A stretch of 64,000 bases of DNA. It comes from Cyanophora paradoxa CCMP329 (Eukaryota; Plantae; Glaucophyta). The position numbers and the translations under genes were made by a program. The notes beneath the pieces were generated by a model. That model did not search any database, was not told the origin of the DNA, and was given only the letters and a program-made list of their open reading frames with translations. The stretch is from the NCBI GenBank assembly GCA_004431415.1, contig QPMI01000511.1, positions 62,001 to 126,000 of the forward strand, read 5' to 3'. Positions 1 through 64,000 of the stretch are shown in pieces (within the stretch, counting starts at the first letter, position 1; each line of letters begins with the position of its first letter).

Positions 1-948
1 AACCCGGCGCCGGACAAGACGGCCTCCTGCTGTGCGCTGCCGCACGCGAGGCACCCCTGGTGACGCGGCATACTGGTAGCGAAAACCGTTATTGCTAGGC
101 TAGACTGCTACGGTGCTACGCTGGTAACACTGCTACCCCGGTAGCTCGCCGAGGCTCGAGGCCCGCCAAGACTCGTAACTCGTGAGCGGGCCAGGCGCAA
201 AGCGCTGGGCGCTAGCTCCGAGGCTCTCAGGGCAGACTCGCGAGCTCTGCCAGGCTCTGACTCTATATAGCTAGCCTCTGATCCGGGGAGCTTCTCAGCG
301 GCTGCAGCGCTAGTCTAGTAACGCTAGCTGCGCACTGCGGCAAGGCTGCATGCGCAGCCGTGAGTCCGTGACCGGAACACGTGACCCTAGCCATCAGCGC
401 CGGGCGCGGCCGCTTGCAATTGCGGGCCAATTTGCGGCGGCGCCGGCGACCCGTCGACGCCGCGCCGGCGGGGCGTTACGCGTACGGTGAATGCGAACGT
501 TGACGTCGACGACGCGACGTTAACTGGCGCCGGGCCGGCCGGAATTCGAATTCGAAGGCTCCCAGACGGGTGGGTTTTTTTAGTTTTTCGAGCCTGTACC
601 CACATCAGCTAGCAAGAAACGCTTGGCGCAGGCAGCAGTCCGGCCGCTCTCTTACGAACCCGCAGGAGCAGAGGCATAGGAAAAAGCTTTGCAGACCGAT
701 TCCGCGCCGCGCGCGCGGAGTTGCTAATAGTCGGAGGCGATCGCCCAACCATCTCGCGCACACAGCTAGCTATATCGTTGATGCGGTACTTCAGGATGGC
801 TAACCGCTTGCTTGCCCCTTGAGCCCCAGCTGGCCGGCAGCGCAGGCCGCGCCACCGCTGCGCTCGCCCCTTGCTTTCCCGAGTAGTTGATCAGCCATAG
901 CCCAGCTTATTCCCTTCTTGCCACGCTTCTCCCCAGCAGCCAGCCACC

Positions 949-3900
949 ATGGCAGCTGGACCTCGGATGAGCCTAAGCCCTGGAATGATGAATCTGCAGG
1001 CGGTTCTCCCGTACGTGCCCGGGGGATTGCTTGCAACTGCTCCGGGCATAGCCCAGCTGAAGGCGCTCCAGGCTGGCCAGGCACGACCCGCCAGCCGCCA
1101 GTCTCTCGCGCCCGCTGATCTGCCCCACAGAGGGTGTCCGTGGCGACATACGAGGGGGCCGGCTTGCTCCTCGACAGTGCGTTCCGCTCGCTGGCGGTCC
1201 AGCGGCGCACCGCTTGAACCCCGTTCGCAGTCGCCGGCTTCTCGGCCCTCGCTCGCGATCTCACGAGGAGTAACAGCTCGACCGCGTGCGAAAAGCTGAC
1301 GGAGACGCTGAACGGTCCGCCGGGACCAGCGCGCGCGCTCGCGGTCGGCGGCGGCTTGACCGGACCGGCCCGCAGCGTTCTTCCTGGAGCTCATGAAGCG
1401 CCTGCACAGTCGGGGCGTGGAGATCCTCCTCTTCGCCGGGGACGGTGCGCTCTGCGTCTGAGGTCGCCGGGGAGCGGCTGACGCGGCGGCCGCGCGCGCG
1501 CAGCGGTGCTGGCCTTCGTGGAGAGCAACGAGCGGCGGTCGATGGGCGACGCGATCCGCCTGGCGGCGGAGGCCGCCATCGCCGTCCAGTCCATGTCCTT
1601 CAAGCGCAACAAGCACCGCCTCGTCGCCCACACGGGCCTCGGTCCGCCCGCCCCCCCGGCCCCGCCGCCGCCCTCCCGCGCCCCCGCGGGGCCTCACGCG
1701 GGGCGGCGCAGGGGCCGGCTTCCTGCAGCAGAACCTGATCGCGGGGACGGAGCGGGCGGCGCAGGCGATCTACACGGGGGACCTGGTGCGGCAGGTGTGC
1801 GAGGCGCAGCGGAGCTCGAAGGACACGGACATCGTCGTCTCCCCCGAGGCCCTCGGGCTCCTCCAGCCCATCTCCAGCTTCGGCTTCGAGCCCGTCAGCG
1901 GCGGCTCCGCGCTGCACCGCCTCCTCCCGCACGCGCACCTCCCGGGCGGCCGCCTCGCCCTCGGGGCGCAGACCTCGCGCCCCTCCACCGCCGCCTTCTC
2001 CTCGGCCCTCGCCTCGGCGCTCTCCGGCAACGGCCCGCTCTCGTACGGGTCGCCCCCCACCAGCCGGGCGACGCCGCCGACGAGCCGGCCCTCCTCGATG
2101 CGCAACATCTCGCTGGCGCTCCACCCGACGAACTCGCCGCCGGGGCCCACCGGCGCCCACCAGCAGCCGCAGCCGCAGCAGCAGCAGCGGACGCCGCCGG
2201 GGCCGGCGTCGCTCTCGCCGGGGCCGGCGACCTCCTCGGCGGCCTCCTTCCGCGACTTCCACCTCGACGGGCCCCCCACGGGCCCCGGCACGGGCCCCTC
2301 CACGCCCCTCGCCTCGGGCCAGCGCCGCGCCTCCGCCTCGCAGCACCCGCGCGGCTCGGCGCCCCAGTCCCCGGGCTCGCTGCTCTCCGCGGCGGGCATG
2401 TTCAACACGCTGGGGCCGACCTTCGCCGAGGCGCGGGGGCGCGAGTGCGAGTGCGGGGCGCTGCTCCCCGCCGCCTCGGTCGCCCCGGAGCTCGCCCTCG
2501 CCCCCTTCGAGGCCCAGGTCATGTCCCTCGCCCCCGGTCCGCCCCGCCCGCCCCCCGCCCCCGCCGCCCGAGGCCGGCGCCGCTGACGGGCCGGGGCGCG
2601 GCAGCGGCGGTGGCGGGGGGCGAGCAGAAGGCCTTCTGGGCCTCGGACATCCGCACCGTCTACGTCATCTTCGGTGCCCCCGCCCCCCGCCTGCTCGCCG
2701 GTGCCTCCGCTGACGCCCCGCCCGGCCGCTCTGCAGCCTCCTTCCCAGGTGCGGCTGCGAGGGTCCGGCCGCTCGCGGGGGGCGGGGCGCTGAGGGGGCG
2801 GGCGCAGAGCTGGACATCGACCGGTCGGCGCCCAAGGCGCGCACCAAGTCGCTGGCGGTAGCGCGCCTCCCGCCGGAGCTCGAGGAGGAGGAGCCGCTCG
2901 CGGCCCTCAACGCCCCCCGCCTCTCCTCCGCCTCGGGCGGGGCCGGCGGGCCCGGGTTCGCGCGGCGGCTCTCGGTGGGGCCCGGGCCCGGGGGCGACGG
3001 GGAGACGGCGGAGGTGGACGCGCACGCGGCGCGCTTCGGCAAGGTCGTGCGGGCCGTGCACCGCGTGTGCGAGGTCTACGGCGGCGCCGTCAACAAGGTC
3101 TTCCTCGACGACAAGGTCCCCCGCCCCCGCCCCGCCCCGCGTTCCCCGCCCCGCCCGCTCAGCGAGGAGGCGCAGGGCGCCTCGGCGCTCCTCGGCTTCG
3201 GCCTCCCCGGCTTCGTCCACGAGGACGAGTGCGCGCCCCGCCCTCCCCACGCAGCGCCCCGGCACGCCGCCCGACGTGGCGCGGCGCGGCCCGCGCGCAG
3301 CTCGGAGCGCGCGGTGCGGGCGGCGATCGACCTGGCGACCTGGTTCGAGGAGACCGACGCGCCCTTCGCCTGCGGCGTGCGCGCGCCCCGCCCCGGGCGC
3401 TCCCCGCGAAAGCCGAGCCGAGCCGGCGCGGGGCGGGCAGATCGCGGGGGGAGGACCTTCGTGGGGACGCTGGGGGCCCCTGCCGCAAGGAGTACGCTCT
3501 CGTGCGCCCTCGAGCCCCCTTTCCGCCCCGCCGCCCCGCCCCCGCGCTGGCCGAGGCTGATGCGGGGTGACAGATCGGCGACTCGGTCGTGCGCCCCCGC
3601 GCCCTCGCCCCGCCCCGCCCCGCCCCGCGCCGGCCGAGGCGGGACGGGGCGGCAGATCCTGGCAGCGCGCATGATGTCCGAGGCGCGCGTCGTCATCGCC
3701 AAGAAGGGCGCGCCCCGCTCGGTGAGCCGCCCGCCCCCCGCCCGCCGCCGCCGCCGTGCGCCGCATCGGGCGGCCGGAGCGAGGGGGTTGGGGCGGCAGC
3801 AGGAGGTCTACTGCGACGCATCGGTCTTCGAGGCGACCACCGCCGACCGCCACCCCGTGCGCCCCCGTCCGCCCCTCTCGCTTTCCTCTTCTCCTCCTCC

Positions 3901-5444
3901 TCCGAGCCGGCCGGCGGGCGGGGCGGGCAGCCGTTCGTGTTCGAGGAGCGGGAGCCGTTCAAGGCGAAGGGCTTCGCGGAGCCCGTGCGCATCTTCCGGC
4001 CTCGCGGCATGACCGGCGACGAGACGCGCGACCAGAGCAAGGTCCCCCCGCCCGCCCCCGCCCGCCCCCGCCCCCGTCCCCCCGACGCCGCCCGCCGACG
4101 CCGCCCGCGGGCCCGCCAGGCGGAGTACCGCGGGCCCAAGTCGCAGGCGGTGACGTCCGCCGGGGCGGCCGGGCAGCGCGTCAAGATCCCCTCCCAGACG
4201 CCCATCGCCATCTTCGGCCGGTGCGCGCGCCCACCCTCTCCCTCGCCTTCGCCCTCCCCCGCGCCCCGGCGGCCGCGGGGGCCGACGCGGGGCGGCAGGG
4301 AGGAGGAGATGGAGAAGATGGTGCCGCTGCTGGCGAGGCACGCGCTGGAGGGGCGGGGCGCGACGATCGTGCTGGAGGGCAAGGCGGGGATGGGGAAGAC
4401 GCACATCCGGCGCGAGCTGCAGCGCCTCGCCGCCCGCCGCGGCACGCCCGTCTTCTCCGCCTCGGGCAGCGCCGTCGAGTCCTCCACCCCGGTGCGCCCG
4501 CGGCCGCCGGCCGCGCCCGCCCGAGCGGGGCCGGGGCCGAGGGGCGGGGCGGGCAGCTCTCGTGCGTGCGGGCGATGGTGGCGGCGCTGGTGCCGGAGAC
4601 GCGGACGGAGGAGGGGCTGCGGGGCGCGCTGGCGCAGGGCGGCCTGCTGCGGGAGGACGAGGCGGCCTTCCTCTGGCGCGCCCTCTTCGAGGAGGCGGGC
4701 GAGGCGGCGGCGCCCGGCGACGAGGCGGCGAGCACGCAGCGCTCCATGGCCAAGACCGCCCGCTCCGTCAAGCGCTCCTTCGCCGTCCGCGCCGCCTCCG
4801 GCTCCGGCTCGGGCAAGAAGGAGAGCGGCGGCTCGGGGCCAGGCGGCGCGGGGGCGCTGGGGCAGGGCGCCCTGGCGCGCCTCGCGATGGTCCTCTTCCG
4901 CCTCGTCGCCGCCCTCGTCCGCCTCCGCAGCAACGACTCGGCGCACGGGGGCGAGGCCGCCGCGGCGGCGCTGGGGCCGGGGCGGTGGGGTGGCCGGGGC
5001 GCGGCGGGGCCGGTGCCGGTGCTGGAGGACCTGGCGGGGAACCCGCCGTTCGCGCTCTTCGTGGAGGATGGGCACTTCGTCGACTCGGCCTCGTGGGCCG
5101 TCCTCCACAACCTCCGCGACGTCTCCTCCCGCATGCTCGTCCGCACCGCCCCGCCCCGCCCCGCACCCCCCCGCCCGCACCGCCCGCGCCGACCCCGCCG
5201 CAGCTCGTGCTCGTGACGAGGCCGATGCAGGACCCCCGCTCGACTTCATCGCCTTGTCCACTCAGGCCCGCCCCGCCCCCGCGCCCCCCGCCCGCCCCGC
5301 CCCCGCGCCCCCGCCCGCCCCGCGCGAACCCGGCCCGAGCCCGCCGCGCAGCCGCACGCGAGCCGCCGGCGCCTGGCGGAGCCGCAGCCTGTGGAGCTCG
5401 CAGGAGGGACCACGCCCGCGCCTCGGCCAACGGCGCCTCGCCCC

Positions 5445-5483
<39 letters not shown>

Positions 5484-8400
5484 GCGCCCCGCGAGCCCCG
5501 CATCGGCCGCCATCGCCGGGGGCGGGGTGCCCGGCACGGGCCTCGCGTCGCTGACGTCGACCCTCTTCCGGCCGGCGGCGGAGAGCGCGACGGGGGAGGG
5601 CGGCCCGGGCTCCCCGGCCTCCTCCGGGGGCGAGAGCCCGCGGCGGGCGTGGTTCGCGGCGACAGAGGGCGAGCGGCGGGCGGGCGCGGCGAGCGCGCGG
5701 AGCCTGGCGGAGGCGGCGAGCAGCGCGGCGAGCCCCGGGCGGGGGTCGAACAACAGCAGCCGGCGGCGCCTCACGTTCGCGGAGGCGGCGGCCGCTGTGC
5801 TCTACGTGCGCCTCTCGCCGCTCTCGCGGGAGGCCTCCGAGGCGCTCCTCTCGCGCATGCTCGACGGCCTCCAGATGCCCGCCCGCGACCTCGAGGCGCG
5901 CCCTCCCCACGCCCCGCCCGCCCCTTGTTCTCCTGCTTACCGGGGGGGCGGGGAGCAGTACCTGCGGCAGGAGCTGCTGGCGAAGGCGGAGGGCGTGCCG
6001 CTCTACATTGTGGAGATGTCGCGGCACGTGCTGCGGGCGCGCGTGGCGGCGCAGGCGCGGGGCCTCGGGGGCGTGGACCTCACCTCGGAGATCCCGAGCT
6101 CCATCCAGAAGGTCGTCCTCTCCCAGGTCGACGCCCTCGCCAGCCACGTCCAGGTCCCCGCACCCCGCCCCGCCCCGCCCCGCCCCGCCCCGCTTCGCGC
6201 CCGCCGCTGACGCCCGGGCCCCCGCTTGCCCGCGGCGCGCGCAGGCGGTGCTGAAGCTGTGCGCGGTGATCGGCTCGGGCTTCACCGTGCAGCTGCTCAA
6301 CGCGATCGACATCTCGGGGATGGGCGCCGCCGCCATCCGCTCCGCCCTCGCCGCCCTCCGCCGCGCCGGCCTCATCCGCCGCGACGGCGACGGCGACGAG
6401 GAGGAGGACGAGGAGGACGTCCGCGCCGTGCGCCCCGCCCCCCGCCCGCCCCGCCCGTCCCGCCCGCCTATCGCCCGCGCCGGGCGGCCTCTGACGCGCC
6501 GCCGGCGTGCAGGTCGTGGTGCCCCTCTCGTCGCCGGAGGAGGGCGAGGGGGGGCGCTCGCCGGGGCACGACCCGAGCGACGAGGTGCCCCACTCGTTCA
6601 CCCACGGCATCGTCAAGGCCCGCCCCCGCCCACCCGCCCGCCGGCCCCGCCCCGCCCCGCCCCGCCGCGGCTGACGCGCCGGGGGCGCGCAGGAGGCGGT
6701 GTACCAGGGGATGACGCAGGCGGTGAAGCGGGATGTGCACTGCAACTACGCGGCGCACATCGAGGCGAGCGCCGCGGGGCGCGACCCCGCCGTCCTCGCG
6801 TGCGCCCCGCCCCCGCCCCGCCCCCGCCGCCGGTCTCGCCGACGGGGTGCGTGCGCGCGTGGGGCAGGCTGCACTGGCGGCTCGGCGAGCAGCACGACCG
6901 GGCGCTCGAGTTCCTCGAGCGGGCGGCCACGCGCGCCGTCGCCCGCGGCGCCATCGTCGAGGCCCGCCGCCTCCTCTCCGAGGCCCGCCCCGCCCCGCCC
7001 CGGCCGCCTCGCCCCCGGCACTCACGCCTGGCGGCAGATCGTGGAGACGATCGATGCGTTCAGCCTGGCGGGCAAGCTCCCGCGCCTCCCCGAGCGCTTC
7101 CACCCCCAGGCGCCCTCTGTCCCGCGCCCCCGCCCCCACCCCCTCGCCCCTCACGCGGCGGGCGGCAGGGCCTGGTGATCACGGACGTGGCGAACACGCG
7201 GGCCGGCTTCTTCCCCTTCGCGGACACCAAGCCGGAGCAGAGCCGCTGGCGCCGCGTCCGCTGGGCCGCCCTCCGCGCCTGGGCCAACCTCGAGTGCCGC
7301 CCCGCCCGCCCGCCCGCCCCGATCCCGCCGGGGCCTCGCGAGCGGGCGGGGTTCGGCGCAGGACGATGCTGGGGCGCTCGGAGGACGTCGAGTGCCTCGC
7401 GGTGCGCGCGGGCGGCCCGTCTGGCCGGCCGGCCCCCGCTCACCGCGGCGCGCGCGCGGGGCAGGGCGCGTGCCTGGAGACGCTGGGGAGCCCGTGCCGA
7501 GCTTCAAGCCCTCCTTCTGGAGCAAGATCAGTGCGCGCCGCCCGCTCGCCCCTCCGCCGGCCGGCCTCCGAGGGGCGGCGGGGGCGCAGACGTGTACGCG
7601 CGGGTGGCGAAGATCGTGCTGACGGAGCCCAAGGCGGCGCGCCCGCGGGTCAAGATCGGGCAGCTCGCCGCCGGCGAGGAGGCCCAGCAGCAGCCGCAGC
7701 AGCCGCCGCAGCCGCAGGGCGGCGGCTCGCGGCCGGGGACGCCGACGGCGGCGAAGCTGGACGGGCGGACGGAGGAGGAGATCGCCGTCGTCGACTGCCT
7801 CGTCCTCATCGGCCGCTCCGTCCTCCGCGCCGGCCGCAACGAGAAGGCGGCCGGCGGCGGCCCCGCCGACAACGTCTTCCACGTCTGGGTCGCCTCCCTC
7901 GTCCGCGCCCTCGAGCTCTCCTACTCCTGCAAGGTCCCCGCCCCCGCGCCCCCGCCCCCCCGCCCTCCTCTCCCGCCTCAGCTCCCTCCTCCGCCAGGTG
8001 GAGGCGGAGCCCCACGCGAAGGCGCTGGCGTACGGGGCGTACCTGCTGCTCGCCCTGGGGCACCAGAAGCTCGCGCAGAAGATGATCGCCCGCGCCGACG
8101 CCATCGCCGACCGCCTCGGCGAGGACGCCGTCCGCCCCCGCCCCCGCCCCCGCCCCGCCCCGCCCCGCCCCCGCCGAGGGGCCTGCTCGCTGGGGCAGGC
8201 GCGGGCGAGCGTGTGGACGGTGCGGGGGACGCTGGAGTGCACGGCGGGGCGCTTCGGAGAGGGCCACGCGCTCTTCGAGCGCACCATCGAGCACCTCGGC
8301 CTCGCCACCTTCCCCGGGGTGGAGCCGGCGACCCTCTCCCTCGTCACCCTCTTCCTCGCGGGGCGCCTGGAGGAGGCCGAGGAGCGCGCGCAGGCCCTCG

Positions 8401-9741
8401 TCGCCTTCCTCTCCCGCCTCGCCCGCGACGCCTTCGGTGCGCCCGCCCCGCCCCGCCCCCCCGCCTCGGGCGGCGTGCGAGGGGCGGGCGGGGGGCAGCG
8501 GTGGACGTGAGCACGGCGGTGACGGGCTTCGTGGCGTTCGCCGCGGGGCGCGACGACGAGGCGGCCGCGCAGCTCGACCGCCTCCCGGGGCGCCCCGCGG
8601 GGCCCTCCGCCTCCTGGGTGCACCACACCGCCGCCATCCTCATCGGCCTCTTCATCTGGCGCACCCACGGCGACACCTCCAAGGCCCGGCCCCGGCCCCG
8701 GCCCCGGCCCCGCCCCCGCCCCCGCCCCGCTTGACGCCCCGGGCAGATGCTGGAGGCGTCGCGGGGGCTGCTCTTCTGGTGGCAGCACCACCAGCGGGGG
8801 GTGACGTGGCCCTACACCCTCGCCATCTTCTGCGTCCTCGACTTCCTCCACCACCGCTCCAGCGCCGCCCGCGAGCACCTCGACCGCGTCGCACGGTCCG
8901 CCCCGCCCCGCCCCCCGCCCCCGCCCCGCCCCCGCCCCGCCCGCCGGCGCCGAGGCCGCCGCGCGCAGGCTGCGCAAGGCCGCCTCGAAGATCGCCGCCC
9001 CGCAGCTCACCGTCAGCGGCGGCGCGGCGGCGGCGCCGGCGGGCGCGCCGCACCTCGTCCTGCCGGCCGCCGCGAGCGCGGGCCTGGAGGCGGAGCCCTT
9101 CCGGAGCGCCTCGGAGCCCGTGCCGGCCACGCCGGGGGCGCGGCGGGCCTCCTCGCCGGGGGCCTTCACGGCGGGGGCGGGGCCGGCGCCGCTGCAGAAG
9201 CCGGCGTCGCTGATCATCGGGGCGGACGACGTGCGCAAGGCGACGGGCTCGACGCTGCGGAGCGCGCAGCAGGCGGCCGAGCAGGCGGCCGGCGAGCTCC
9301 GCGACGCCATGCACCTCATGGAGGCGACCGCCGCCAAGCGCCTCCCCGCCCTCGGCCCCTCCTCCGCCTCTTCGCCGCCGAGCGCCGGGGCTCTCGCCGC
9401 GGCAGCGCGCGGCGGCGCTGCGGCAGGCGCGGGAGGGGCTCGCGCAGGCGGGGCTCGCCCTCTTCGAGGCGGCCGCCCTCGTGCGGCTCGCCCTCGCCGA
9501 GCCCGACCCCGCCGCCGCCGCCGAGGCCGCCGCCGCGGCCGCCGCCCTCTGCGACGAGTCGGGCCTCGAGCTGCGCGCCCTCCTCCGCCTCCAGTCGGGC
9601 GACGCCTCCCCCGCGGCGACGCCGCCCGCGGCCGCTACGTCTCCATCTGGATCTGACGCGACGCGGTCCCACCTCGCCCGGGCCGCCTGGCCCGGCCGAA
9701 GAGGGCGGCGCGCGCCGCCCTCTCTCCTCGCTTTTATTTGA
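949..9741 (+). CDS. Soluble adenylyl cyclase (ADCY10/sAC)-like class III cyclase with P-loop ATPase and helical/TPR-like C-terminus; multi-exon
   Basis: Manually spliced exons give the C1 motifs LLDIAGFS, EKLTETLN and VEILLFAGD. C2 motifs are GGAVNKVFLDDKG, FGLPGFVHEDD, GTLG..RKEY and IGDSV-ILAARMM. Also present: Walker A GKAGMGKT (~4378-4401), Walker-B-like LFVEDGHFVDSASW, KAEGVPLYIVE and VLKLCAVIG. Many 50-90 nt GT/GC-AG introns. Start and stop are approximate. Confidence 0.85.
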
Positions 9742-11005
9742 TGCGCGCGTTTGCACCCAGGAGGTTTTCAATCGATTTGGTAGGCAGGCCAAACAGTGGT
9801 TTCAATAGCGTATTGTGGCACGCGCACTTTGTTATTGTGGCGCCCTCCTCTGCCAGAGTGGAGGGCCCCCGCCCGCTTTCTCCTCCGTGCCTCGGCTTGC
9901 AATTTACAGGATTCTGATTTGCTTGTTGGATTTTCCTCCGTCCGTCTCTGCGGTTGGACGTGTGCTCGTTTTCACTCTTCGTTGTGGCATCGGCACCAGT
10001 TTTTGCCAGTAGCACGAGGGCCACCGGCGGATAGTGCGTGCAGTGCATTAGCTGAAGCGGCTGTTTTCTCCTCGGCTTGGAGCTGCGATTTTACTCCGCG
10101 ATCCAGTATTTAAGAATTTAGACGTTGCTCGACTCTTTCGCCTGGATCTGTGCCCCGTATGTATTCATGTGCGCCTGGATCTATACGGGTATTCATGTAT
10201 TCATGTGCGTAAGATCGATTATCAATAGCCCAGGTCTTTATGCTTTGACAATACTGGACAGTATTTTACGTATGGGTCGGAGTATATGAAGCTTGCAGTG
10301 TTATCTTCAGTTTTTTTCGCGTTCTTCCTGAACGACAATCATGAATTCGATTCCTCACGTGCTTGCAATTCCCGCAGTGCCACGATGCTTGCAATTCCCG
10401 CAGCTCGAACTCGAATTCAGACGGCCGCAATTATTTGCAAACCCGACGTCGACCTTAAGGCTCGACTGCACTGCGGCATGCGCAATGGCCCCGGAAATCC
10501 TGCTCCTGCTCCTTCGAATTCCATACATAGATCTCATATGGATGATGACAGTCACAAATTTAAATTAACTACGTATACAGTCATAGCTTGAAAACCAAAA
10601 TTGATATCGATGTCGCTCATGATATCGATCAGGCCTAGGGTGCCGGCCTTGACCCTACTGGTTATTGGCTAGCCCCACCCCTATCTATATATCTAAATTT
10701 GGCCACGGCCATGGCTCTATCTTATATAATTAGACTTCGAGAGCCCAGACCGTCGCGATCGGATGCCAGCACTAGTACGGCCAGGCTCTGGCCATGGGCT
10801 GCCATAGCCACTGCCTGCTAACTGTAGCCTGTAGCCTGTATGCTAGGACCGGAGACGGGCAGCTGTACCGGGGGAACTTTCATTTTATGTACATGTACAC
10901 GTCATTTATTATAAACAAATTACAGATGCGGTTGGTATACGTAATTATAAGAAGCGCAAATTACCGGGGCGAGAGCGAATATTAATTGAAGCTCAAGGGG
11001 GGCGG

Positions 11006-13960
11006 TCAGGCGCCGAACTGCTTCTGCATGCGCTCGAGGCTGCGGACAAGGTCCGGCATGCGTGGCCTCCTCGCCGGCTCCTGCCGCGCCCCCTTTCACA
11101 TGAGCCGGAACTCAGAGCGGGCGGGAGAGCTCGGACCTGGTCCCAGCAGGCCTCGATGGTTTGTCGGATGGGCGCCGCCACGCTCGCCGGCACCGCCAGC
11201 CGCTGGCCCGACACCTGCCCCGCCACACCCCCGCCCGCCTTCAGCCGGAGGGGGGAGGATGCCGGCGGGGCGGGGCCGGGGCGGGCACGGTGAAGTTGAT
11301 GACTTTGCCGAGGGCCCAGCCGGCGAACGGGAGCGCCCCCGTGGCCACCTCCCTGCCCCGGCCCCCGCCTCAGCGCGAGGGCGGCCGGCGCGGGCGCTAG
11401 GCGGGGGCGGACCAGAGGACGACGGCGAAGGAGAAGACGTCGGCGGAGGCGTCGTAGCGCTCGCCGCGCAGCACCTGCACCCCCGCCCGCCCGCCTCGGC
11501 GGGGGCACGTGGGGGCACGCGGGGGCATGCGGGGGGCGGGCGGGCCTCGGGGGCCATGTAGGCGGGGGTGCCGGCGACGTCGTCCCCCGCCACCATCGTC
11601 CGCGCCGTCGCCAGCCCGAAGTCCGCCACCTGCCCGCCCCCCGACCCCGAGCCCTCAGGCGCTGGGGCGGGCGTGGCTGGGAGGGGCGGGGCCGGGCCTT
11701 GACGTTGAGGCCGGCGCGGTCGACGAGGATGTTCGCCGGCTTGAGGTCGCGGTGCTGCCCCCCGCCCGGCCTCAGCTCCCCGGGCGCGGGGGCGCGGGGG
11801 CGCGGGCGGGGGCGGGAGGCGCGCGATCATCTGGGGCCGGGAGAGGTGGAGGTAGGAGATGCCCCGCGCGATCTGCACCGCCACCCGCAGCACCTGGCCC
11901 CCCCCACGCCCCCTCAGGGGACGCGCAGCGAGCGCCGACCCCGCCCCGGCGCGCCTCAGGGACCGAGAGACGCTGCGGGGGCGGAGTCAGCCGGTGGGGG
12001 TGCGTAGGAGGGGAGAGGGGGGGGGCACCCGTCGCGCGATGAGGTCCTTCAGCGTTCCGTCGGGCTGCGGGGGGATGGGGGGCGTCGGGGGTGGGGAGGG
12101 GTACGGAGACGGAGGAGGGGGTACCATGAACTCCGTGACGATGGCCATGTGCTGGGGGTGAGTGCAGGCTCCGAGGTACAGCTGCCATGGAGGGGGGGGG
12201 GGGGGGGGGGGATGTGAGGAGGGGTACGGGACCGAAGGGCGTGCAGGAAGGGGGTACGAGGATGTTCGGGTGGCGGAGGCGTCCGAGGGTCGCGATCTCC
12301 TGCTGGAAGTCCTCCCGCATGGCCCGCGTCCCGTAAGACTGTACCCCCAGCTCAGAGGCTCGCTCAGGCGAGGAGGGGGGGTACGGCGCACGGCGCCCAT
12401 GCTGCCAAACCCGCCGCTCGCGAGGCTCCCGCCGGCAGCCGGGCGCTTGAGCATCTGTGGGGGAGGGGGGGGGTGCGGCTCGCCCGGCGCGGGGGGGTGG
12501 CACAGGTGCGCGGGGAGGGGGGAGCGGAAGGGGGCGGGCCTTGACGGCGACCTGGGTGCCTCTCCAGGTCCCCGCGTACACCGTCGCTGCGCGGGATCGG
12601 GTCGCACGGCCCCAGCGAGGCGGCCTCCCTTCCCGGCCCTCCCCGGGCGGGCGCCTGGCGCCGGCGCACCGAAGGAGCCCTCCCCGACCTTCTCGCCCAT
12701 CTCGAGCTCCGACTGGCAGTCAATCTCCCACTCGTACCGCGTCCTGCCCCCCGCCCGCCCCGCTCAGCCGGCTCCGCCGCAGCTGGGATGGGCGCGGCTG
12801 GCCCGAGAAGTAGAGAGATGGGGGGCGGGGCCGGACCCGGCGGCGTGGTCTTGGACGCTGGGGCGGCCCTGCAGGCGGCTCGTGTCGAGCTGCTCGAGCT
12901 CCATCTCCATCCCCACCAGGAACTCGTCGATCTGCGCCCCGGCGCGCCCCGCGTACATGCATCGGCCCCGGGGGCAGCGGCGGGCTCGCTGGGCGGCTGG
13001 GCGGCGAGGGGGCGCACGGTGATGCGGCCCGTCCCGAAGAAGTCGACCTCCTTGAAGAGGCGGTTGATCTCGCTTCCCCCGACGCTCGGCATCTGCCCCC
13101 CGCCCCGCCCCGCCCCCGTCAGGGCCCCCCGCCCTCGCCTCCGCACGAGGCTGCGGCAAGGCGGTGAGCGCGAGCGCGCGTACCATCAGAGCCATTCCCT
13201 CCGCGAACTGCGCCGGCGCGCGAGCGCGAGCGAGACGGCGCCGGTCAGCTTCAGCGGTGGCTGGCCGAACGCCGCGCGGAGCGCCGTGACGCTGCGGGCC
13301 AGCGGACCTCATGATAGTCCAGCGCTCCGTTTCTGTTCACGTCCAAGTCGAAGAAGACGCGCGTCCCCCGCATCTGCGCCGGATCAAATGTTGGCCGTCG
13401 CCAGCTAGCTAGCTACGAGCACTGGGACCGGGGCCCGGCGGCACCTTCTGCTCCTCGGACATGTGCGCGAGCAAGCTCAGGGCTTTGCGCGCGTTCTCGT
13501 CTTGGAGCCCGGCCGCGGTGCCTGAGCTGGCTCGCTTGTGGAAGCGCGGGCTCCGCGGCGGCATCGGGCCCGGCGGCCCGTAGCCGTCGCTGGACAGCCG
13601 CTGCCCATAGCCGTGTTGCTGCTGCTGATTCTGCTGCTGATAAGCTTGCTGCTGGCGGCGAGGGGTCATGGGCTCAAGGTCGACGAACTTCGTCGCCGGG
13701 CCGGCGCCGGCGGGGCGCCGCTCGGCCGCTCCGCGAGGCGTACGCGCTTGCTGATCGTAGTGACCGTAGTGATCATACGGATCGGCCTGCACCTGTGGCA
13801 CGTGCGGCTGTCTTGGTGTGTGGGCCCCACTGTGGGGTCGAGGCTGCGGTGACGGATCGCGCCCGCTGCGTGGCGTAAGGCTTCAGAGCGCTAGCCAGCG
13901 GCGCAGAGCTCGCGCGGACCCGGGCCCGAACATCTTGGCGAAGAATTGGCCGACCACCAT
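11006..13960 (-). CDS. Tyrosine-kinase-like (RAF/MLK-type) protein kinase with N-terminal EF-hand-like segment; multi-exon
   Basis: Exons encode GEGSFG, VYAGTWRGTQVAVK, LRHPNI, AIVTEFM, GISYLH, HRDLKPANILVD, VADFGLA, GTPAYMAPE, DVFSFA and IEACW. An EF-hand-like LFKEVDFFGTGRIT-IDEF lies at ~12900-13070. Stop TGA at 11006-11008; ATG 13960 is tentative. Confidence 0.88.
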
Positions 13961-14263
13961 CGAAACGCCGGGCAGGTGCGGGGCACTGCGAGCTAGCTGG
14001 AATGACTTCAATGCGTGCTCACCGCAGCTGGACTAGCTCTGAGCACAGTCGGGCCTGAAGCGGCTCGCTCGCCTTCTCGCGCGCCGGCCGTACGTGTACG
14101 GGTACCGAAATTAAATTCGTTCGCCTCCTCACGTGGCGTACGGGCAATATATAGTAGGGAATTGAAGAAACGATATATCATTGCATTAAGTCGCGACTCG
14201 CGATCATAAGATCCATACTAGTAACTTGCGATGGAGCATCATTGAGGAGCCAGAGCAGGGGGC

Positions 14264-14412
14264 TAATAGATTACGCTGCAAGGCGTGATCAGTTTCTCTC
14301 CGCCGGAGCGCGCTGCCGGGGCCGCGCCCTTACCTCCGGGGTACAGCCTGCGCACGGCCGCCCACAGTACCCCCACTTTCTTTTCGGCTTCGCGTTAGTT
14401 GCAGCTTCGCGG
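14264..14412 (+). repeat. Split direct repeat A1 (149 bp)
   Basis: taatagattacgctgcaagg...gcagcttcgcgg, reading the same as 23201-23349. Confidence 0.95.
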
Positions 14413-14975
14413 AGCTGCAGCCATCGCCAGCATCACAGACGTAGCTAGTGGGAGTCGGGTGAACGAATGGCGTTCCACTGGCCTGTCGACGGTGCGTGAT
14501 CGCAAGAGCGTGCGGTTGGGGGCGCGCGGGGCCGCCTTTGGCAATCCAGCTCCCGCGCCTCGCCTGCGCTCAGCGCCGCGCACTGCTGACTGGCGCAGCT
14601 AGTTAGCGCCAGCCAGCTGCAGCCTTTCCGTACAAGCTTTCCATAGGCGCCTAGTTAGGCAACCATCCCTTCCCACAAACCTTCTTCATAGCTTCATAGG
14701 TAGCTCCCATACCACATTAGAGTCACAGCGCCTGAGAATACTCGGCGCTCGCCGCGTGGCTGGTGCCCGGCGTAGTAGCGTATACAGGTAGCTCTCCGTA
14801 GTGGTCTTGTCTGAATCTCGTAGTACATTATCGTGTGGCACGTAGCATCCCACACTCGCACGCCTGAGCTCGCTCGGCGCCCCGCCGCGTGGCTGTGCCC
14901 GGCGCCGCACTTCCGTAGTAGTAGCTCACGTGGGCTAGAGCAAGACGAGCTGCACGCACATACATCCCCACGCAT

Positions 14976-17900
14976 ATGCCAGGATCCTTATTTTTCTGGC
15001 CGGTCGCAGAGGGCGACGTCGTCGCGTGGTTCGGCGAGAACCGTAGAGAGGAACTTGGCACTGTTACAGCCGAGAACCCTGAGCTGCCGGTATCGGCCAA
15101 GCTCCTGTATCAGGTGCTTCTAGTCGTTTTGCAACCTTTTTCAAGAGCGAACGCGACGGCCCGCCCTCGCCAGATCGCGACCGGCCTGCGCACCGATGAA
15201 GAGCCCAACGCACTGAGCAAACTGCCCGAGGGCGTTGACTGCGTGCTCGTCGGCTGCAGTGAGGCCGGCGCCGTCCACACGTACACATGGAAGACCGGCG
15301 CGCGCGCCGGCACGCTCCGGCACGGCGCGGAGCAGATTACGTTCGAGTTCGAGTTCGGCGAGCTGAGCCCCTGCGGCACGGACTACCGCGTGCTAGTCGG
15401 CCCGGCGCCGGCGGCCGGCGGTCCCGGCCAGCAGCAGACCGTGCACCGGCTCGCCCAGCTGGCGGACGTCGCCAGGGACGAGCCGACGTCGACGGCGGTC
15501 GTGAACGTCCTACGGGGCGTTACACAGTGGTTCGGCCTGGCACTCCTGCCAGCAGAGTCCCGCCCAGCCGGGGTCCGGTCTCTCTTCGACCTGTGGCAGA
15601 TTCTGCCCCCGCATTACACGACAGTGGAGAGCGCGTTTCTCGAGCTCCTCATCGGGGCCGCGCAGAACGCCGCCGGCGTCGGCGCCCAGCAGCTCGCCAG
15701 CGAGCGTCTGAGCGACGCCAATATCCAGCTCGCCCTGGAGAGCCTCTACGCTTTCGCGACGACCCCCCTCGGCCTTGCTGCGCGGGAGACACTCGCCCGC
15801 GGCCGCGTGGTGACGCCGGCGGATATGCTGGCTTTCTCTCCGTCGGCTCTGATGGCGGCCAACGGCAGCTATTCGGATGTGAGCGGAGGGGTGCGGGGCG
15901 ACATGACCCTGCTCTTCGAGGTTTCACGGGCGGCCGCGATTCTGGGCGAGGAGCTGCACGAGGCGGCGCCGGCGTCTTTCCCCCGGGCGGCTAGCTCGGG
16001 CACTGGCTCCGGCCAGGGCGCCGAGGGCCCGCAGGAGCAGTTGCAGCTGCAGCAGCATATGCAGCAGCAGCAGGTGCCGCCGATGCGGATGACCCCGCGC
16101 ATCCGACCCTCGATTTCCGGAGCCGCTTCGGCACGGCTGGCCCCGGGCCCAGGGGGCCTTGCGGCGCCCGGCCTCGGCCGCTCTAGCTTCGCGGCCCGGG
16201 CCACTGGTGCCAGCTCCGGCACCAGGCTGGTTTGCGGGGTAGGCATTCCCCGCTGCGCCCCTCCCCTTGGGCAGACAGCTGAGGCCGCATCGCCGCTTCC
16301 GCAGCCGGAGCCTCGACTTGGTGCAGTCGAGAGTGGCCTCGGCAACGCGATGCGAGAGGCTCGGGCCTCGGCGGCCGCGATGCGTGCTCGCATGCAGGTA
16401 GGCCCGGTGGCCCATGTCAAGCGACCGCCACCGGTCGCGACAGCGCCAATGACGATTTCTCAGCCAGATCCCACGGGGCAGGCCCCCCTGCAGTTCCGGC
16501 GGGACCCCCCCATCTTCCCCAGCCAGGGCCCCGGGGTACGCTTGCCACACCCGCCTGGCTTACCGCGGTTAGCCCGCGCCTCGGCCGACCGCCCACCCTC
16601 GCCCGTTCAGGCTCCGCCTCCCTCGGATGAGGACATGTACGAGGTCGATGAGTTTGAGGGTGCCGGCGGCGCCGGCGGCCCAGCGGCGGCCCCCGCCGCG
16701 GGCCGGGGCACGCCCAGGCGCAGCAGCACGAGCTCTACGCTGCGGCGAAGACGGACCCCGCTTTCGCCAAGCTCATCGGCGCGGCACACGGTGGTGTTCA
16801 TGAGAACATCAAGCGCCAGCCATGGCGCATGGGCGGCCCGCGTCACTTCCTCGCTGGCTCCGGTTTCGGCCTTCAGGGCAGCGGCACCGTGCCGCAGCTC
16901 AAGGCAGGTTCGATCTATCTCGATCGGGCCGCCTGCAACGGCCTCCTCGGCGATTTCAGCCAGCTGACCGACGCTGCGGCGGAGGAGCGGATCGATCTGG
17001 CCCGACAGGCCCAGATCTACGGCTCGTTCATCGGCCACTCGGTCGCGTTCGACTTGTCCAACGGAGCGTTGGCCAGCGCTGAGCTGCTGCTGGCCAAGGG
17101 GCTAGACGTGCTGGCGGCTGCCGATGTCGCCCTGCGCGAGCGCGAGGCCCGCCACGAGCCTGGCATTCAGCTCCTGCGGCACGATCAGCAGGAGCGGCCT
17201 GCCCAGCCGGCGCCGCCAGAGTTTGTTACGCGGGCGCACCTGGAGGATTTCCGGACGCAGCTGATTCAGAACGTCACGTTGAGCCAGGCACAGCAGTGCT
17301 ATCATCTCGCGGCCACGCACTCGCGGGCCGCGGAGCTGCAGCGCCGCCCCATTGAGGTCGATGCCACGTCCGGCATGAAGGCCCTGGTGACCGACGCCAC
17401 AGCGGCGAACACCAAGAAGGGCACCTGCTTCCCCGCCTCGAACACCGCCGGCATGATCGGCGCGGCGGCAAGCTTCAGCCGTGCCCTCACGGCCGTGATG
17501 CGCCCCTCGCCGGCGACGTACGACTTTGTGTACCTCACGAAGGACGGCGCCGCCAATGGCCCCCTGGCCCCCGCATCCATGGATTTCCTTGCGAGCAAGG
17601 ACGCGGTGCGGGTTGAGGGCGCCATGGCGGCCGCTGGCACGACTACGCTGAACCTCGAGTTCAAGCCGCATGCCCCGGGAGCTGCGCCGGAGGAGTGGGG
17701 TAGGCAACTCTGCCCTGCGGGCGAGCGCGCTATAGCGAGCGGTCGCGCGCCCCCTCCCCTCTTGCCGCGCGCGGCCTCATACCAGGGCTCCAAACCGACC
17801 CCGGCCCCCGCATGGCAGGCACCCTTGGTGGCGAGTACAAGCGGGTGCTGGCAGCGGCCGGCGGCTCCACCTGCGTGGCCTCCGCCACGGCCGCTGAGTC

Positions 17901-18373
17901 GGCCCCCCCTGCCGTGCACCCCCGCCCCCCGGCCGCAGCCCCAAGGCCGGGCCGGGGCAGGAGGACCAGTTCCCGTTCCCCACCAAGCGCCAGCGCCAGC
18001 GGACCGTCGGTGCCGCCGCCAATGCTGCCATCGAGCGGGCGGTCTCCCAGGCTCTCATCAGCCAGGGCCAGCTACGGCAGCAGTTCGGTCCCCTCAGCGG
18101 CCCCCAGCAGTTCGCCCCCATGTTTGGCCCGCCGCCGCAGCCGTTCGCGTTCGCCCAGCCCTTCGCACCGCCCCCCCCGGCCCCGTACTTCATCCCCCAG
18201 CAGGGCCCTGCCCCTGGGCAGTACGGAGGCCGCGGTGGCGGTGGGGGTGGCCGCGGGGGGCGAGGCCGTGGAGGTGGCCAGGGCGGCCAGGGGGCCATGC
18301 CCCGCGGGGCGGCCACGTGCATGGATACGGCGGCGGCCAGCAGGACTACGGAGGCCAGAGCTACTACGAGTAG
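14976..18373 (+). CDS. Gag-like ORF1 of the YR retrotransposon (frameshifted; spans ORFs 14976-16967 and 16829-18373)
   Basis: Lies directly upstream of and overlaps pol, and is intronless. The second frame reads open upstream from ~16700 (GHAQAQQHELYAAAKTDPAF). The C-terminus is Pro/Gln- and RGG-rich (GGRGGGGGGRGGRGRGG...GGQSYYE*). Confidence 0.6.
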
Positions 18374-21023
18374 TTCTAGCAGTTCCCCTGCCTTGGACCC
18401 GCGGTCCCGACGGCCGGGCTTGTCACTACCCCCGGCGACACGCCCTCGCCTCGCGCCGCCGACTTTCCTGCTGTCTCGCTTAGAGGCGGGCAGGGCCGTC
18501 GAGCTGCAGTCTTGTTTCCCCCTTGTAGACCTCATCAGCCTCTCCCCTCATGCAGCCCCACAGCGCTGCCCGCGTGCACCGACAGACGGGGGCCCGGAGC
18601 TAGATCGCCTGCGGACACTTGTTAAGGCACATGGGCCGCAGCCCCCATACGATTTTGCACGTCACAAAGCCGCGTTTAGGGCGGGGCAGCTGCGCGAGGC
18701 GGCCCCCGAGTGGCGCCGCCGCTTCCGGGCAGCAGGCATCGAGGTGCCGGCACGCGTGATGCTTTGGCTGGAACAAGGCTTCAAAATTCCGCTGCTCCGC
18801 CCCGGCACCCCGGCAACCGCCCGTTGGGACCCGGCCAACGCGGCAACACCGGAGGACATTCCCCCTTTCTGCGAGCGCAACCGCCCCTCGTGTTTCATCG
18901 AGGTCGACGGTGCCAGTGCACGCGAATTCATTGACCGGGACGTCCTCGAGGACGAGTCCATCGGGGTGATTGACGAAATACACCCCCCCATGTGGCCGCC
19001 GCCCGCGCATTACTCGGCGCTGCACGCGGTTCCCAAGAAGGGTGCGGATCGCTTCCGTCGGTGCCTCGATGCCCGGCGCATCAACGAGTTCATTCACCTC
19101 CGCCGTTTTCGGTATCAAACGCTTGATGACGTCCTAGCCATCATTCGGAGCCTCCGAGGCCTCGATCTGTACCTCCTTGCGTACGATCTGCGCAAGGGAT
19201 ATTACCACATTGCCCTGGCGCGCATCACGGCCATCGTGCTGGTCTTTGCTTGGACCTTCCTGAATGGCATCACGCGCGTTTTCTGTTACAACGCCTTGCC
19301 CTTCGGCGTCGCGCTCGCGTGTTACGTGTTCACGAAAGTGATGCGGGCTTTTGCCAAGTATTGGGCTGCCTTGAAGGTCCTCCTGGGCACGTACCTCGAC
19401 GACGGCCTCTTCATCTGCCGCTCGTTAGAGGAGGCACTTCTGGTGTCCGAACACCTTCGGTGGCTTGCCCCACTCCTGCGCCTCACCTTTTCGGATAAAG
19501 GACATGTCGATGCGCCGACCCGGCTGCTCATTTACCTCGGTCTCGGCATTGATGTCGGACGCGGCGAGTGCTTCCTCCCGCCCAAGAAGCTCGATAAGCT
19601 CCTCGGCGTGCTTGTGCCTCTTGTGGGCAAGGAGGCGGCCCCCGCGCGAATCCTGCAGAGTATTGCAGGCTCGCTGAATGCAGCCCGGCATGCCGTAGTG
19701 GGCGCACGGCTCGTGGCTCGCCCGCTCACGAACGCGGTCGCTCAGGCGGAGACCCTTGGGTCCGGCAGCGCGGCAGCCGTCCCGCTGAATGCTCTGGCCC
19801 GCCGCGCAATCCGCTGGCTGGCAGAGTACCTGCCGCTTGCCCCCCCTGCCCCCCTTTGGCGACCCGAACAGGCGTATCGCTTGTTCACCGATGCGTCCGG
19901 CCTGGGTTACTGCGCGGCGCTCGATGCGCGCCCCTGCGCGTCCCCCGATTCGCTGGACGCCGCTCCCTGCCGCTCGATCTTTGGCACGTGGCCAGAGGAC
20001 ATCCGGGGCGAAGATAACAGCTGGCGCGAACTGCGGGCCGTCGTGATTGCCGCCGCCGAGCTCTTTCCCCTCGTCCGCGGCTCGCACATCCTCGTGCGCT
20101 GCGATAATTCCTCGGCTGTGGCAGCCGCGGTTCGCGGAAGCCTGTCGGAAGGAATGATGGACCTCGCGTTGCGCCTTTTCGGCCTTTGTGCTCAAGCGGG
20201 CGTCACGCTTGATGTGCTGCATATCGCCGGCCGACGCAACGTCCTGGCGGACGCCGGCTCGCGCACTCGCCGACCTACGCTGCACTGGGGCCTCGCGCGG
20301 CGCATTCGCCACTGGTGCGGTGGGACCACCTGGCCACACGTACACGTGGCATCGCGGCACGACGCCCCGTTTGACGGATCCGCACGCACCCCTGCGCTGT
20401 ACACCGTCGATGCACGGCTGCGCTCGGAGTTCCTCGCCTGGCTCTGCACGCATGGCAGCGGCTCTGCCTGGTTGGTCCCGTACCTGCCCGGCACGTCCTC
20501 CTGGCTGGCGCTGCAGCTTGCAGCGTCCCAGCGAGGCTGGTTCCTGCAGGCGCTCCCCGCAGAGTGGCGCCTTCCGCGGGACTTGTTCTTTGCGGAGGGC
20601 ACCGGGGGGGCCGGTGGGGTCGGGCTAGGAGCCTCCCCGTGGCCCCTGTACCTCTGCGTCGCGAGCGACGCTGACTGGGTGCTGGGCCGGCCGCAGGGCG
20701 CTTCTTCGCCCCGCACTTCGCCCCCCCACCCGTCCCCGTCGGCGGCTACTGGCCCTACGGCCCCGGCGGCTACTACCACGCAGCCCTCCCGGCGCCCGCG
20801 CCATCGCCGCCGCCGACCGGTCTCCGGACCATCGCCAGCCCAGGACGCAACCCTGGGACTGCCAGCGCCGGGCGTGCGGACCCAGGCTCCACCGTTGGCG
20901 CAGTCGCTGCCCCAACTGGGGCGCCAGCCAGCAGCGCTCCCGTCCCGCAGCCTCGAGCTCGACCCGTGGGCGCCGGCGGCGCCACCGGTGCCCGCACGGC
21001 TCACGCCGCACGGCCTGAGCTGA
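18120..21023 (+). CDS. Reverse transcriptase-RNase H (pol) of the YR retrotransposon
   Basis: RT motifs: VPKKG..RFRRCLDARRIN, YDLRKGYYHI, LPFG, YLDD, YLG. DIRS-type RNase H motifs: LFTDASGLG, NSWRELRA, VRCDN, HIAGRRNVLADAGSR. The true start is probably ~18320 or later. Confidence 0.95.
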   Translation: MFGPPPQPFAFAQPFAPPPPAPYFIPQQGPAPGQYGGRGGGGGGRGGRGRGGGQGGQGAMPRGAATCMDTAAASRTTEARATTSSSSSSPALDPRSRRPGLSLPPATRPRLAPPTFLLSRLEAGRAVELQSCFPLVDLISLSPHAAPQRCPRAPTDGGPELDRLRTLVKAHGPQPPYDFARHKAAFRAGQLREAAPEWRRRFRAAGIEVPARVMLWLEQGFKIPLLRPGTPATARWDPANAATPEDIPPFCERNRPSCFIEVDGASAREFIDRDVLEDESIGVIDEIHPPMWPPPAHYSALHAVPKKGADRFRRCLDARRINEFIHLRRFRYQTLDDVLAIIRSLRGLDLYLLAYDLRKGYYHIALARITAIVLVFAWTFLNGITRVFCYNALPFGVALACYVFTKVMRAFAKYWAALKVLLGTYLDDGLFICRSLEEALLVSEHLRWLAPLLRLTFSDKGHVDAPTRLLIYLGLGIDVGRGECFLPPKKLDKLLGVLVPLVGKEAAPARILQSIAGSLNAARHAVVGARLVARPLTNAVAQAETLGSGSAAAVPLNALARRAIRWLAEYLPLAPPAPLWRPEQAYRLFTDASGLGYCAALDARPCASPDSLDAAPCRSIFGTWPEDIRGEDNSWRELRAVVIAAAELFPLVRGSHILVRCDNSSAVAAAVRGSLSEGMMDLALRLFGLCAQAGVTLDVLHIAGRRNVLADAGSRTRRPTLHWGLARRIRHWCGGTTWPHVHVASRHDAPFDGSARTPALYTVDARLRSEFLAWLCTHGSGSAWLVPYLPGTSSWLALQLAASQRGWFLQALPAEWRLPRDLFFAEGTGGAGGVGLGASPWPLYLCVASDADWVLGRPQGASSPRTSPPHPSPSAATGPTAPAATTTQPSRRPRHRRRRPVSGPSPAQDATLGLPAPGVRTQAPPLAQSLPQLGRQPAALPSRSLELDPWAPAAPPVPARLTPHGLS

Positions 21024-22081
21024 GCGTGCACCCGCCACGGCCGCCCCCCTCACAGCGCGTCCGTTCGCTGCTGGCGAGTGCCCGGGCGACCCAGGCGGCC
21101 TCCATCCAGGGCACAACCCGTGCCAAGTACGACGTCTGGTGGGGCTGGTACCTGGCCTTCTGCGGGGGCGAGCTCGACCCTGTTGAGTCGGACTCGCTCC
21201 TTGCCTTTGCCGCCCACCTAGAGAGTGAGGGCAAGAAGGCAGCGTACCTTGCCAAGATCCTCTCGGGCATTCGTTGGCAGCTGGCGGCACGGGGCCTGGA
21301 GCCCCCGCCCCCCTCCACGACCCGCCTCTTCCTGCGTGGGGCCGCGCAGCGGAACCCGCAGACGACGCAGCAGGCTACCCCCCTCGAGTCGTCGATGCTC
21401 GATGCCTGGCTGCGGTCTCCCGCCCTGGCGTCGAAGCCAGTGGCAGCGGCCCTAGCAGACGTGGCGATGGTATTGATCGGCATCGCCTGCCTGCTTCGGA
21501 GCGAGCAGGTCCTCCACCTCCGCCACTGCGACGTCGTCGTGCTCATCGGCACCCCGGGTTTCGATTTCTCCTTCCCGTGGGAGAAGACCAACCCTGGCGC
21601 CTTGAAGCCGGCACGTGTCGTGCGCGTCCTGGACCCGCCACCGCGGCCCCCCGGGCAGCCCCGCAGCCGCCTGTGGGACTTCGCCCCCGCCGTCCGGGCC
21701 TATCTGGCACGATTCCCGCCCGCGGTCCGGTTGTCCACCGACCTCCTTTTTCGCGGCGCGGACGGCCTCCCCGTGACGTATGATTACATCAACGGATTCA
21801 TTAAGGAGGTGGCGGCCGCCTCAGGCGCTCAGGGCAGCTGGACGTCCCACACACTCCGCCGCACGGGTGCCACCCTGGCAGCCCTTGGCGGCGCCACGAC
21901 GCGCGAGCTCCGCGTCCTTGGCGGCTGGTCCCACCGCAGCACCACCGCCGAGCAGTATGTCGATGCCGCAGTGGTCCTCTCCGGCCGGGGCAGTGCCTAC
22001 ATGACGGCCGGCGCCGGGCTGACCTTACCTCTCGGCGCCGGCCGCGCCGGCGCCGCCAGCGCCGGCGCCCCGCGCCTGTGA
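20966..22081 (+). CDS. Tyrosine recombinase of the retrotransposon
   Basis: N-terminal SAM-like segment (TRAKYDVWWGWYLAFC). Catalytic R (LLRSEQ), K (EKTN), HxxR (HTLRRTGA), W (LGGWS) and Y (EQYV). Confidence 0.93.
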   Translation: MGAGGATGARTAHAARPELSVHPPRPPPSQRVRSLLASARATQAASIQGTTRAKYDVWWGWYLAFCGGELDPVESDSLLAFAAHLESEGKKAAYLAKILSGIRWQLAARGLEPPPPSTTRLFLRGAAQRNPQTTQQATPLESSMLDAWLRSPALASKPVAAALADVAMVLIGIACLLRSEQVLHLRHCDVVVLIGTPGFDFSFPWEKTNPGALKPARVVRVLDPPPRPPGQPRSRLWDFAPAVRAYLARFPPAVRLSTDLLFRGADGLPVTYDYINGFIKEVAAASGAQGSWTSHTLRRTGATLAALGGATTRELRVLGGWSHRSTTAEQYVDAAVVLSGRGSAYMTAGAGLTLPLGAGRAGAASAGAPRL

Positions 22082-22619
22082 TCACGAGCTCGAGCCCGTA
22101 ACCACGGCCACCGGGCCACTGCAGCTGTATGTGCACATACGCCACAGTACAGCATGCACATACGCACGCGATCGTGATCGCAGTGTACATATAGGTGCTC
22201 GCGTAGCACTCAGGCCCGTGCCCGGCGCCAGCACTCGCGCTATAGATCTCTGGCCGCCGGGCTGACGGCGACTCGATCACGTCACATTTGAATTCTCGCT
22301 GCCTGAGGTGTATACGTAAACTTGGGTAGATCTAGCGATAGATAAACCACACGAGGCCCAGAGCCCCTCGCTAGAGTCACGGAGTACTGGGCCGGTCAAG
22401 ATCTCGCGCCCGAGCCGCACTCGAGCTCAGTGAAACGTATATTGCGTACGACTGCTAACTAAATACGTATACGTGCCCAACTACGCATAAATATACATAC
22501 ATATTAATATTCAGAGTGCTATTGACTGGCCGCCTAGCATATATATATACGTCTGCCAGACAATTTATGTCTATCTGTATACAGCGAGAGGTGTGATGCT
22601 GGCCCGGGTACCCTGCCTG

Positions 22620-23200
22620 GCCGGCCGGGCGGTACAGCGTACCTCCGGCTATCATCCATCATTGCTCAATTATTGTAGACGTATAGTATGCTTCTTGAGT
22701 GCGCGCCAAGAGGGCCGACCAGCCCCGGCCGGGAAACATGCAGTGAGGGAACGGTCACCCCGTTTCTTCCCTCCTGCCCCGTGCCGGAAAAAAGATCTGG
22801 TCGCTTTTCCCTCCTGGCCGCGCAGCGGCACACCGGGGCGATGAGATACTCGCCCCGGGGGCTCGCCTATGCTGAGCCTGATCACGAGGCGTCGTCCTCT
22901 CTTTTCTCCCCCGCGCCATTCCCGTGGATCGTGCACGTGCGCGCACGCGCGCCGTGACGTCGATCCCGTGAGTGAAAGCGATAGGCGCAAATGTTATTGT
23001 GTCAACCAATGAGGCCGCACGAGTGAGCGCCCGGCGGCGCTGGCGCAAGCCAGCGCTCGGCAATGACAAGCCGGAGTTCGCCAAGTAATACGTAATATTA
23101 GCGCTCGCTCGTGGCGGCCGACGCGGCCGTGGTTAGATATACGGCAGTGCCCTAAGGGAGGCAGCGCGTGAGCCCGGCAGCTGGCGCACAGAAGGAGAGA
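22620..23200 (+). repeat. Split direct repeat B1 (581 bp)
   Basis: Repeated at 23787-24367 (offset 1167). The duplicated short ORFs translate identically. Confidence 0.95.
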
Positions 23201-23349
23201 TAATAGATTACGCTGCAAGGCGTGATCAGTTTCTCTCCGCCGGAGCGCGCTGCCGGGGCCGCGCCCTTACCTCCGGGGTACAGCCTGCGCACGGCCGCCC
23301 ACAGTACCCCCACTTTCTTTTCGGCTTCGCGTTAGTTGCAGCTTCGCGG
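23201..23349 (+). repeat. Split direct repeat A2 (149 bp)
   Basis: Copy of 14264-14412, directly abutting B1. Confidence 0.95.
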
Positions 23350-23786
23350 CCCGCCCGCCTCTCCCGGAACTTCGGAAGCCGCGATCGCGATTAACTGGCC
23401 TGGAGCACCGGCAGGTGCCGGGCTATTTTCCGAATTTTTCAACGTTAACCCAACGATACGGTCTAGCTATAAGAATTAATCGGGGGAGGGGACCCGGAAA
23501 CTCACGGCCGCAGGTCGGTTCTGGAAATCAATCGGTCTGGATGCTTGGATCCAGGGCCCAACCCCCCCTCGTTTTCCGTTGCTAGGTAGGGCGCGGGGGA
23601 GAGAAGCTTTTTCATCAATGGGTGCGGGGCGGCACGCTGGAGGGGCGTGCGCTCTGTTCTGCCTTGGGCGCACCCGGTCGGGGGCGGGGAAACCGTCATG
23701 CCCCCGATCCCTTTCTCTTTCCGCTGGGACGAACAGGCGGAGGGGCCGTTCGTTTCCACCGTTTTTACGGCCCCACATTCCTATGT

Positions 23787-24367
23787 GCCGGCCGGGCGGT
23801 ACAGCGTACCTCCGGCTATCATCCATCATTGCTCAATTATTGTAGACGTATAGTATGCTTCTTGAGTGCGCGCCAAGAGGGCCGACCAGCCCCGGCCGGG
23901 AAACATGCAGTGAGGGAACGGTCACCCCGTTTCTTCCCTCCTGCCCCGTGCCGGAAAAAAGATCTGGTCGCTTTTCCCTCCTGGCCGCGCAGCGGCACAC
24001 CGGGGCGATGAGATACTCGCCCCGGGGGCTCGCCTATGCTGAGCCTGATCACGAGGCGTCGTCCTCTCTTTTCTCCCCCGCGCCATTCCCGTGGATCGTG
24101 CACGTGCGCGCACGCGCGCCGTGACGTCGATCCCGTGAGTGAAAGCGATAGGCGCAAATGTTATTGTGTCAACCAATGAGGCCGCACGAGTGAGCGCCCG
24201 GCGGCGCTGGCGCAAGCCAGCGCTCGGCAATGACAAGCCGGAGTTCGCCAAGTAATACGTAATATTAGCGCTCGCTCGTGGCGGCCGACGCGGCCGTGGT
24301 TAGATATACGGCAGTGCCCTAAGGGAGGCAGCGCGTGAGCCCGGCAGCTGGCGCACAGAAGGAGAGA
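23787..24367 (+). repeat. Split direct repeat B2 (581 bp), right end of the element
   Basis: gccggccgggcggtacag...cacagaaggagaga, a copy of B1. Confidence 0.95.
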
Positions 24368-24381
24368 AAGAGATTCAGAGA

Positions 24382-27300
24382 CTAGAATGCCGGCAGGCCG
24401 CTAGTCGCGGTCGCCGCCGGGGAGGGGGGTCTGGTAGCGGGAGTGGCGGGAGGGGGAGTCGGCGCCCAGGGAGGGGGTCCCCGCGGCGGCCGGCGTGCGG
24501 GGCCCCGCGCGGGGCGGCCGCTGGCTCTTCTCGGGGCTCGGGCCCCGCGACGTGGAGATCGGGGGGTACCGGGAGGGCGACGCCCCCGCGGGGGAGGCGA
24601 CCGGCGTCGCGGCGCCGGCGGAGGGGGCGGCGGTGGACGCCGAGGGGCGGGCGGGCGGCCGGCGGGCGCGACGGGGGTAGGCGCCGGCGCGGGGGCCAGC
24701 GGCGCGAGGCGCGGCGTGCCGCGGGGGCGGGTGCGCCGAGGGGCCCCGCGACGGCTGCAGCGGCGGCCCGCGGAAGGCGCCGCCGGCACCTGCCGCCGCC
24801 CCCGGCCCGGCGCCCTTGAGGGGGCTGACGGAGAGCCCGCGCGAGTGGGGCGCCGGCAGCGGCGACTGCTGCTGCGGCTCGGCCGTCGAGGCGGCGCGGC
24901 CGCCGCCGCGCAGCTCCGGCGCCCGCACCCCGCGGCGGGCCGTCCGCCGGCGCGCCGCCTCCTCCTCCTCCTCATCTTCGGGGTCGCTCCCGCGGGGCGC
25001 CCAGCGGACGGAGGCGGGCGAGGGCTCCCCCTCCCCCTCCCCTCCTCCTCCCCGGAGCCGCTGGAGGGGCCGGCAGCGCCCCGCCGGGCCGGCCGCGCCC
25101 GCGGCTGCGGCCTGCGGGGGCCGCCCTCGGAGCGCGGGCGGCTCGCGGAGCGCGCCCGCCGCGCCGGCGGCCCACGGGAGCTGCTCCGCCGCCTGCGCGG
25201 CCTCTCCTCCTCCTCCTCCAGCTCCTCCTCCTCCTCGCTGGTGTCCGGAGCGCGGGGCCGGCGGGAGCGGCGTGGCGGGGCGCCGCCCTCGAGGCGGTCG
25301 AGGTGGGCGGAGGCGTCGGCGAGGGAGGCGTCAAGGTCGCGGCGGATGTCGTCGCTCAGGTGCCGCGCCAGCGCCAGCGCGGCGCCCAGCGGGTCCCGCC
25401 CCGCCCCCGGCCCCTCCCCCGCCCCGCCCGCCTCCGCCCCGGCCGCGGCGGCGGGGAGGCGGGGGCGGCCTCGTCCCCGGGCGGCGGGTGTGGCTCGGGC
25501 GGGGGGCGCGCGAGGGCGCGGTCGAAGGCGGGGAGGAGGCTCGGGAGCGCCGCCACCGCCTCCACGGGGGCCGCCGGGGAGGCGGCCGGGGAGGCGGGGC
25601 GCGGGGCGAGGGCGTCGGTACCGCCGCCTGGGGCGAGGCCTGCGCGGGGGCCGTCGGCGAGCGGAGGAAGGGCGACGCCGCGGCGTCCCCGGCGGCCCGG
25701 CGCCGCCGCCGACGCCGGCGCCCTCCAGCGGCGGGGCGGCCACTGCCGTACCCGACGCCGGAGCCGCCTCCTGCACGGGCCGCTCGGCTTAGGCAGACGG
25801 GAGTCGGCTGGCGGTGGGAGTGAAGGCACCGTTGGTTGCTCTTGGAAGCGCACGGCGGGGCCTGGAGCGGGCGCCGCTGCCGCCCCGCCGCTGCCGCGAG
25901 CGCTGAACTCGCCCACTGCGGCGGCGGCGAGAGGTGAGGGGGCGGAGCGGGCGGTGCGGGCGTGCGGGCGGGGCGCACGGGGGACGACGAGGCGGGAGAA
26001 GGGCCGCAGGGCGGGCAGCTCCTTCGAGGCGAGCAGCCGCCCGTCCCGCGCCGACCGCACCTGCCGCCGCCTCAGGAGAGGGGGGGAGCACCCGGCGGGG
26101 GGGTACGCTGGACCTCGAGGTAGGCGGGGAGGCGGGGCCCGAAGGCGGAGGGCGGCAGCACGAAGAGCGCGTCCCCGAACGTGTCCGTCTCCGCCGCCGC
26201 GTCCCCCTGCCGCCCCGCGAGGTCGGGCGGGGCTTGGAAGGCCGGCCGGCGGGCGGAGGCGGCGCACGCGGACGAAGGCGGGGGGAGCGGGGGCGGCGGG
26301 GCGGTGGGGGCGGGGGGGCGGGCGTAGGCGGTGTAGGCGAGGGCGAGGGCGCAGGGCTCGACGGCGCCTTCCTCGAGCATCGCCAGCACGCTCGTCCGCA
26401 CGGTCTGCGCGGGGCTGGTTGACGGAGGGCGAAGGGGGCGGGGCGGGGCGGGGCTGTGGGGAAGGGTGGCACCACGAGGACGGGGAGGGCCTCGACGTCC
26501 AGGCGGGCGACGCCGACGGAGCCCGGGGCGACGCGCGCCCGGGCGGCGGCGAGGGGCGCCCCCGCCTTCGTCTCCAGCGTCACCCGCTTCTCCCCGGGCA
26601 GCAGGCCCTCGAACGCCACCTCCTCCGAGCTCAGCTTGTACCCCGCCGCCGTCCTGGGAGGGGGGGGGTGCGATGTGAAGGAGCGGCGTAGGCGAGAGCA
26701 TTGGGGCCGGGCACCGCTCCATGAGGCCCTCCGAGTCGTAGACGACGACGGAGAGGGGCACGCGGACGGCGGAGGCGCCCGAGGGGGACGAGCGCACGTC
26801 GAAGCCCATGCGCGGGAGGCGCACGTACACCTGGGGGGCACGGTAAAACGGTGCGGTGTAGGGGGCGGGGAGAGGGTACGGCGCACCACGAGGTCGCAGA
26901 GGCCGGCGGTGCGCATGGGGGCGGCGGCGAAGTAGCCCGGGGGAGGGGGCGAGGGGGCGCGGCGGGGCGGGGACGGGGAGCGGGAGGGGGCGCGGCGGGT
27001 TGGGGAGGGGGACCCCCGGCGGGAGGGGGGCCGGGAGCCGTAGAGCGGCAGGGGCGCGGCGAGGGGGCCCAGGCCGAAGGCCGGCCGCGGCGTCGGGAGG
27101 GCGGCGCCCGTCGCGGGGCCCCACCCGGGGCGCGGGGTGCCCAGCGGCGGGCCGCCACCGCCCCACGGAAGTGGCGGGGCGGCCCCGACGGAGGGCGGCT
27201 CCCGAGGCGGGCGAGGAAGCGGGCGGGGCGGCTCGCCCGCCACCCGTACCGCCCCTGCGCCTTGTGCGAGGGCGCAGGGGCCCCCATGTGGCGCCACGGC

Positions 27301-30300
27301 GAGAGGGAGACGCCCGTGCCGTCCAGCGAGCCCCCGCCGAACCCGACGTGCGTCACGCGCCGGTACGCGAAGGCGAGGGCCAGCAGGAGCACTGCGCGCG
27401 CGTCACGCGGGGGGTACCGGGGCAGAGAAGAGGAGGGCGGGCGGACGGATGGCGGCGGTGATGGCGCCGATGACGATGCCGGCGATGGCGCCGGCGGAGA
27501 GGCCGCTGGCGGCGCCCGGGGCCGGGGCCGGGGCCGGGGGGGCGGCGCGGGGGAAGGGGGTGGCGAGAGGCAGGGAGGCGGCAGGCCCGGGGCCGGCGAG
27601 GAGGCCGGCGCCCAGCAAGGGGAACTCGGGCCCGAGGGAGAGGGAGCCGGCGGCGAGGGCCGACCCCACGGCCCGCGCCACGCCGGCCGCCGCCGCCTCG
27701 CTCTCCGCCCGCCCGGGGGCCTCCACCTGGGGCCCCGTGAGGCCGCGCCGGGGCCGGCGGGGCGGGCGGGGGCGGGGCGGACGAGGGCGACGAGGGAGCC
27801 CTCGTAGTAGTCCAGCAGCCGCATCTGGCCCCGCCCCCGCCCCGTCAGACACGGCCGGCGGGCGGGGCGGGGCGGAGAGGGCGGGCCTGGTCGCGCTGGA
27901 GGCCGGGAAGAGGGCGGCTGCCTCGAGGGCCCCGCGAGGGCCCCAGCAGCCGCAGCTGCGCCCTGCCCCCGCCCGCCCCGTCAGGCGGGGCGGGAAGACG
28001 CGGGGGGCTCGGCAGGCGCACTCCGGGGTGAAGTTGGCGGGGGAGCCCTGGACGCGCAGCTGCAGCGTGAGCGCGAAGGCCGTCTCGTTCGCCCCGGCGT
28101 CGGCGCGGGGGCCGGGGCCGGCGTGGCCGGCGCGGGGCCGTCGAGGCGGGGGCGGGGCGGGGCGATGGCATGGGGACGGAGGCGGCGAGGGCGGCGGAGC
28201 GGAGGGTCGCGCGGAGCACCGCCGAGGCCGGGGCCGGGCCGCCCTCGCCAGAGGCGGCCGCCTCGCAGACGGAGGGCCCCTCGAGGGCCGGGCAGTCGGC
28301 CCGGGCCCCAGGGCGACGCTGGCCGTCTCCCGGCGGCCCCCGAGAGGCGGAGGGCGAGGCAGGCGCCGGCGAAGGGCGCCGGCGGGCCGGAGCCGGCGGC
28401 GGGCCGGCGGCGCAGCGGAGGCGCTCGCCGTCGTAGGAGGCGGCGTGGCAGGCGAGCGCCGGCCACTCCGCCCCGTCCACCCGCACCTGCGCGCGGCCAT
28501 CTGCGTCGGCGGGGCGCGGCGTCGGAGAGGCCCGGCGGGCCCTCACCTCGACGAGGACGGCCCCGGGCGGGCAGCGGGGCGCGTGAGGGAGAGCTGCGGG
28601 GCGCCTGAGCCGGGAGAGGCACGGGGGCAGGGCGGGGGAGCGCTCGCCTGGAGGGAGTACTCGCGGGGCTCGGGGAGGCACGCGGCGGGGCCGGCGGGGT
28701 CCTCGTGCAGGGCCGCCGGCGTCCGCGCCGCCCCGCTGTACACCGCCCCCCCGACGAGCGCCGAGCAGCCGGCGCCCTCGCAGGCCGCTGCCGCGTCCAC
28801 GTAGACCGTCCCCAGGTCCGCCCCCGCCGCCCCCGAGGCGAAGCTGGACGCGTAGAGAAGGTAGTACCCCGCTGCGCCCGCCCGGCGTGAGGCGGTGGGG
28901 TACGCGGGGTGGAGAGCGGGTGCGGGCACCGGGGAGGTCGACTGGTACGGTGTAGTTGAGGGAGGGCGAGGCGGCGCTCGCGTTCGCCAGGAGCACGCGC
29001 CCTGCGCGGGCGCCTCGTCTTCAAAAAACAAAAAAAAGGGGGGGGTCGGCGGGGTACCGGAGAGGGCGGGGAGGAGGGCGGCGGGGTCGGCGGGGCCCGG
29101 GCCGAAGGCGGCGGGGCCGACGAGGGGCGCCAGGGCGGAGCGGAACTCGGTGGGGGCCAGCAGGCCGACGCGGGCGCGGGGTACGCCGTCGGCGGCGAGG
29201 GCGACGCGGCGGGGGGCGCCGGCCGGGAGGAGGTAGGGGCGGCCGCCTCGCGGGGCGAAGGGCGTGCGGGCGGCGGTCAGGAGGAAGGGGGAGGGGGCGG
29301 CCCCCAGGGAGATGCGCAGTCGGCCGGAGGCGAACGGGGCGAGGGGCGGCAGAGTCGAGGCCCGCAGGTCCTCCGCGGAGGGTAGGGGCGCCAGGGCGAG
29401 CACCCCGCCCACATCCCCGGGGGCCGAGGCGGAGGGGCCCTGCAGGGAGGAGGGGTACAGGGCCGCCAGCAGGAGGGTCCCGGAGGGGACGGAGGGGGGT
29501 ACGGTTACGGAGGCGGTGCCGGAGGGGCCGGGGGCGGAGGCGGAGGCGAGGGGCGCGGGGCGGGGGCGGCGGAGGCGGCGGTGGAGGTGAGGCGGGCGGT
29601 GAGATTGGCGGGGGGTACGGCGTCGGAAGCGTACAGGGCGGCGGTGACGGGGCCGAGGGGGCCGGGGCGGGGGCCCAGGAGAGGGCGCAGGCGGCCCCGG
29701 GCTCGCAGACGAGCACGGCCGGGGCGGGGGCCGGCTCCTCCCCGGGCAGGCGGGGGTCGCAGAGGGCGGCGGCGAGCGAGGGGGGGCCGGCGAGGGCGAG
29801 GGGGCCGGCGCAGAAGGGGTAGAGGGGCGCCGGCTCGGCGACGGAGAGCAGGCCGACGTCGAGGGGCCGCCCCTTGGCGGTGAGCAGCACGCCCAGGACC
29901 GTCCCCGCCTCCAGCCCCGCCGGCACCCGGAAGGTCGTCTCGAAGCCGCCGGGGAGGGTGCGCGAGGGGGCGGGGAGGGGGGCGTCGGGGGCCGGGGGGT
30001 AGGCGGGCCCCGTGAGGGCGGCGATGAGGGCGACGGAGTCTGCGCTGGAGTAGAGGGCGAGGGCGGCCGAGGCCGGGGCCAGGTCCCGGAGGCCAGCGGC
30101 TCGGCCCCCGTCGCCGCCCACCGCAGCGTGCACGCCCGGCCCCGCCCGCACGCCGCCGCCTCCGCCGCCGTCCCGTTGCACAGCCCCAGCAGCACCGACG
30201 GCGGGAACGAGAGCGCCGCCCGACGCTCGACGCCCTCGCACGCGGCGTACGGCCGCGGGCCCCGGGGAGCGCCGAGGTCCGCAGGAGGGCGGCGGAGAAG

Positions 30301-32176
30301 GTCAGGCGCGGGGCCGCCTCGCCGGGGCGCCGGCCGCGCAGCCGGCCGGCTCGCCCTCGGCCGGGCACGCGCTACCGTTGCCGTTCCGCTGCGCGCGGGC
30401 GTGAGGGGCGCGCGGGCGGGCCGGGGGCTTGGGCGCGGGGTACCAGGACGAGGGAGAGGGTGTTGGAGGAGGGCCCGCCGAAGGCCGCCCAGAGGCAGGC
30501 CCCCGAGAAGGCGCCGTACCCGCCGGGGGCGGCGGGAGGCAGCGGGCGGGCCCGCGGGCCTCGAGGCGGGCGAGGAAGCAGCGGAAGGCGCGGCGGCCCT
30601 CGAGCCGCAGCTCCAGCAGCAGCGAGCCGGCCGCCGGCGCCGAGAGGAGCGCCTCCGCCGCGAGGGCGCGCGCCGGCGGGCAGGAGGCGGAGGGCGGCGC
30701 CGCGAGGTCCGTGGGCACGCTCGCCTGCCCCGCGAACGAGGCCGGGAGTGCCGCCTGCGCGCACCCCGACCCCGCGCACGGTCCTGCCGCCCGGCCCCCC
30801 GGCGTCGAAGGCTGCGGCGCGGCGAGCGGGCGCCGGGGGATCGCGCACCCGGGGCCTGGATGGACACCAGGCCTGCCGCCGCCGCCCCGCGCGAGGCGGA
30901 GAGCAGGACCGCGTAGTAGTCGCCCCCTGCCGCCCCGTATCGGCGGGGTACGGCGAGACTTCCGGGGGGAGAAGAGAGCGCACCGGGGAAGTCGAGGGGT
31001 ACGGGCCACTCGAGCACGTCGCCGGTGGCCCCCGCGGAGAGCACAGCGGCCGGCTCGGCGGCTGCGCGGGAGGGATCAGGCGCGGGGTACGGAGGGGGGA
31101 AGGGGGGTACCGAGGAGGGCGCGGAAGAGGGCAGTGCCGTTGAGGTCCTCGAGGAGGGCGCGCCGCGCGACCGCCGAGAAGTTCGCCGCGCCGAGCAGCA
31201 CCGCCCGTAGGGGGTACACGTCCCCCGCCGCAACCGTCCACTGGGCGGCGGCGGGTGAGGCGCGGCAGGGCGCGTCAGGGCGCGGGCGCACGGAGAGCGA
31301 GAGGTTGCCGCCGGCGTGGGCGAGGAAGGAGGCGCCGCTGCGGAGAGCCGCGCGGGCTGCGCGGGCGCGGAACGCCGCGAGCGGCTGCGCCGCGTCCGCC
31401 AGCGGCAGCGCAGACGTGAGCTCGAGCAGGCCCCCTGCGCGCACCGAGTCGGCCACGGTCGGGGCGGGGCGGGGCGCAGGCAGGGGCGGAGGGCACCGGC
31501 GAGCTGGGAGAAGGAGGAGAGGACGCGGGCGGGGCTGTCGGCGGGGGCGACCTCGACGAGCCCCGCGTCGAGCGCGCGGCCGCCCGCCTCGACGCAGACG
31601 ATGAGCCGCGTCCCGGTGGGCGTCCCCGCCGGCGGCGAGATGCCGGCCGCGCCCAGCAGGGCCAGGTAGGAGCCGTAAAGCGTCTGGGTGGGCGCGGCGG
31701 CGACGGCCGCGCCCGAGCGGAGCGCGCTCTCGACGGCGGTCCGGTTCGACTCGCTGTAGACGCGCACAGCGACGACGGCGGAGGCGGCGAGCGAGGAGGA
31801 CCACTGGAGCTGGCAGGTCGCCCCCGCCGCGCAGGTGAAGCCGGCAGTCAGGAGCCCGCCGAACGGGCCGTCGCGGTCGCTCGTCGCGTTCGTGCACTCC
31901 AGCTCCAGGAGCGAGGCCGGCCGCACCAGCCGCAGCGGCCCTGCGCACGGGGGCATCACGGGCCGGCGCTGTCAATCTTGGTCGAGACCAGGGCGCACCG
32001 CTGCAGGTCGCGGGGGCAGCGAGCGTTCGTGCGATGCCCAGCAGGAGGAATAGAACTCCTGCGGTTGCCGCAGCTTTGCCGGGTCGCGAGCCGCACATGC
32101 GGGAGACGTTGACGGGCGCTGGATTCAAACTTCGACCTCGGGCCGGGGGCCTAGCTGCTAGTGCTAGCTCTTTCAT
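24382..32176 (-). CDS. Large multi-exon type I membrane/surface protein (signal peptide, repeated Cys-containing beta modules, TM, Pro/Arg/Ser-rich cytoplasmic part); may be two genes
   Basis: Signal-like AGVLFLLLGIARTLAA (~32010-32065). Three C-x2-G-x2-C-x-L-x-W modules. TM GLSAGAIAGIVIGAITAAI/LLLALAFAYRR (~27355-27505). A GT-AG intron at ~26832-26886 joins GLCDLV to VYVRLPRMG. The start could be 32098 or 32176. Confidence 0.55.
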
Positions 32177-32679
32177 GGCTGCTTCGAGGGCTGAACGGTA
32201 GTGCGCTGACGAGGCAGCTCGGCATCTAGCAAGCCGAGCACCGCGCACGCCTCGCGCGATGCGTGCAGGCTGACGGTACCGCCGGTCTACGACCAATAGA
32301 GTTCTCCGGCAGCTTCCTGGGGCGTGCGAGCGCGGCCTCGACGAGCCGGTACCCCCCAGACCAAACTTGAGAAGGAGAGACCAGAGCACCGGGCGAGCGA
32401 GCGAGACGCAGAACGCAATCAGCGAACGTCCCAGAGCGTTCAGAAAGCGTCGCTGAGGAAACGTACGAGTCAGCAACGCGCACGTAGGCGAAGCACCAAG
32501 CGCGGTCGAGCGCGGGATGGGCAACGCGGCGAGACGCATCGCTGGCCTCGGCGACCCGCTGCAGGCGCAGCGGGATGCGCTGCGCCGGTGCCAGCGCAAA
32601 GTGCGCGGCGTAGACCTCTCGCCGCCATCGTCGACGGCGCCCCTCCCATCGCCCACGCTCGGCTTCGCAGGTAGAGGAA

Positions 32680-33853
32680 ATGATGGAGCGGGAGGGGGCC
32701 GCGGCGGAGAGCTCTAGCAGCCTGGGCGCGCTGCAGAGGAGAAAGTACCAGGAGCACCTCATCCGGCAGGCGCAGGCGCTCGTCGCGCGGCTCGACGAGA
32801 AGGTGCGGCTCCCGTATCGCTTCGGAGCGCAGACCCGCCCGCAGCCGATGCCGCGCTGCAGGCGCAGGGCATGGGGCGCAAGCTGCAGGAGCGGGGCGGC
32901 GGCGGGTCGACCGGAGCGGCAGGCGGGGACGCGGTCGCAGAGCTTGGGCGGGAGCTGCAGCGAGCAGAGCAGGCGGGCGGCCGCGCCGCGTCGCGCGCCC
33001 GTCCTGCGCCGCCCCTCGCTGACGCCGCTGCGCTGCTGCAGGCCCTCGCGGGACCAGCTGATGAGGACGGCGGTGCGAGGAGCGAGCCTATGAGCCTGCG
33101 GCGGAAAGCGGCGGTCGCCGCGTGGGCCTCCTGGATGCTGCTCTCCTTCTGCATGCCCCGCGAGTTTGGCGTGCGCACGGCCACCCCCGCATACCCCCTC
33201 CAGCCGTCAACCGTACCCCCACAGGTCCCCTGGTTCATCGTGGGCGCCCTCATCGGGATCTGTACCCTCGGTCTCGAGACGCGCACGCGGGGCGACACCC
33301 TCTCCGCCTACTCGTGCGCCCCGCGCCTCACTCCCCCTCCCCCCCCCCACCCCGGAAGCAAACGGGGGTACGCGTGGTGACCGTGTGCCAGGGTGTTCAA
33401 CCCCGGGGTGGAGCGGCTCGAGGGCGCCATGACGGCCGACTCCTTCGCTCTACCCGGGCAACCTCGCTACGACGCGCGTCCCGCCCCCCCCCCCCCCCCC
33501 CCCCCCCTTCTCCCCCCCCGCTGAGCGCCGGCGGCAGGCCCCCGAGGGCGGGGCGGGGCCCTCCTCCTCCTCGCGGGCGGGGGCGGCCCCGGCGGGGGCC
33601 CCGGCGCACCACCGCATCGAGTCCAACTTCGTGTCCCCGTCGGGCATCACCCTCGTGCGCGCCTCGCTTGAGACTAGACGCGGCCCACTGACCCCGGCCC
33701 CCGCAGGCGGACTACGAGGACGCGTACGAGGAGGAGGCGGACGCGGACGGGGCGGGCGGGGGCCCGGGCGGGCAGCTGCGGCTGCGGGGCAAGGAGCGCA
33801 ACGCGGCGTGCCCCTGCGGCTCCGGCAAGAAGGCCAAGAAGTGCTGCGGCTAG
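32680..33853 (+). CDS. SAYSvFN-domain (SAYSD1-like) membrane protein with C-terminal SEC-C motif; multi-exon
   Basis: A hydrophobic hairpin is followed by RTRGDTLSAYS|VFNPGVERLEGAMTADSF after removing the intron at ~33314-33391. The C-terminus is ERNAACPCGSGKKAKKCCG*. Confidence 0.85.
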
Positions 33854-34457
33854 TTGTACAGGGCGGCTTTCTGAGGCAGGTTGAGCGACTTTGTCGTGCT
33901 GTGCATATGCATGCCAAGCCTCGAGCCCGTGTTCAGGGCTGGATAAGAACCCAACGGACTCATCGCCGTATACGTAGCATGCGCATTGCATGTGGCATTT
34001 TTACATGGCATTTAATTTAGATATCGTTGCAGGGGTGGGCAGCGCCGAGCACCTATACTAACTGTCTATATATAGCTGCCGCTACTTGCTTATTAAATAA
34101 TTGAATGCTCGCGATCGTGATCGCGTATACATGTTGGTCAGAGCTTACAAACGGGATATCGATATCAGCTGCAGAGCCTTGTCGCAGCTGGTCATGAAGA
34201 ATTTGATTCTATAGCTAATTAAATGTAAACAAAACTAGCCGAGCAGAGGGTCAAGAATATTGAAGACTGAAGACTAAGATGTCGATATCAATCTACCACG
34301 CGAGCTCGAGCTCAGCGGCTCAAGGCCCAGGACGAGTTCGAGTTTGGACCGGATCCGGAGCTCGTGATTTAATATTGCAATTGTTGATGGCGATGAAGGA
34401 GGGCGGATCCGAAGTCCCCTAACTAGCTATATACATGTAGGCTCGAGCTCGCAAAAG

Positions 34458-37400
34458 CTAGTCGTCGTCGAGGACAATATAATCGATGACGGTACCCTCC
34501 CGCGGCTCGCGTTGCGCTGCAGACAGATCAACCGCCATCGCAATCAGGAGCGTCAGACGCCGAATCTCAAGGCGCACCAGTGGTGTCTGCAGCTGCAGGG
34601 GGCGGTTGCGGGGAGGGTGTCGGCTGCGGGGGGGGCCCACTGCTGCTGGCACTAGAGCCTGACGCGGCCGATGCAGCTGCCCCCGTGGCCGATCCCGCTG
34701 TCGGATGCTCCTCATCTCGATCGCGATCGGGAGACCGCGGGCGCTTCCTCGTGAGCGCGGCAGCAGGTGGCGGGCTGACACGTGCACCCGCAGCGACGGC
34801 TGCGTCCCCCTCGCCCCCTGCGAAGCGCTTTAGTCAGCGTACAAAGATTGCACAGAAGAGCGGAGACAGCTAGCGCTGTGACCTGCAGCTGGACTCTGCT
34901 GCGACTTCTCCTCCGTGCGCACGCCGAGGCGCCTGAGGAGCGCGCGGCGCTCGTCCCGCAGGCGCCGCAGCTCCATCGCGCGGTTGCGCAGCACGCCCTT
35001 CTTCTCGTAGTACATGGCGCAGGGGCGGCAGACGCCGAGCTCCTTCGCGTCGCTCGGGTCCGCCCCCGCGATCTTGATCGAAACGAGCCGGTCGGGCGGC
35101 AGCGGCCGGCTGCATGCCTCGTTCTCGCACTTTGCCCCGCTGCGCTTGACATTAGCATCGCGGATCTGGATGTCGATCGCGTGTTCGTTTCACGCACTCG
35201 CGATGGGCCTCCTCTTTATCGTTCTCCTGCCCATACACGCTCTCGTTCTCGTTCGTGGTATCGTACAAGTCGTTCTTGAAGAATTCTTGCGCCATCAGGC
35301 TCCGGAAGGTCTCCCGCAGCTTCTGGACCTGCTCGGCGTGGACGGGAATGCCTGCCGCGTCCGAGAGGAATCCGTCCTCCTCCAACCGCTGGTACACGCT
35401 GATGCAGCTCTTCACGTTGCCGTAGAACAGGGCAGGGACAATGATCTGCGGTTACAGAGATTTCAGAAGTAGGAAAGGAATTTAAATTTTGGGGCGACCT
35501 CGCGAAGCTCCTGGTAGTGCTCGCTGCTGTAACTCTTTAGACGAGCAAACGCCTTGTGCACAGAATCCGCCAAGTCGAACTGCGCGGCGAGAGCTAATTT
35601 TTAGCACGTATCCCCGGATATCGATTATGATGATGAACAGTGAGATTCTGTTGACCTGAAAATCTTCCGCGAAACCTTTGGCCACATCGTTGAGTACGCT
35701 AACCGCCTTGTCCCTGATAGATCCTCGAAACTTCGCAAGTTCCACGCTCCTTCCCAGCGCTTCCTCGCGCTCGCGTCCTCTCTGGTCAATGGGGTTTCAA
35801 ATCTGTGAATAATTTTTCATTTCTAAAAAGCTATAAAGAGCACGAGCACGAGCAAGATAGAAGGCATCTAGATCTGCATGCGCGGCTGCTCGCGCGGCTG
35901 GCTTTGAAACGGACAGGTCCGCACCGGTTTCTTCAAGACGTGCGCGGCGAGACGGCGGAGGCTCTGGCAGATCTCCTCCCACACTTGCGAACGAAGCTCG
36001 GCCATGTCGGGCGCGCTCTGCTCGAGCTTTGCGATGTAGCTCTGCACAACGTGATCCATGCTCGAGCTCAACTTCCTGCATGTACGTGCACGTGTTAGAA
36101 ATGCTTTCATAATGTATTCTCTGAATAGTAATGCTTGAGGTGTACTTACTTGTGCTCGAAAGAGAGCAAGAGTCTGTATATGGAGCTCGTGGGAACTCTG
36201 CTGCCCGGATTCGGATCCAGCGGGTCTCCGTCAGTATCCGGATCCGTGGATGACATCAATGTCGATGCCTCCTCCATCTTTTTATAGAAGCCCGTCAGCA
36301 GTCTGAACTTCTCCTCCTTTGTTCTCGTGAAGAGTTCCTTGAGAGCATCGAAGACGATGCGAGCCGGCTCGACGGGGACGTAGGTGGCGAGCGGACCGAA
36401 GGCAATGTCCACCAGTCTTGGATCGGGGTCCTCCGCCTTTTCGCTGCACGCCTTGAGCACAGAGCCGAACTCGCGCTCAGCGAGCATCATGGATTCCTTG
36501 TAGGCTTCCTGCGTTGAGCTGGAAGTCACGATAGAAGATTGCAATTGAAATCATGATATGCAGGGCATGCGCAATTCAAATGTACCAACGTTTCTTTCGC
36601 CCGCTCACTGGAGCAGAGCTCTGCGTACTCGTCGATTGTCTTCTCGGCCCGTTCAAGCGCCTTTCTGAGACTTTCATCCTGCAAGGCGCGATCACGGAAG
36701 TGCTTGAGCTTTCAATCTGGAACACGTTGCGCGTATGCGCACACACCCTCTCAAGATTGTTCAGTTTGAGGACCTTCTTCAGCTTTGCTGCCTTCTCGCT
36801 GCGTTTCCGGAGAAGCTTCACCGCTTCTTGTAGAGACAGCTGAGCCTCCTGGCATTCCCTGCCCGCCCTCAAATCCATGCCCATTTTGCACATCTGCAAA
36901 TTCGGAAATTTTTAGTGAAACTCGCGATCAGGCGAATGAATTATTTATCAAATTTGGAAACAAACCTGATCAGAGAGCGCGGCGAAGGGCTCGACTGCAT
37001 CTGCAAGGAGCGAAGTCGCGATGGCAGCACGCCGAGGCTTTGCCTGGAGCTGCTGGATGTCCTTCAGCTCCCTTGCCAGAGCGCCGAGGCCGTAGTGCTC
37101 GTCGTCCACCAGCCCGCCGACGACGCAAGTTGTGCGGAAGCGGAGGGCCCCTCTCTCATCGATCTCGCGTTGCTGCTGGTGCCGCTGAGCCTCGGCCGAC
37201 CTCCACCCATCGACGTCCCTCGCCGCTTTGTGTGCCGCCGCCGCCGCGTCGGGTCGCAGCAATCCAGAAATGCCTGGTACAAGCTGTGGAGAAGCGATGC
37301 CGAAATGAAAATATTAATTCAAATGAGAGTGTGACCACGATTTGTTCAACGTCTCACCTCGGACTCGATGTTTGCAATCCGTTGCAGGGTCAGGGGCTCA

Positions 37401-38724
37401 GAGTTGCTCTGCTTCTTGAGCGCTGCTGTAAGCTGAGTTGCGAACACCTGAATTCGAAAGAGATCTTGTCAATGCAAGAAAACACAACACTAGTGCTAGT
37501 GCTAGAAGCTTAAGTATCCGGTTCGCCTGAAATCTGTTCTTGCGCAGTTTATGGTGCTCAGCAGCAATGGCGTTCGCTTTGGGCAAATTGATCGAATTCA
37601 ACTCAAGCTTCCTCTTGTACTTCAAATGGTAATCCGCGTTCAGCCTGAAAGGAAAATACCGCGTCACGCATGCAAGTAAACGTAAACATGTTCGAGCATC
37701 GATATCCAAAGAGTGCGCACAAAAATGTGGCTTTCAAGCCGTTTGGCTTTGTGAGGAAGCGGTTGAGAAGGCCCCCGGGAGCGAACAGCGTCATCCAGAA
37801 ATCTTGCGGGATCGGCTGCATATAAATGCATCAATATATAGTGCAATGTTAGTATATCGAGTGTAATGTTTTACCAGTAAGCCAACAAGCAGGAAGATGT
37901 GCAAGTGCTCAAAAGTTTCTGCAAAGAGTTTCCGGATGACAGCCGAGCGATAGGAGTCTGAGATCGCAAATCTGTTCGAATTCGCGTAGGGCGTATGCAT
38001 GTAATTAAATATGATCATGAACCGGTATCAAAGCATAGGCTTCGTACCCAGGAACATCAACGAGAACGAGGCCTGCGAAAAATTCCAAAATCAGGATTTT
38101 CAACGCTGACTAGCTATAGCGCGGTTCTTGAATAATTGCGTTCGCGGGCCCCGCCTGTGGACCCACCTGACTCGAGCAGCGGGCAGGGGAGGAAGACGTC
38201 GACCTCGTCGAGGATGCTCCACTGGAGGAAGCGGCTGGGGCTTTCATCATCGTCGCCGTAGCTCGCCGCGTCGCCGGCGGTCGTCGCGAGCAGCAGGCGG
38301 TGGAGGAGGGCGAGGGCGGCGGGGAGGGGGCCCGGGAAGACGATCTGCCGGTGGAGGCCCAGGAACTGCAGGTGATCCCGCGGCAGTCTGAGCTGATCCG
38401 GGTCCATCTGCATGATGAGCTCCGCGTTTTCGATAAGGCTCATGTTGCAGAGGTGACATGCTTCGTCCAGCGTTTCCCGGTCAACCTGCACGTGGGATCA
38501 CAAGAGCATTAATATTGCCGCGAGCTATTTTGCATCAGCCGACAGCTGCTAGATATGCACACCTCCTTACTGCTGCTTTCACGGCACCCCACCAGCTCCG
38601 CGCGTGCCTTCTTGAGCCTTTCGTACACGTGGGAGGCACTTTTGTACTTGAAGACTACAGCAGCCTGCTTGCCATGCTTGATTCGTGTAACGACGGATGT
38701 TGTGACTTGCGGCATCGCCGGCAA
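34458..38724 (-). CDS. Multi-exon hypothetical protein, lower GC than neighbours, with a C-terminal GATA-like zinc finger
   Basis: A chain of same-strand exon-like ORFs, including KCENEACSRPLPPDRL...LGVCRPCAMYYEKKGVLRN at ~34985-35135. The exon structure is not resolved. Confidence 0.45.
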
Positions 38725-39007
38725 CAGTAGGTCTCCGTTAGTTTGCTCCTGACTGGTTCATATATAAGTGGGCTCTTGCCAAAGGTCGAGCTCTCGAGCT
38801 TGCCCCTTCGCTGTCAATGCATTGTTAACCCTCGGAGGTTGCATGAGTCACGCGTCACGGAGGTTTGGGTGTTATATTGCGATCAGGGACGCGCTGCACT
38901 AACAGGGGGGCTAGCACTAACTGGCGCGGGGAGTAACACGTCCGACGTACCCCTCGGGGCCTCCGGCCTCTAACTATGCTCAGGCTCTAACTGAATGCTG
39001 TACCCCC

Positions 39008-39799
39008 TCACTGGCCGAAGTGCGACGGTCCCCACTCGAGGTCGGGGTCGGGCCTTGGGGGCCTCCGGCGGGGTACGATGCTCCCGCTTGCCAGCTCCAT
39101 GTACTCCCCCACGGGGTTGTCTTCGTCTGCGAGGTCCTTATAGTTGCCCTTTACGAGATCCGCTGTCGCTTTGCGCCAGCGAACGGCCACGTTGTACGTG
39201 TTGTCGATGATGTTCTGCACTGTACCCTCCATGGGTGTTAGGGAAGGTGTGTAGTTGAGAAAGGCGAGGTCTCTCTCGCGCAGACTCAATTCCCTTTCGT
39301 AGTACTCCACTGCGCTTGGGAGGGCCCTGAGCTCCACCGCGTGCTCGCCCGGGTCCGACGAGCTAATGAGCCCGGAGCGCTGCAGTGCGTCTACAGCCGC
39401 CCGCAGCACGATTTTGCCCACCCCCCGCATCGAATTCCTCTGCTCGGGCGTCCCGTATTCCCCCTGCGGCCCGTAATCGTTGTAGTAGCTTTCTATTTCG
39501 ACGGTGGCTGGCTTATTGCCGACCTGAGGCTGAACAGAGCCGTACACCCATGCCATGGCGTCATTGTCCGCTGAGCGGGCTTTCTTGGAAGGGGGCGGCA
39601 GCACTTCGATTTTGAACTCCCTGGTCCGTCGGTTGACGAGTGTTTTTAGATTGAGGGGGAGGCGCGTATCCCCGAATTTATCAGGAAAGAGGCGGTGTAG
39701 CTTAAACCACGCTTCCTGATCACCGTAGGTGTACGACATTTGCTCGCGGCTCGCTGAGAATTTATACCTGTACCCCCACTCCCGGTCGGGGTACCTCAT
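39008..39799 (-). CDS. Viral protein with GNAT acetyltransferase-like C-terminal domain
   Basis: Intronless, 263 aa. Motif-A-like MRGVGKIVLRAAV and motif-B-like VELRALPSAVEYYER. Confidence 0.55.
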   Translation of the reverse strand: MRYPDREWGYRYKFSASREQMSYTYGDQEAWFKLHRLFPDKFGDTRLPLNLKTLVNRRTREFKIEVLPPPSKKARSADNDAMAWVYGSVQPQVGNKPATVEIESYYNDYGPQGEYGTPEQRNSMRGVGKIVLRAAVDALQRSGLISSSDPGEHAVELRALPSAVEYYERELSLRERDLAFLNYTPSLTPMEGTVQNIIDNTYNVAVRWRKATADLVKGNYKDLADEDNPVGEYMELASGSIVPRRRPPRPDPDLEWGPSHFGQ

Positions 39800-40374
39800 T
39801 CGAGCCTCCTACGCTTCGCCTCCTTCTCTTCCGCTTCGCGTATGTACTGCTCCTGCCAGCGGGGGGGTAGCATCTCCAGGGGCATTGTGTAGTTCTCCTC
39901 GAGTGATTCCTGCCAGGGTAGCAGGGGCCGCGGCATCTGACGATTGTAACTGTCGCGGATGTGGAAGTAATCGACTACCCAGTTACGGAACACCTCCAAC
40001 GGTTGGTAGGGCTCGTTTGCCGTCGTCAGAGGCCGCTCGGCCGTCCACCACTTCTCGAAGATGAGCCGCTGAATCTCTTCTGGGAGGTGCGGTATCATGC
40101 TCTTCCGGCTCACGAATGCCATCCAGAGCTGTTTCAGTACGTTTATGATACCGTACTCCCCAAAGCCCCAGCGGTAGGGTCCGGCGGGCCGCATGTCCAT
40201 GCTATCCCCGAACGCGTTCATGGCCAAATAGAGATTCGGCTTCAGCTTGTTGTACGGAGGTACGTATCCATTGCGTTTGGCCCCCGTGTTCGCTCTTATC
40301 CAGGGGATCAAATCTCTAACGTTCTCCACCATTCCCTTCACCTCGTCCCTCGTTGTTAGCTCGGGGTATGACAT
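39796..40374 (-). CDS. Viral hypothetical protein
   Basis: Intronless ORF from MSYPELTTRDEV. It overlaps the next start by 4 nt and has the upstream motif ATTTCTCG. Confidence 0.7.
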   Translation of the reverse strand: MSYPELTTRDEVKGMVENVRDLIPWIRANTGAKRNGYVPPYNKLKPNLYLAMNAFGDSMDMRPAGPYRWGFGEYGIINVLKQLWMAFVSRKSMIPHLPEEIQRLIFEKWWTAERPLTTANEPYQPLEVFRNWVVDYFHIRDSYNRQMPRPLLPWQESLEENYTMPLEMLPPRWQEQYIREAEEKEAKRRRLE

Positions 40375-40417
40375 TTGCAATTGCACACATCGAGAAATTC
40401 TAAACGCTACTGCAACG

Positions 40418-41053
40418 ATGGACCTACAACAGGGGAGCGCGGCGTGGCACGCTGCGCGCCGCGAAAAGCTAACCGCCTCGAACTTTGCCGCCGCGTGCGG
40501 CATCAACCCGTGGAAATCCAGGGCCCGCCTCTGGGCGGAGCTGAGCGGGATCGCGGAGGAAAACAACTTTGACAACCCTGCCCTAACCTATGGGCATGAC
40601 TATGAGCCCCTCGCGGTCTCTATCTACAAGGCACTGAACGATAACGTGGACATTCAACACACTGGACTGCACGAACACAAAGAAATGCCGTTCCTCGCCG
40701 GGAGCCCCGACGGACTGATAGGAAATGATAGGATTTTAGAGGTGAAATGCCCGTACAAGGGCGAACTTTATGATAGAGTTCCTACCTATTACATGCCTCA
40801 ACTTCAGGGACTTCTGGACATCACGGGCCGCGAGTGGGCCGAACTTTTTTGCTTCACTCCTCTGCGCGTGCAAACGTGGTACGTCAGGCGCGACGAGAGG
40901 TACATCGAGCTCATCAGGAAGTGCTTACATCTATTTTGGATGCACGTCAAGGAGGGTACGCCGCCCGAGCCCTACAGCGATCGAATGAAGTCAGAGAACC
41001 TCAGCGAGGAGCAGGCGGCGCTGCGCGAGTTTAAGTCGTACGCCCTCCTCTAG
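40418..41053 (+). CDS. YqaJ / lambda-type exonuclease (viral recombinase nuclease)
   Basis: QGSAAWHAARREKLTASNF, YGHDYEPLA, GSPDGL, LEVKCPY and YMPQLQG form the complete PD-(D/E)xK YqaJ motif set. Confidence 0.95.
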   Translation: MDLQQGSAAWHAARREKLTASNFAAACGINPWKSRARLWAELSGIAEENNFDNPALTYGHDYEPLAVSIYKALNDNVDIQHTGLHEHKEMPFLAGSPDGLIGNDRILEVKCPYKGELYDRVPTYYMPQLQGLLDITGREWAELFCFTPLRVQTWYVRRDERYIELIRKCLHLFWMHVKEGTPPEPYSDRMKSENLSEEQAALREFKSYALL

Positions 41054-41104
41054 TGTCCCGACCCTCTCAGATATTAATTTAAAGATCTGGGAGGGTCGGG
41101 ACAC
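41053..41104. terminator. 20-bp stem / 12-nt AT loop hairpin between convergent genes
   Basis: gtgtcccgaccctctcagat-attaatttaaag-atctgggagggtcgggacac, with one G:T pair. Terminator function is inferred from position. Confidence 0.6.
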
Positions 41105-41139
41105 GTCTCTTGGTCGGACTCACCGTAGCTTGGTGTAGC

Positions 41140-44116
41140 TCAGGCCCAGGCCGGGTAGGCGCGTCTGTAATGAATCAGACCGCGCAGGATTTGGTCGAGC
41201 TGCTCGGTGCAGGGGGGCGGGAAGGCGAGGCCGCGGAGGGCCATAGAGACGTAGCGGAAGGGGTGGGGGAGGCGGCCCCTGTTATCCCACATGGCGTCCA
41301 CTATGGCGTTGTGGACGGTTTGCTCGGAGAGGGGACGGGCCTGCGCGCACCGTTTCAGGGCCCTCAGCAGCCCTCGAAGATGTTGGAGTTGGCGTGCACC
41401 AGGGGGAGGGAGGGCTGGGACGGCGGCGGCGAGCCCGGGGCCGAGCCCTGGGTGGCGAGGGCCTGCGAGGGCGCCGGCTCCAGCTCCATCTCGAAGACGC
41501 CGCCCTCGACGTCGACGGTCACGGGCGGCGAGGCCGGGATCGCGCCGGCCTGCTGCGTGGCGGGGACCTGAGCCGAGAAGTTCTCGAGCCGCCACTCGCG
41601 GCAGCCCTGGCACTCACCTGGACGAAGGCGGTGCGGTTGGCGACGGGCGGCGTCGGTAGGGCCTGCGTGGGGGCGTCACTTACAGAAGCCGAAGGCGCCG
41701 GCCTTGTGGGGCGGGGCGTCGGGGTCGCGGGGCGTGCTATAGGCCTCCGAGCCTTCCTCAGAGTCACTCACCGAGCTGAGAGGGTGCGGTGAGAAGAGGC
41801 CGAGGCGGGCCTTCTTGGCGGGCAGGAGGTGGGAGCCGTTGAGGGCGCAATCGGCGCGGTGGGCACACCTCTCTCCGTAGGTGGGGCAGAGGGCCGGGGC
41901 CGAGGGCGCCGGAGCCAAGGACGCCGGAGCCGAGGACGCCGGGGGCTGGAGGAGGCGGTGAGAGGGGCCGAGGAGGAGAGGAAGGGGGAAGGGCGCGGGC
42001 ACCGGCGCCTCGACGTCCCAGTCCGCCAGCTCGGGGAGGCCGTGCTCGTCGAACGCCAGCGCGGGCCGCCCGCTGAAGCCGAACGGGGCGGGGGGCGAGA
42101 GCGCGTTGTCCCCGACGCCCCAGACGGCGCTGAACGCCGCATCGTCCCAGCGCGCCTCCGCCTCCGCCTGGCCCTCGTCCCTTGCCTCGTCCACCTCCTT
42201 GGCAGAGAGCGACCCGATCTTGATGATGGAGGCCTGGATCAGCACAAACTCGCGCTGGAAGAATTGGACGAGCGGGATGGTAACTGCGGGAGAGGGGGTG
42301 AGCGGGGAGAGCGCGGGGCGCAGGCCAAGGGCGGGGGCGCAGGCCAAGGGCGGGGGCGCAGGCCAAGGGCGGGGGCGCAGGCCAAGGGCGGGGCGGACGC
42401 ACATTCGATGCCGTAGGCCACCTCCTTGATGTAGCGGCCCCGGCGGCCGATCTCCTTGGCCAGCATGCTGCACTCCTTGCGCGCCGGGTGGCCGTGGCCC
42501 CACTCCATGGCGATCATCGCCTTCGCCAGACGGACGCCCTCGATGTGCCACTCGTCCATCTCCGCCTCCAGCTTGGCGCAGATGCGCATCCAGAAGAAGA
42601 CGCGCTTGAGCTTGTCGCGGTCGAATTCGGCGTCGCCGCTCTTGCTGCCCCAGTCGCGCAGGTCCGTCTCCTCCGCCTTCTTCACCTTCTCGTACCAGCA
42701 CTTGATCTTCTCCGCCTGGCGCTGGAACTCGTCCGCCCGCGCCGTGAGAACGTCCGACTCCTCCTGCGCTCCGAGGGCCCGGGTCAGGGAGGAGAGGCGG
42801 GCTAAGCGGGGCGGCGGCGGACCGTGTGCGAGAGCTCGCCGACGATCACGGAGATGGCCGCCGAGAGGATCTCACGGGCGCGGGCCGGCCCGTTTGGGTG
42901 GCCCTCGCGCAGAACCTCCTCCAGCTTCAGCACGGCCGTCCGCATGAGATCGCGGTGGCGCTGGCGGGTCTCGTCGCTCCGGCCCTGATCCACGAGAAGC
43001 TGGAGCTGGGGCCGCATGCCGGAGTCGCAGACGCTGGCGTACTTCCGAAGGGCCGCGCAGGAGAGCACCTTCTGCACGCTGACCAGCCAGTACGCGTAGC
43101 CCAGCGGGCTCTCCGCGCTCGGGTTCTCTCCGACCTGCGGACGCGACCTTAGCGCGCGCAGGGGCAGGGGAAAGGGGAAAGGGCGGGCTCTCGCGCACGT
43201 AAATGTCATCGGCGCAGGAGAGGAACATGTGATCAACGACGTCGAAGAAGCCGCCGGACGGGAGCGTGCCGACGCCGTGGTACGCGCCGTTGGTGGTCTC
43301 GCCGGCGCAGATGCCGGCCTGGACGGTGACGGTGTACTGCGAGGCCGGCGGCCCCTCCTTCACGTAGACGAAGTTGAGGTCGTACTTCTTGGCGTACGTC
43401 GGGTTGATGCGCTTGGTGACGATGACGTAATCGCACCGAACGCCGAGGCCGGACGGGCTGGCCTTCTCCTTCTCCGTCACCGACGCCAGGCACTGATCCC
43501 GCGCGATCAAGAGCTGCGGCGGCCCGCGCGTGAGCAAGCGCGGGCACGCGAGCGCAGGGAAGGGCCCTCACCCCGTGGGCGCCGCCGCTGCCGGATTTGA
43601 GGTCCGCGAGGAACTCCTTCTGCTCCGGAGTGCCGGAGAAGATCGCGCGCGGATGGAAATCGCGATGGAGCGCGATGCTGTTGAAGCAGCCCGCCGCCGC
43701 ATTGTCGGACATCAGCAACAGCGCCACATCGCCGTGCGTGAAGCCGTACTTCGCCTTCACATACTCCGGCAGCTCGTGAATGCTGTAAGGCACGATCTGC
43801 GCGCGGGGCACGCGAGCCGGGGCATGTGAGCCGGGGCCGAAGCGGTGCGGGCGAAACCGCGAACCTCGTTGAACTTATTAACCGGCGTGAACTGGCCCTT
43901 GGTCTTCAAGCGCTTCGGGTGGCCGTCCGTGTTCTGGATCTTCTTCAGCCCGCCGAACGGCTCGAAGCGCGGCACGCCGGCCGAGTTGAACACGCTATCG
44001 CAGGTCATCGCGTTGAGCGCCTCCTCCGCCGATAGGCTGCCGAGATCGCGGGCTATGCTGTCCTGCTCGCCGGGCTGCTGCTGCTTCGCGCAGGAGCGGA
44101 AGGTCGCCGCCTGCAT
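41140..44116 (-). CDS. Intron-containing hypothetical protein within the viral region
   Basis: Exons MQAATF..KFNE | IVPYSI..AHG | LLIARD..DDIY | VGENP..SHT | EESD..YGIE | TIPLVQFF.. are joined by short GT-AG introns. No recognisable domain. Confidence 0.65.
42315..42390. repeat. 19-bp tandem repeat x4 (ggggcgcaggccaagggcg) inside an intron
   Basis: Direct reading. Confidence 0.9.
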
Positions 44117-44421
44117 CGCGAGTGTTACTGCCCGCGATGTCTCAACGGATTCCGTTCAACGTCGTACCCCCGCTGGCTTGTTCCCTCCCCCAACTCGCAA
44201 AGACTCAGACTTGAAGCGCGCTCCCCCCCCCCCTCAAAATGCGTACCCCCCTTGGGCTCGAACCCCGGTCGGTTTCTCGCTTTTTTGACTGCCCAGTCCG
44301 GCGATGCAATGCAGGCCGCTCGTTCAAATCGGCTGGGAACTTGGCGCCAGAACCTTCGCAGCGCGCGCAGCACTCCCAGCAGAGCGCGCGCAGCAGCGGC
44401 GGCAGCATCGGCGGCAGCAGC

Positions 44422-45601
44422 ATGTCTCGGCTCGCGCTCCCTCCGGAGATCCCGGCTAAGCTGGCGAGGAACACGCTGTACGACGTTCTCTGCGTCGGCG
44501 ACAGCTTCGGCGTCGATTGGACGGTTTTCGAGGCCGGCATCAGCGACCAGGCAAAGGAGGCGCAGGCCCGGGCGCTGGAGGACGGCGTGCAGTTCAGCCC
44601 GAACAGCAAGGATGTGCTGCGCAAGACCGAGCTGGCCGAGCGCAAGCGCAAGCTGGCCGCGGCGCGGACCTTGAACCTCGAGGGCGCCCCCGGCCCGTCG
44701 GTGCAGTTCTCCATCGACTCCGTCCTGTCGCGGCTGCGGCTCGCGGAGGTGCTCGCTGCCTCTTTCTCTCTGCGCTCGCAGCGGCTGAGGCGCCGCGGCG
44801 CATCGCAGGACGCGGACGTGCGGGCGATGCACGCGGCGCTGAACATGACGGAGGAGAACTTCGACACGCCGAGCAAGCCGAAGCCCGGGCGCGATGCCGA
44901 CGCCCGCCGGCTGTTCGCGGCGCAGCGCCTGCGGCTGCTCATGGGCGCCGTGCCCCGGCACCTCGCCAAGGGCGAGTGGCGTACGATTGGCCTGCTGGCG
45001 GGCCCGGAGGAGTTCTACTTCAACCGCATGGCGGAGGCGGCCCCGCACCTGCTCTGGCTGCTGGTGCTCAGCTCGGACCCGGCCTACACGCCCGAGGTGC
45101 GCCCCCGGCCCGCGCCGCCCGGCCGCCCCTCCCCGCCGACCCCCGCCGGCCCGCAGAGGCTGGCGAAGGGCATCATGGGCGTCGAGGCGCGCTGCATCAT
45201 GCGGAACAGCCGCGCGTTCATCACGCGCCACGAGAGCTCGGCGGTCTGGGGCGAGCGGCCGGACACCGGAGTCCTCACCGACGCCTACGCCATCCGCATC
45301 GTGCTGGAGGCGGCCTGCCGGACGTGCCGGGACCGCCACGGGCGCCAGGGCATCTGCGCCTTCGACCTGGTTCCTGAGTTCGAGGTGCCCGGCGTCACCA
45401 TCGGCGACCGCGTGCAGGTGCGCCGTTTCTATTTGGATGCTATTTAGATGCTATTTAGACTATTTAGATGCCATTTAAACCCCCTCGCAGGTCATCCGCC
45501 GGTGCTCGATGCCGGACTCGCACGGGCGGCCCATGATCCACGGCGCCGTGAAGTTCATCACTGAATTCGCACACACCGAGACAGTACAGCTAGTGATGTA
45601 A
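44422..45601 (+). CDS. Intron-containing hypothetical protein (possibly the 5' part of the helicase gene)
   Basis: Starts MSRLALPPEIP. GT-AG introns at ~44749-44808, ~45097-45156 and 45418-45490. It ends abruptly at an LTR-like segment. Confidence 0.6.
45430..45480. repeat. Degenerate 11-bp tandem repeat (tatttagatgc) inside an intron
   Basis: Direct reading; about 5 copies. Confidence 0.8.
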
Positions 45602-46456
45602 CTGGGGTGTCTGACTGTGTCATGTCGAAAGGTAACAATTTAGGCTAAGGCGCAATGCTAGCCATCAGAAACCGGACAGGGTGGAGCTATTGTACTGAGG
45701 AAAGCGACCTACACACACCTAGCAACGCTACTTACTCCTACCTAGAGAGCCAAATCAGGACAGAGCAACCATAACCCCCCCTCAAGACGTGGGAGCCTAC
45801 AGGAGAGAACCCAGGTATAAGCAAGGATATGGGGTTGGAGCCGCGCAGCCTGAACTATAGCCCTCCATCTGATAGGGAAGATGCGCACTAAGGGAGCAAA
45901 ACCAGCTAACCCCAGGGAGGGCCGGAAACCGGAGCCCGTGAGAGCCCGGGTGAAAACCGGCGGGCGCACAGCATCGCCGGCCGAAGCCGGCGACCTGTGC
46001 TCCTCGGCCGAGAGATACCTCCTCCAGCTGGCGCGCGTGCGCACGCGGAATCCGCTGCGGCGGGGGTTGGGAGGCCCCGGGCCGCCCGAGTGCTCAGAAG
46101 CACGTCGCCTCGCCAGGAATCCAAGCATCTGTGCGGCAGCGACGCCCACGGCCGCGACGCGGGCGTGCACTCACACGACCGACGATCATCTGCGCGGGCG
46201 CAGCACAGGTCGCCGGCCCCATAGCCGCGGGCGGCCGATCGTTGCCGCAGAGAAGTGCTTGGGCTGAACGAGAGAGCAGCTGCTGAAGCCGCCGCTGGTG
46301 TCCGCTGGAGTGGCTCGCCGAACCGACCCACGGAGCGGATTCCTAACGGACGCGCGGCTAACCGGCTAGAGGAGGGGTGGAGGCACCGCCAAGGTGATTC
46401 GCGGCAGCCGGAGAGGCGCCCAGCGGGCAGGAGCCCGCCACCTACTTTCTCTCCAG
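45597..46456 (-). mobile_element. Possible truncated LTR-retrotransposon 3' end (polypurine tract plus ~180-bp LTR)
   Basis: The minus strand reads cttgagggggg (PPT-like), then ttatgg...ccccagttaca. The composition is non-coding and unlike the flanks. No second LTR is seen. Confidence 0.3.
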
Positions 46457-46470
46457 GTCGGGGTACGCGA

Positions 46471-49400
46471 ATCTGCGGCGCCGTGAAGTACGTGGTGCCG
46501 CGGCGCACCCTCGCCCTCACCTTCTTCGTCCCCGTCTTCGACAAGGCGGCCGCCGCCGCCGCCGCCGCCGCCTCCCGCCCCCGCCCCATGCTCGCGGCCG
46601 CGGAGTCCTCGGATTCCGACTCGGATTCCGAGGCGGAGCGCGAGGCCGAGGCCGCCGCCGCGGCCCGGGCGCTGGACTTCACGGAGGAGGAGCTGGAGCG
46701 GGCGCGGAGCCTGCCGCGCGCCGGCCAGGCGATGGCGGCGGCCTTCCAGGCGGCGATCGGCGAGGCGACGGCCTCCGCCTCGGGCGCCCGGGCCGGCGGC
46801 AGCAAGATCACGGCGGAGGGCCTCGCGCGCGCCATGCGCGTGGCCCAGGCCCAGGCCCAGGCGAAGGGCAAGGGCAAGGGCAAGGCCGCCTACATCGACC
46901 TGCGGTTCGAGGAGGAGGAGGCGGGTGCCCCGGCGGCGCGGCGCGATCTCGGCGAGGAGATGGAGGCGGCGGCCCCCCAGCCGACCGGTGCGCCCTCCCC
47001 GCCCCTAATTTCTGAGCCTAGGGCGTTCCAGAGGCGCCAAGGAATGACCCTGCCCTCAGAGGAGGAGCTGGAGGCCGAGCGCGCGATGGAGGAGGAGGCC
47101 GCGCTGGCGGCGGCGGCGGACGCGAAGGCCTCGCGCGAGCTGGAGGTGGCGGAGGAGTACGCGATGGAGCTGGAGCGCGAGCGCGAGCGCGAGGGCGAGC
47201 CCGATGCGGAGCTGGCGGCGACGGTGGAGGCGGGGGCGGGGGACACCTTCGAGCCCGAGCCCCCCGTCGACGAGTTCTACCCCCTCCCGCCCTCCCCCTC
47301 CCTCGACGGCGCCCCGCCGCCGCCCATCGAGGAGTTCTCGGACGACGAGCCCGGCGACGCCGGCCCCAGGCCGCCCTCGTCTCCCCCGCCGCCCGCCCGC
47401 CCCCGTGCCCCCCGCCAGCCCCGCCGCCTCCGACGTCTCCTGGCGCCCGAGCGGCAACCCCTCGGCCTTCAGTCCCTTCCGCCCTCGCAGCCCTCGCAGC
47501 GCCCGCCGCCCTCCGTCCAGGGTACCCCCTCGCCCGCCCCATCCCCTCGCCGCCGCGGGGCACGCCCGTCGCCACGCCCGCCTCCTCCCTCGGCCACATG
47601 CCCCTCCGCCCCTCCGGCCCCCGCGCCGGCCGCCTCTCCCGCCGGGCCCAGCAGCGGCGCGAGCGCGAGCGGCAGCTGCTGCGCGATCAGCGGGCGGAGG
47701 CGGAGGCGGACCACGACGACGGCCAGGCGTCGGAGAGCGACGGCGAGCCGCCGCGCGCCACCAGGCTGGAGCTGGCGCGGGCGGAGCTGGCGGCGCAGCC
47801 GCGCGAGGCGCCCGAGATCGACATGTCCAAGTACGACGACGTGACAACGTACAGCAAGGACAACAAGTCCAAGAAGGAGGCGGCCATTCAGGATGCGCTC
47901 CGCCTCTTCGTCAAGAACAACGTGCGCCCCGCCCCCTTAGCTGCGCGCCCCGCCCCTTAGAGGCCGGAGGCGGCCGTGGCCCAGCTGCTTAAGGCGCTGG
48001 GCCCGAGCCGCCTTCGGCCGGTGCGCCCCCCTCCCGCGTTCGAACCCCGCTAACCCCCTTTTGCCGGCGCAGCGGATCGTGCGCCAGAGACCCTACGGCC
48101 CGAACTCCCCGCCCACCTTCTACGTCGAGCTCCCGAACCTCTTCGTGTACGACAAGGTCAGCGCGAACAGGCACGCCGGGCGCGGGACGATGAAGGAGGT
48201 CATCCAGCTGCTGGCGATGACCTTCCACAAGACCTACGAGTCCAACCCGGCTCCTTCGAGTTCACCTTCTCGAAGGAGGTGCTCTCGGGGCGGACGCGCA
48301 CGTTCGTGGAGGAGTCCCTCCAGCTCGAGGACGTCTGCCCGAGATGCCCGTCATCCCCGGCTTCGCCTTCGCCTGCGACACGCGTGCGCCGCCCGTACCC
48401 CTGCGCCCCGCCCGTACCCCCGCCGACGCCCCTTGCGCAGATTTCGTGGTGCGGGCGCCGCAGGACAGCACGGGCAGCGCCTGCGTCCTCGTCATGACGC
48501 ACGAGGAGGCACGGGAGCGGTACGCGGGCTACATGAACACCTGCTACATCCAGGGGCGCCTGCCCGCGGGCATCGAGGAGGCGACCGAGACCTGCGACTG
48601 GCCCACCGTGTACGGCATGCTGCACCCCTTCATGCCCAACGTCGTCAAGCACCTGGCGGACAACGGCTACGTGACGGCCGACGAGTTCGGCTACGCGGCG
48701 GCCGTCCTCTACGCCTTCAACCTCGTCGGGCCGTGGAACTTCTGCGACAAGCCCGTCTTCGACCGGGAGCCGCGCGCGGAGATGGAGCCGCCGTCCGAGG
48801 GCGCCATGCTGCAGTACTGCGGCATCATCAAGGGCCAGTCGGGCACGGGTGCGCCCCGCCCCCGCCATTCCCTCTTCCTTTTCCTGAGACCCCGCGTGCG
48901 CAGGCAAGTCGATGGTGACGCAGATCATGACGGAGTGCCTGCCGCCAAGCCGCGTCTGCGTCTACCGCCCCTCCAAGGGCTCGGCCTTCTCGGAGCACGG
49001 CGGCGAGGAGGCGATCTGCATGGTGATGGCGGAGGGCCTCGACCCGCGGGCCTGCTCGGAGGAGGAGCTCAAGATGCGCTCCGGCGACGCCTACTCCCGC
49101 AACTTCAAGAACGTCCGCGGCGACGATGTGCGCACCAAGGCGACGCGCAAGGTGCTTGTCATCGTCTGCAACAGCTTCCCGCAGGTGCGCCCGTTCCCTT
49201 CCCTCCTTCTCCCGGCGCCCTTTCTCACCTGCCCCGGCGCAGCTCGAGAACCGCATGCTCGAGTTCTTCGCCCGCGTCGTCCTCATCCCCCTCGACCACA
49301 AGCCGGCCAAGAAGCGCACCTACCTCCACTCCGACATCCGCGAGAACGAGCTGCCGGCGCTCATGGTCGCGGCCTTCACCTTCGCCTGGAAGATCATCCA

Positions 49401-50567
49401 CGCGCTCTCCGACGGCAAGGCCTCCTGCATCCAGGCCTTCGAGCCGGCGTGGCTGCGGGCGCAGCGCCTCGGCTTCTGGCAGGAGACGACCAAGTGCCCC
49501 CTCACCCGCTTCATCGTCACCCACTGCGCCGTCGACCCCACCACCTACGTCGCCGCCCCGAACACGGAGGGCTGGATGACGAGCGTCGCGGGCATCGTCG
49601 AGTACATCGCGCGCACGGAGGGCCCCGACACCTCCGCCGCCGTCGGCGCCGACATCGAGAACGGCCGGCTGGACGAGACCCTCGCCGGCTTCGGCTCCTC
49701 GTGCCGCCTCTACTCCTACAAGCTCGGCGGCATCTGGCAGACCTACATCCGCGGCATCGTCCCCAAGGCCCCGCTCTCCCTCGGCGAGAGCCAGCCGGCG
49801 CTGGAGGCGATCGCGATCCCCGTCGCCCAGTTCAAGGACCCGGTGGCCGACGTCGGGCCCTTCCTCGTCCAGCCCCACACCAAGGGCAAGGGCAAGCGCA
49901 CCCGCAACTCGGCGCCGGCCTTCCTCCCGCCCCAGCCCCCCGCCACGGCCCCCCAGCAGCGCCCCGGCCAGCAGCGCATCGACGAGATGCTGCCGCGCCA
50001 GGTCCGGCCCCGCGTACCCCCCGCCTTCCCTCCCGTACCCCCCCTCCCCCCGCCCCCCTCCTGATCCAAGGGCAGGGTACCCCGACGAACGGCGGCGCGG
50101 GCCCGAGCGGCTACGGGAGCTCGGCCTCCTCCGCGAGCGCCGACGGCCCCAGCCCCGTCCCCGGCCCCAGCGCCGTCCTCTCCGCGATCCAGGGCTTCGG
50201 GGCCCAGCAGGAGGCGGAGCGGCAGGCGCTGGCGGCGCGCCAGGCGCGCGAGGCGGAGGAGCGGCGCCAGGGCCTCTGGGCCCGGCGCATGCAGGAGACC
50301 GCCGCCTTCCGCGCCGAGCTGGAGGCGGGCTTCCGCGCGAAGCGGATGAGCGCGGCGGAGGCCGTGGAGAGCTGGCGGGCGTTCGAGGACGGGACCGTGG
50401 AGCTGGCGAAGGGCCTCGGCTACAGCTACCGACGGGCGCCGGTGCCCACCTCGTACGCAAGGCGGGCGGCGCGGGAGGCCTCGCGGGCGGAGATCGACGC
50501 GGCGGAGGAGCAGGCGGCGCGCGAGGAGGCCGAGGACAACGCGCGCTTCCGGCACCTGCACCACTGA
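46471..50567 (+). CDS. D5-like superfamily 3 helicase with long acidic/low-complexity N-terminus; spliceosomal introns; 5' end uncertain
   Basis: Walker A IIKGQSGTG|KS (intron 48849-48903), Walker-B-like ICMVMAE, SGD..SRNFKN, motif C VIVCN, Arg-finger-like FFARVVLIP, ELPALM and PLTRFI. This pattern resembles phycodnavirus A456L-type D5 helicases. Confidence 0.8.
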
Positions 50568-50616
50568 GGCCCCGAGGCGGTATTTTTTCTCAACCCTCCC
50601 TCAATTCGGTCCCGCG

Positions 50617-50805
50617 ATGGCCTTCGAAGCTTATCCCGCCCACTACTCGCTAGGAGCGCTGGCTGCGACCCTCACCTGGCTCCTCGGCGGCACCCCCACG
50701 GCCTCGGCGGTCATCGGCGTGGGCTTCGGCTATGCCGCCAAGTCCCTCTACGCCCCCGGCTCCGCCTCGCAGGCCGCGGCCGGCATGCGCCCCGCCGGGC
50801 GCTAA
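50617..50805 (+). CDS. Small viral membrane protein (two hydrophobic segments)
   Basis: 62 aa, hydrophobic. TTTTCTCA lies ~25 nt upstream. Confidence 0.6.
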   Translation: MAFEAYPAHYSLGALAATLTWLLGGTPTASAVIGVGFGYAAKSLYAPGSASQAAAGMRPAGR

Positions 50806-50916
50806 CTCTCCCTTTTCAAAGTTTTCCCAAGTTCATTCTCCCCTCCCCCTTTTCCGAGTTCCGAGTCCGTTGGCGTTCCCTTTTAAATTTTCTTCATTCT
50901 CGTTACACGTTCGAAG

Positions 50917-51395
50917 ATGTCGAGCGCGGTAGAGAAGCTGCTGTGCACCGTGTTCAAATCGGATTCGCGATGCAGCAAGATTGGCGAGGCGGCGAGGGCT
51001 AAGGGCGGGGCGGCGGCGGAGGGGCCCAGGGTGAAGGCGGCGGATCCCGCGCCGCCGTCGCTGAAAACGATCAAGGGGGCGGGCAAGGGCAGGAGCGTGG
51101 GGGCGCTGCCCCTCGTGGCGATCGCGCCGGGGCAGAGGGAGGCGGCGCACGCGGCGACGGCGGCGCTGGCCGCGCGGCGCCAGGCGGAGGCCTACCCGTG
51201 CCTGGGCCAGGGGCTGCACCCGCCGGCCGGCCGCCCTACGCCGTGAGCGCCTACTTCGACGAGGCCAACCGGCTGAGCTGCCAGGAGCTGTGCGACAACC
51301 GCATGCGGCGCGCCGTGGACGGGCACCTGCCGCTGCTGGTGGCGCTGGGCGGCTCGCTCCTGATGGTCTGGTACCTGCGCGGCCTGGTCATTTAG
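50917..51395 (+). CDS. Viral protein with C-terminal TM (frameshift ~51235)
   Basis: ORF 50917-51246 continues in frame 51198-51395 and ends LPLLVALGGSLLMVWYLRGLVI. Confidence 0.55.
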
Positions 51396-51432
51396 ATAGT
51401 TTTTCGAAACCCCGGTTGGAAGCTAGCCAAGG

Positions 51433-51758
51433 ATGAGCTGGCTCGATGCGCTGCTCACGAAGACCTTCGGCCCAAGGGCCAGCCGCGCCTGCAGTTCGGC
51501 GAGATCAACGCGGCGATCGGCGCCACGGTGGAGACGAAGAACCGAGAGAACGTCCTGCGCGGCGACGGAGGCGCGTGGGCCGACATTGCGGCGGGCGCCC
51601 TGGGCTCCGCGCTCACCGCACCGGGCAAGGCGGGCCGCGCGCTGACGGACGGGGCCGAGCGCTTCTGGCACTGGCTCAAGGTGGCCGTTGTCATCGCCGC
51701 AGCGGTTGTGGCGGGTCTCCTGGTGCTCGAGGCTCGCGCGCTATTTTCTAAACGCTAG
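51433..51758 (+). CDS. Viral protein with C-terminal TM (frameshift ~51478)
   Basis: MSWLDALLTKTFGP continues into the frame ending WLKVAVVIAAAVVAGLLVLEAR. Confidence 0.6.
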
Positions 51759-51774
51759 GTAAACTGAGCGAACC

Positions 51775-52152
51775 ATGCCCCGCGGCGGCTCTTCCCCCCG
51801 TGTTTCCTTCGCTGAGAACCCAGTGGCGAACGCAGCGGACGGTACCCCCCTGGAGCCCGGAGTGAAGCTGGAGCGTGCGAACGCAGTCTCCGTCAAGAAG
51901 GCCAAGCGCACGCTGGCGCTGGAAGTCCCGGTCGCGGAGGATACGGAGAAGGTTGCATTCAACAAGCGCAAGACGTACAAGGCGATACGCGAGGGACAGC
52001 TGCTGCCCACGGACTCGGTTCCCGGGCTGCCGGGCACCACGGCCGGCGAGCTCCTAGTGCGCAACCTGCGCCTGCAGTACGTCTCCCGCCTCCGCCGCTC
52101 CAAGGCCAAGAAGGCGCGCCTGGACCCGGGCGATAGCAGCTCTAGCTCGTAG
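51775..52152 (+). CDS. Basic viral hypothetical protein (N-terminal RVSF, C-terminal KKAR cluster)
   Basis: Intact 125-aa ORF with TTTTCTAA upstream. Confidence 0.7.
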   Translation: MPRGGSSPRVSFAENPVANAADGTPLEPGVKLERANAVSVKKAKRTLALEVPVAEDTEKVAFNKRKTYKAIREGQLLPTDSVPGLPGTTAGELLVRNLRLQYVSRLRRSKAKKARLDPGDSSSSS

Positions 52153-52179
52153 GGCTCTGTACTGTTGTATTCAATGCCT

Positions 52180-52463
52180 TTACCAGTTCCTGTTCCTATC
52201 CCAGAGCACGACTCGGGTGAAGGGCACGGTCATAGCGAACATGAACTCGGCGAACTTTGCAAAGTTCATCAGGGTTCCAGGCGGGGATCCTCCCAGTAGA
52301 TCGCCTCGCGCAGCGCCTCGTAGACGCGCATGAGGGAGCGCTCGTTCTCCGTCGCGAAGGCGTCGCCGGGCTCGTCGGGGTCGGGATCCGTGAGCTCGGA
52401 GTACTCGTCCGAGCTGCCCGCGCTCTCGGCACCTGCGGCGGGGTCGGGCGAGGGGTCGGGCAT
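52180..52463 (-). CDS. Small acidic viral protein (frameshift ~52285)
   Basis: MPDPSPD...LMRVYEALREAIYWED continues as TLMNFAKFAEFMFAM. Confidence 0.55.
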
Positions 52464-52511
52464 TCTTTGCTGGTAGAAGGGCTAGAAGAGGGACCAGAAA
52501 ATCACTAGCAA

Positions 52512-52853
52512 TCACGGGCGCCGGAACTCCATCGAGTCGCCGCGCCAGTACTTGTTGCCGGAGGCGAGCAGCTTCATCGGCTCGCCCGTCGAATCGTGCT
52601 TCCAGGCCTCGCCGTCCCAGAGGGCCGTGCCGCCGTCCTCTAGCTTGAGGCGGTGGCCCGGCTCGAGACGGTTGCCGTCGAGCATGCGGCCGGCCATGAG
52701 CGCCAGGTCCCACTCGGTGAGGTTGCGCTGCTCTGCGGGGGTGAGGCCGCGCTCGACGCGCTCGGGCTGGCGCGCCTCGCGCTCCATGCGGCTGAGGCCT
52801 ACCAGGAAGAAGATGGGCAGGGCAAAGGCCATGAGATCTAGCAGGGCCTCCAT
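52512..52853 (-). CDS. Viral protein with N-terminal TM
   Basis: Starts MEALLDLMAFALPIFFLVGL. TTTTCTAA upstream. Confidence 0.65.
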   Translation of the reverse strand: MEALLDLMAFALPIFFLVGLSRMEREARQPERVERGLTPAEQRNLTEWDLALMAGRMLDGNRLEPGHRLKLEDGGTALWDGEAWKHDSTGEPMKLLASGNKYWRGDSMEFRRP

Positions 52854-52863
52854 TGGGAAAGAC

Positions 52864-53157
52864 TTAGAAAAGGTTCCGGACCAGGCCCGAGAGCTGCGGG
52901 CCCAGGCGCCGGGCGGCGTAGTAGAGCGCGGCCGCCGCCGCCGCAAGGATGAGCAGGCGCGGCGGGCCGCGCGCCGGCTCCTCCAGCGTCAGGTCCACGG
53001 TCTCCGGCCCGCGCGCCGGAGCCGCCAGGATCTCGGGCTCGGAGCAGAGGGACTTGGGCCCGCGGCGGCGGCGCTGCTTGGGCGCCGAGGCGGCGGCGGC
53101 GGCGGTGAGAAGGTCCTCAGGCTCCTGCTTGATACCTGCGCAGTCAGTAAAGTCCAT
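52864..53157 (-). CDS. Small viral protein with C-terminal TM
   Basis: MDFTDCAGIKQEPED...RLLILAAAAAALYYAARR. Confidence 0.6.
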   Translation of the reverse strand: MDFTDCAGIKQEPEDLLTAAAAASAPKQRRRRGPKSLCSEPEILAAPARGPETVDLTLEEPARGPPRLLILAAAAAALYYAARRLGPQLSGLVRNLF

Positions 53158-53346
53158 GCTTGCTGGGTACCTTGGAAAATTGTGGGAGGCGTCAGGCGGC
53201 TGCGAACGAAGGAGGGGGGAGAAGTGACGCGGACGCAAAAGATTCCGTCATGGGTTTTTCCGTCATGGGCTGGAACTTGGACTCGGGACTCGGCCGGGAA
53301 TTCTCCTGGTAAGTTCGAGACTTGAACTCGGCGGGGTAACCCCTAT

Positions 53347-53410
53347 GTCCTAGTGTCCTAGTGTCCCAGAGTCCTAGTGTCCTAGTGTCCTAGTGTCCTA
53401 GAGTCCTAGT
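53347..53410. repeat. 8-bp tandem repeat (GTCCTAGT) x8
   Basis: Direct reading; two copies are variant. Confidence 0.9.
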
Positions 53411-53963
53411 AGTACTAAGTAGGTGGTATCGATATCTAGCTAGCTAGCGCTAGCGCTTGCTTAATTAATTAACTGAAAGGTTGCGGAGGTTGCGGACGCG
53501 TCACAATTCCGTCATGGGTTTTCCGTCATGGGCTGGAACTTGGACTCGGGACTCGGCCGGGAATTCTCCTGGTAAGTTCGAGACTTGAACAAGAACGACG
53601 TACCCCTCCTATGACCGTTCTATACTACATTAAAGTATTCATTGATTGTGAATAACGATAATGTCATAGCAACTTCAGTATGATGTCATAGCAACTTGAA
53701 ATTACCTTCAAGTCGAATAGAGGGGTACAGAGTCGGTACGTTAGACTTGACAAAACACGTGTATTTTTTTACGCCGAGTTTTGCGGCCGAGTCCCGAGTC
53801 CAAGTTCCAGCCATGACGGAAAACCCATGACGGAATTGTGACGCGTCCGCAACCTCCGCAACCTTTCAGGTAAATGTCAGGTAACTTCAGGTTAATTAAT
53901 TAAGCAAGCGCTAGCAAGCACTAGCTAGATATCACAGCTCTACCTTGCCCAAGTTGATGGTAT

Positions 53964-54356
53964 CTAGCAAGGCCTGCTCCTCCAAGTCTGCACCACCGCC
54001 GCTCCAGCGCTAGCGCTAGCTCGATACCGCCTCCGGCTTGATCTCCCTTGGCTCCAGCCACCTGAGAGGCTCAGGCCACCTCCTCTGGTGAAGCCGGTAT
54101 CGTTGCTCTTGTCCAGCTTGAGGTAGCGGTAGGGCGCCGGCGCCGGCCAGTCCGGCCTGTGGCCGCTTGCCTCCTTGGCTATGTCCTTGGGCCTACGCGG
54201 ACGCAGGTCGGCCTTGGCCTTCGCCCTCTGCAGGGGGCCCAGCGCCTTGAACTTCGGTGCCTTGGTCGCCGGCAGGGCCTTGGGCTGGGGCTTCTGGGGC
54301 TTCTGCGTCTTCACCGCCTTGGGCTTCGGCATCCTTGGCTGCTTCGATTTCGGCAT
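53964..54356 (-). CDS. Lys/Arg/Pro-rich basic protein, candidate virion DNA-condensing protein
   Basis: MPKSKQPRMPKPKAVKTQKPQKPQPK... uses GC3-rich codons and has TTTTCTCA upstream. Confidence 0.6.
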   Translation of the reverse strand: MPKSKQPRMPKPKAVKTQKPQKPQPKALPATKAPKFKALGPLQRAKAKADLRPRRPKDIAKEASGHRPDWPAPAPYRYLKLDKSNDTGFTRGGGLSLSGGWSQGRSSRRRYRASASAGAAVVQTWRSRPC

Positions 54357-54594
54357 ACTTCTTGCTCATAAATGAGAAAAGCGCCTCAAAGTCTGCCTTT
54401 ATCTCCTCCTTGGACCAGGATGTCACCTGATCCGGGTCACCTGAGAACGGCGCATCGAACGCCACGTGGAGCGATTTGCAGGCCTGGGCAATCATTGGCT
54501 CGGGCCATGCCAGCTCGATCAGCTGAAGGTAGATGTTGAGGGCCTTGTCGAGCTTGGCGCCCTGGGAGACCAGCTGGGAGATGGCGGGCTCCAT
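54193..54594 (-). CDS. Viral hypothetical protein (3' part overlaps the basic ORF)
   Basis: Starts MEPAISQLVSQGAKLDKALNIYLQL. ATTTCTGA upstream. Confidence 0.5.
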   Translation of the reverse strand: MEPAISQLVSQGAKLDKALNIYLQLIELAWPEPMIAQACKSLHVAFDAPFSGDPDQVTSWSKEEIKADFEALFSFMSKKYAEIEAAKDAEAQGGEDAEAPEAPAQGPAGDQGTEVQGAGPPAEGEGQGRPASA

Positions 54595-54744
54595 GGTGGG
54601 TAGACTAGCATCAGAAATGGCGCCAAGTTCGAATCTATTTTTTTACCGGGAGAGTTTGGCCCGAGTCCCAGGTCCAAGTTCCAGCCCATGACGGAAAAAC
54701 CCATGACGGAATCTTTCGCGTCCGCGTCACTTCTCCCCCCCTCC

Positions 54745-54789
54745 TCAGGTGAGCGCTCACCTGAACCTCACCTGAACGGCCTCTATAAG
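54745..54789 (+). promoter_or_regulatory. Promoter-like element: perfect 20-bp palindrome tcaggtgagcgctcacctga, another TCACCTGA, then TATAAG
   Basis: Lies upstream of ATG 54851. TCACCTGA recurs upstream of the next two genes (55355, 55737). Confidence 0.55.
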
Positions 54790-54850
54790 CACGCGGCACG
54801 CGGCGTTCCCCTCACACTCTCAATCTCTCTCAACGCAACCAGCAAGCAAC

Positions 54851-55320
54851 ATGGCCCTTGTTGCCCAGTTCTTCGTCGAGGAATACACCGTGCGCGTGAT
54901 CGGCGAGCCCATTGACCGCGAGGTGGAAGTTCTCAAGGACGGCAAAGTAGACGACTGCAAGACTGCCCGGTAAGATCCTCCTCATGAAGCTCTCCGACGA
55001 TGGCTTCTCCTTCACCCTGGTCTCCTGCGCCAAGACCCAAACCGGACAGACGGCCTACATCGTGACCTTCTCCGCGGGGCGCCTGAACTGCACGCATGTT
55101 CAAGTACCCGAGTGGGCCTCGTTCTGCGCGGCGATCTCTCCCTCAGGCCGCTCCCTCGCCTACACATTCTTTGAGGGTATCAGTGCAACATCTGGGTCTT
55201 GCGGAGGCAGATGGGCTCCCCCAGATGAAGGTCGATCAGCTGCACCAGCAGTGCGGCTACCCCTTTAGCCTTGACGATAGGATGATTTCCTTTGATCTTG
55301 ATGGCTCTGTATCCCTCTGA
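54851..55320 (+). CDS. Viral hypothetical protein (frameshifted)
   Basis: MALVAQFFVEEYTVRVIGEP continues through ORFs 54984 and 55096. Confidence 0.5.
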
Positions 55321-55428
55321 AATTGAACGCGTGTTTTCTGACTTCGTCTGAAGCTCACCTGACGCGGGGCCTTAAGAGGGGGCACGGGGCCTCGGTTCCT
55401 CACACTTTAACCGTAAGCCAACGAGAGA

Positions 55429-55800
55429 ATGTGCGCCCCCAAGTACTTCACCTGCTGCCTGACCTTCGGCATCTTCGAGTACGAGGCCATGGAAGAGGAT
55501 CTGGACGAGAACGGCGAGATCTGCTTCAACTACTGCAGGCTGCTGCGCAACATCTCGCTGGAGTGCCGCAAGGGCGACTGCTTCCAGCACATCATGCTCA
55601 ATCCCGCCAAGAACGAGATCACCCTGTACGCCGTCGCCTGCCCCAGCGCCAGATTTAGACTCTCGAATATTCGCGTAGCCGCGATCGAAGCCCTTCCCCC
55701 CCCAGTGAGACGAATTGAACACGTGTTTTACCTGAATCACCTGAGCGCTCAGCTGAAGTCAGGTGGGGCGCCCTTTAAATATTTTCTAGCGCTAGGCTGA
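55429..55800 (+). CDS. Cys-rich viral hypothetical protein (true end probably ~55670-55710)
   Basis: MCAPKYFTCCLTFGIFEYE... with GC3-rich codons up to ~55650. Confidence 0.55.
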   Translation: MCAPKYFTCCLTFGIFEYEAMEEDLDENGEICFNYCRLLRNISLECRKGDCFQHIMLNPAKNEITLYAVACPSARFRLSNIRVAAIEALPPPVRRIEHVFYLNHLSAQLKSGGAPFKYFLALG

Positions 55801-55822
55801 TCGCACACTAAGCTCAGACAAC

Positions 55823-56618
55823 ATGGCCACCGTCCGCAACGCCAACGAGATCGACCCGCCAAGCTCGCCTTCGAGATCGACGCCACCGCCGCATCAAGGC
55901 CAAGTACGACGGCCTGCAGGGCCTCATGATGTACGCGCCGCCCATGGTCACCATCAACCCTGCATCAACACAGAGCAAGGCAAGGCGTGGAGCGACGAGA
56001 AGAAGGCCTTCGTCATGGAAGAAAACGGCGGATTCTACACGCTGGACCTCACCGATCTCAGCGCCGTCGACGGCCAGACGAACCCGCCGCGGACGAGTTC
56101 CTCAAGCTGCTCGAGGCCCTGGACGCGAAATTCTGCGAGTTCGTGCAGCAGAACCAGGCCAAGCTCAAGGTCTCGCCCGGCCGCTCCCTCTCCAAGGACC
56201 AGATCTCGGTGCTGCAGACCCCCAGCGTGCGCATCAAGGTCGACAAGGAGTCGGGCCAGGCCTTCTACAAGTACCTCAACATGCGCATCCGCACCCAGAC
56301 GATGGCGGGCAAGCGCAAGACCATCCCCGTCGTCGACATGTCCAACTACCTCATCACCGAGCGCGCCACCATCGCACCGGCGACCTGGTGGCCGCCCTCG
56401 TCAAAATCGACACCGCCTACGCCATCCCCGAGGGCAAGTTCGGCCTCAAGTGGTCCTTCCTCGCCGTGCAGCAGTGCAAGGTCGGCGCCTTTCGCTTCGC
56501 AGGCCGCACGCCCGAGCTGGCCTTCAGGCCCTACGACAACGAGGCCAGCTTCGAGCCCTACCTAAACCCGAGTCTATGTACACAGCCCCATGCAGTAGCT
56601 CGGACGAATAAATTGTGA
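55823..56618 (+). CDS. NCLDV-type single-stranded DNA-binding protein (OB-fold), frameshifted
   Basis: The stitched protein contains FYTLDLT, EFLKLLEALDAKFCEFV and GDLVAALVKIDTAY..GKFGLKWSFLAVQ, the pattern of T7-gp2.5-like NCLDV SSBs. Confidence 0.7.
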
Positions 56619-56651
56619 ATTTTTGGTGCAATTGATTACACGCGTTTACAC

Positions 56652-57443
56652 TCAAAGGCCGTTGAACTTGCCGCCCACCGCCTTGGGCTCCGCCGCCGTC
56701 GAGGCCGCCGCCTCCGTCACCTCCTTCATTACCTCCGGGTTCGCGTTCGCCGCGTGCACCGCCAGCACCGTCTGCACAAGGGCCATCCCCAGGCGCGCCT
56801 CGGGCCCCAGGGTCACGTAGCGCGAGTACTTGATCACCAGCTCCTCCAAAATCGGCTGCACCTGGTCCATCGAAGAGAGCGTCGCCTGCCCGAGCCCGTC
56901 GAGCTTCAGGCCGATCGGATCGTACGCCTTGTTCAGGTGCTCCAGCGAGTGCATGCCCGCGATCAGAAAGAGGCGCGCCGCCTCCAGCGAACCCCGCGTG
57001 CTCAGCTCGCGCTGAATCTCCTCGTACTCTTCCTTCAGCTCGTCCAGCGGCGTCGCCAGGCTCAGCTTCTTCGTGGACGTAAGCTCGCCCCGAACGAGCG
57101 CCGGTACTGCGCGATCTGCCGCAGAACCTGCTTCTTCTCGTCCACGTCACCTGCGCCTCGTCCGCGGCCGCTCCTGCAGGTCGATTCCAGCGCCTTTTTC
57201 ACGCTCTGCTCCTTTTTCTTCGTCATTTCGATGTGCTCCTGCACGCTGAAGCTCGCGCCCTTGCTCGGCGCCGTCGGCGGCACGCGGGCCCGTCGCCCGG
57301 CAGCGCCATCCTGTCGCCTTCGGCGCCTTCTCCCCTTTTCCTTGCCCTCCTTCGCGGGGCGGCCTTCTTCCGGGCTGCGGGATTCCACGGGGTTCGGCCC
57401 GTCCACGGCCAGCGCCTCGAAGCCAAGCATCGCGAGGGTCCAT
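56652..57443 (-). CDS. Conserved NCLDV protein (DUF5767-like), frameshifted
   Basis: ELKEEYEEIQREL...LEHLNKAYDPIGLKLDGL...LEELVIKY...PEARL...VHAAN matches the recalled family pattern E.LN..yDP..lkLdG..EL..KY..PE..L..H..N. Confidence 0.7.
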
Positions 57444-57485
57444 CCTTTACGCCTGCCCCTTAGAAATATTTTTACTCGAGTCAGC

Positions 57486-58917
57486 TCAACGAAGAGCTCG
57501 ACGTACAGCCACAGCTTCTCGCGCAGCTCCGGCCCGCTGCCGTAGAGAGCGAGCGCACGGCCGAGGCGTACTCCTGCGGCAGCCTCTCGAAACCGAGTCG
57601 TCCTTCGCCTTGATTAATTCCGCCTCCGCGTTGATGTGCTCCTGAACAGAACGATGACCGCCGTGGCCCCTATGCCGCGCAGCGACTGGATCTGCGCCCG
57701 CACCCCGTGCTCCTTGGCCTCCGGCTCCAGAGGTCGAGGAAGCGGCCCCAGCGCGCCTCGATCTGCTCGCCCAGCGTCGCCTCCGTCGCTGCCATGTGCT
57801 CGCGTGGGCCTCAGAAATTACTGACGGGTCGGAGGGCCCGGCTGCTAGGTCGTACATCTCCGCCTTCCGGGCGTTCGTTTCCGCGAGCATGGTAATCTGA
57901 CTGTTCTCCGTGTTCCGGACGAGGGCCTGGAAGGCTGTCTGAATTGCAGTCTGCGATGCTTCGACATACCGGCCACCGTCCCTTTGCACGGAGCGCTTCC
58001 ATGCGTCCTTTCTCGAACGGCGTGGCAAGCTGGTTGCTCTGCAGCGCAGGGAGCGGGTTGACGACGCGGGGCAGCAGTTCTGGTCCGCGTAAGGCGTGGC
58101 CGTGGGCAGGGCCGGGCCGCGCGTCCCGGCTGATCGAGGAGCATGCCCCGAACGGATTGCCCCGGCTGAAGTCCACGTCGTTGCGCCCGTAGGGCTTGTT
58201 GACGGCGCTGCTGATGTTGGCCGTCTGCGCGTTGAACATGGCGAGAGGTCGGGGTGTAGCCGCGCGCAGCCCTGCGGGTTCGCAGCCGTCTGCCCGTAGC
58301 GACCGGCCGGCCCGAGCAGGTTCTCCTTCTCGATCTCTTCCATCGTCTGATCCAGCCGCGCTCGCGCGCCCACTTCATGACGAGATCGTCGTAGTTCATC
58401 GGAAGAAAACCTTCTGGTATTTATCGAAGCGCTGAATTTCGATATCCTGCTCGATCATGTTCGTAATTCGCTCCAGCAGCTCGGGTATATTCCTCGAGCA
58501 TTTGGCGACGCCCGGCTGCTTCAGGTCGAAGGCCGTCATCGCCCACTGGTCGAAATCGCGAATCATGATTTCCTTCCGCAGCTGAACGCGTTCTCCACAT
58601 CCTCCTCGTTGATCGTGCGGCCGGTTCGCGTTCTGCAGCTGCTGTCGGATGCCATGCGCATCAGCTTCTCCATCGAGGGCGTGTACTTCATCGCGGGCAG
58701 GGTCTTCGTTTCCCCCCGCTGAGCCCAGGCCGCGCCTTATCCTCGGGCGTGTAGATGTCCGCCTTCGTCCCATCTACGACGGGCACCTCGGGCATAATCG
58801 TGCCCGGAAGGAACTTGTTCACGATGCGTCCATGTCGGCCTTCAGGTCGTTCTTCAGCGACTGGCGCTGCTTCTTAGAGCCCTCCCCAATGTCCATCATA
58901 GAGTGGCCCTTCGTCAT
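57486..58917 (-). CDS. Large viral hypothetical protein downstream of MCP (multiple frameshifts)
   Basis: Coding-like sequence runs continuously across frames from MTKGHSMMDIG and includes DFDQWAMTAFDLKQPG..PELLERI..DDL. Confidence 0.55.
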
Positions 58918-58994
58918 CGCGCCTCGGTTAGGATCCCAGTGGAAAATTTATTGGTTCACATCGGCCTACCAGCACACCCTGGCTAACAAGCAAT

Positions 58995-60343
58995 CTAATG
59001 GAAGCGGCGGTAGGCGCCGCCGTTGGTGAAGGTGATCTCGTTGTAGTAGCGGCAGTAGATGTCGGCCACGGGCTTGTCCGTGCCGTAGGTCTTGAGCGTG
59101 GTGAGCGTGAGCTCGATGGTCTTGAAGGCGCCATGTCGAGGCCGCCGAACATCTTGGTGTTGTCGGCCACGTCGTGCCGAAGGGAGCGAGTAGATGAACT
59201 CCGTCCCGAACTGGCCCACGTTGCGGGGCTGGATGTCGCTGCTGTGCCGTCGTGGGTCGCAAGGGTCGTGGGGCCGTGTCGTTGCCCGACCACGGGTGCG
59301 GGTGCAGCGCGTCGGCCACGTCGGCCGCTGCCGTCCCGTCCATCGAGGTCACGCCCGCAGCAGCTCGAGGTGCTTGCGGGCGGGGCGTGCGTGTGCTCCT
59401 TGTGCGCGATGGCCGTGCGCAAAAAGTGCGCGTCGTGGTTCGAGCTATCGAGCACCTTGATGTTGTCGCACTTCAGCTCGATCTTGTCGAGCGGGCGGAA
59501 GCGCAGAAGTGCTCGCCGTTGTCGGTGTGCGGCTTGTCGCGCACCACGATGATCAGCTCGTAGCAGATTCCGGTGAAGGGCAGGCGGATGGCCTTGCGAC
59601 TCGAACGAGACGTGGTAGTGCTGCACGTACTTGCCGCCACGTGAACGAGTTCGGGTGCAGCGCCAGCTCGCGCGAGTCGATGTGCACGTAGCGCAGGATG
59701 AGCTTGGTGTCCAGGCTGACGGTGCTCGTCAGGTTGGTGTTGGTGTGCAGGCCGCCGTCCACGTACGAGGCCGTGATCTCCTTCTGCGAGGCGTACGTGA
59801 TCTGCAGCTTCATGTCGTTTCCGGAGCAGCGGAGCTTGTGGAGCGGCACGGCGAACTTTCGACCGTGGCCGTCGCGATGCGAATCGGTATGTACAGCGTG
59901 TTCGAGCCTTGCCCCGGCGGCGCAGCGCTGGTGCGCCCAGAGGTTGTTCACCATGTCGACGTGCTGGACGACGGACTTGTCGTCCTCGAACTCGCGTAGA
60001 TGGCGTCGTAATGGCCGTCGTACTCGTGGATCAGCTGGCGCCACGAGATCTTCACCTTCTTGGCAGCACGTAGCCGGCCTTCGGGATGTAGAAGTGGTCC
60101 GCGTTCGTCAGCGCCGGCAGCGTCACCTTGAGCCAGGAGTCGTTGAACATCGGCGCCGAGTGCGGGATGACGATGTCGACGGTCTGGCGAAGCTCACGCC
60201 CGACTGCACGGGGCTCACTCGAGCACCTCGTCGACGAACGGCATCGCCGTGTCGAGGTCTCGTGCACGTGCACCGACGCATCGGAGCTGCGCAGCGAGTG
60301 GTGCAGGGCGGTTCGTGGGGGTGGAGATGAGCGCGGAAGCCAT
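58995..60343 (-). CDS. Double-jelly-roll major capsid protein, NCLDV-like (multiple frameshifts)
   Basis: About 450 codons. Motifs: TVDIVIPHS..FNDSWLKVTLPAL, FAVPLHKL..MKLQITY, LRYVHID..E, CYELIIVVR, LDKIELKCD, IYSLP, GGLDM..FKTIELTL and DIYCRYYNEITFTNGGAYRRF*. The last motif parallels the NCLDV C-terminal YA..YN.L.I.NG. Confidence 0.85.
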
Positions 60344-60388
60344 GGTGGTTTAGGGGTGCGTTGAGAAAATTTTTTGGGTGGGCCTACG

Positions 60389-62588
60389 TTATTAGAGGGC
60401 GCGTCCCCCGTCTCGCAGGTCCGCGTCGTACGCCTCTGCGGAGTGCGTCGTGATGCAGACCGTCGCGTGTGCGTTAAGATACCCAGGCAATCCTTGGCCC
60501 AACATGAAGTAACGCTCTGGATCCAAGTTCATGAGTTGCTGGGCCGCTCCTTACGCGCCGCACACGCTCATAAAGGGTGCCCTTTGCCGCAGAATCCGAG
60601 CGGGTCGCTTCTCGCTCAGCTTCGAAGAATTTCACGACATCCCGCCAGGTCCGAAATATCACGGTGCTGCTCTGCTATCGTGCCTGTGCCTGTTGATCCA
60701 GCTGCCTGGCATGGGCTATCGATGCCAGTGGTTGAATCGATTTCTTCTGCAAGGTATTTCGCGCACGGCGGCGTCCCCTGCAGCGCGCGCGATTTCGGCG
60801 ATACGCTCACAAGAATCCCTCCCGGCGAGCCGATTGCCGGCGCTCCGCTCCGCTCCTCGTCATGGGATGTCTGGACTGGCTGGAATTGCCTGGAGCCCGG
60901 AGCGAATTTCTTCAGCAGCCCCCACGGCGAGCTTCTGTCGCCTCTTTCACCTTCTTGGCGGCCAGTTCAAGCGCATCGTTTACGTCCATGGTCGTATACC
61001 CGGGTCTCCGCCCATATCCTTGTACGCGGCCCTGCGCTTGTCCATGGCTTCCATCTCGCGCGGGGACGAGGGGGCGATTTCTATCCCCGCGTTTGCGAGT
61101 TGAGCCTGGACGGCGACGGGCACTGCTCGAGCACGGCCCTTGCCGGCAACGGCCACCGCCTCGGCCGCCACCACCTCTGGCGGGCGCGAGGGCCCCGCCT
61201 GCGGCTCGGGTGGCGGCGGGGGCGGCGGGGGGGTGGCGGGGGCTGCTGCTCCGCTGGGGGCGCCGACGGCCGGGCCACCGTGTCCGGGGGCTGCGAGGGG
61301 CCGGGCTGCGGCTGCAGCGGTGGCGTCTTCGGCCCGGGGGGCGGAGGCGGCGGAGGCGGAGGCCCCGGAGGCGGGGCCCCCCCTTCGTCGTCGGAGTCTG
61401 ACTCGATCATTTCGTCTCTGGGTTCCTTGGATGGCAGGGCCTTCTGAATGAGGGCCTCGCGCGCGCCCTTGCCCGCCTTGATTGCTCTGCCCATGGCCGC
61501 CTCCGGGAAACTGGCCTCGATGGCCTCGTTGTCCCCGTCCGTGATGCGCACCTTCTGCTCGCGGCGGGCCTTGATGTACTTTTCCTTGTCCATCCGCTTC
61601 TTCGCCCGCCTCTCCCTGGGCACGTCGCGCTGGCGGCTCTCGTCCGGCCCCGGCCCCTCGCTGTCCGAGCTCGAGGGCGGCTCGGCCTGGGCGAAGGGCT
61701 GGCGCGTGTTGCGGTTCGCGTAGTCGGGGTCGTACTTCCCTCCGATCAGCTCCTCGGGCTTCTTGTTCTCGCGCGCGTAGATGCTCGTGGGCTTGAACTC
61801 CTCGCCGTTGATGATGTACTTGTAGTAGTAGTACGCGTCCTCGAGGTTCATCGGCCCCAGCGTCTCGAGGCGCTTCTTGCGCTTCAGGAATTCGGTGATC
61901 TGATCCTCCTTCGACTTGCAGAACTCCCGCACGCCCGGCAGCACCGTCAGGTTCTTGCCGTCCACGTCGCAGGCGCCCGCCCCCTTGGCCTTCAGGTTCG
62001 CGGTGAAGGCCGACTGGCCCATCAGCCAGGCGCGGAAGCCCTCCTCGTACTCCTCGTCGAGGCTCGACTCCATCTGCTGGAACTTGTTGATGTAGTAGGC
62101 GTTGGCGATGGCCTGCGCCTCCACCTCGGCGAGCTTGTCCGATTGATCGCGCTCCTCGAACCGAATTTCCGGCGTGGCCCTCGCCAGCGCCGTCTTCATC
62201 AGCTGCTGAAAGTGTGCGTACTTGTCGCTCTCGAAGGGCGTGATGTGCGAGTCCCCGCCCCCCGGGATCGCGAGCACGTTGCGCGGCGCGAAACGCGAGG
62301 CGAGCCCCCTCATTTGCACTTCTTAGGAGCCGGCTTTGAAATTTTATCGGTCTTGGCCTTGTCTTCCTTCCCGTCCTTCTTCTCGGCCCCCTTCTTCCCC
62401 TGCTTCGTCGGGCGCATCGCCACGAATATTTCGCCGGGCGAGACGTCCTCGTACAGCGGCTTCGGTCCCTTAGGAAATTCGGGCGGGCCCTTCAGCTTCT
62501 CCTTCGCCTCCTTCACCTCCGCCTTGGTGGGCCGCTCCTGCCCGTTCGTGGGCGCCTTTTTCGCGGGCTTCTTCTGCGCCTCCGGCAT
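60389..62588 (-). CDS. Large viral hypothetical protein upstream of MCP (frameshifts at ~62315, ~61200 and below)
   Basis: ORFs 62310-62588 and 61081-62319 plus downstream frames. The core reads GFRAWLMG..LPGVREF..LGPMNLEDAYYYYKYI, followed by a Pro-rich linker. Confidence 0.6.
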
Positions 62589-62609
62589 GTTTACCCATCA
62601 CCAGAAAAA

Positions 62610-62926
62610 TATGGGTTGGCGCCCCCGTACGTCTCGGGGAACTGCCTCTCCCACCTGCGCATGGCCGCGTCCCTCTGGTCGCGAAGCTACGGTAGGCCGC
62701 GGCCCTCTGCCCCATCACGATTTGCCAGAGCCGTGCACGGACCTCGTCCTGCAGTCTGTACACCCAATCGCGAATGTTCTCGACGATATCCGTCGGCAGC
62801 GTGGCCAACCCCGCCTTGATCTCGGGTACATCCGTGGGATCCTCTTCGAGCGTAAGCTTCTGCATGCGAGCGCGCAGCATCTCAATTTGCGTATCGATTG
62901 GGGCCAATAAGGATAGATCGAGACAT
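62610..62926 (-). CDS. Small viral hypothetical protein (frameshifted; ends uncertain)
   Basis: MLRARMQKLTLEEDPTDVPEIKAGLATLPTDIVENIRDWVYRLQ. ATTTCTCA upstream. Confidence 0.45.
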
Positions 62927-62938
62927 CGGGGTACGGGG

Positions 62939-63198
62939 TCACTGAGAAATAACACTGGGTCGGAAGAGGAGGTACCCCACCAGGATCCCCGCTATAATCC
63001 AGAGGGGCGACCAGTCGCGCTCCGCCGGCGCGCCCCCGGCGTCACCATCAGCTGCCCCGCCCGGGCCTGCGCAGGCCGTGCGTGCGTGGTCCGCCCAGTG
63101 CGGGCGCGGGAACTGCTCCTGCGGCATGCGCTCGGGGTAGACGCCGTCGAATCGGTTCTGCATTTGTACATGTCCCTATCGAACAGCAGGGAGGCCAT
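62939..63198 (-). CDS. Small viral protein with C-terminal TM (frameshift ~63165)
   Basis: MASLLFDRDMY continues to DWSPLWIIAGILVGYLLFR. Confidence 0.55.
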
Positions 63199-63201
63199 TT
63201 C

Positions 63202-63805
63202 TCAATTTGGGAGGGACTTAGAAATACTGCCCGTGAGCTCCCTGTCGCGGATCCTGCGAAAATCCGCGAAGAGCCCGCGCGCGCAGCGCCTGCAGACGAG
63301 GCGGGCCCGCCCGCCCACGCGCGCCACCGAGATCTCGTGGCCGAACTGCAGGTGGCCCGGGAAGCAGGTGGGGGGTAGTCGCAGACGAAGCAGTGAACTG
63401 GGCAGTTGCGCCGCCGGATCACATCTGAATTGCAATCGCGGCTCGCTCGCCGCCTTCCTCGGCGCGCGCTGGCGCTTGGGCTGGCCTCGAGCGGGCTCGG
63501 GTCGCCCTCCGCGGGGGCCGCCTTGGCCTTCTGCCGGGCGCCGCGGGGGGCTTCGGGCCGTAGGGGCTGCCGGTGCCTGGCTCGAGCCGGCGGCCGGGCC
63601 AGCGGCGTCGGTCACCTGCGGGCGCTGCGGCGGCGGGCTGGTCTCCCGGGCCCCCTCCTCGAGGACCCGGCGCATGAAGCGCGAGACGCGGCCGCTGCGT
63701 GCAGGAGCCGACGGCCACCTGGCGGTTTTCTTGCTGGTACGCACCTCGACGTTGGCGAGCTTGGTGTTGGAGCGGCACTTGAAGCAGTAAGTGGGCGTGC
63801 TCCAT
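63202..63805 (-). CDS. DUF5679-like zinc-ribbon protein (frameshifted; may be two genes)
   Basis: Stitched sequence YCFKCRSNTKLANVEVRTSK.NRQVAVGSCT...RVSRFM. A further C-x2-C (VCRRC) lies downstream. Confidence 0.6.
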
Positions 63806-64000
63806 GGGATCTAGCTACGGGTGTAGACAGCCTTCAGAAAAAAGTGCGTAGTAGCGGACGGCGCACCGGGGGCAGCAGACGTAGACGCCCGCCTTGAGCA
63901 CCCAGCGCGCTTGGTCTGGGGCAGGCGGCAGATTTCGCAGCAGAGGGCCTCGGCTTACGGCACGAGGATCCCATCTGGCGGGCCTCCAGAAATCGCAACG

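What the first reader, a model, noticed from the sequence alone, without database searches (positions are those of the whole stretch)
39008..64000. Endogenous miniature NCLDV-related virus (mriyavirus/yaravirus-like)
Seen: at least 25 kb of compact genes, including an MCP with NCLDV-style (not Polinton/virophage-style) motifs, a D5/SF3 helicase, YqaJ, SSB, DUF5767-like and DUF5679-like proteins. No pPolB, RVE integrase, protease or RNA polymerase appears in the window. Established: Mriyaviricetes are small Nucleocytoviricota relatives that lack their own DNA and RNA polymerases. Inference: this is an integrated member of that group or of a new sister lineage, in a host where it is probably undescribed.
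Basis: partly seen in the sequence, partly recalled or inferred. Interest (0 to 1): 0.92.

Follow-up and report, generated by a model that had tools for sequence, protein, structure and literature searches.

The report
Multi-copy spliced mini-giant-virus in a glaucophyte
This is one of at least twenty near-identical copies of a small virus with a giant-virus-type capsid gene in the genome of the alga Cyanophora paradoxa, likely a dormant virus: its helicase-bearing half is spliced like host genes, while its capsid half is almost intron-free.

Summary
The viral region is real, starts near 38,760 and runs past 64,000. Host: Cyanophora paradoxa. The major capsid protein (MCP) is a Nucleocytoviricota-type double jelly roll. 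Its 18 frameshifts are likely assembly errors; intact copies exist. YqaJ and DUF5767 are confirmed. The helicase rests on motifs, DUF5679 is weak, and SSB is unconfirmed.

The left arm has spliceosomal introns, spliced in RNA-type runs; one inside the helicase Walker A is absent from some DNA copies. The capsid arm is nearly intronless, with a shared upstream motif. A palindrome cluster separates the arms, and one spliced contig hints at a circular or tandem template.

Mriyaviricetes membership is unproven: no ATPase, VLTF3, RuvC or HUH was found in the window, and the MCP is a long branch with no labelled mriyavirus to compare. 'Undescribed host' is largely wrong: a preprint already reports mriyavirus-related regions in a glaucophyte assembly.

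The parts
38760..39007 (.). Left end of the element: conserved non-coding terminal segment
   Evidence: Single-copy contigs with 0 differences cover about 33,524-38,790 in 3 runs (depth 92, 21, 39). Contigs covering ~38,810-39,000 have depth 3501, 619, 1298. Junction placed from the inferred ~30-nt unitig overlap; no contig has 31 nt on both sides.
39008..39799 (-). 263-aa intact ORF, variable cargo; resembles a GNAT acetyltransferase by a recalled motif only
   Evidence: ORF. Lower contig depth than the core. No Pfam, PHROG, NCBIfam or meaningful PDB hit.
39796..40374 (-). 192-aa intact ORF of unknown function, apparently missing from some copies
   Evidence: ORF; joint 39,777-40,370 in DNA contigs, 'between: not known'.
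40418..41053 (+). YqaJ / PDDEXK (lambda-exonuclease-type) nuclease, intact, 211 aa
   Evidence: Pfam PF09588 E 2.8e-28; PHROG 434 E 9e-40; cluster members are C. paradoxa proteins.
41053..41104 (.). 52-nt palindrome (hairpin). Other copies carry it in tandem or directly beside unrelated flanks
   Evidence: Self-BLAST; 4-8-fold higher summed depth in this bin, loose ends before 41,054 in X5 and X15, back-joint 41,120-41,038 in X15.
41364..44116 (-). Intron-rich gene L1, unknown function; 7 RNA-supported GT-AG introns in or just after it, plus one inferred
   Evidence: Joints in X15 only: 41,164-41,351, 41,552-41,618, 41,661-41,771, 42,283-42,403, 42,762-42,822, 43,513-43,572, 43,796-43,865; ends checked.
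44422..45608 (+). Intron-bearing gene L2, about 348 aa, unknown function
   Evidence: Intron 45,418-45,490 spliced in X15 only; second intron predicted; frame open to residue 348.
46588..50567 (+). Multi-exon gene with a likely SF3 helicase core (48,443-49,890); a 55-nt intron splits Walker A
   Evidence: Core reads 445 aa without a stop after removing introns 48,849-48,903 and 49,185-49,242; Walker A GQSGTGKS forms across the first. The 55-nt skip is in DNA runs X3 and X5 and in X15. No profile hit.
50617..53157 (.). Cluster of short, mostly intronless ORFs, including the 113-aa gene 52,512-52,853 (-)
   Evidence: ORFs; 113-aa gene cluster has 15 members from C. paradoxa; one RNA-only joint 52,429-52,503 in X17.
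53210..54745 (.). Central repeat cluster: repeat A (53,210-53,327), 8-nt tandem (53,342-53,410), palindrome 53,431-53,559 / 53,784-53,933, inverted repeat D (54,643-54,745), with two ORFs (53,964-54,594, -) inside. Likely origin or joined genome ends (inferred)
   Evidence: the repeat finder I1, I2, I17, I18; TRF; self-BLAST and DNA fold, -188.8 kcal/mol.
54851..55800 (+). Two short ORFs of unknown function
   Evidence: no family hit.
55823..56618 (+).
   Evidence: Frames; no hit.
56652..57443 (-). DUF5767 protein, broken by frameshifts
   Evidence: Pfam PF19071 E 1.2e-13; matches proteins of NCLDV-capsid-bearing loci at E 6e-10 to 4e-9.
57800..58899 (-). Gene(s) downstream of MCP, unknown function; Tlr6F-like by recall only
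   Evidence: Matches residues 405-640 of P0002 with 10 breaks, 0 stops; Atlas no usable hit.
58995..60343 (-). Double jelly-roll major capsid protein gene, 456 aa in intact copies
   Evidence: 18 breaks (17 deletions), 0 stops, 432 of 437 identical to P0012; PF16903; model pLDDT 77, pTM 0.80; Z 28-37 to NCLDV capsids.
60370..62588 (-). Large low-complexity gene (61,081-62,313 ORF continuing to ~60,370) and a 92-aa lysine-rich ORF; unknown
63419..63805 (-). DUF5679-like short gene, frameshifted
   Evidence: Pfam PF18930 E 0.03, below cut-off.
63815..63974 (-). Last exon of a cysteine-rich (Zn-finger) gene continuing beyond the window; VLTF2-like lead
   Evidence: Read-through with X; 7 of 16 identical, pairwise E 8e-4, to a 438-aa ORF of L094 picked by a recalled VLTF2 motif; CAG acceptor at 63,977-63,975.

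Best explanation
This is one copy of a multi-copy family of small viruses with a Nucleocytoviricota-type capsid integrated in the Cyanophora paradoxa genome, likely a temperate, nucleus-dependent virus of the mriyavirus grade. Shown: intact capsid genes in other copies, conserved gene spacing across the central repeats, an intron-rich left arm that is spliced, and a nearly intronless right arm. Inferred mechanism: host RNA polymerase II and the spliceosome express the left arm (helicase, L1, L2) as a host-like early or latent programme. The SF3 helicase, YqaJ nuclease and putative SSB would copy the genome with a host DNA polymerase from the central palindromes, through a circular or concatemeric intermediate. 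The intronless genes share a T-rich motif 20-40 nt upstream of the start and would form the late capsid programme. New copies would insert with a fixed left end near 38,760. The packaging ATPase, late transcription factors and any HUH or integrase are predicted to lie right of 64,000.
For: MCP type: PF16903 above cut-off; Atlas NCLDV clusters, alignment-free; Z 28-37 to PBCV-1, faustovirus, iridovirus, EhV, ASFV and melbournevirus capsids (top 13 entries) versus about 20 for Sputnik, mavirus and PRD1; BFVD top ranks NCLDV. Family: close MCP models on 20 other contigs and 55-62% identical or fragmentary ones on 7 more. The 113-aa gene and MCP are 7-10 gene models apart on 7 other named contigs; YqaJ, 113-aa gene and MCP are in the window's order in two other copies. 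Contig depth 18-38 times the single-copy flank in 3 runs. Breaks are likely errors: 0 stops, 17 of 18 deletions; short-read contigs put letters back (12 rows shown, 334 not). Splicing: 10 GT-AG joints in X15 or X17 only, all left of 52.6 kb. Unspliced contigs cover most of 54.1-63.5 kb, one spanning the MCP gene 58,996-60,346. Upstream motif in 17 of 21 intronless starts, 0 of 3 intron-gene starts, 60 of 521 background ATGs. Circle or tandem: X15 letters after 63,974 match 40,929 onward, joining a used GT donor to a CAG acceptor.
Against: No A32 ATPase or VLTF3 in 812 window segments against profiles of 20 and 40 sequences from NCLDV-capsid loci. The motif scan gave one HUH-pattern match, at the broken start of the DUF5679-like gene, and no credible integrase motif. 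The structure model was built on an alignment of mostly NCLDV rows (77 of 85), so it leans to them, and no PLV capsid appeared among the solved structures listed. The MCP has no supported sister. Helicase and SSB lack profile hits. The upstream motif and the starts were chosen by me after seeing them. The circle hint is one 29-nt loose end in one run. The runs' RNA status is a guess by the tool, contigs mix all copies, and contig depth is not a copy number. PMC12344493 finds viral genes of this alga enriched among methylated, silent genes. No virions are shown.
Confidence: 0.6

Rival explanations
1. It is a Nucleocytoviricota-like Polinton-like virus (Zora/Zephyr/VC40 grade of Bellas and Sommaruga 2026), about 25-35 kb, inserting by an RVE or tyrosine integrase that lies right of the window, not a mriyavirus.
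For: Such groups have NCLDV-like MCPs, SF3 helicases, terminal repeats and integrases, whereas mriyaviruses lack integration genes. Tens of insertions with a fixed end suggest an integrase. Two window proteins look Tlr6F-like by recall only. This host holds 366 PLV-type MCP hits.
Against: DUF5767, YqaJ and a VLTF2-like finger point to Nucleocytoviricota gene content. No integrase or pPolB in 25 kb. The six C. paradoxa MCP representatives of PMC10120064 look unlike this MCP by eye.
Confidence: 0.17
2. It is a no-longer-infectious composite: an intron-rich host- or transposon-derived module joined at the central repeats to a capsid module, spreading inside the genome like a transposon.
For: The arms differ in introns and GC (0.705 versus 0.637); L1 and L2 have no viral homologue; no ATPase seen; inverted repeats sit at the joint.
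Against: Both arms stay linked at similar spacing on 7 other contigs; full-length MCP reading frames are kept in many copies and in 55-62% diverged subfamilies; the left arm holds a likely SF3 helicase and lies beside YqaJ.
Confidence: 0.15
3. It is a piece of a large endogenous giant virus, or a reduced Megaviricetes offshoot like 'Ariadnavirales', multiplied by duplication.
For: The best MCP matches I could place in context are giant-virus capsids; giant-virus regions are reported in this alga; ariadnaviruses also lack polymerases and keep YqaJ and an SSB.
Against: Gene numbering leaves at most 14 further gene models after the 62-kb gene on this contig (the contig may simply end). Twenty-plus dispersed copies with one left end, and the splice joint linking both ends, fit a small unit. 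Ariadnaviruses have genomes over 200 kb and lack the D5-like helicase.
Confidence: 0.08

Closest known systems
Mriyaviricetes (Yaraviridae, 'Gamadviridae'; PMC11253617)
   Same: NCLDV-type MCP, PDDEXK nuclease, likely SF3 helicase, no DNA or RNA polymerase in the window; gamadviruses also have an SSB; Phaglo-G is an integrated, GC-rich relative flanked by short tandem repeats.
   Different: ATPase, VLTF3, RuvC, HUH not seen in 25 kb; MCP not placed; spliceosomal introns and 20-40 genomic copies are not described in the parts I read.
Mriyaviricetes-related regions in a Glaucocystophyceae assembly (bioRxiv 10.1101/2025.04.19.649669)
   Same: Same host class; may be this very family.
   Different: One sentence and figures I could not see; the sections read (10, 11) call such Nucleocytoviricota insertions mainly accidental and give no copy family, introns or expression.
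NCLDV-like PLVs: Zoravirus VC102, VC134, VC218, Zephyrvirus, VC40 (bioRxiv 10.64898/2026.06.19.733378)
   Same: 15-30 kb, NCLDV-like MCP, helicase-based replication, terminal repeats.
   Different: Described from metagenomes; no Cyanophora, glaucophyte or intron mention in the main text; Zora, VC134 and VC218 often carry RVE or tyrosine integrases, none seen here.
Punuivirus of Chlamydomonas (bioRxiv 10.64898/2026.10.09.758095)
   Same: Integrated virus with an intron-rich, host-like latent module and a virion module under an AT-rich viral promoter motif.
   Different: 506 genes with its own RNA polymerase; here the split is physical (two arms) in a 25-45-kb multi-copy element.
'Ariadnavirales' (bioRxiv 10.64898/2026.08.29.747986)
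   Same: Polymerase-less, nucleus-dependent Nucleocytoviricota with YqaJ and SSB.
   Different: Over 200 kb, no D5-like helicase.

Membership tests
Mriyaviricetes | Double jelly-roll MCP of Nucleocytoviricota type | tested here: met
   PF16903 32 bits over cut-off 24; Atlas; Z 36.9, rmsd 2.3, 350 aligned to a PBCV-1 capsid chain.
Mriyaviricetes | MCP falls in the yaravirus/gamadvirus clade | tested here: inconclusive
   FastTree of 113 MCPs: Cyanophora clade on a 2.09 branch, no supported sister, no labelled mriyavirus in the set; attempts to fetch one failed.
Mriyaviricetes | Genome of 35-45 kb | tested here: inconclusive
   At least 25.2 kb; right end outside the window; no whole genome held.
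Mriyaviricetes | A32-like packaging ATPase | tested here: inconclusive
   None in the window; unseen part not testable.
Mriyaviricetes | VLTF3 | tested here: inconclusive
   None in the window with a 40-sequence profile.
Mriyaviricetes | VLTF2 | tested here: inconclusive
   Cys-rich last exon 63,815-63,974; 7 of 16 identical, pairwise E 8e-4, to one motif-picked ORF; homologue search empty.
Mriyaviricetes | HUH endonuclease | tested here: inconclusive
   No family hit; one motif match at the broken DUF5679-like start; may lie beyond 64,000.
Mriyaviricetes | RuvC-like resolvase | tested here: inconclusive
   No Pfam, PHROG or NCBIfam hit in the window.
Mriyaviricetes | PDDEXK nuclease | tested here: met
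   PF09588 E 2.8e-28; its phylogenetic origin not tested.
Mriyaviricetes | SF3 or SF2 helicase | tested here: inconclusive
   Walker A across an intron and a 445-aa open core with SF3-like motifs by recall; no profile hit; Walker B not canonical.
Mriyaviricetes | Mriya_1, Mriya_48, Mriya_50, Mriya_51 | not testable with these tools
   Alignments in the paper's supplement are pictures.
Mriyaviricetes | No DNA polymerase, no RNA polymerase | tested here: inconclusive
   None in the 25 kb seen; rest unseen.
Polintoviricetes (Maverick-Polinton group 1) | pPolB, RVE integrase and cysteine protease | tested here: inconclusive
   None in the window; the adintovirus capsid ranks 48 in BFVD (E 2e-14) against 9e-27 for the best NCLDV capsid.
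NCLDV-like PLVs (Zora/Zephyr/VC40) | Group MCP profiles, ATPase tree, RVE or tyrosine integrase | not testable with these tools
   Their HMMs are in a closed supplement; integrase not seen in the window.
Giant endogenous viral element (Megaviricetes) | Over 100 kb with PolB and RNA polymerase | tested here: inconclusive
   Not in the window; at most 14 more gene models follow on this contig.

The most novel reading that the evidence does not exclude
A still-active temperate virus of a new deep lineage at the base of Nucleocytoviricota lives as tens of proviruses in a cultured glaucophyte. It has a physically bipartite genome (spliced host-like replication arm, intronless capsid arm), gains or loses spliceosomal introns between copies, and leaves the chromosome as a circle whose virion ends are the internal palindromes.
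Probability: 0.25. Interest if true: 0.85.

Novelty: new variant of a known kind. Interest (0 to 1): 0.6.

Why it matters
Yaravirus is described as the only isolated mriyavirus, and replication and integration in the class are inferred from gene lists. A family of 20-40 copies with intact capsid genes, apparently transcribed, in a laboratory alga would make induction, virion structure, replication mode and insertion mechanism directly testable. The copy-to-copy intron polymorphism in the helicase active site offers a way to watch intron gain or loss in a DNA virus. Practically, prokaryote-style gene calling (used in PMC10120064 on the premise that such elements lack introns) and unpolished repeats would miss or break half of this element.

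Tried and rejected
One search used a wrong MCP frame; its hit L001 is an unrelated phage contig, discarded.

No relative of the intact MCP in IMG/VR, JGI metagenomes or INPHARED phages. The YqaJ search gave one 27% match, DUF5767 none. These searches need exact short peptides, so blanks are weak.

The 1.84-billion search used alignment A1, which includes the NCLDV-type P0040, so its ranking is biased. Rescoring only those hits with a Cyanophora-only profile gave at most 50 bits. The two nearest loci with context (L002, L003) carry giant-virus-type genes.

Single-sequence folding failed (pLDDT 31). Atlas gave nothing for the post-MCP protein. The third homologue search, on the edge exon, found nothing. 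No Rfam hit. No GTDB contig named in the part of the mriyavirus table I read (part 1 of 9) was among 27 loci. D5 and VLTF2 profiles could not be built (one sequence each). Unnamed BFVD accessions could not be resolved. CpG is not depleted in the element.

No holder run is on record as RNA, and three listed organism-A runs hold next to none of the words: no evidence either way. Alignment A3 was too diverse to search. No earlier findings. Rejected: decay as the cause of the frameshifts; contamination by a free virus contig (copies on many host contigs, stable depth ratio in 3 runs).
Full report
HOST AND BOUNDARY. The left 34 kb is GC-rich, intron-dense eukaryotic DNA. The window's YqaJ protein is in the collection, and all named members of its cluster and of the MCP clusters are Cyanophora paradoxa proteins. 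In three runs, single-copy contigs with no differences cover about 33,524-38,790 (depth 92, 21, 39), then depth rises to about 3500, 620-640 and 700-1300. The ratio is about 18-38. The tool warns that contig depth is no copy number, but the figure agrees with close MCP gene models on 20 other contigs. The element therefore starts near 38,760, not 39,008. No contig has 31 letters on both sides of that junction, so it is inferred, not bridged.

CAPSID. The MCP gene (60,343-58,995, minus) is in pieces in the window. Against intact paralog P0012 it has 432 of 437 identical codons, 18 breaks (17 deletions) and no stop. Short-read contigs put letters back in this arm (12 rows shown, 334 not), and no run holds more than 0.47 of the region's words. 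These are likely unpolished assembly errors in a repeat. Intact P0004 passes Pfam Capsid_N and its Atlas neighbours are Nucleocytoviricota MCP clusters (recognition 1993, below the tool's 2300 mark). A model from an 85-row alignment (pLDDT 77, pTM 0.80) matches NCLDV capsids at Z 28-37 (top 13 entries) and virophage or PRD1 capsids at about 20; BFVD agrees. The alignment was mostly NCLDV rows, so the model leans that way. PMC10120064 notes that PLV capsids also resemble NCLDV ones. Identity to non-Cyanophora MCPs is 14-21%. In a 113-sequence FastTree (hits of 370-520 aa, 5 Cyanophora rows, 13 locus ORFs) the family is a long branch without a supported sister and without labelled mriyaviruses. 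Subfamilies at 55-62% identity exist in the same genome.

OTHER GENES. YqaJ and DUF5767 are solid. DUF5679 is below cut-off. The SSB has no support. A likely SF3 helicase appears once two introns are removed: 445 open residues with Walker A GQSGTGKS across the first intron; the SF3 call rests on recalled motifs. A32 and VLTF3 profiles built from fetched NCLDV-capsid loci found nothing in 812 window segments; frameshifts can hide short matches. A cysteine-rich exon at the right edge weakly resembles VLTF2.

ONE ELEMENT, TWO ARMS. The 113-aa gene left of the central repeats and the MCP right of them are 7-10 gene models apart on 7 other contigs. YqaJ, that gene and MCP keep the window's order in two other copies. 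Ten GT-AG joints occur only in runs X15 or X17, all left of 52.6 kb (each table showed 15 joints and hid 215 and 1295). That shows these runs hold spliced RNA of the family, not necessarily of this copy. Right of 54 kb the same runs give long unspliced contigs, one covering the MCP gene end to end; contigs cannot show strand or level, and the edge gene has an acceptor, so this arm is nearly, not wholly, intron-free. A T-rich motif lies within 45-10 nt before 17 of 21 intronless starts, 0 of 3 intron-gene starts and 60 of 521 background ATGs; I chose it after seeing the starts. The 55-nt intron in Walker A is skipped in DNA runs too (depth 2010 in X3), so some genomic copies lack it.

CIS ELEMENTS. 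Four copies of a ~55-100-nt repeat, an 8-nt tandem and a 129-bp-arm palindrome cluster at 53.2-54.7 kb; a 52-nt hairpin follows YqaJ. One X15 contig continues after 63,974 with 29 letters matching 40,929 onward (28 of 29 by eye). Position 40,929 is a donor used elsewhere in X15, and 63,977-63,975 is a CAG acceptor; such triplets occur at 2.5% of positions. This implies a template where the 64-kb part lies upstream of the left end: a circle, a tandem or a rearranged copy. It is one contig.

MECHANISM. Shown: integration-like boundary, copy family, intact capsid genes, splicing, arm asymmetry. Inferred: host polymerase II and spliceosome run an early or latent arm; helicase, nuclease and SSB replicate from the palindromes with host DNA polymerase; the motif marks late genes; missing core genes lie to the right. 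Confidence 0.6. Formal Mriyaviricetes membership about 0.45.

PRIOR WORK. PMC11253617 (parts 1-4 of 7 of the text, supplement 1 text, part 1 of 9 of supplement 2) defines the class. bioRxiv 10.1101/2025.04.19.649669 (passages, sections 10-11) already reports Mriyaviricetes-related regions in a glaucophyte assembly; its figures and supplements were unseen and may show this element. PMC12344493 (abstract, passages, section 9) reports methylated giant-virus-like regions in this alga. PMC10120064 (passages, supplement rows, file cut) counts 366 MCP hits; six listed representatives look different by eye. bioRxiv 10.64898/2026.06.19.733378 (parts 1-3 of 5, passages) describes NCLDV-like PLVs; its supplement is closed. 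The punuivirus preprint (abstract, section 5) gives the intron-rich versus promoter-driven precedent. PMC12166617 (passages) reports introners in dinoflagellate viral elements. Also read: 10.1101/2022.07.28.501842 and PMC12220804 (passages; supplement rows for the latter) and 10.64898/2026.08.29.747986 (abstract, section 5). In eight searches and those passages I saw no description of this family's copy number, introns or expression.

VERDICT. A real, well-preserved, multi-copy small Nucleocytoviricota-related provirus. The headline (mriyavirus-like in a glaucophyte) is largely anticipated in print. The bipartite spliced architecture, the intron polymorphism and the testability in culture are what is new here. 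Interest 0.6.

Noticed in passing
window 14,264-23,349: Likely DIRS-type retrotransposon: long ORFs 14,976-21,023 with reverse-transcriptase-like motifs and a tyrosine-recombinase-like ORF to 22,081 (read by eye), between 149-nt identical repeats; a further 300-nt+ duplication at 22,620/23,787.
   Followed up: no
window 33,861-38,759: Single-copy, lower-GC (0.55) block with fragmented minus-strand reading frames and no family hit, directly left of the element; perhaps an old insertion.
   Followed up: partly
window 40,862-40,928: A minus-strand GT-AG intron is spliced inside the plus-strand YqaJ gene in X15: antisense read-through from gene L1.
   Followed up: partly
window 41,038-41,120: The hairpin unit has several-fold higher depth, occurs in tandem in other copies and abuts unrelated flanks at 41,054; possibly a mini-element or an alternative terminus.
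   Followed up: partly
window 39,008-39,799: Cargo ORF with a GNAT-like motif by recall; no database support.
   Followed up: partly
proteins P0010, P0011, P0002, P0019: Some copies have a different gene upstream of the MCP, and one contig has two MCP models five genes apart.
   Followed up: no
window 11,000-13,400 and 32,680-33,853: Host genes: a protein kinase (minus) and a gene ending in a SEC-C-like cysteine motif (both by eye); many host introns appear to start with GC rather than GT.
   Followed up: no
L005:1381-10083: A 10-kb IMG/VR contig with six MCP-like ORFs in a row.
   Followed up: no
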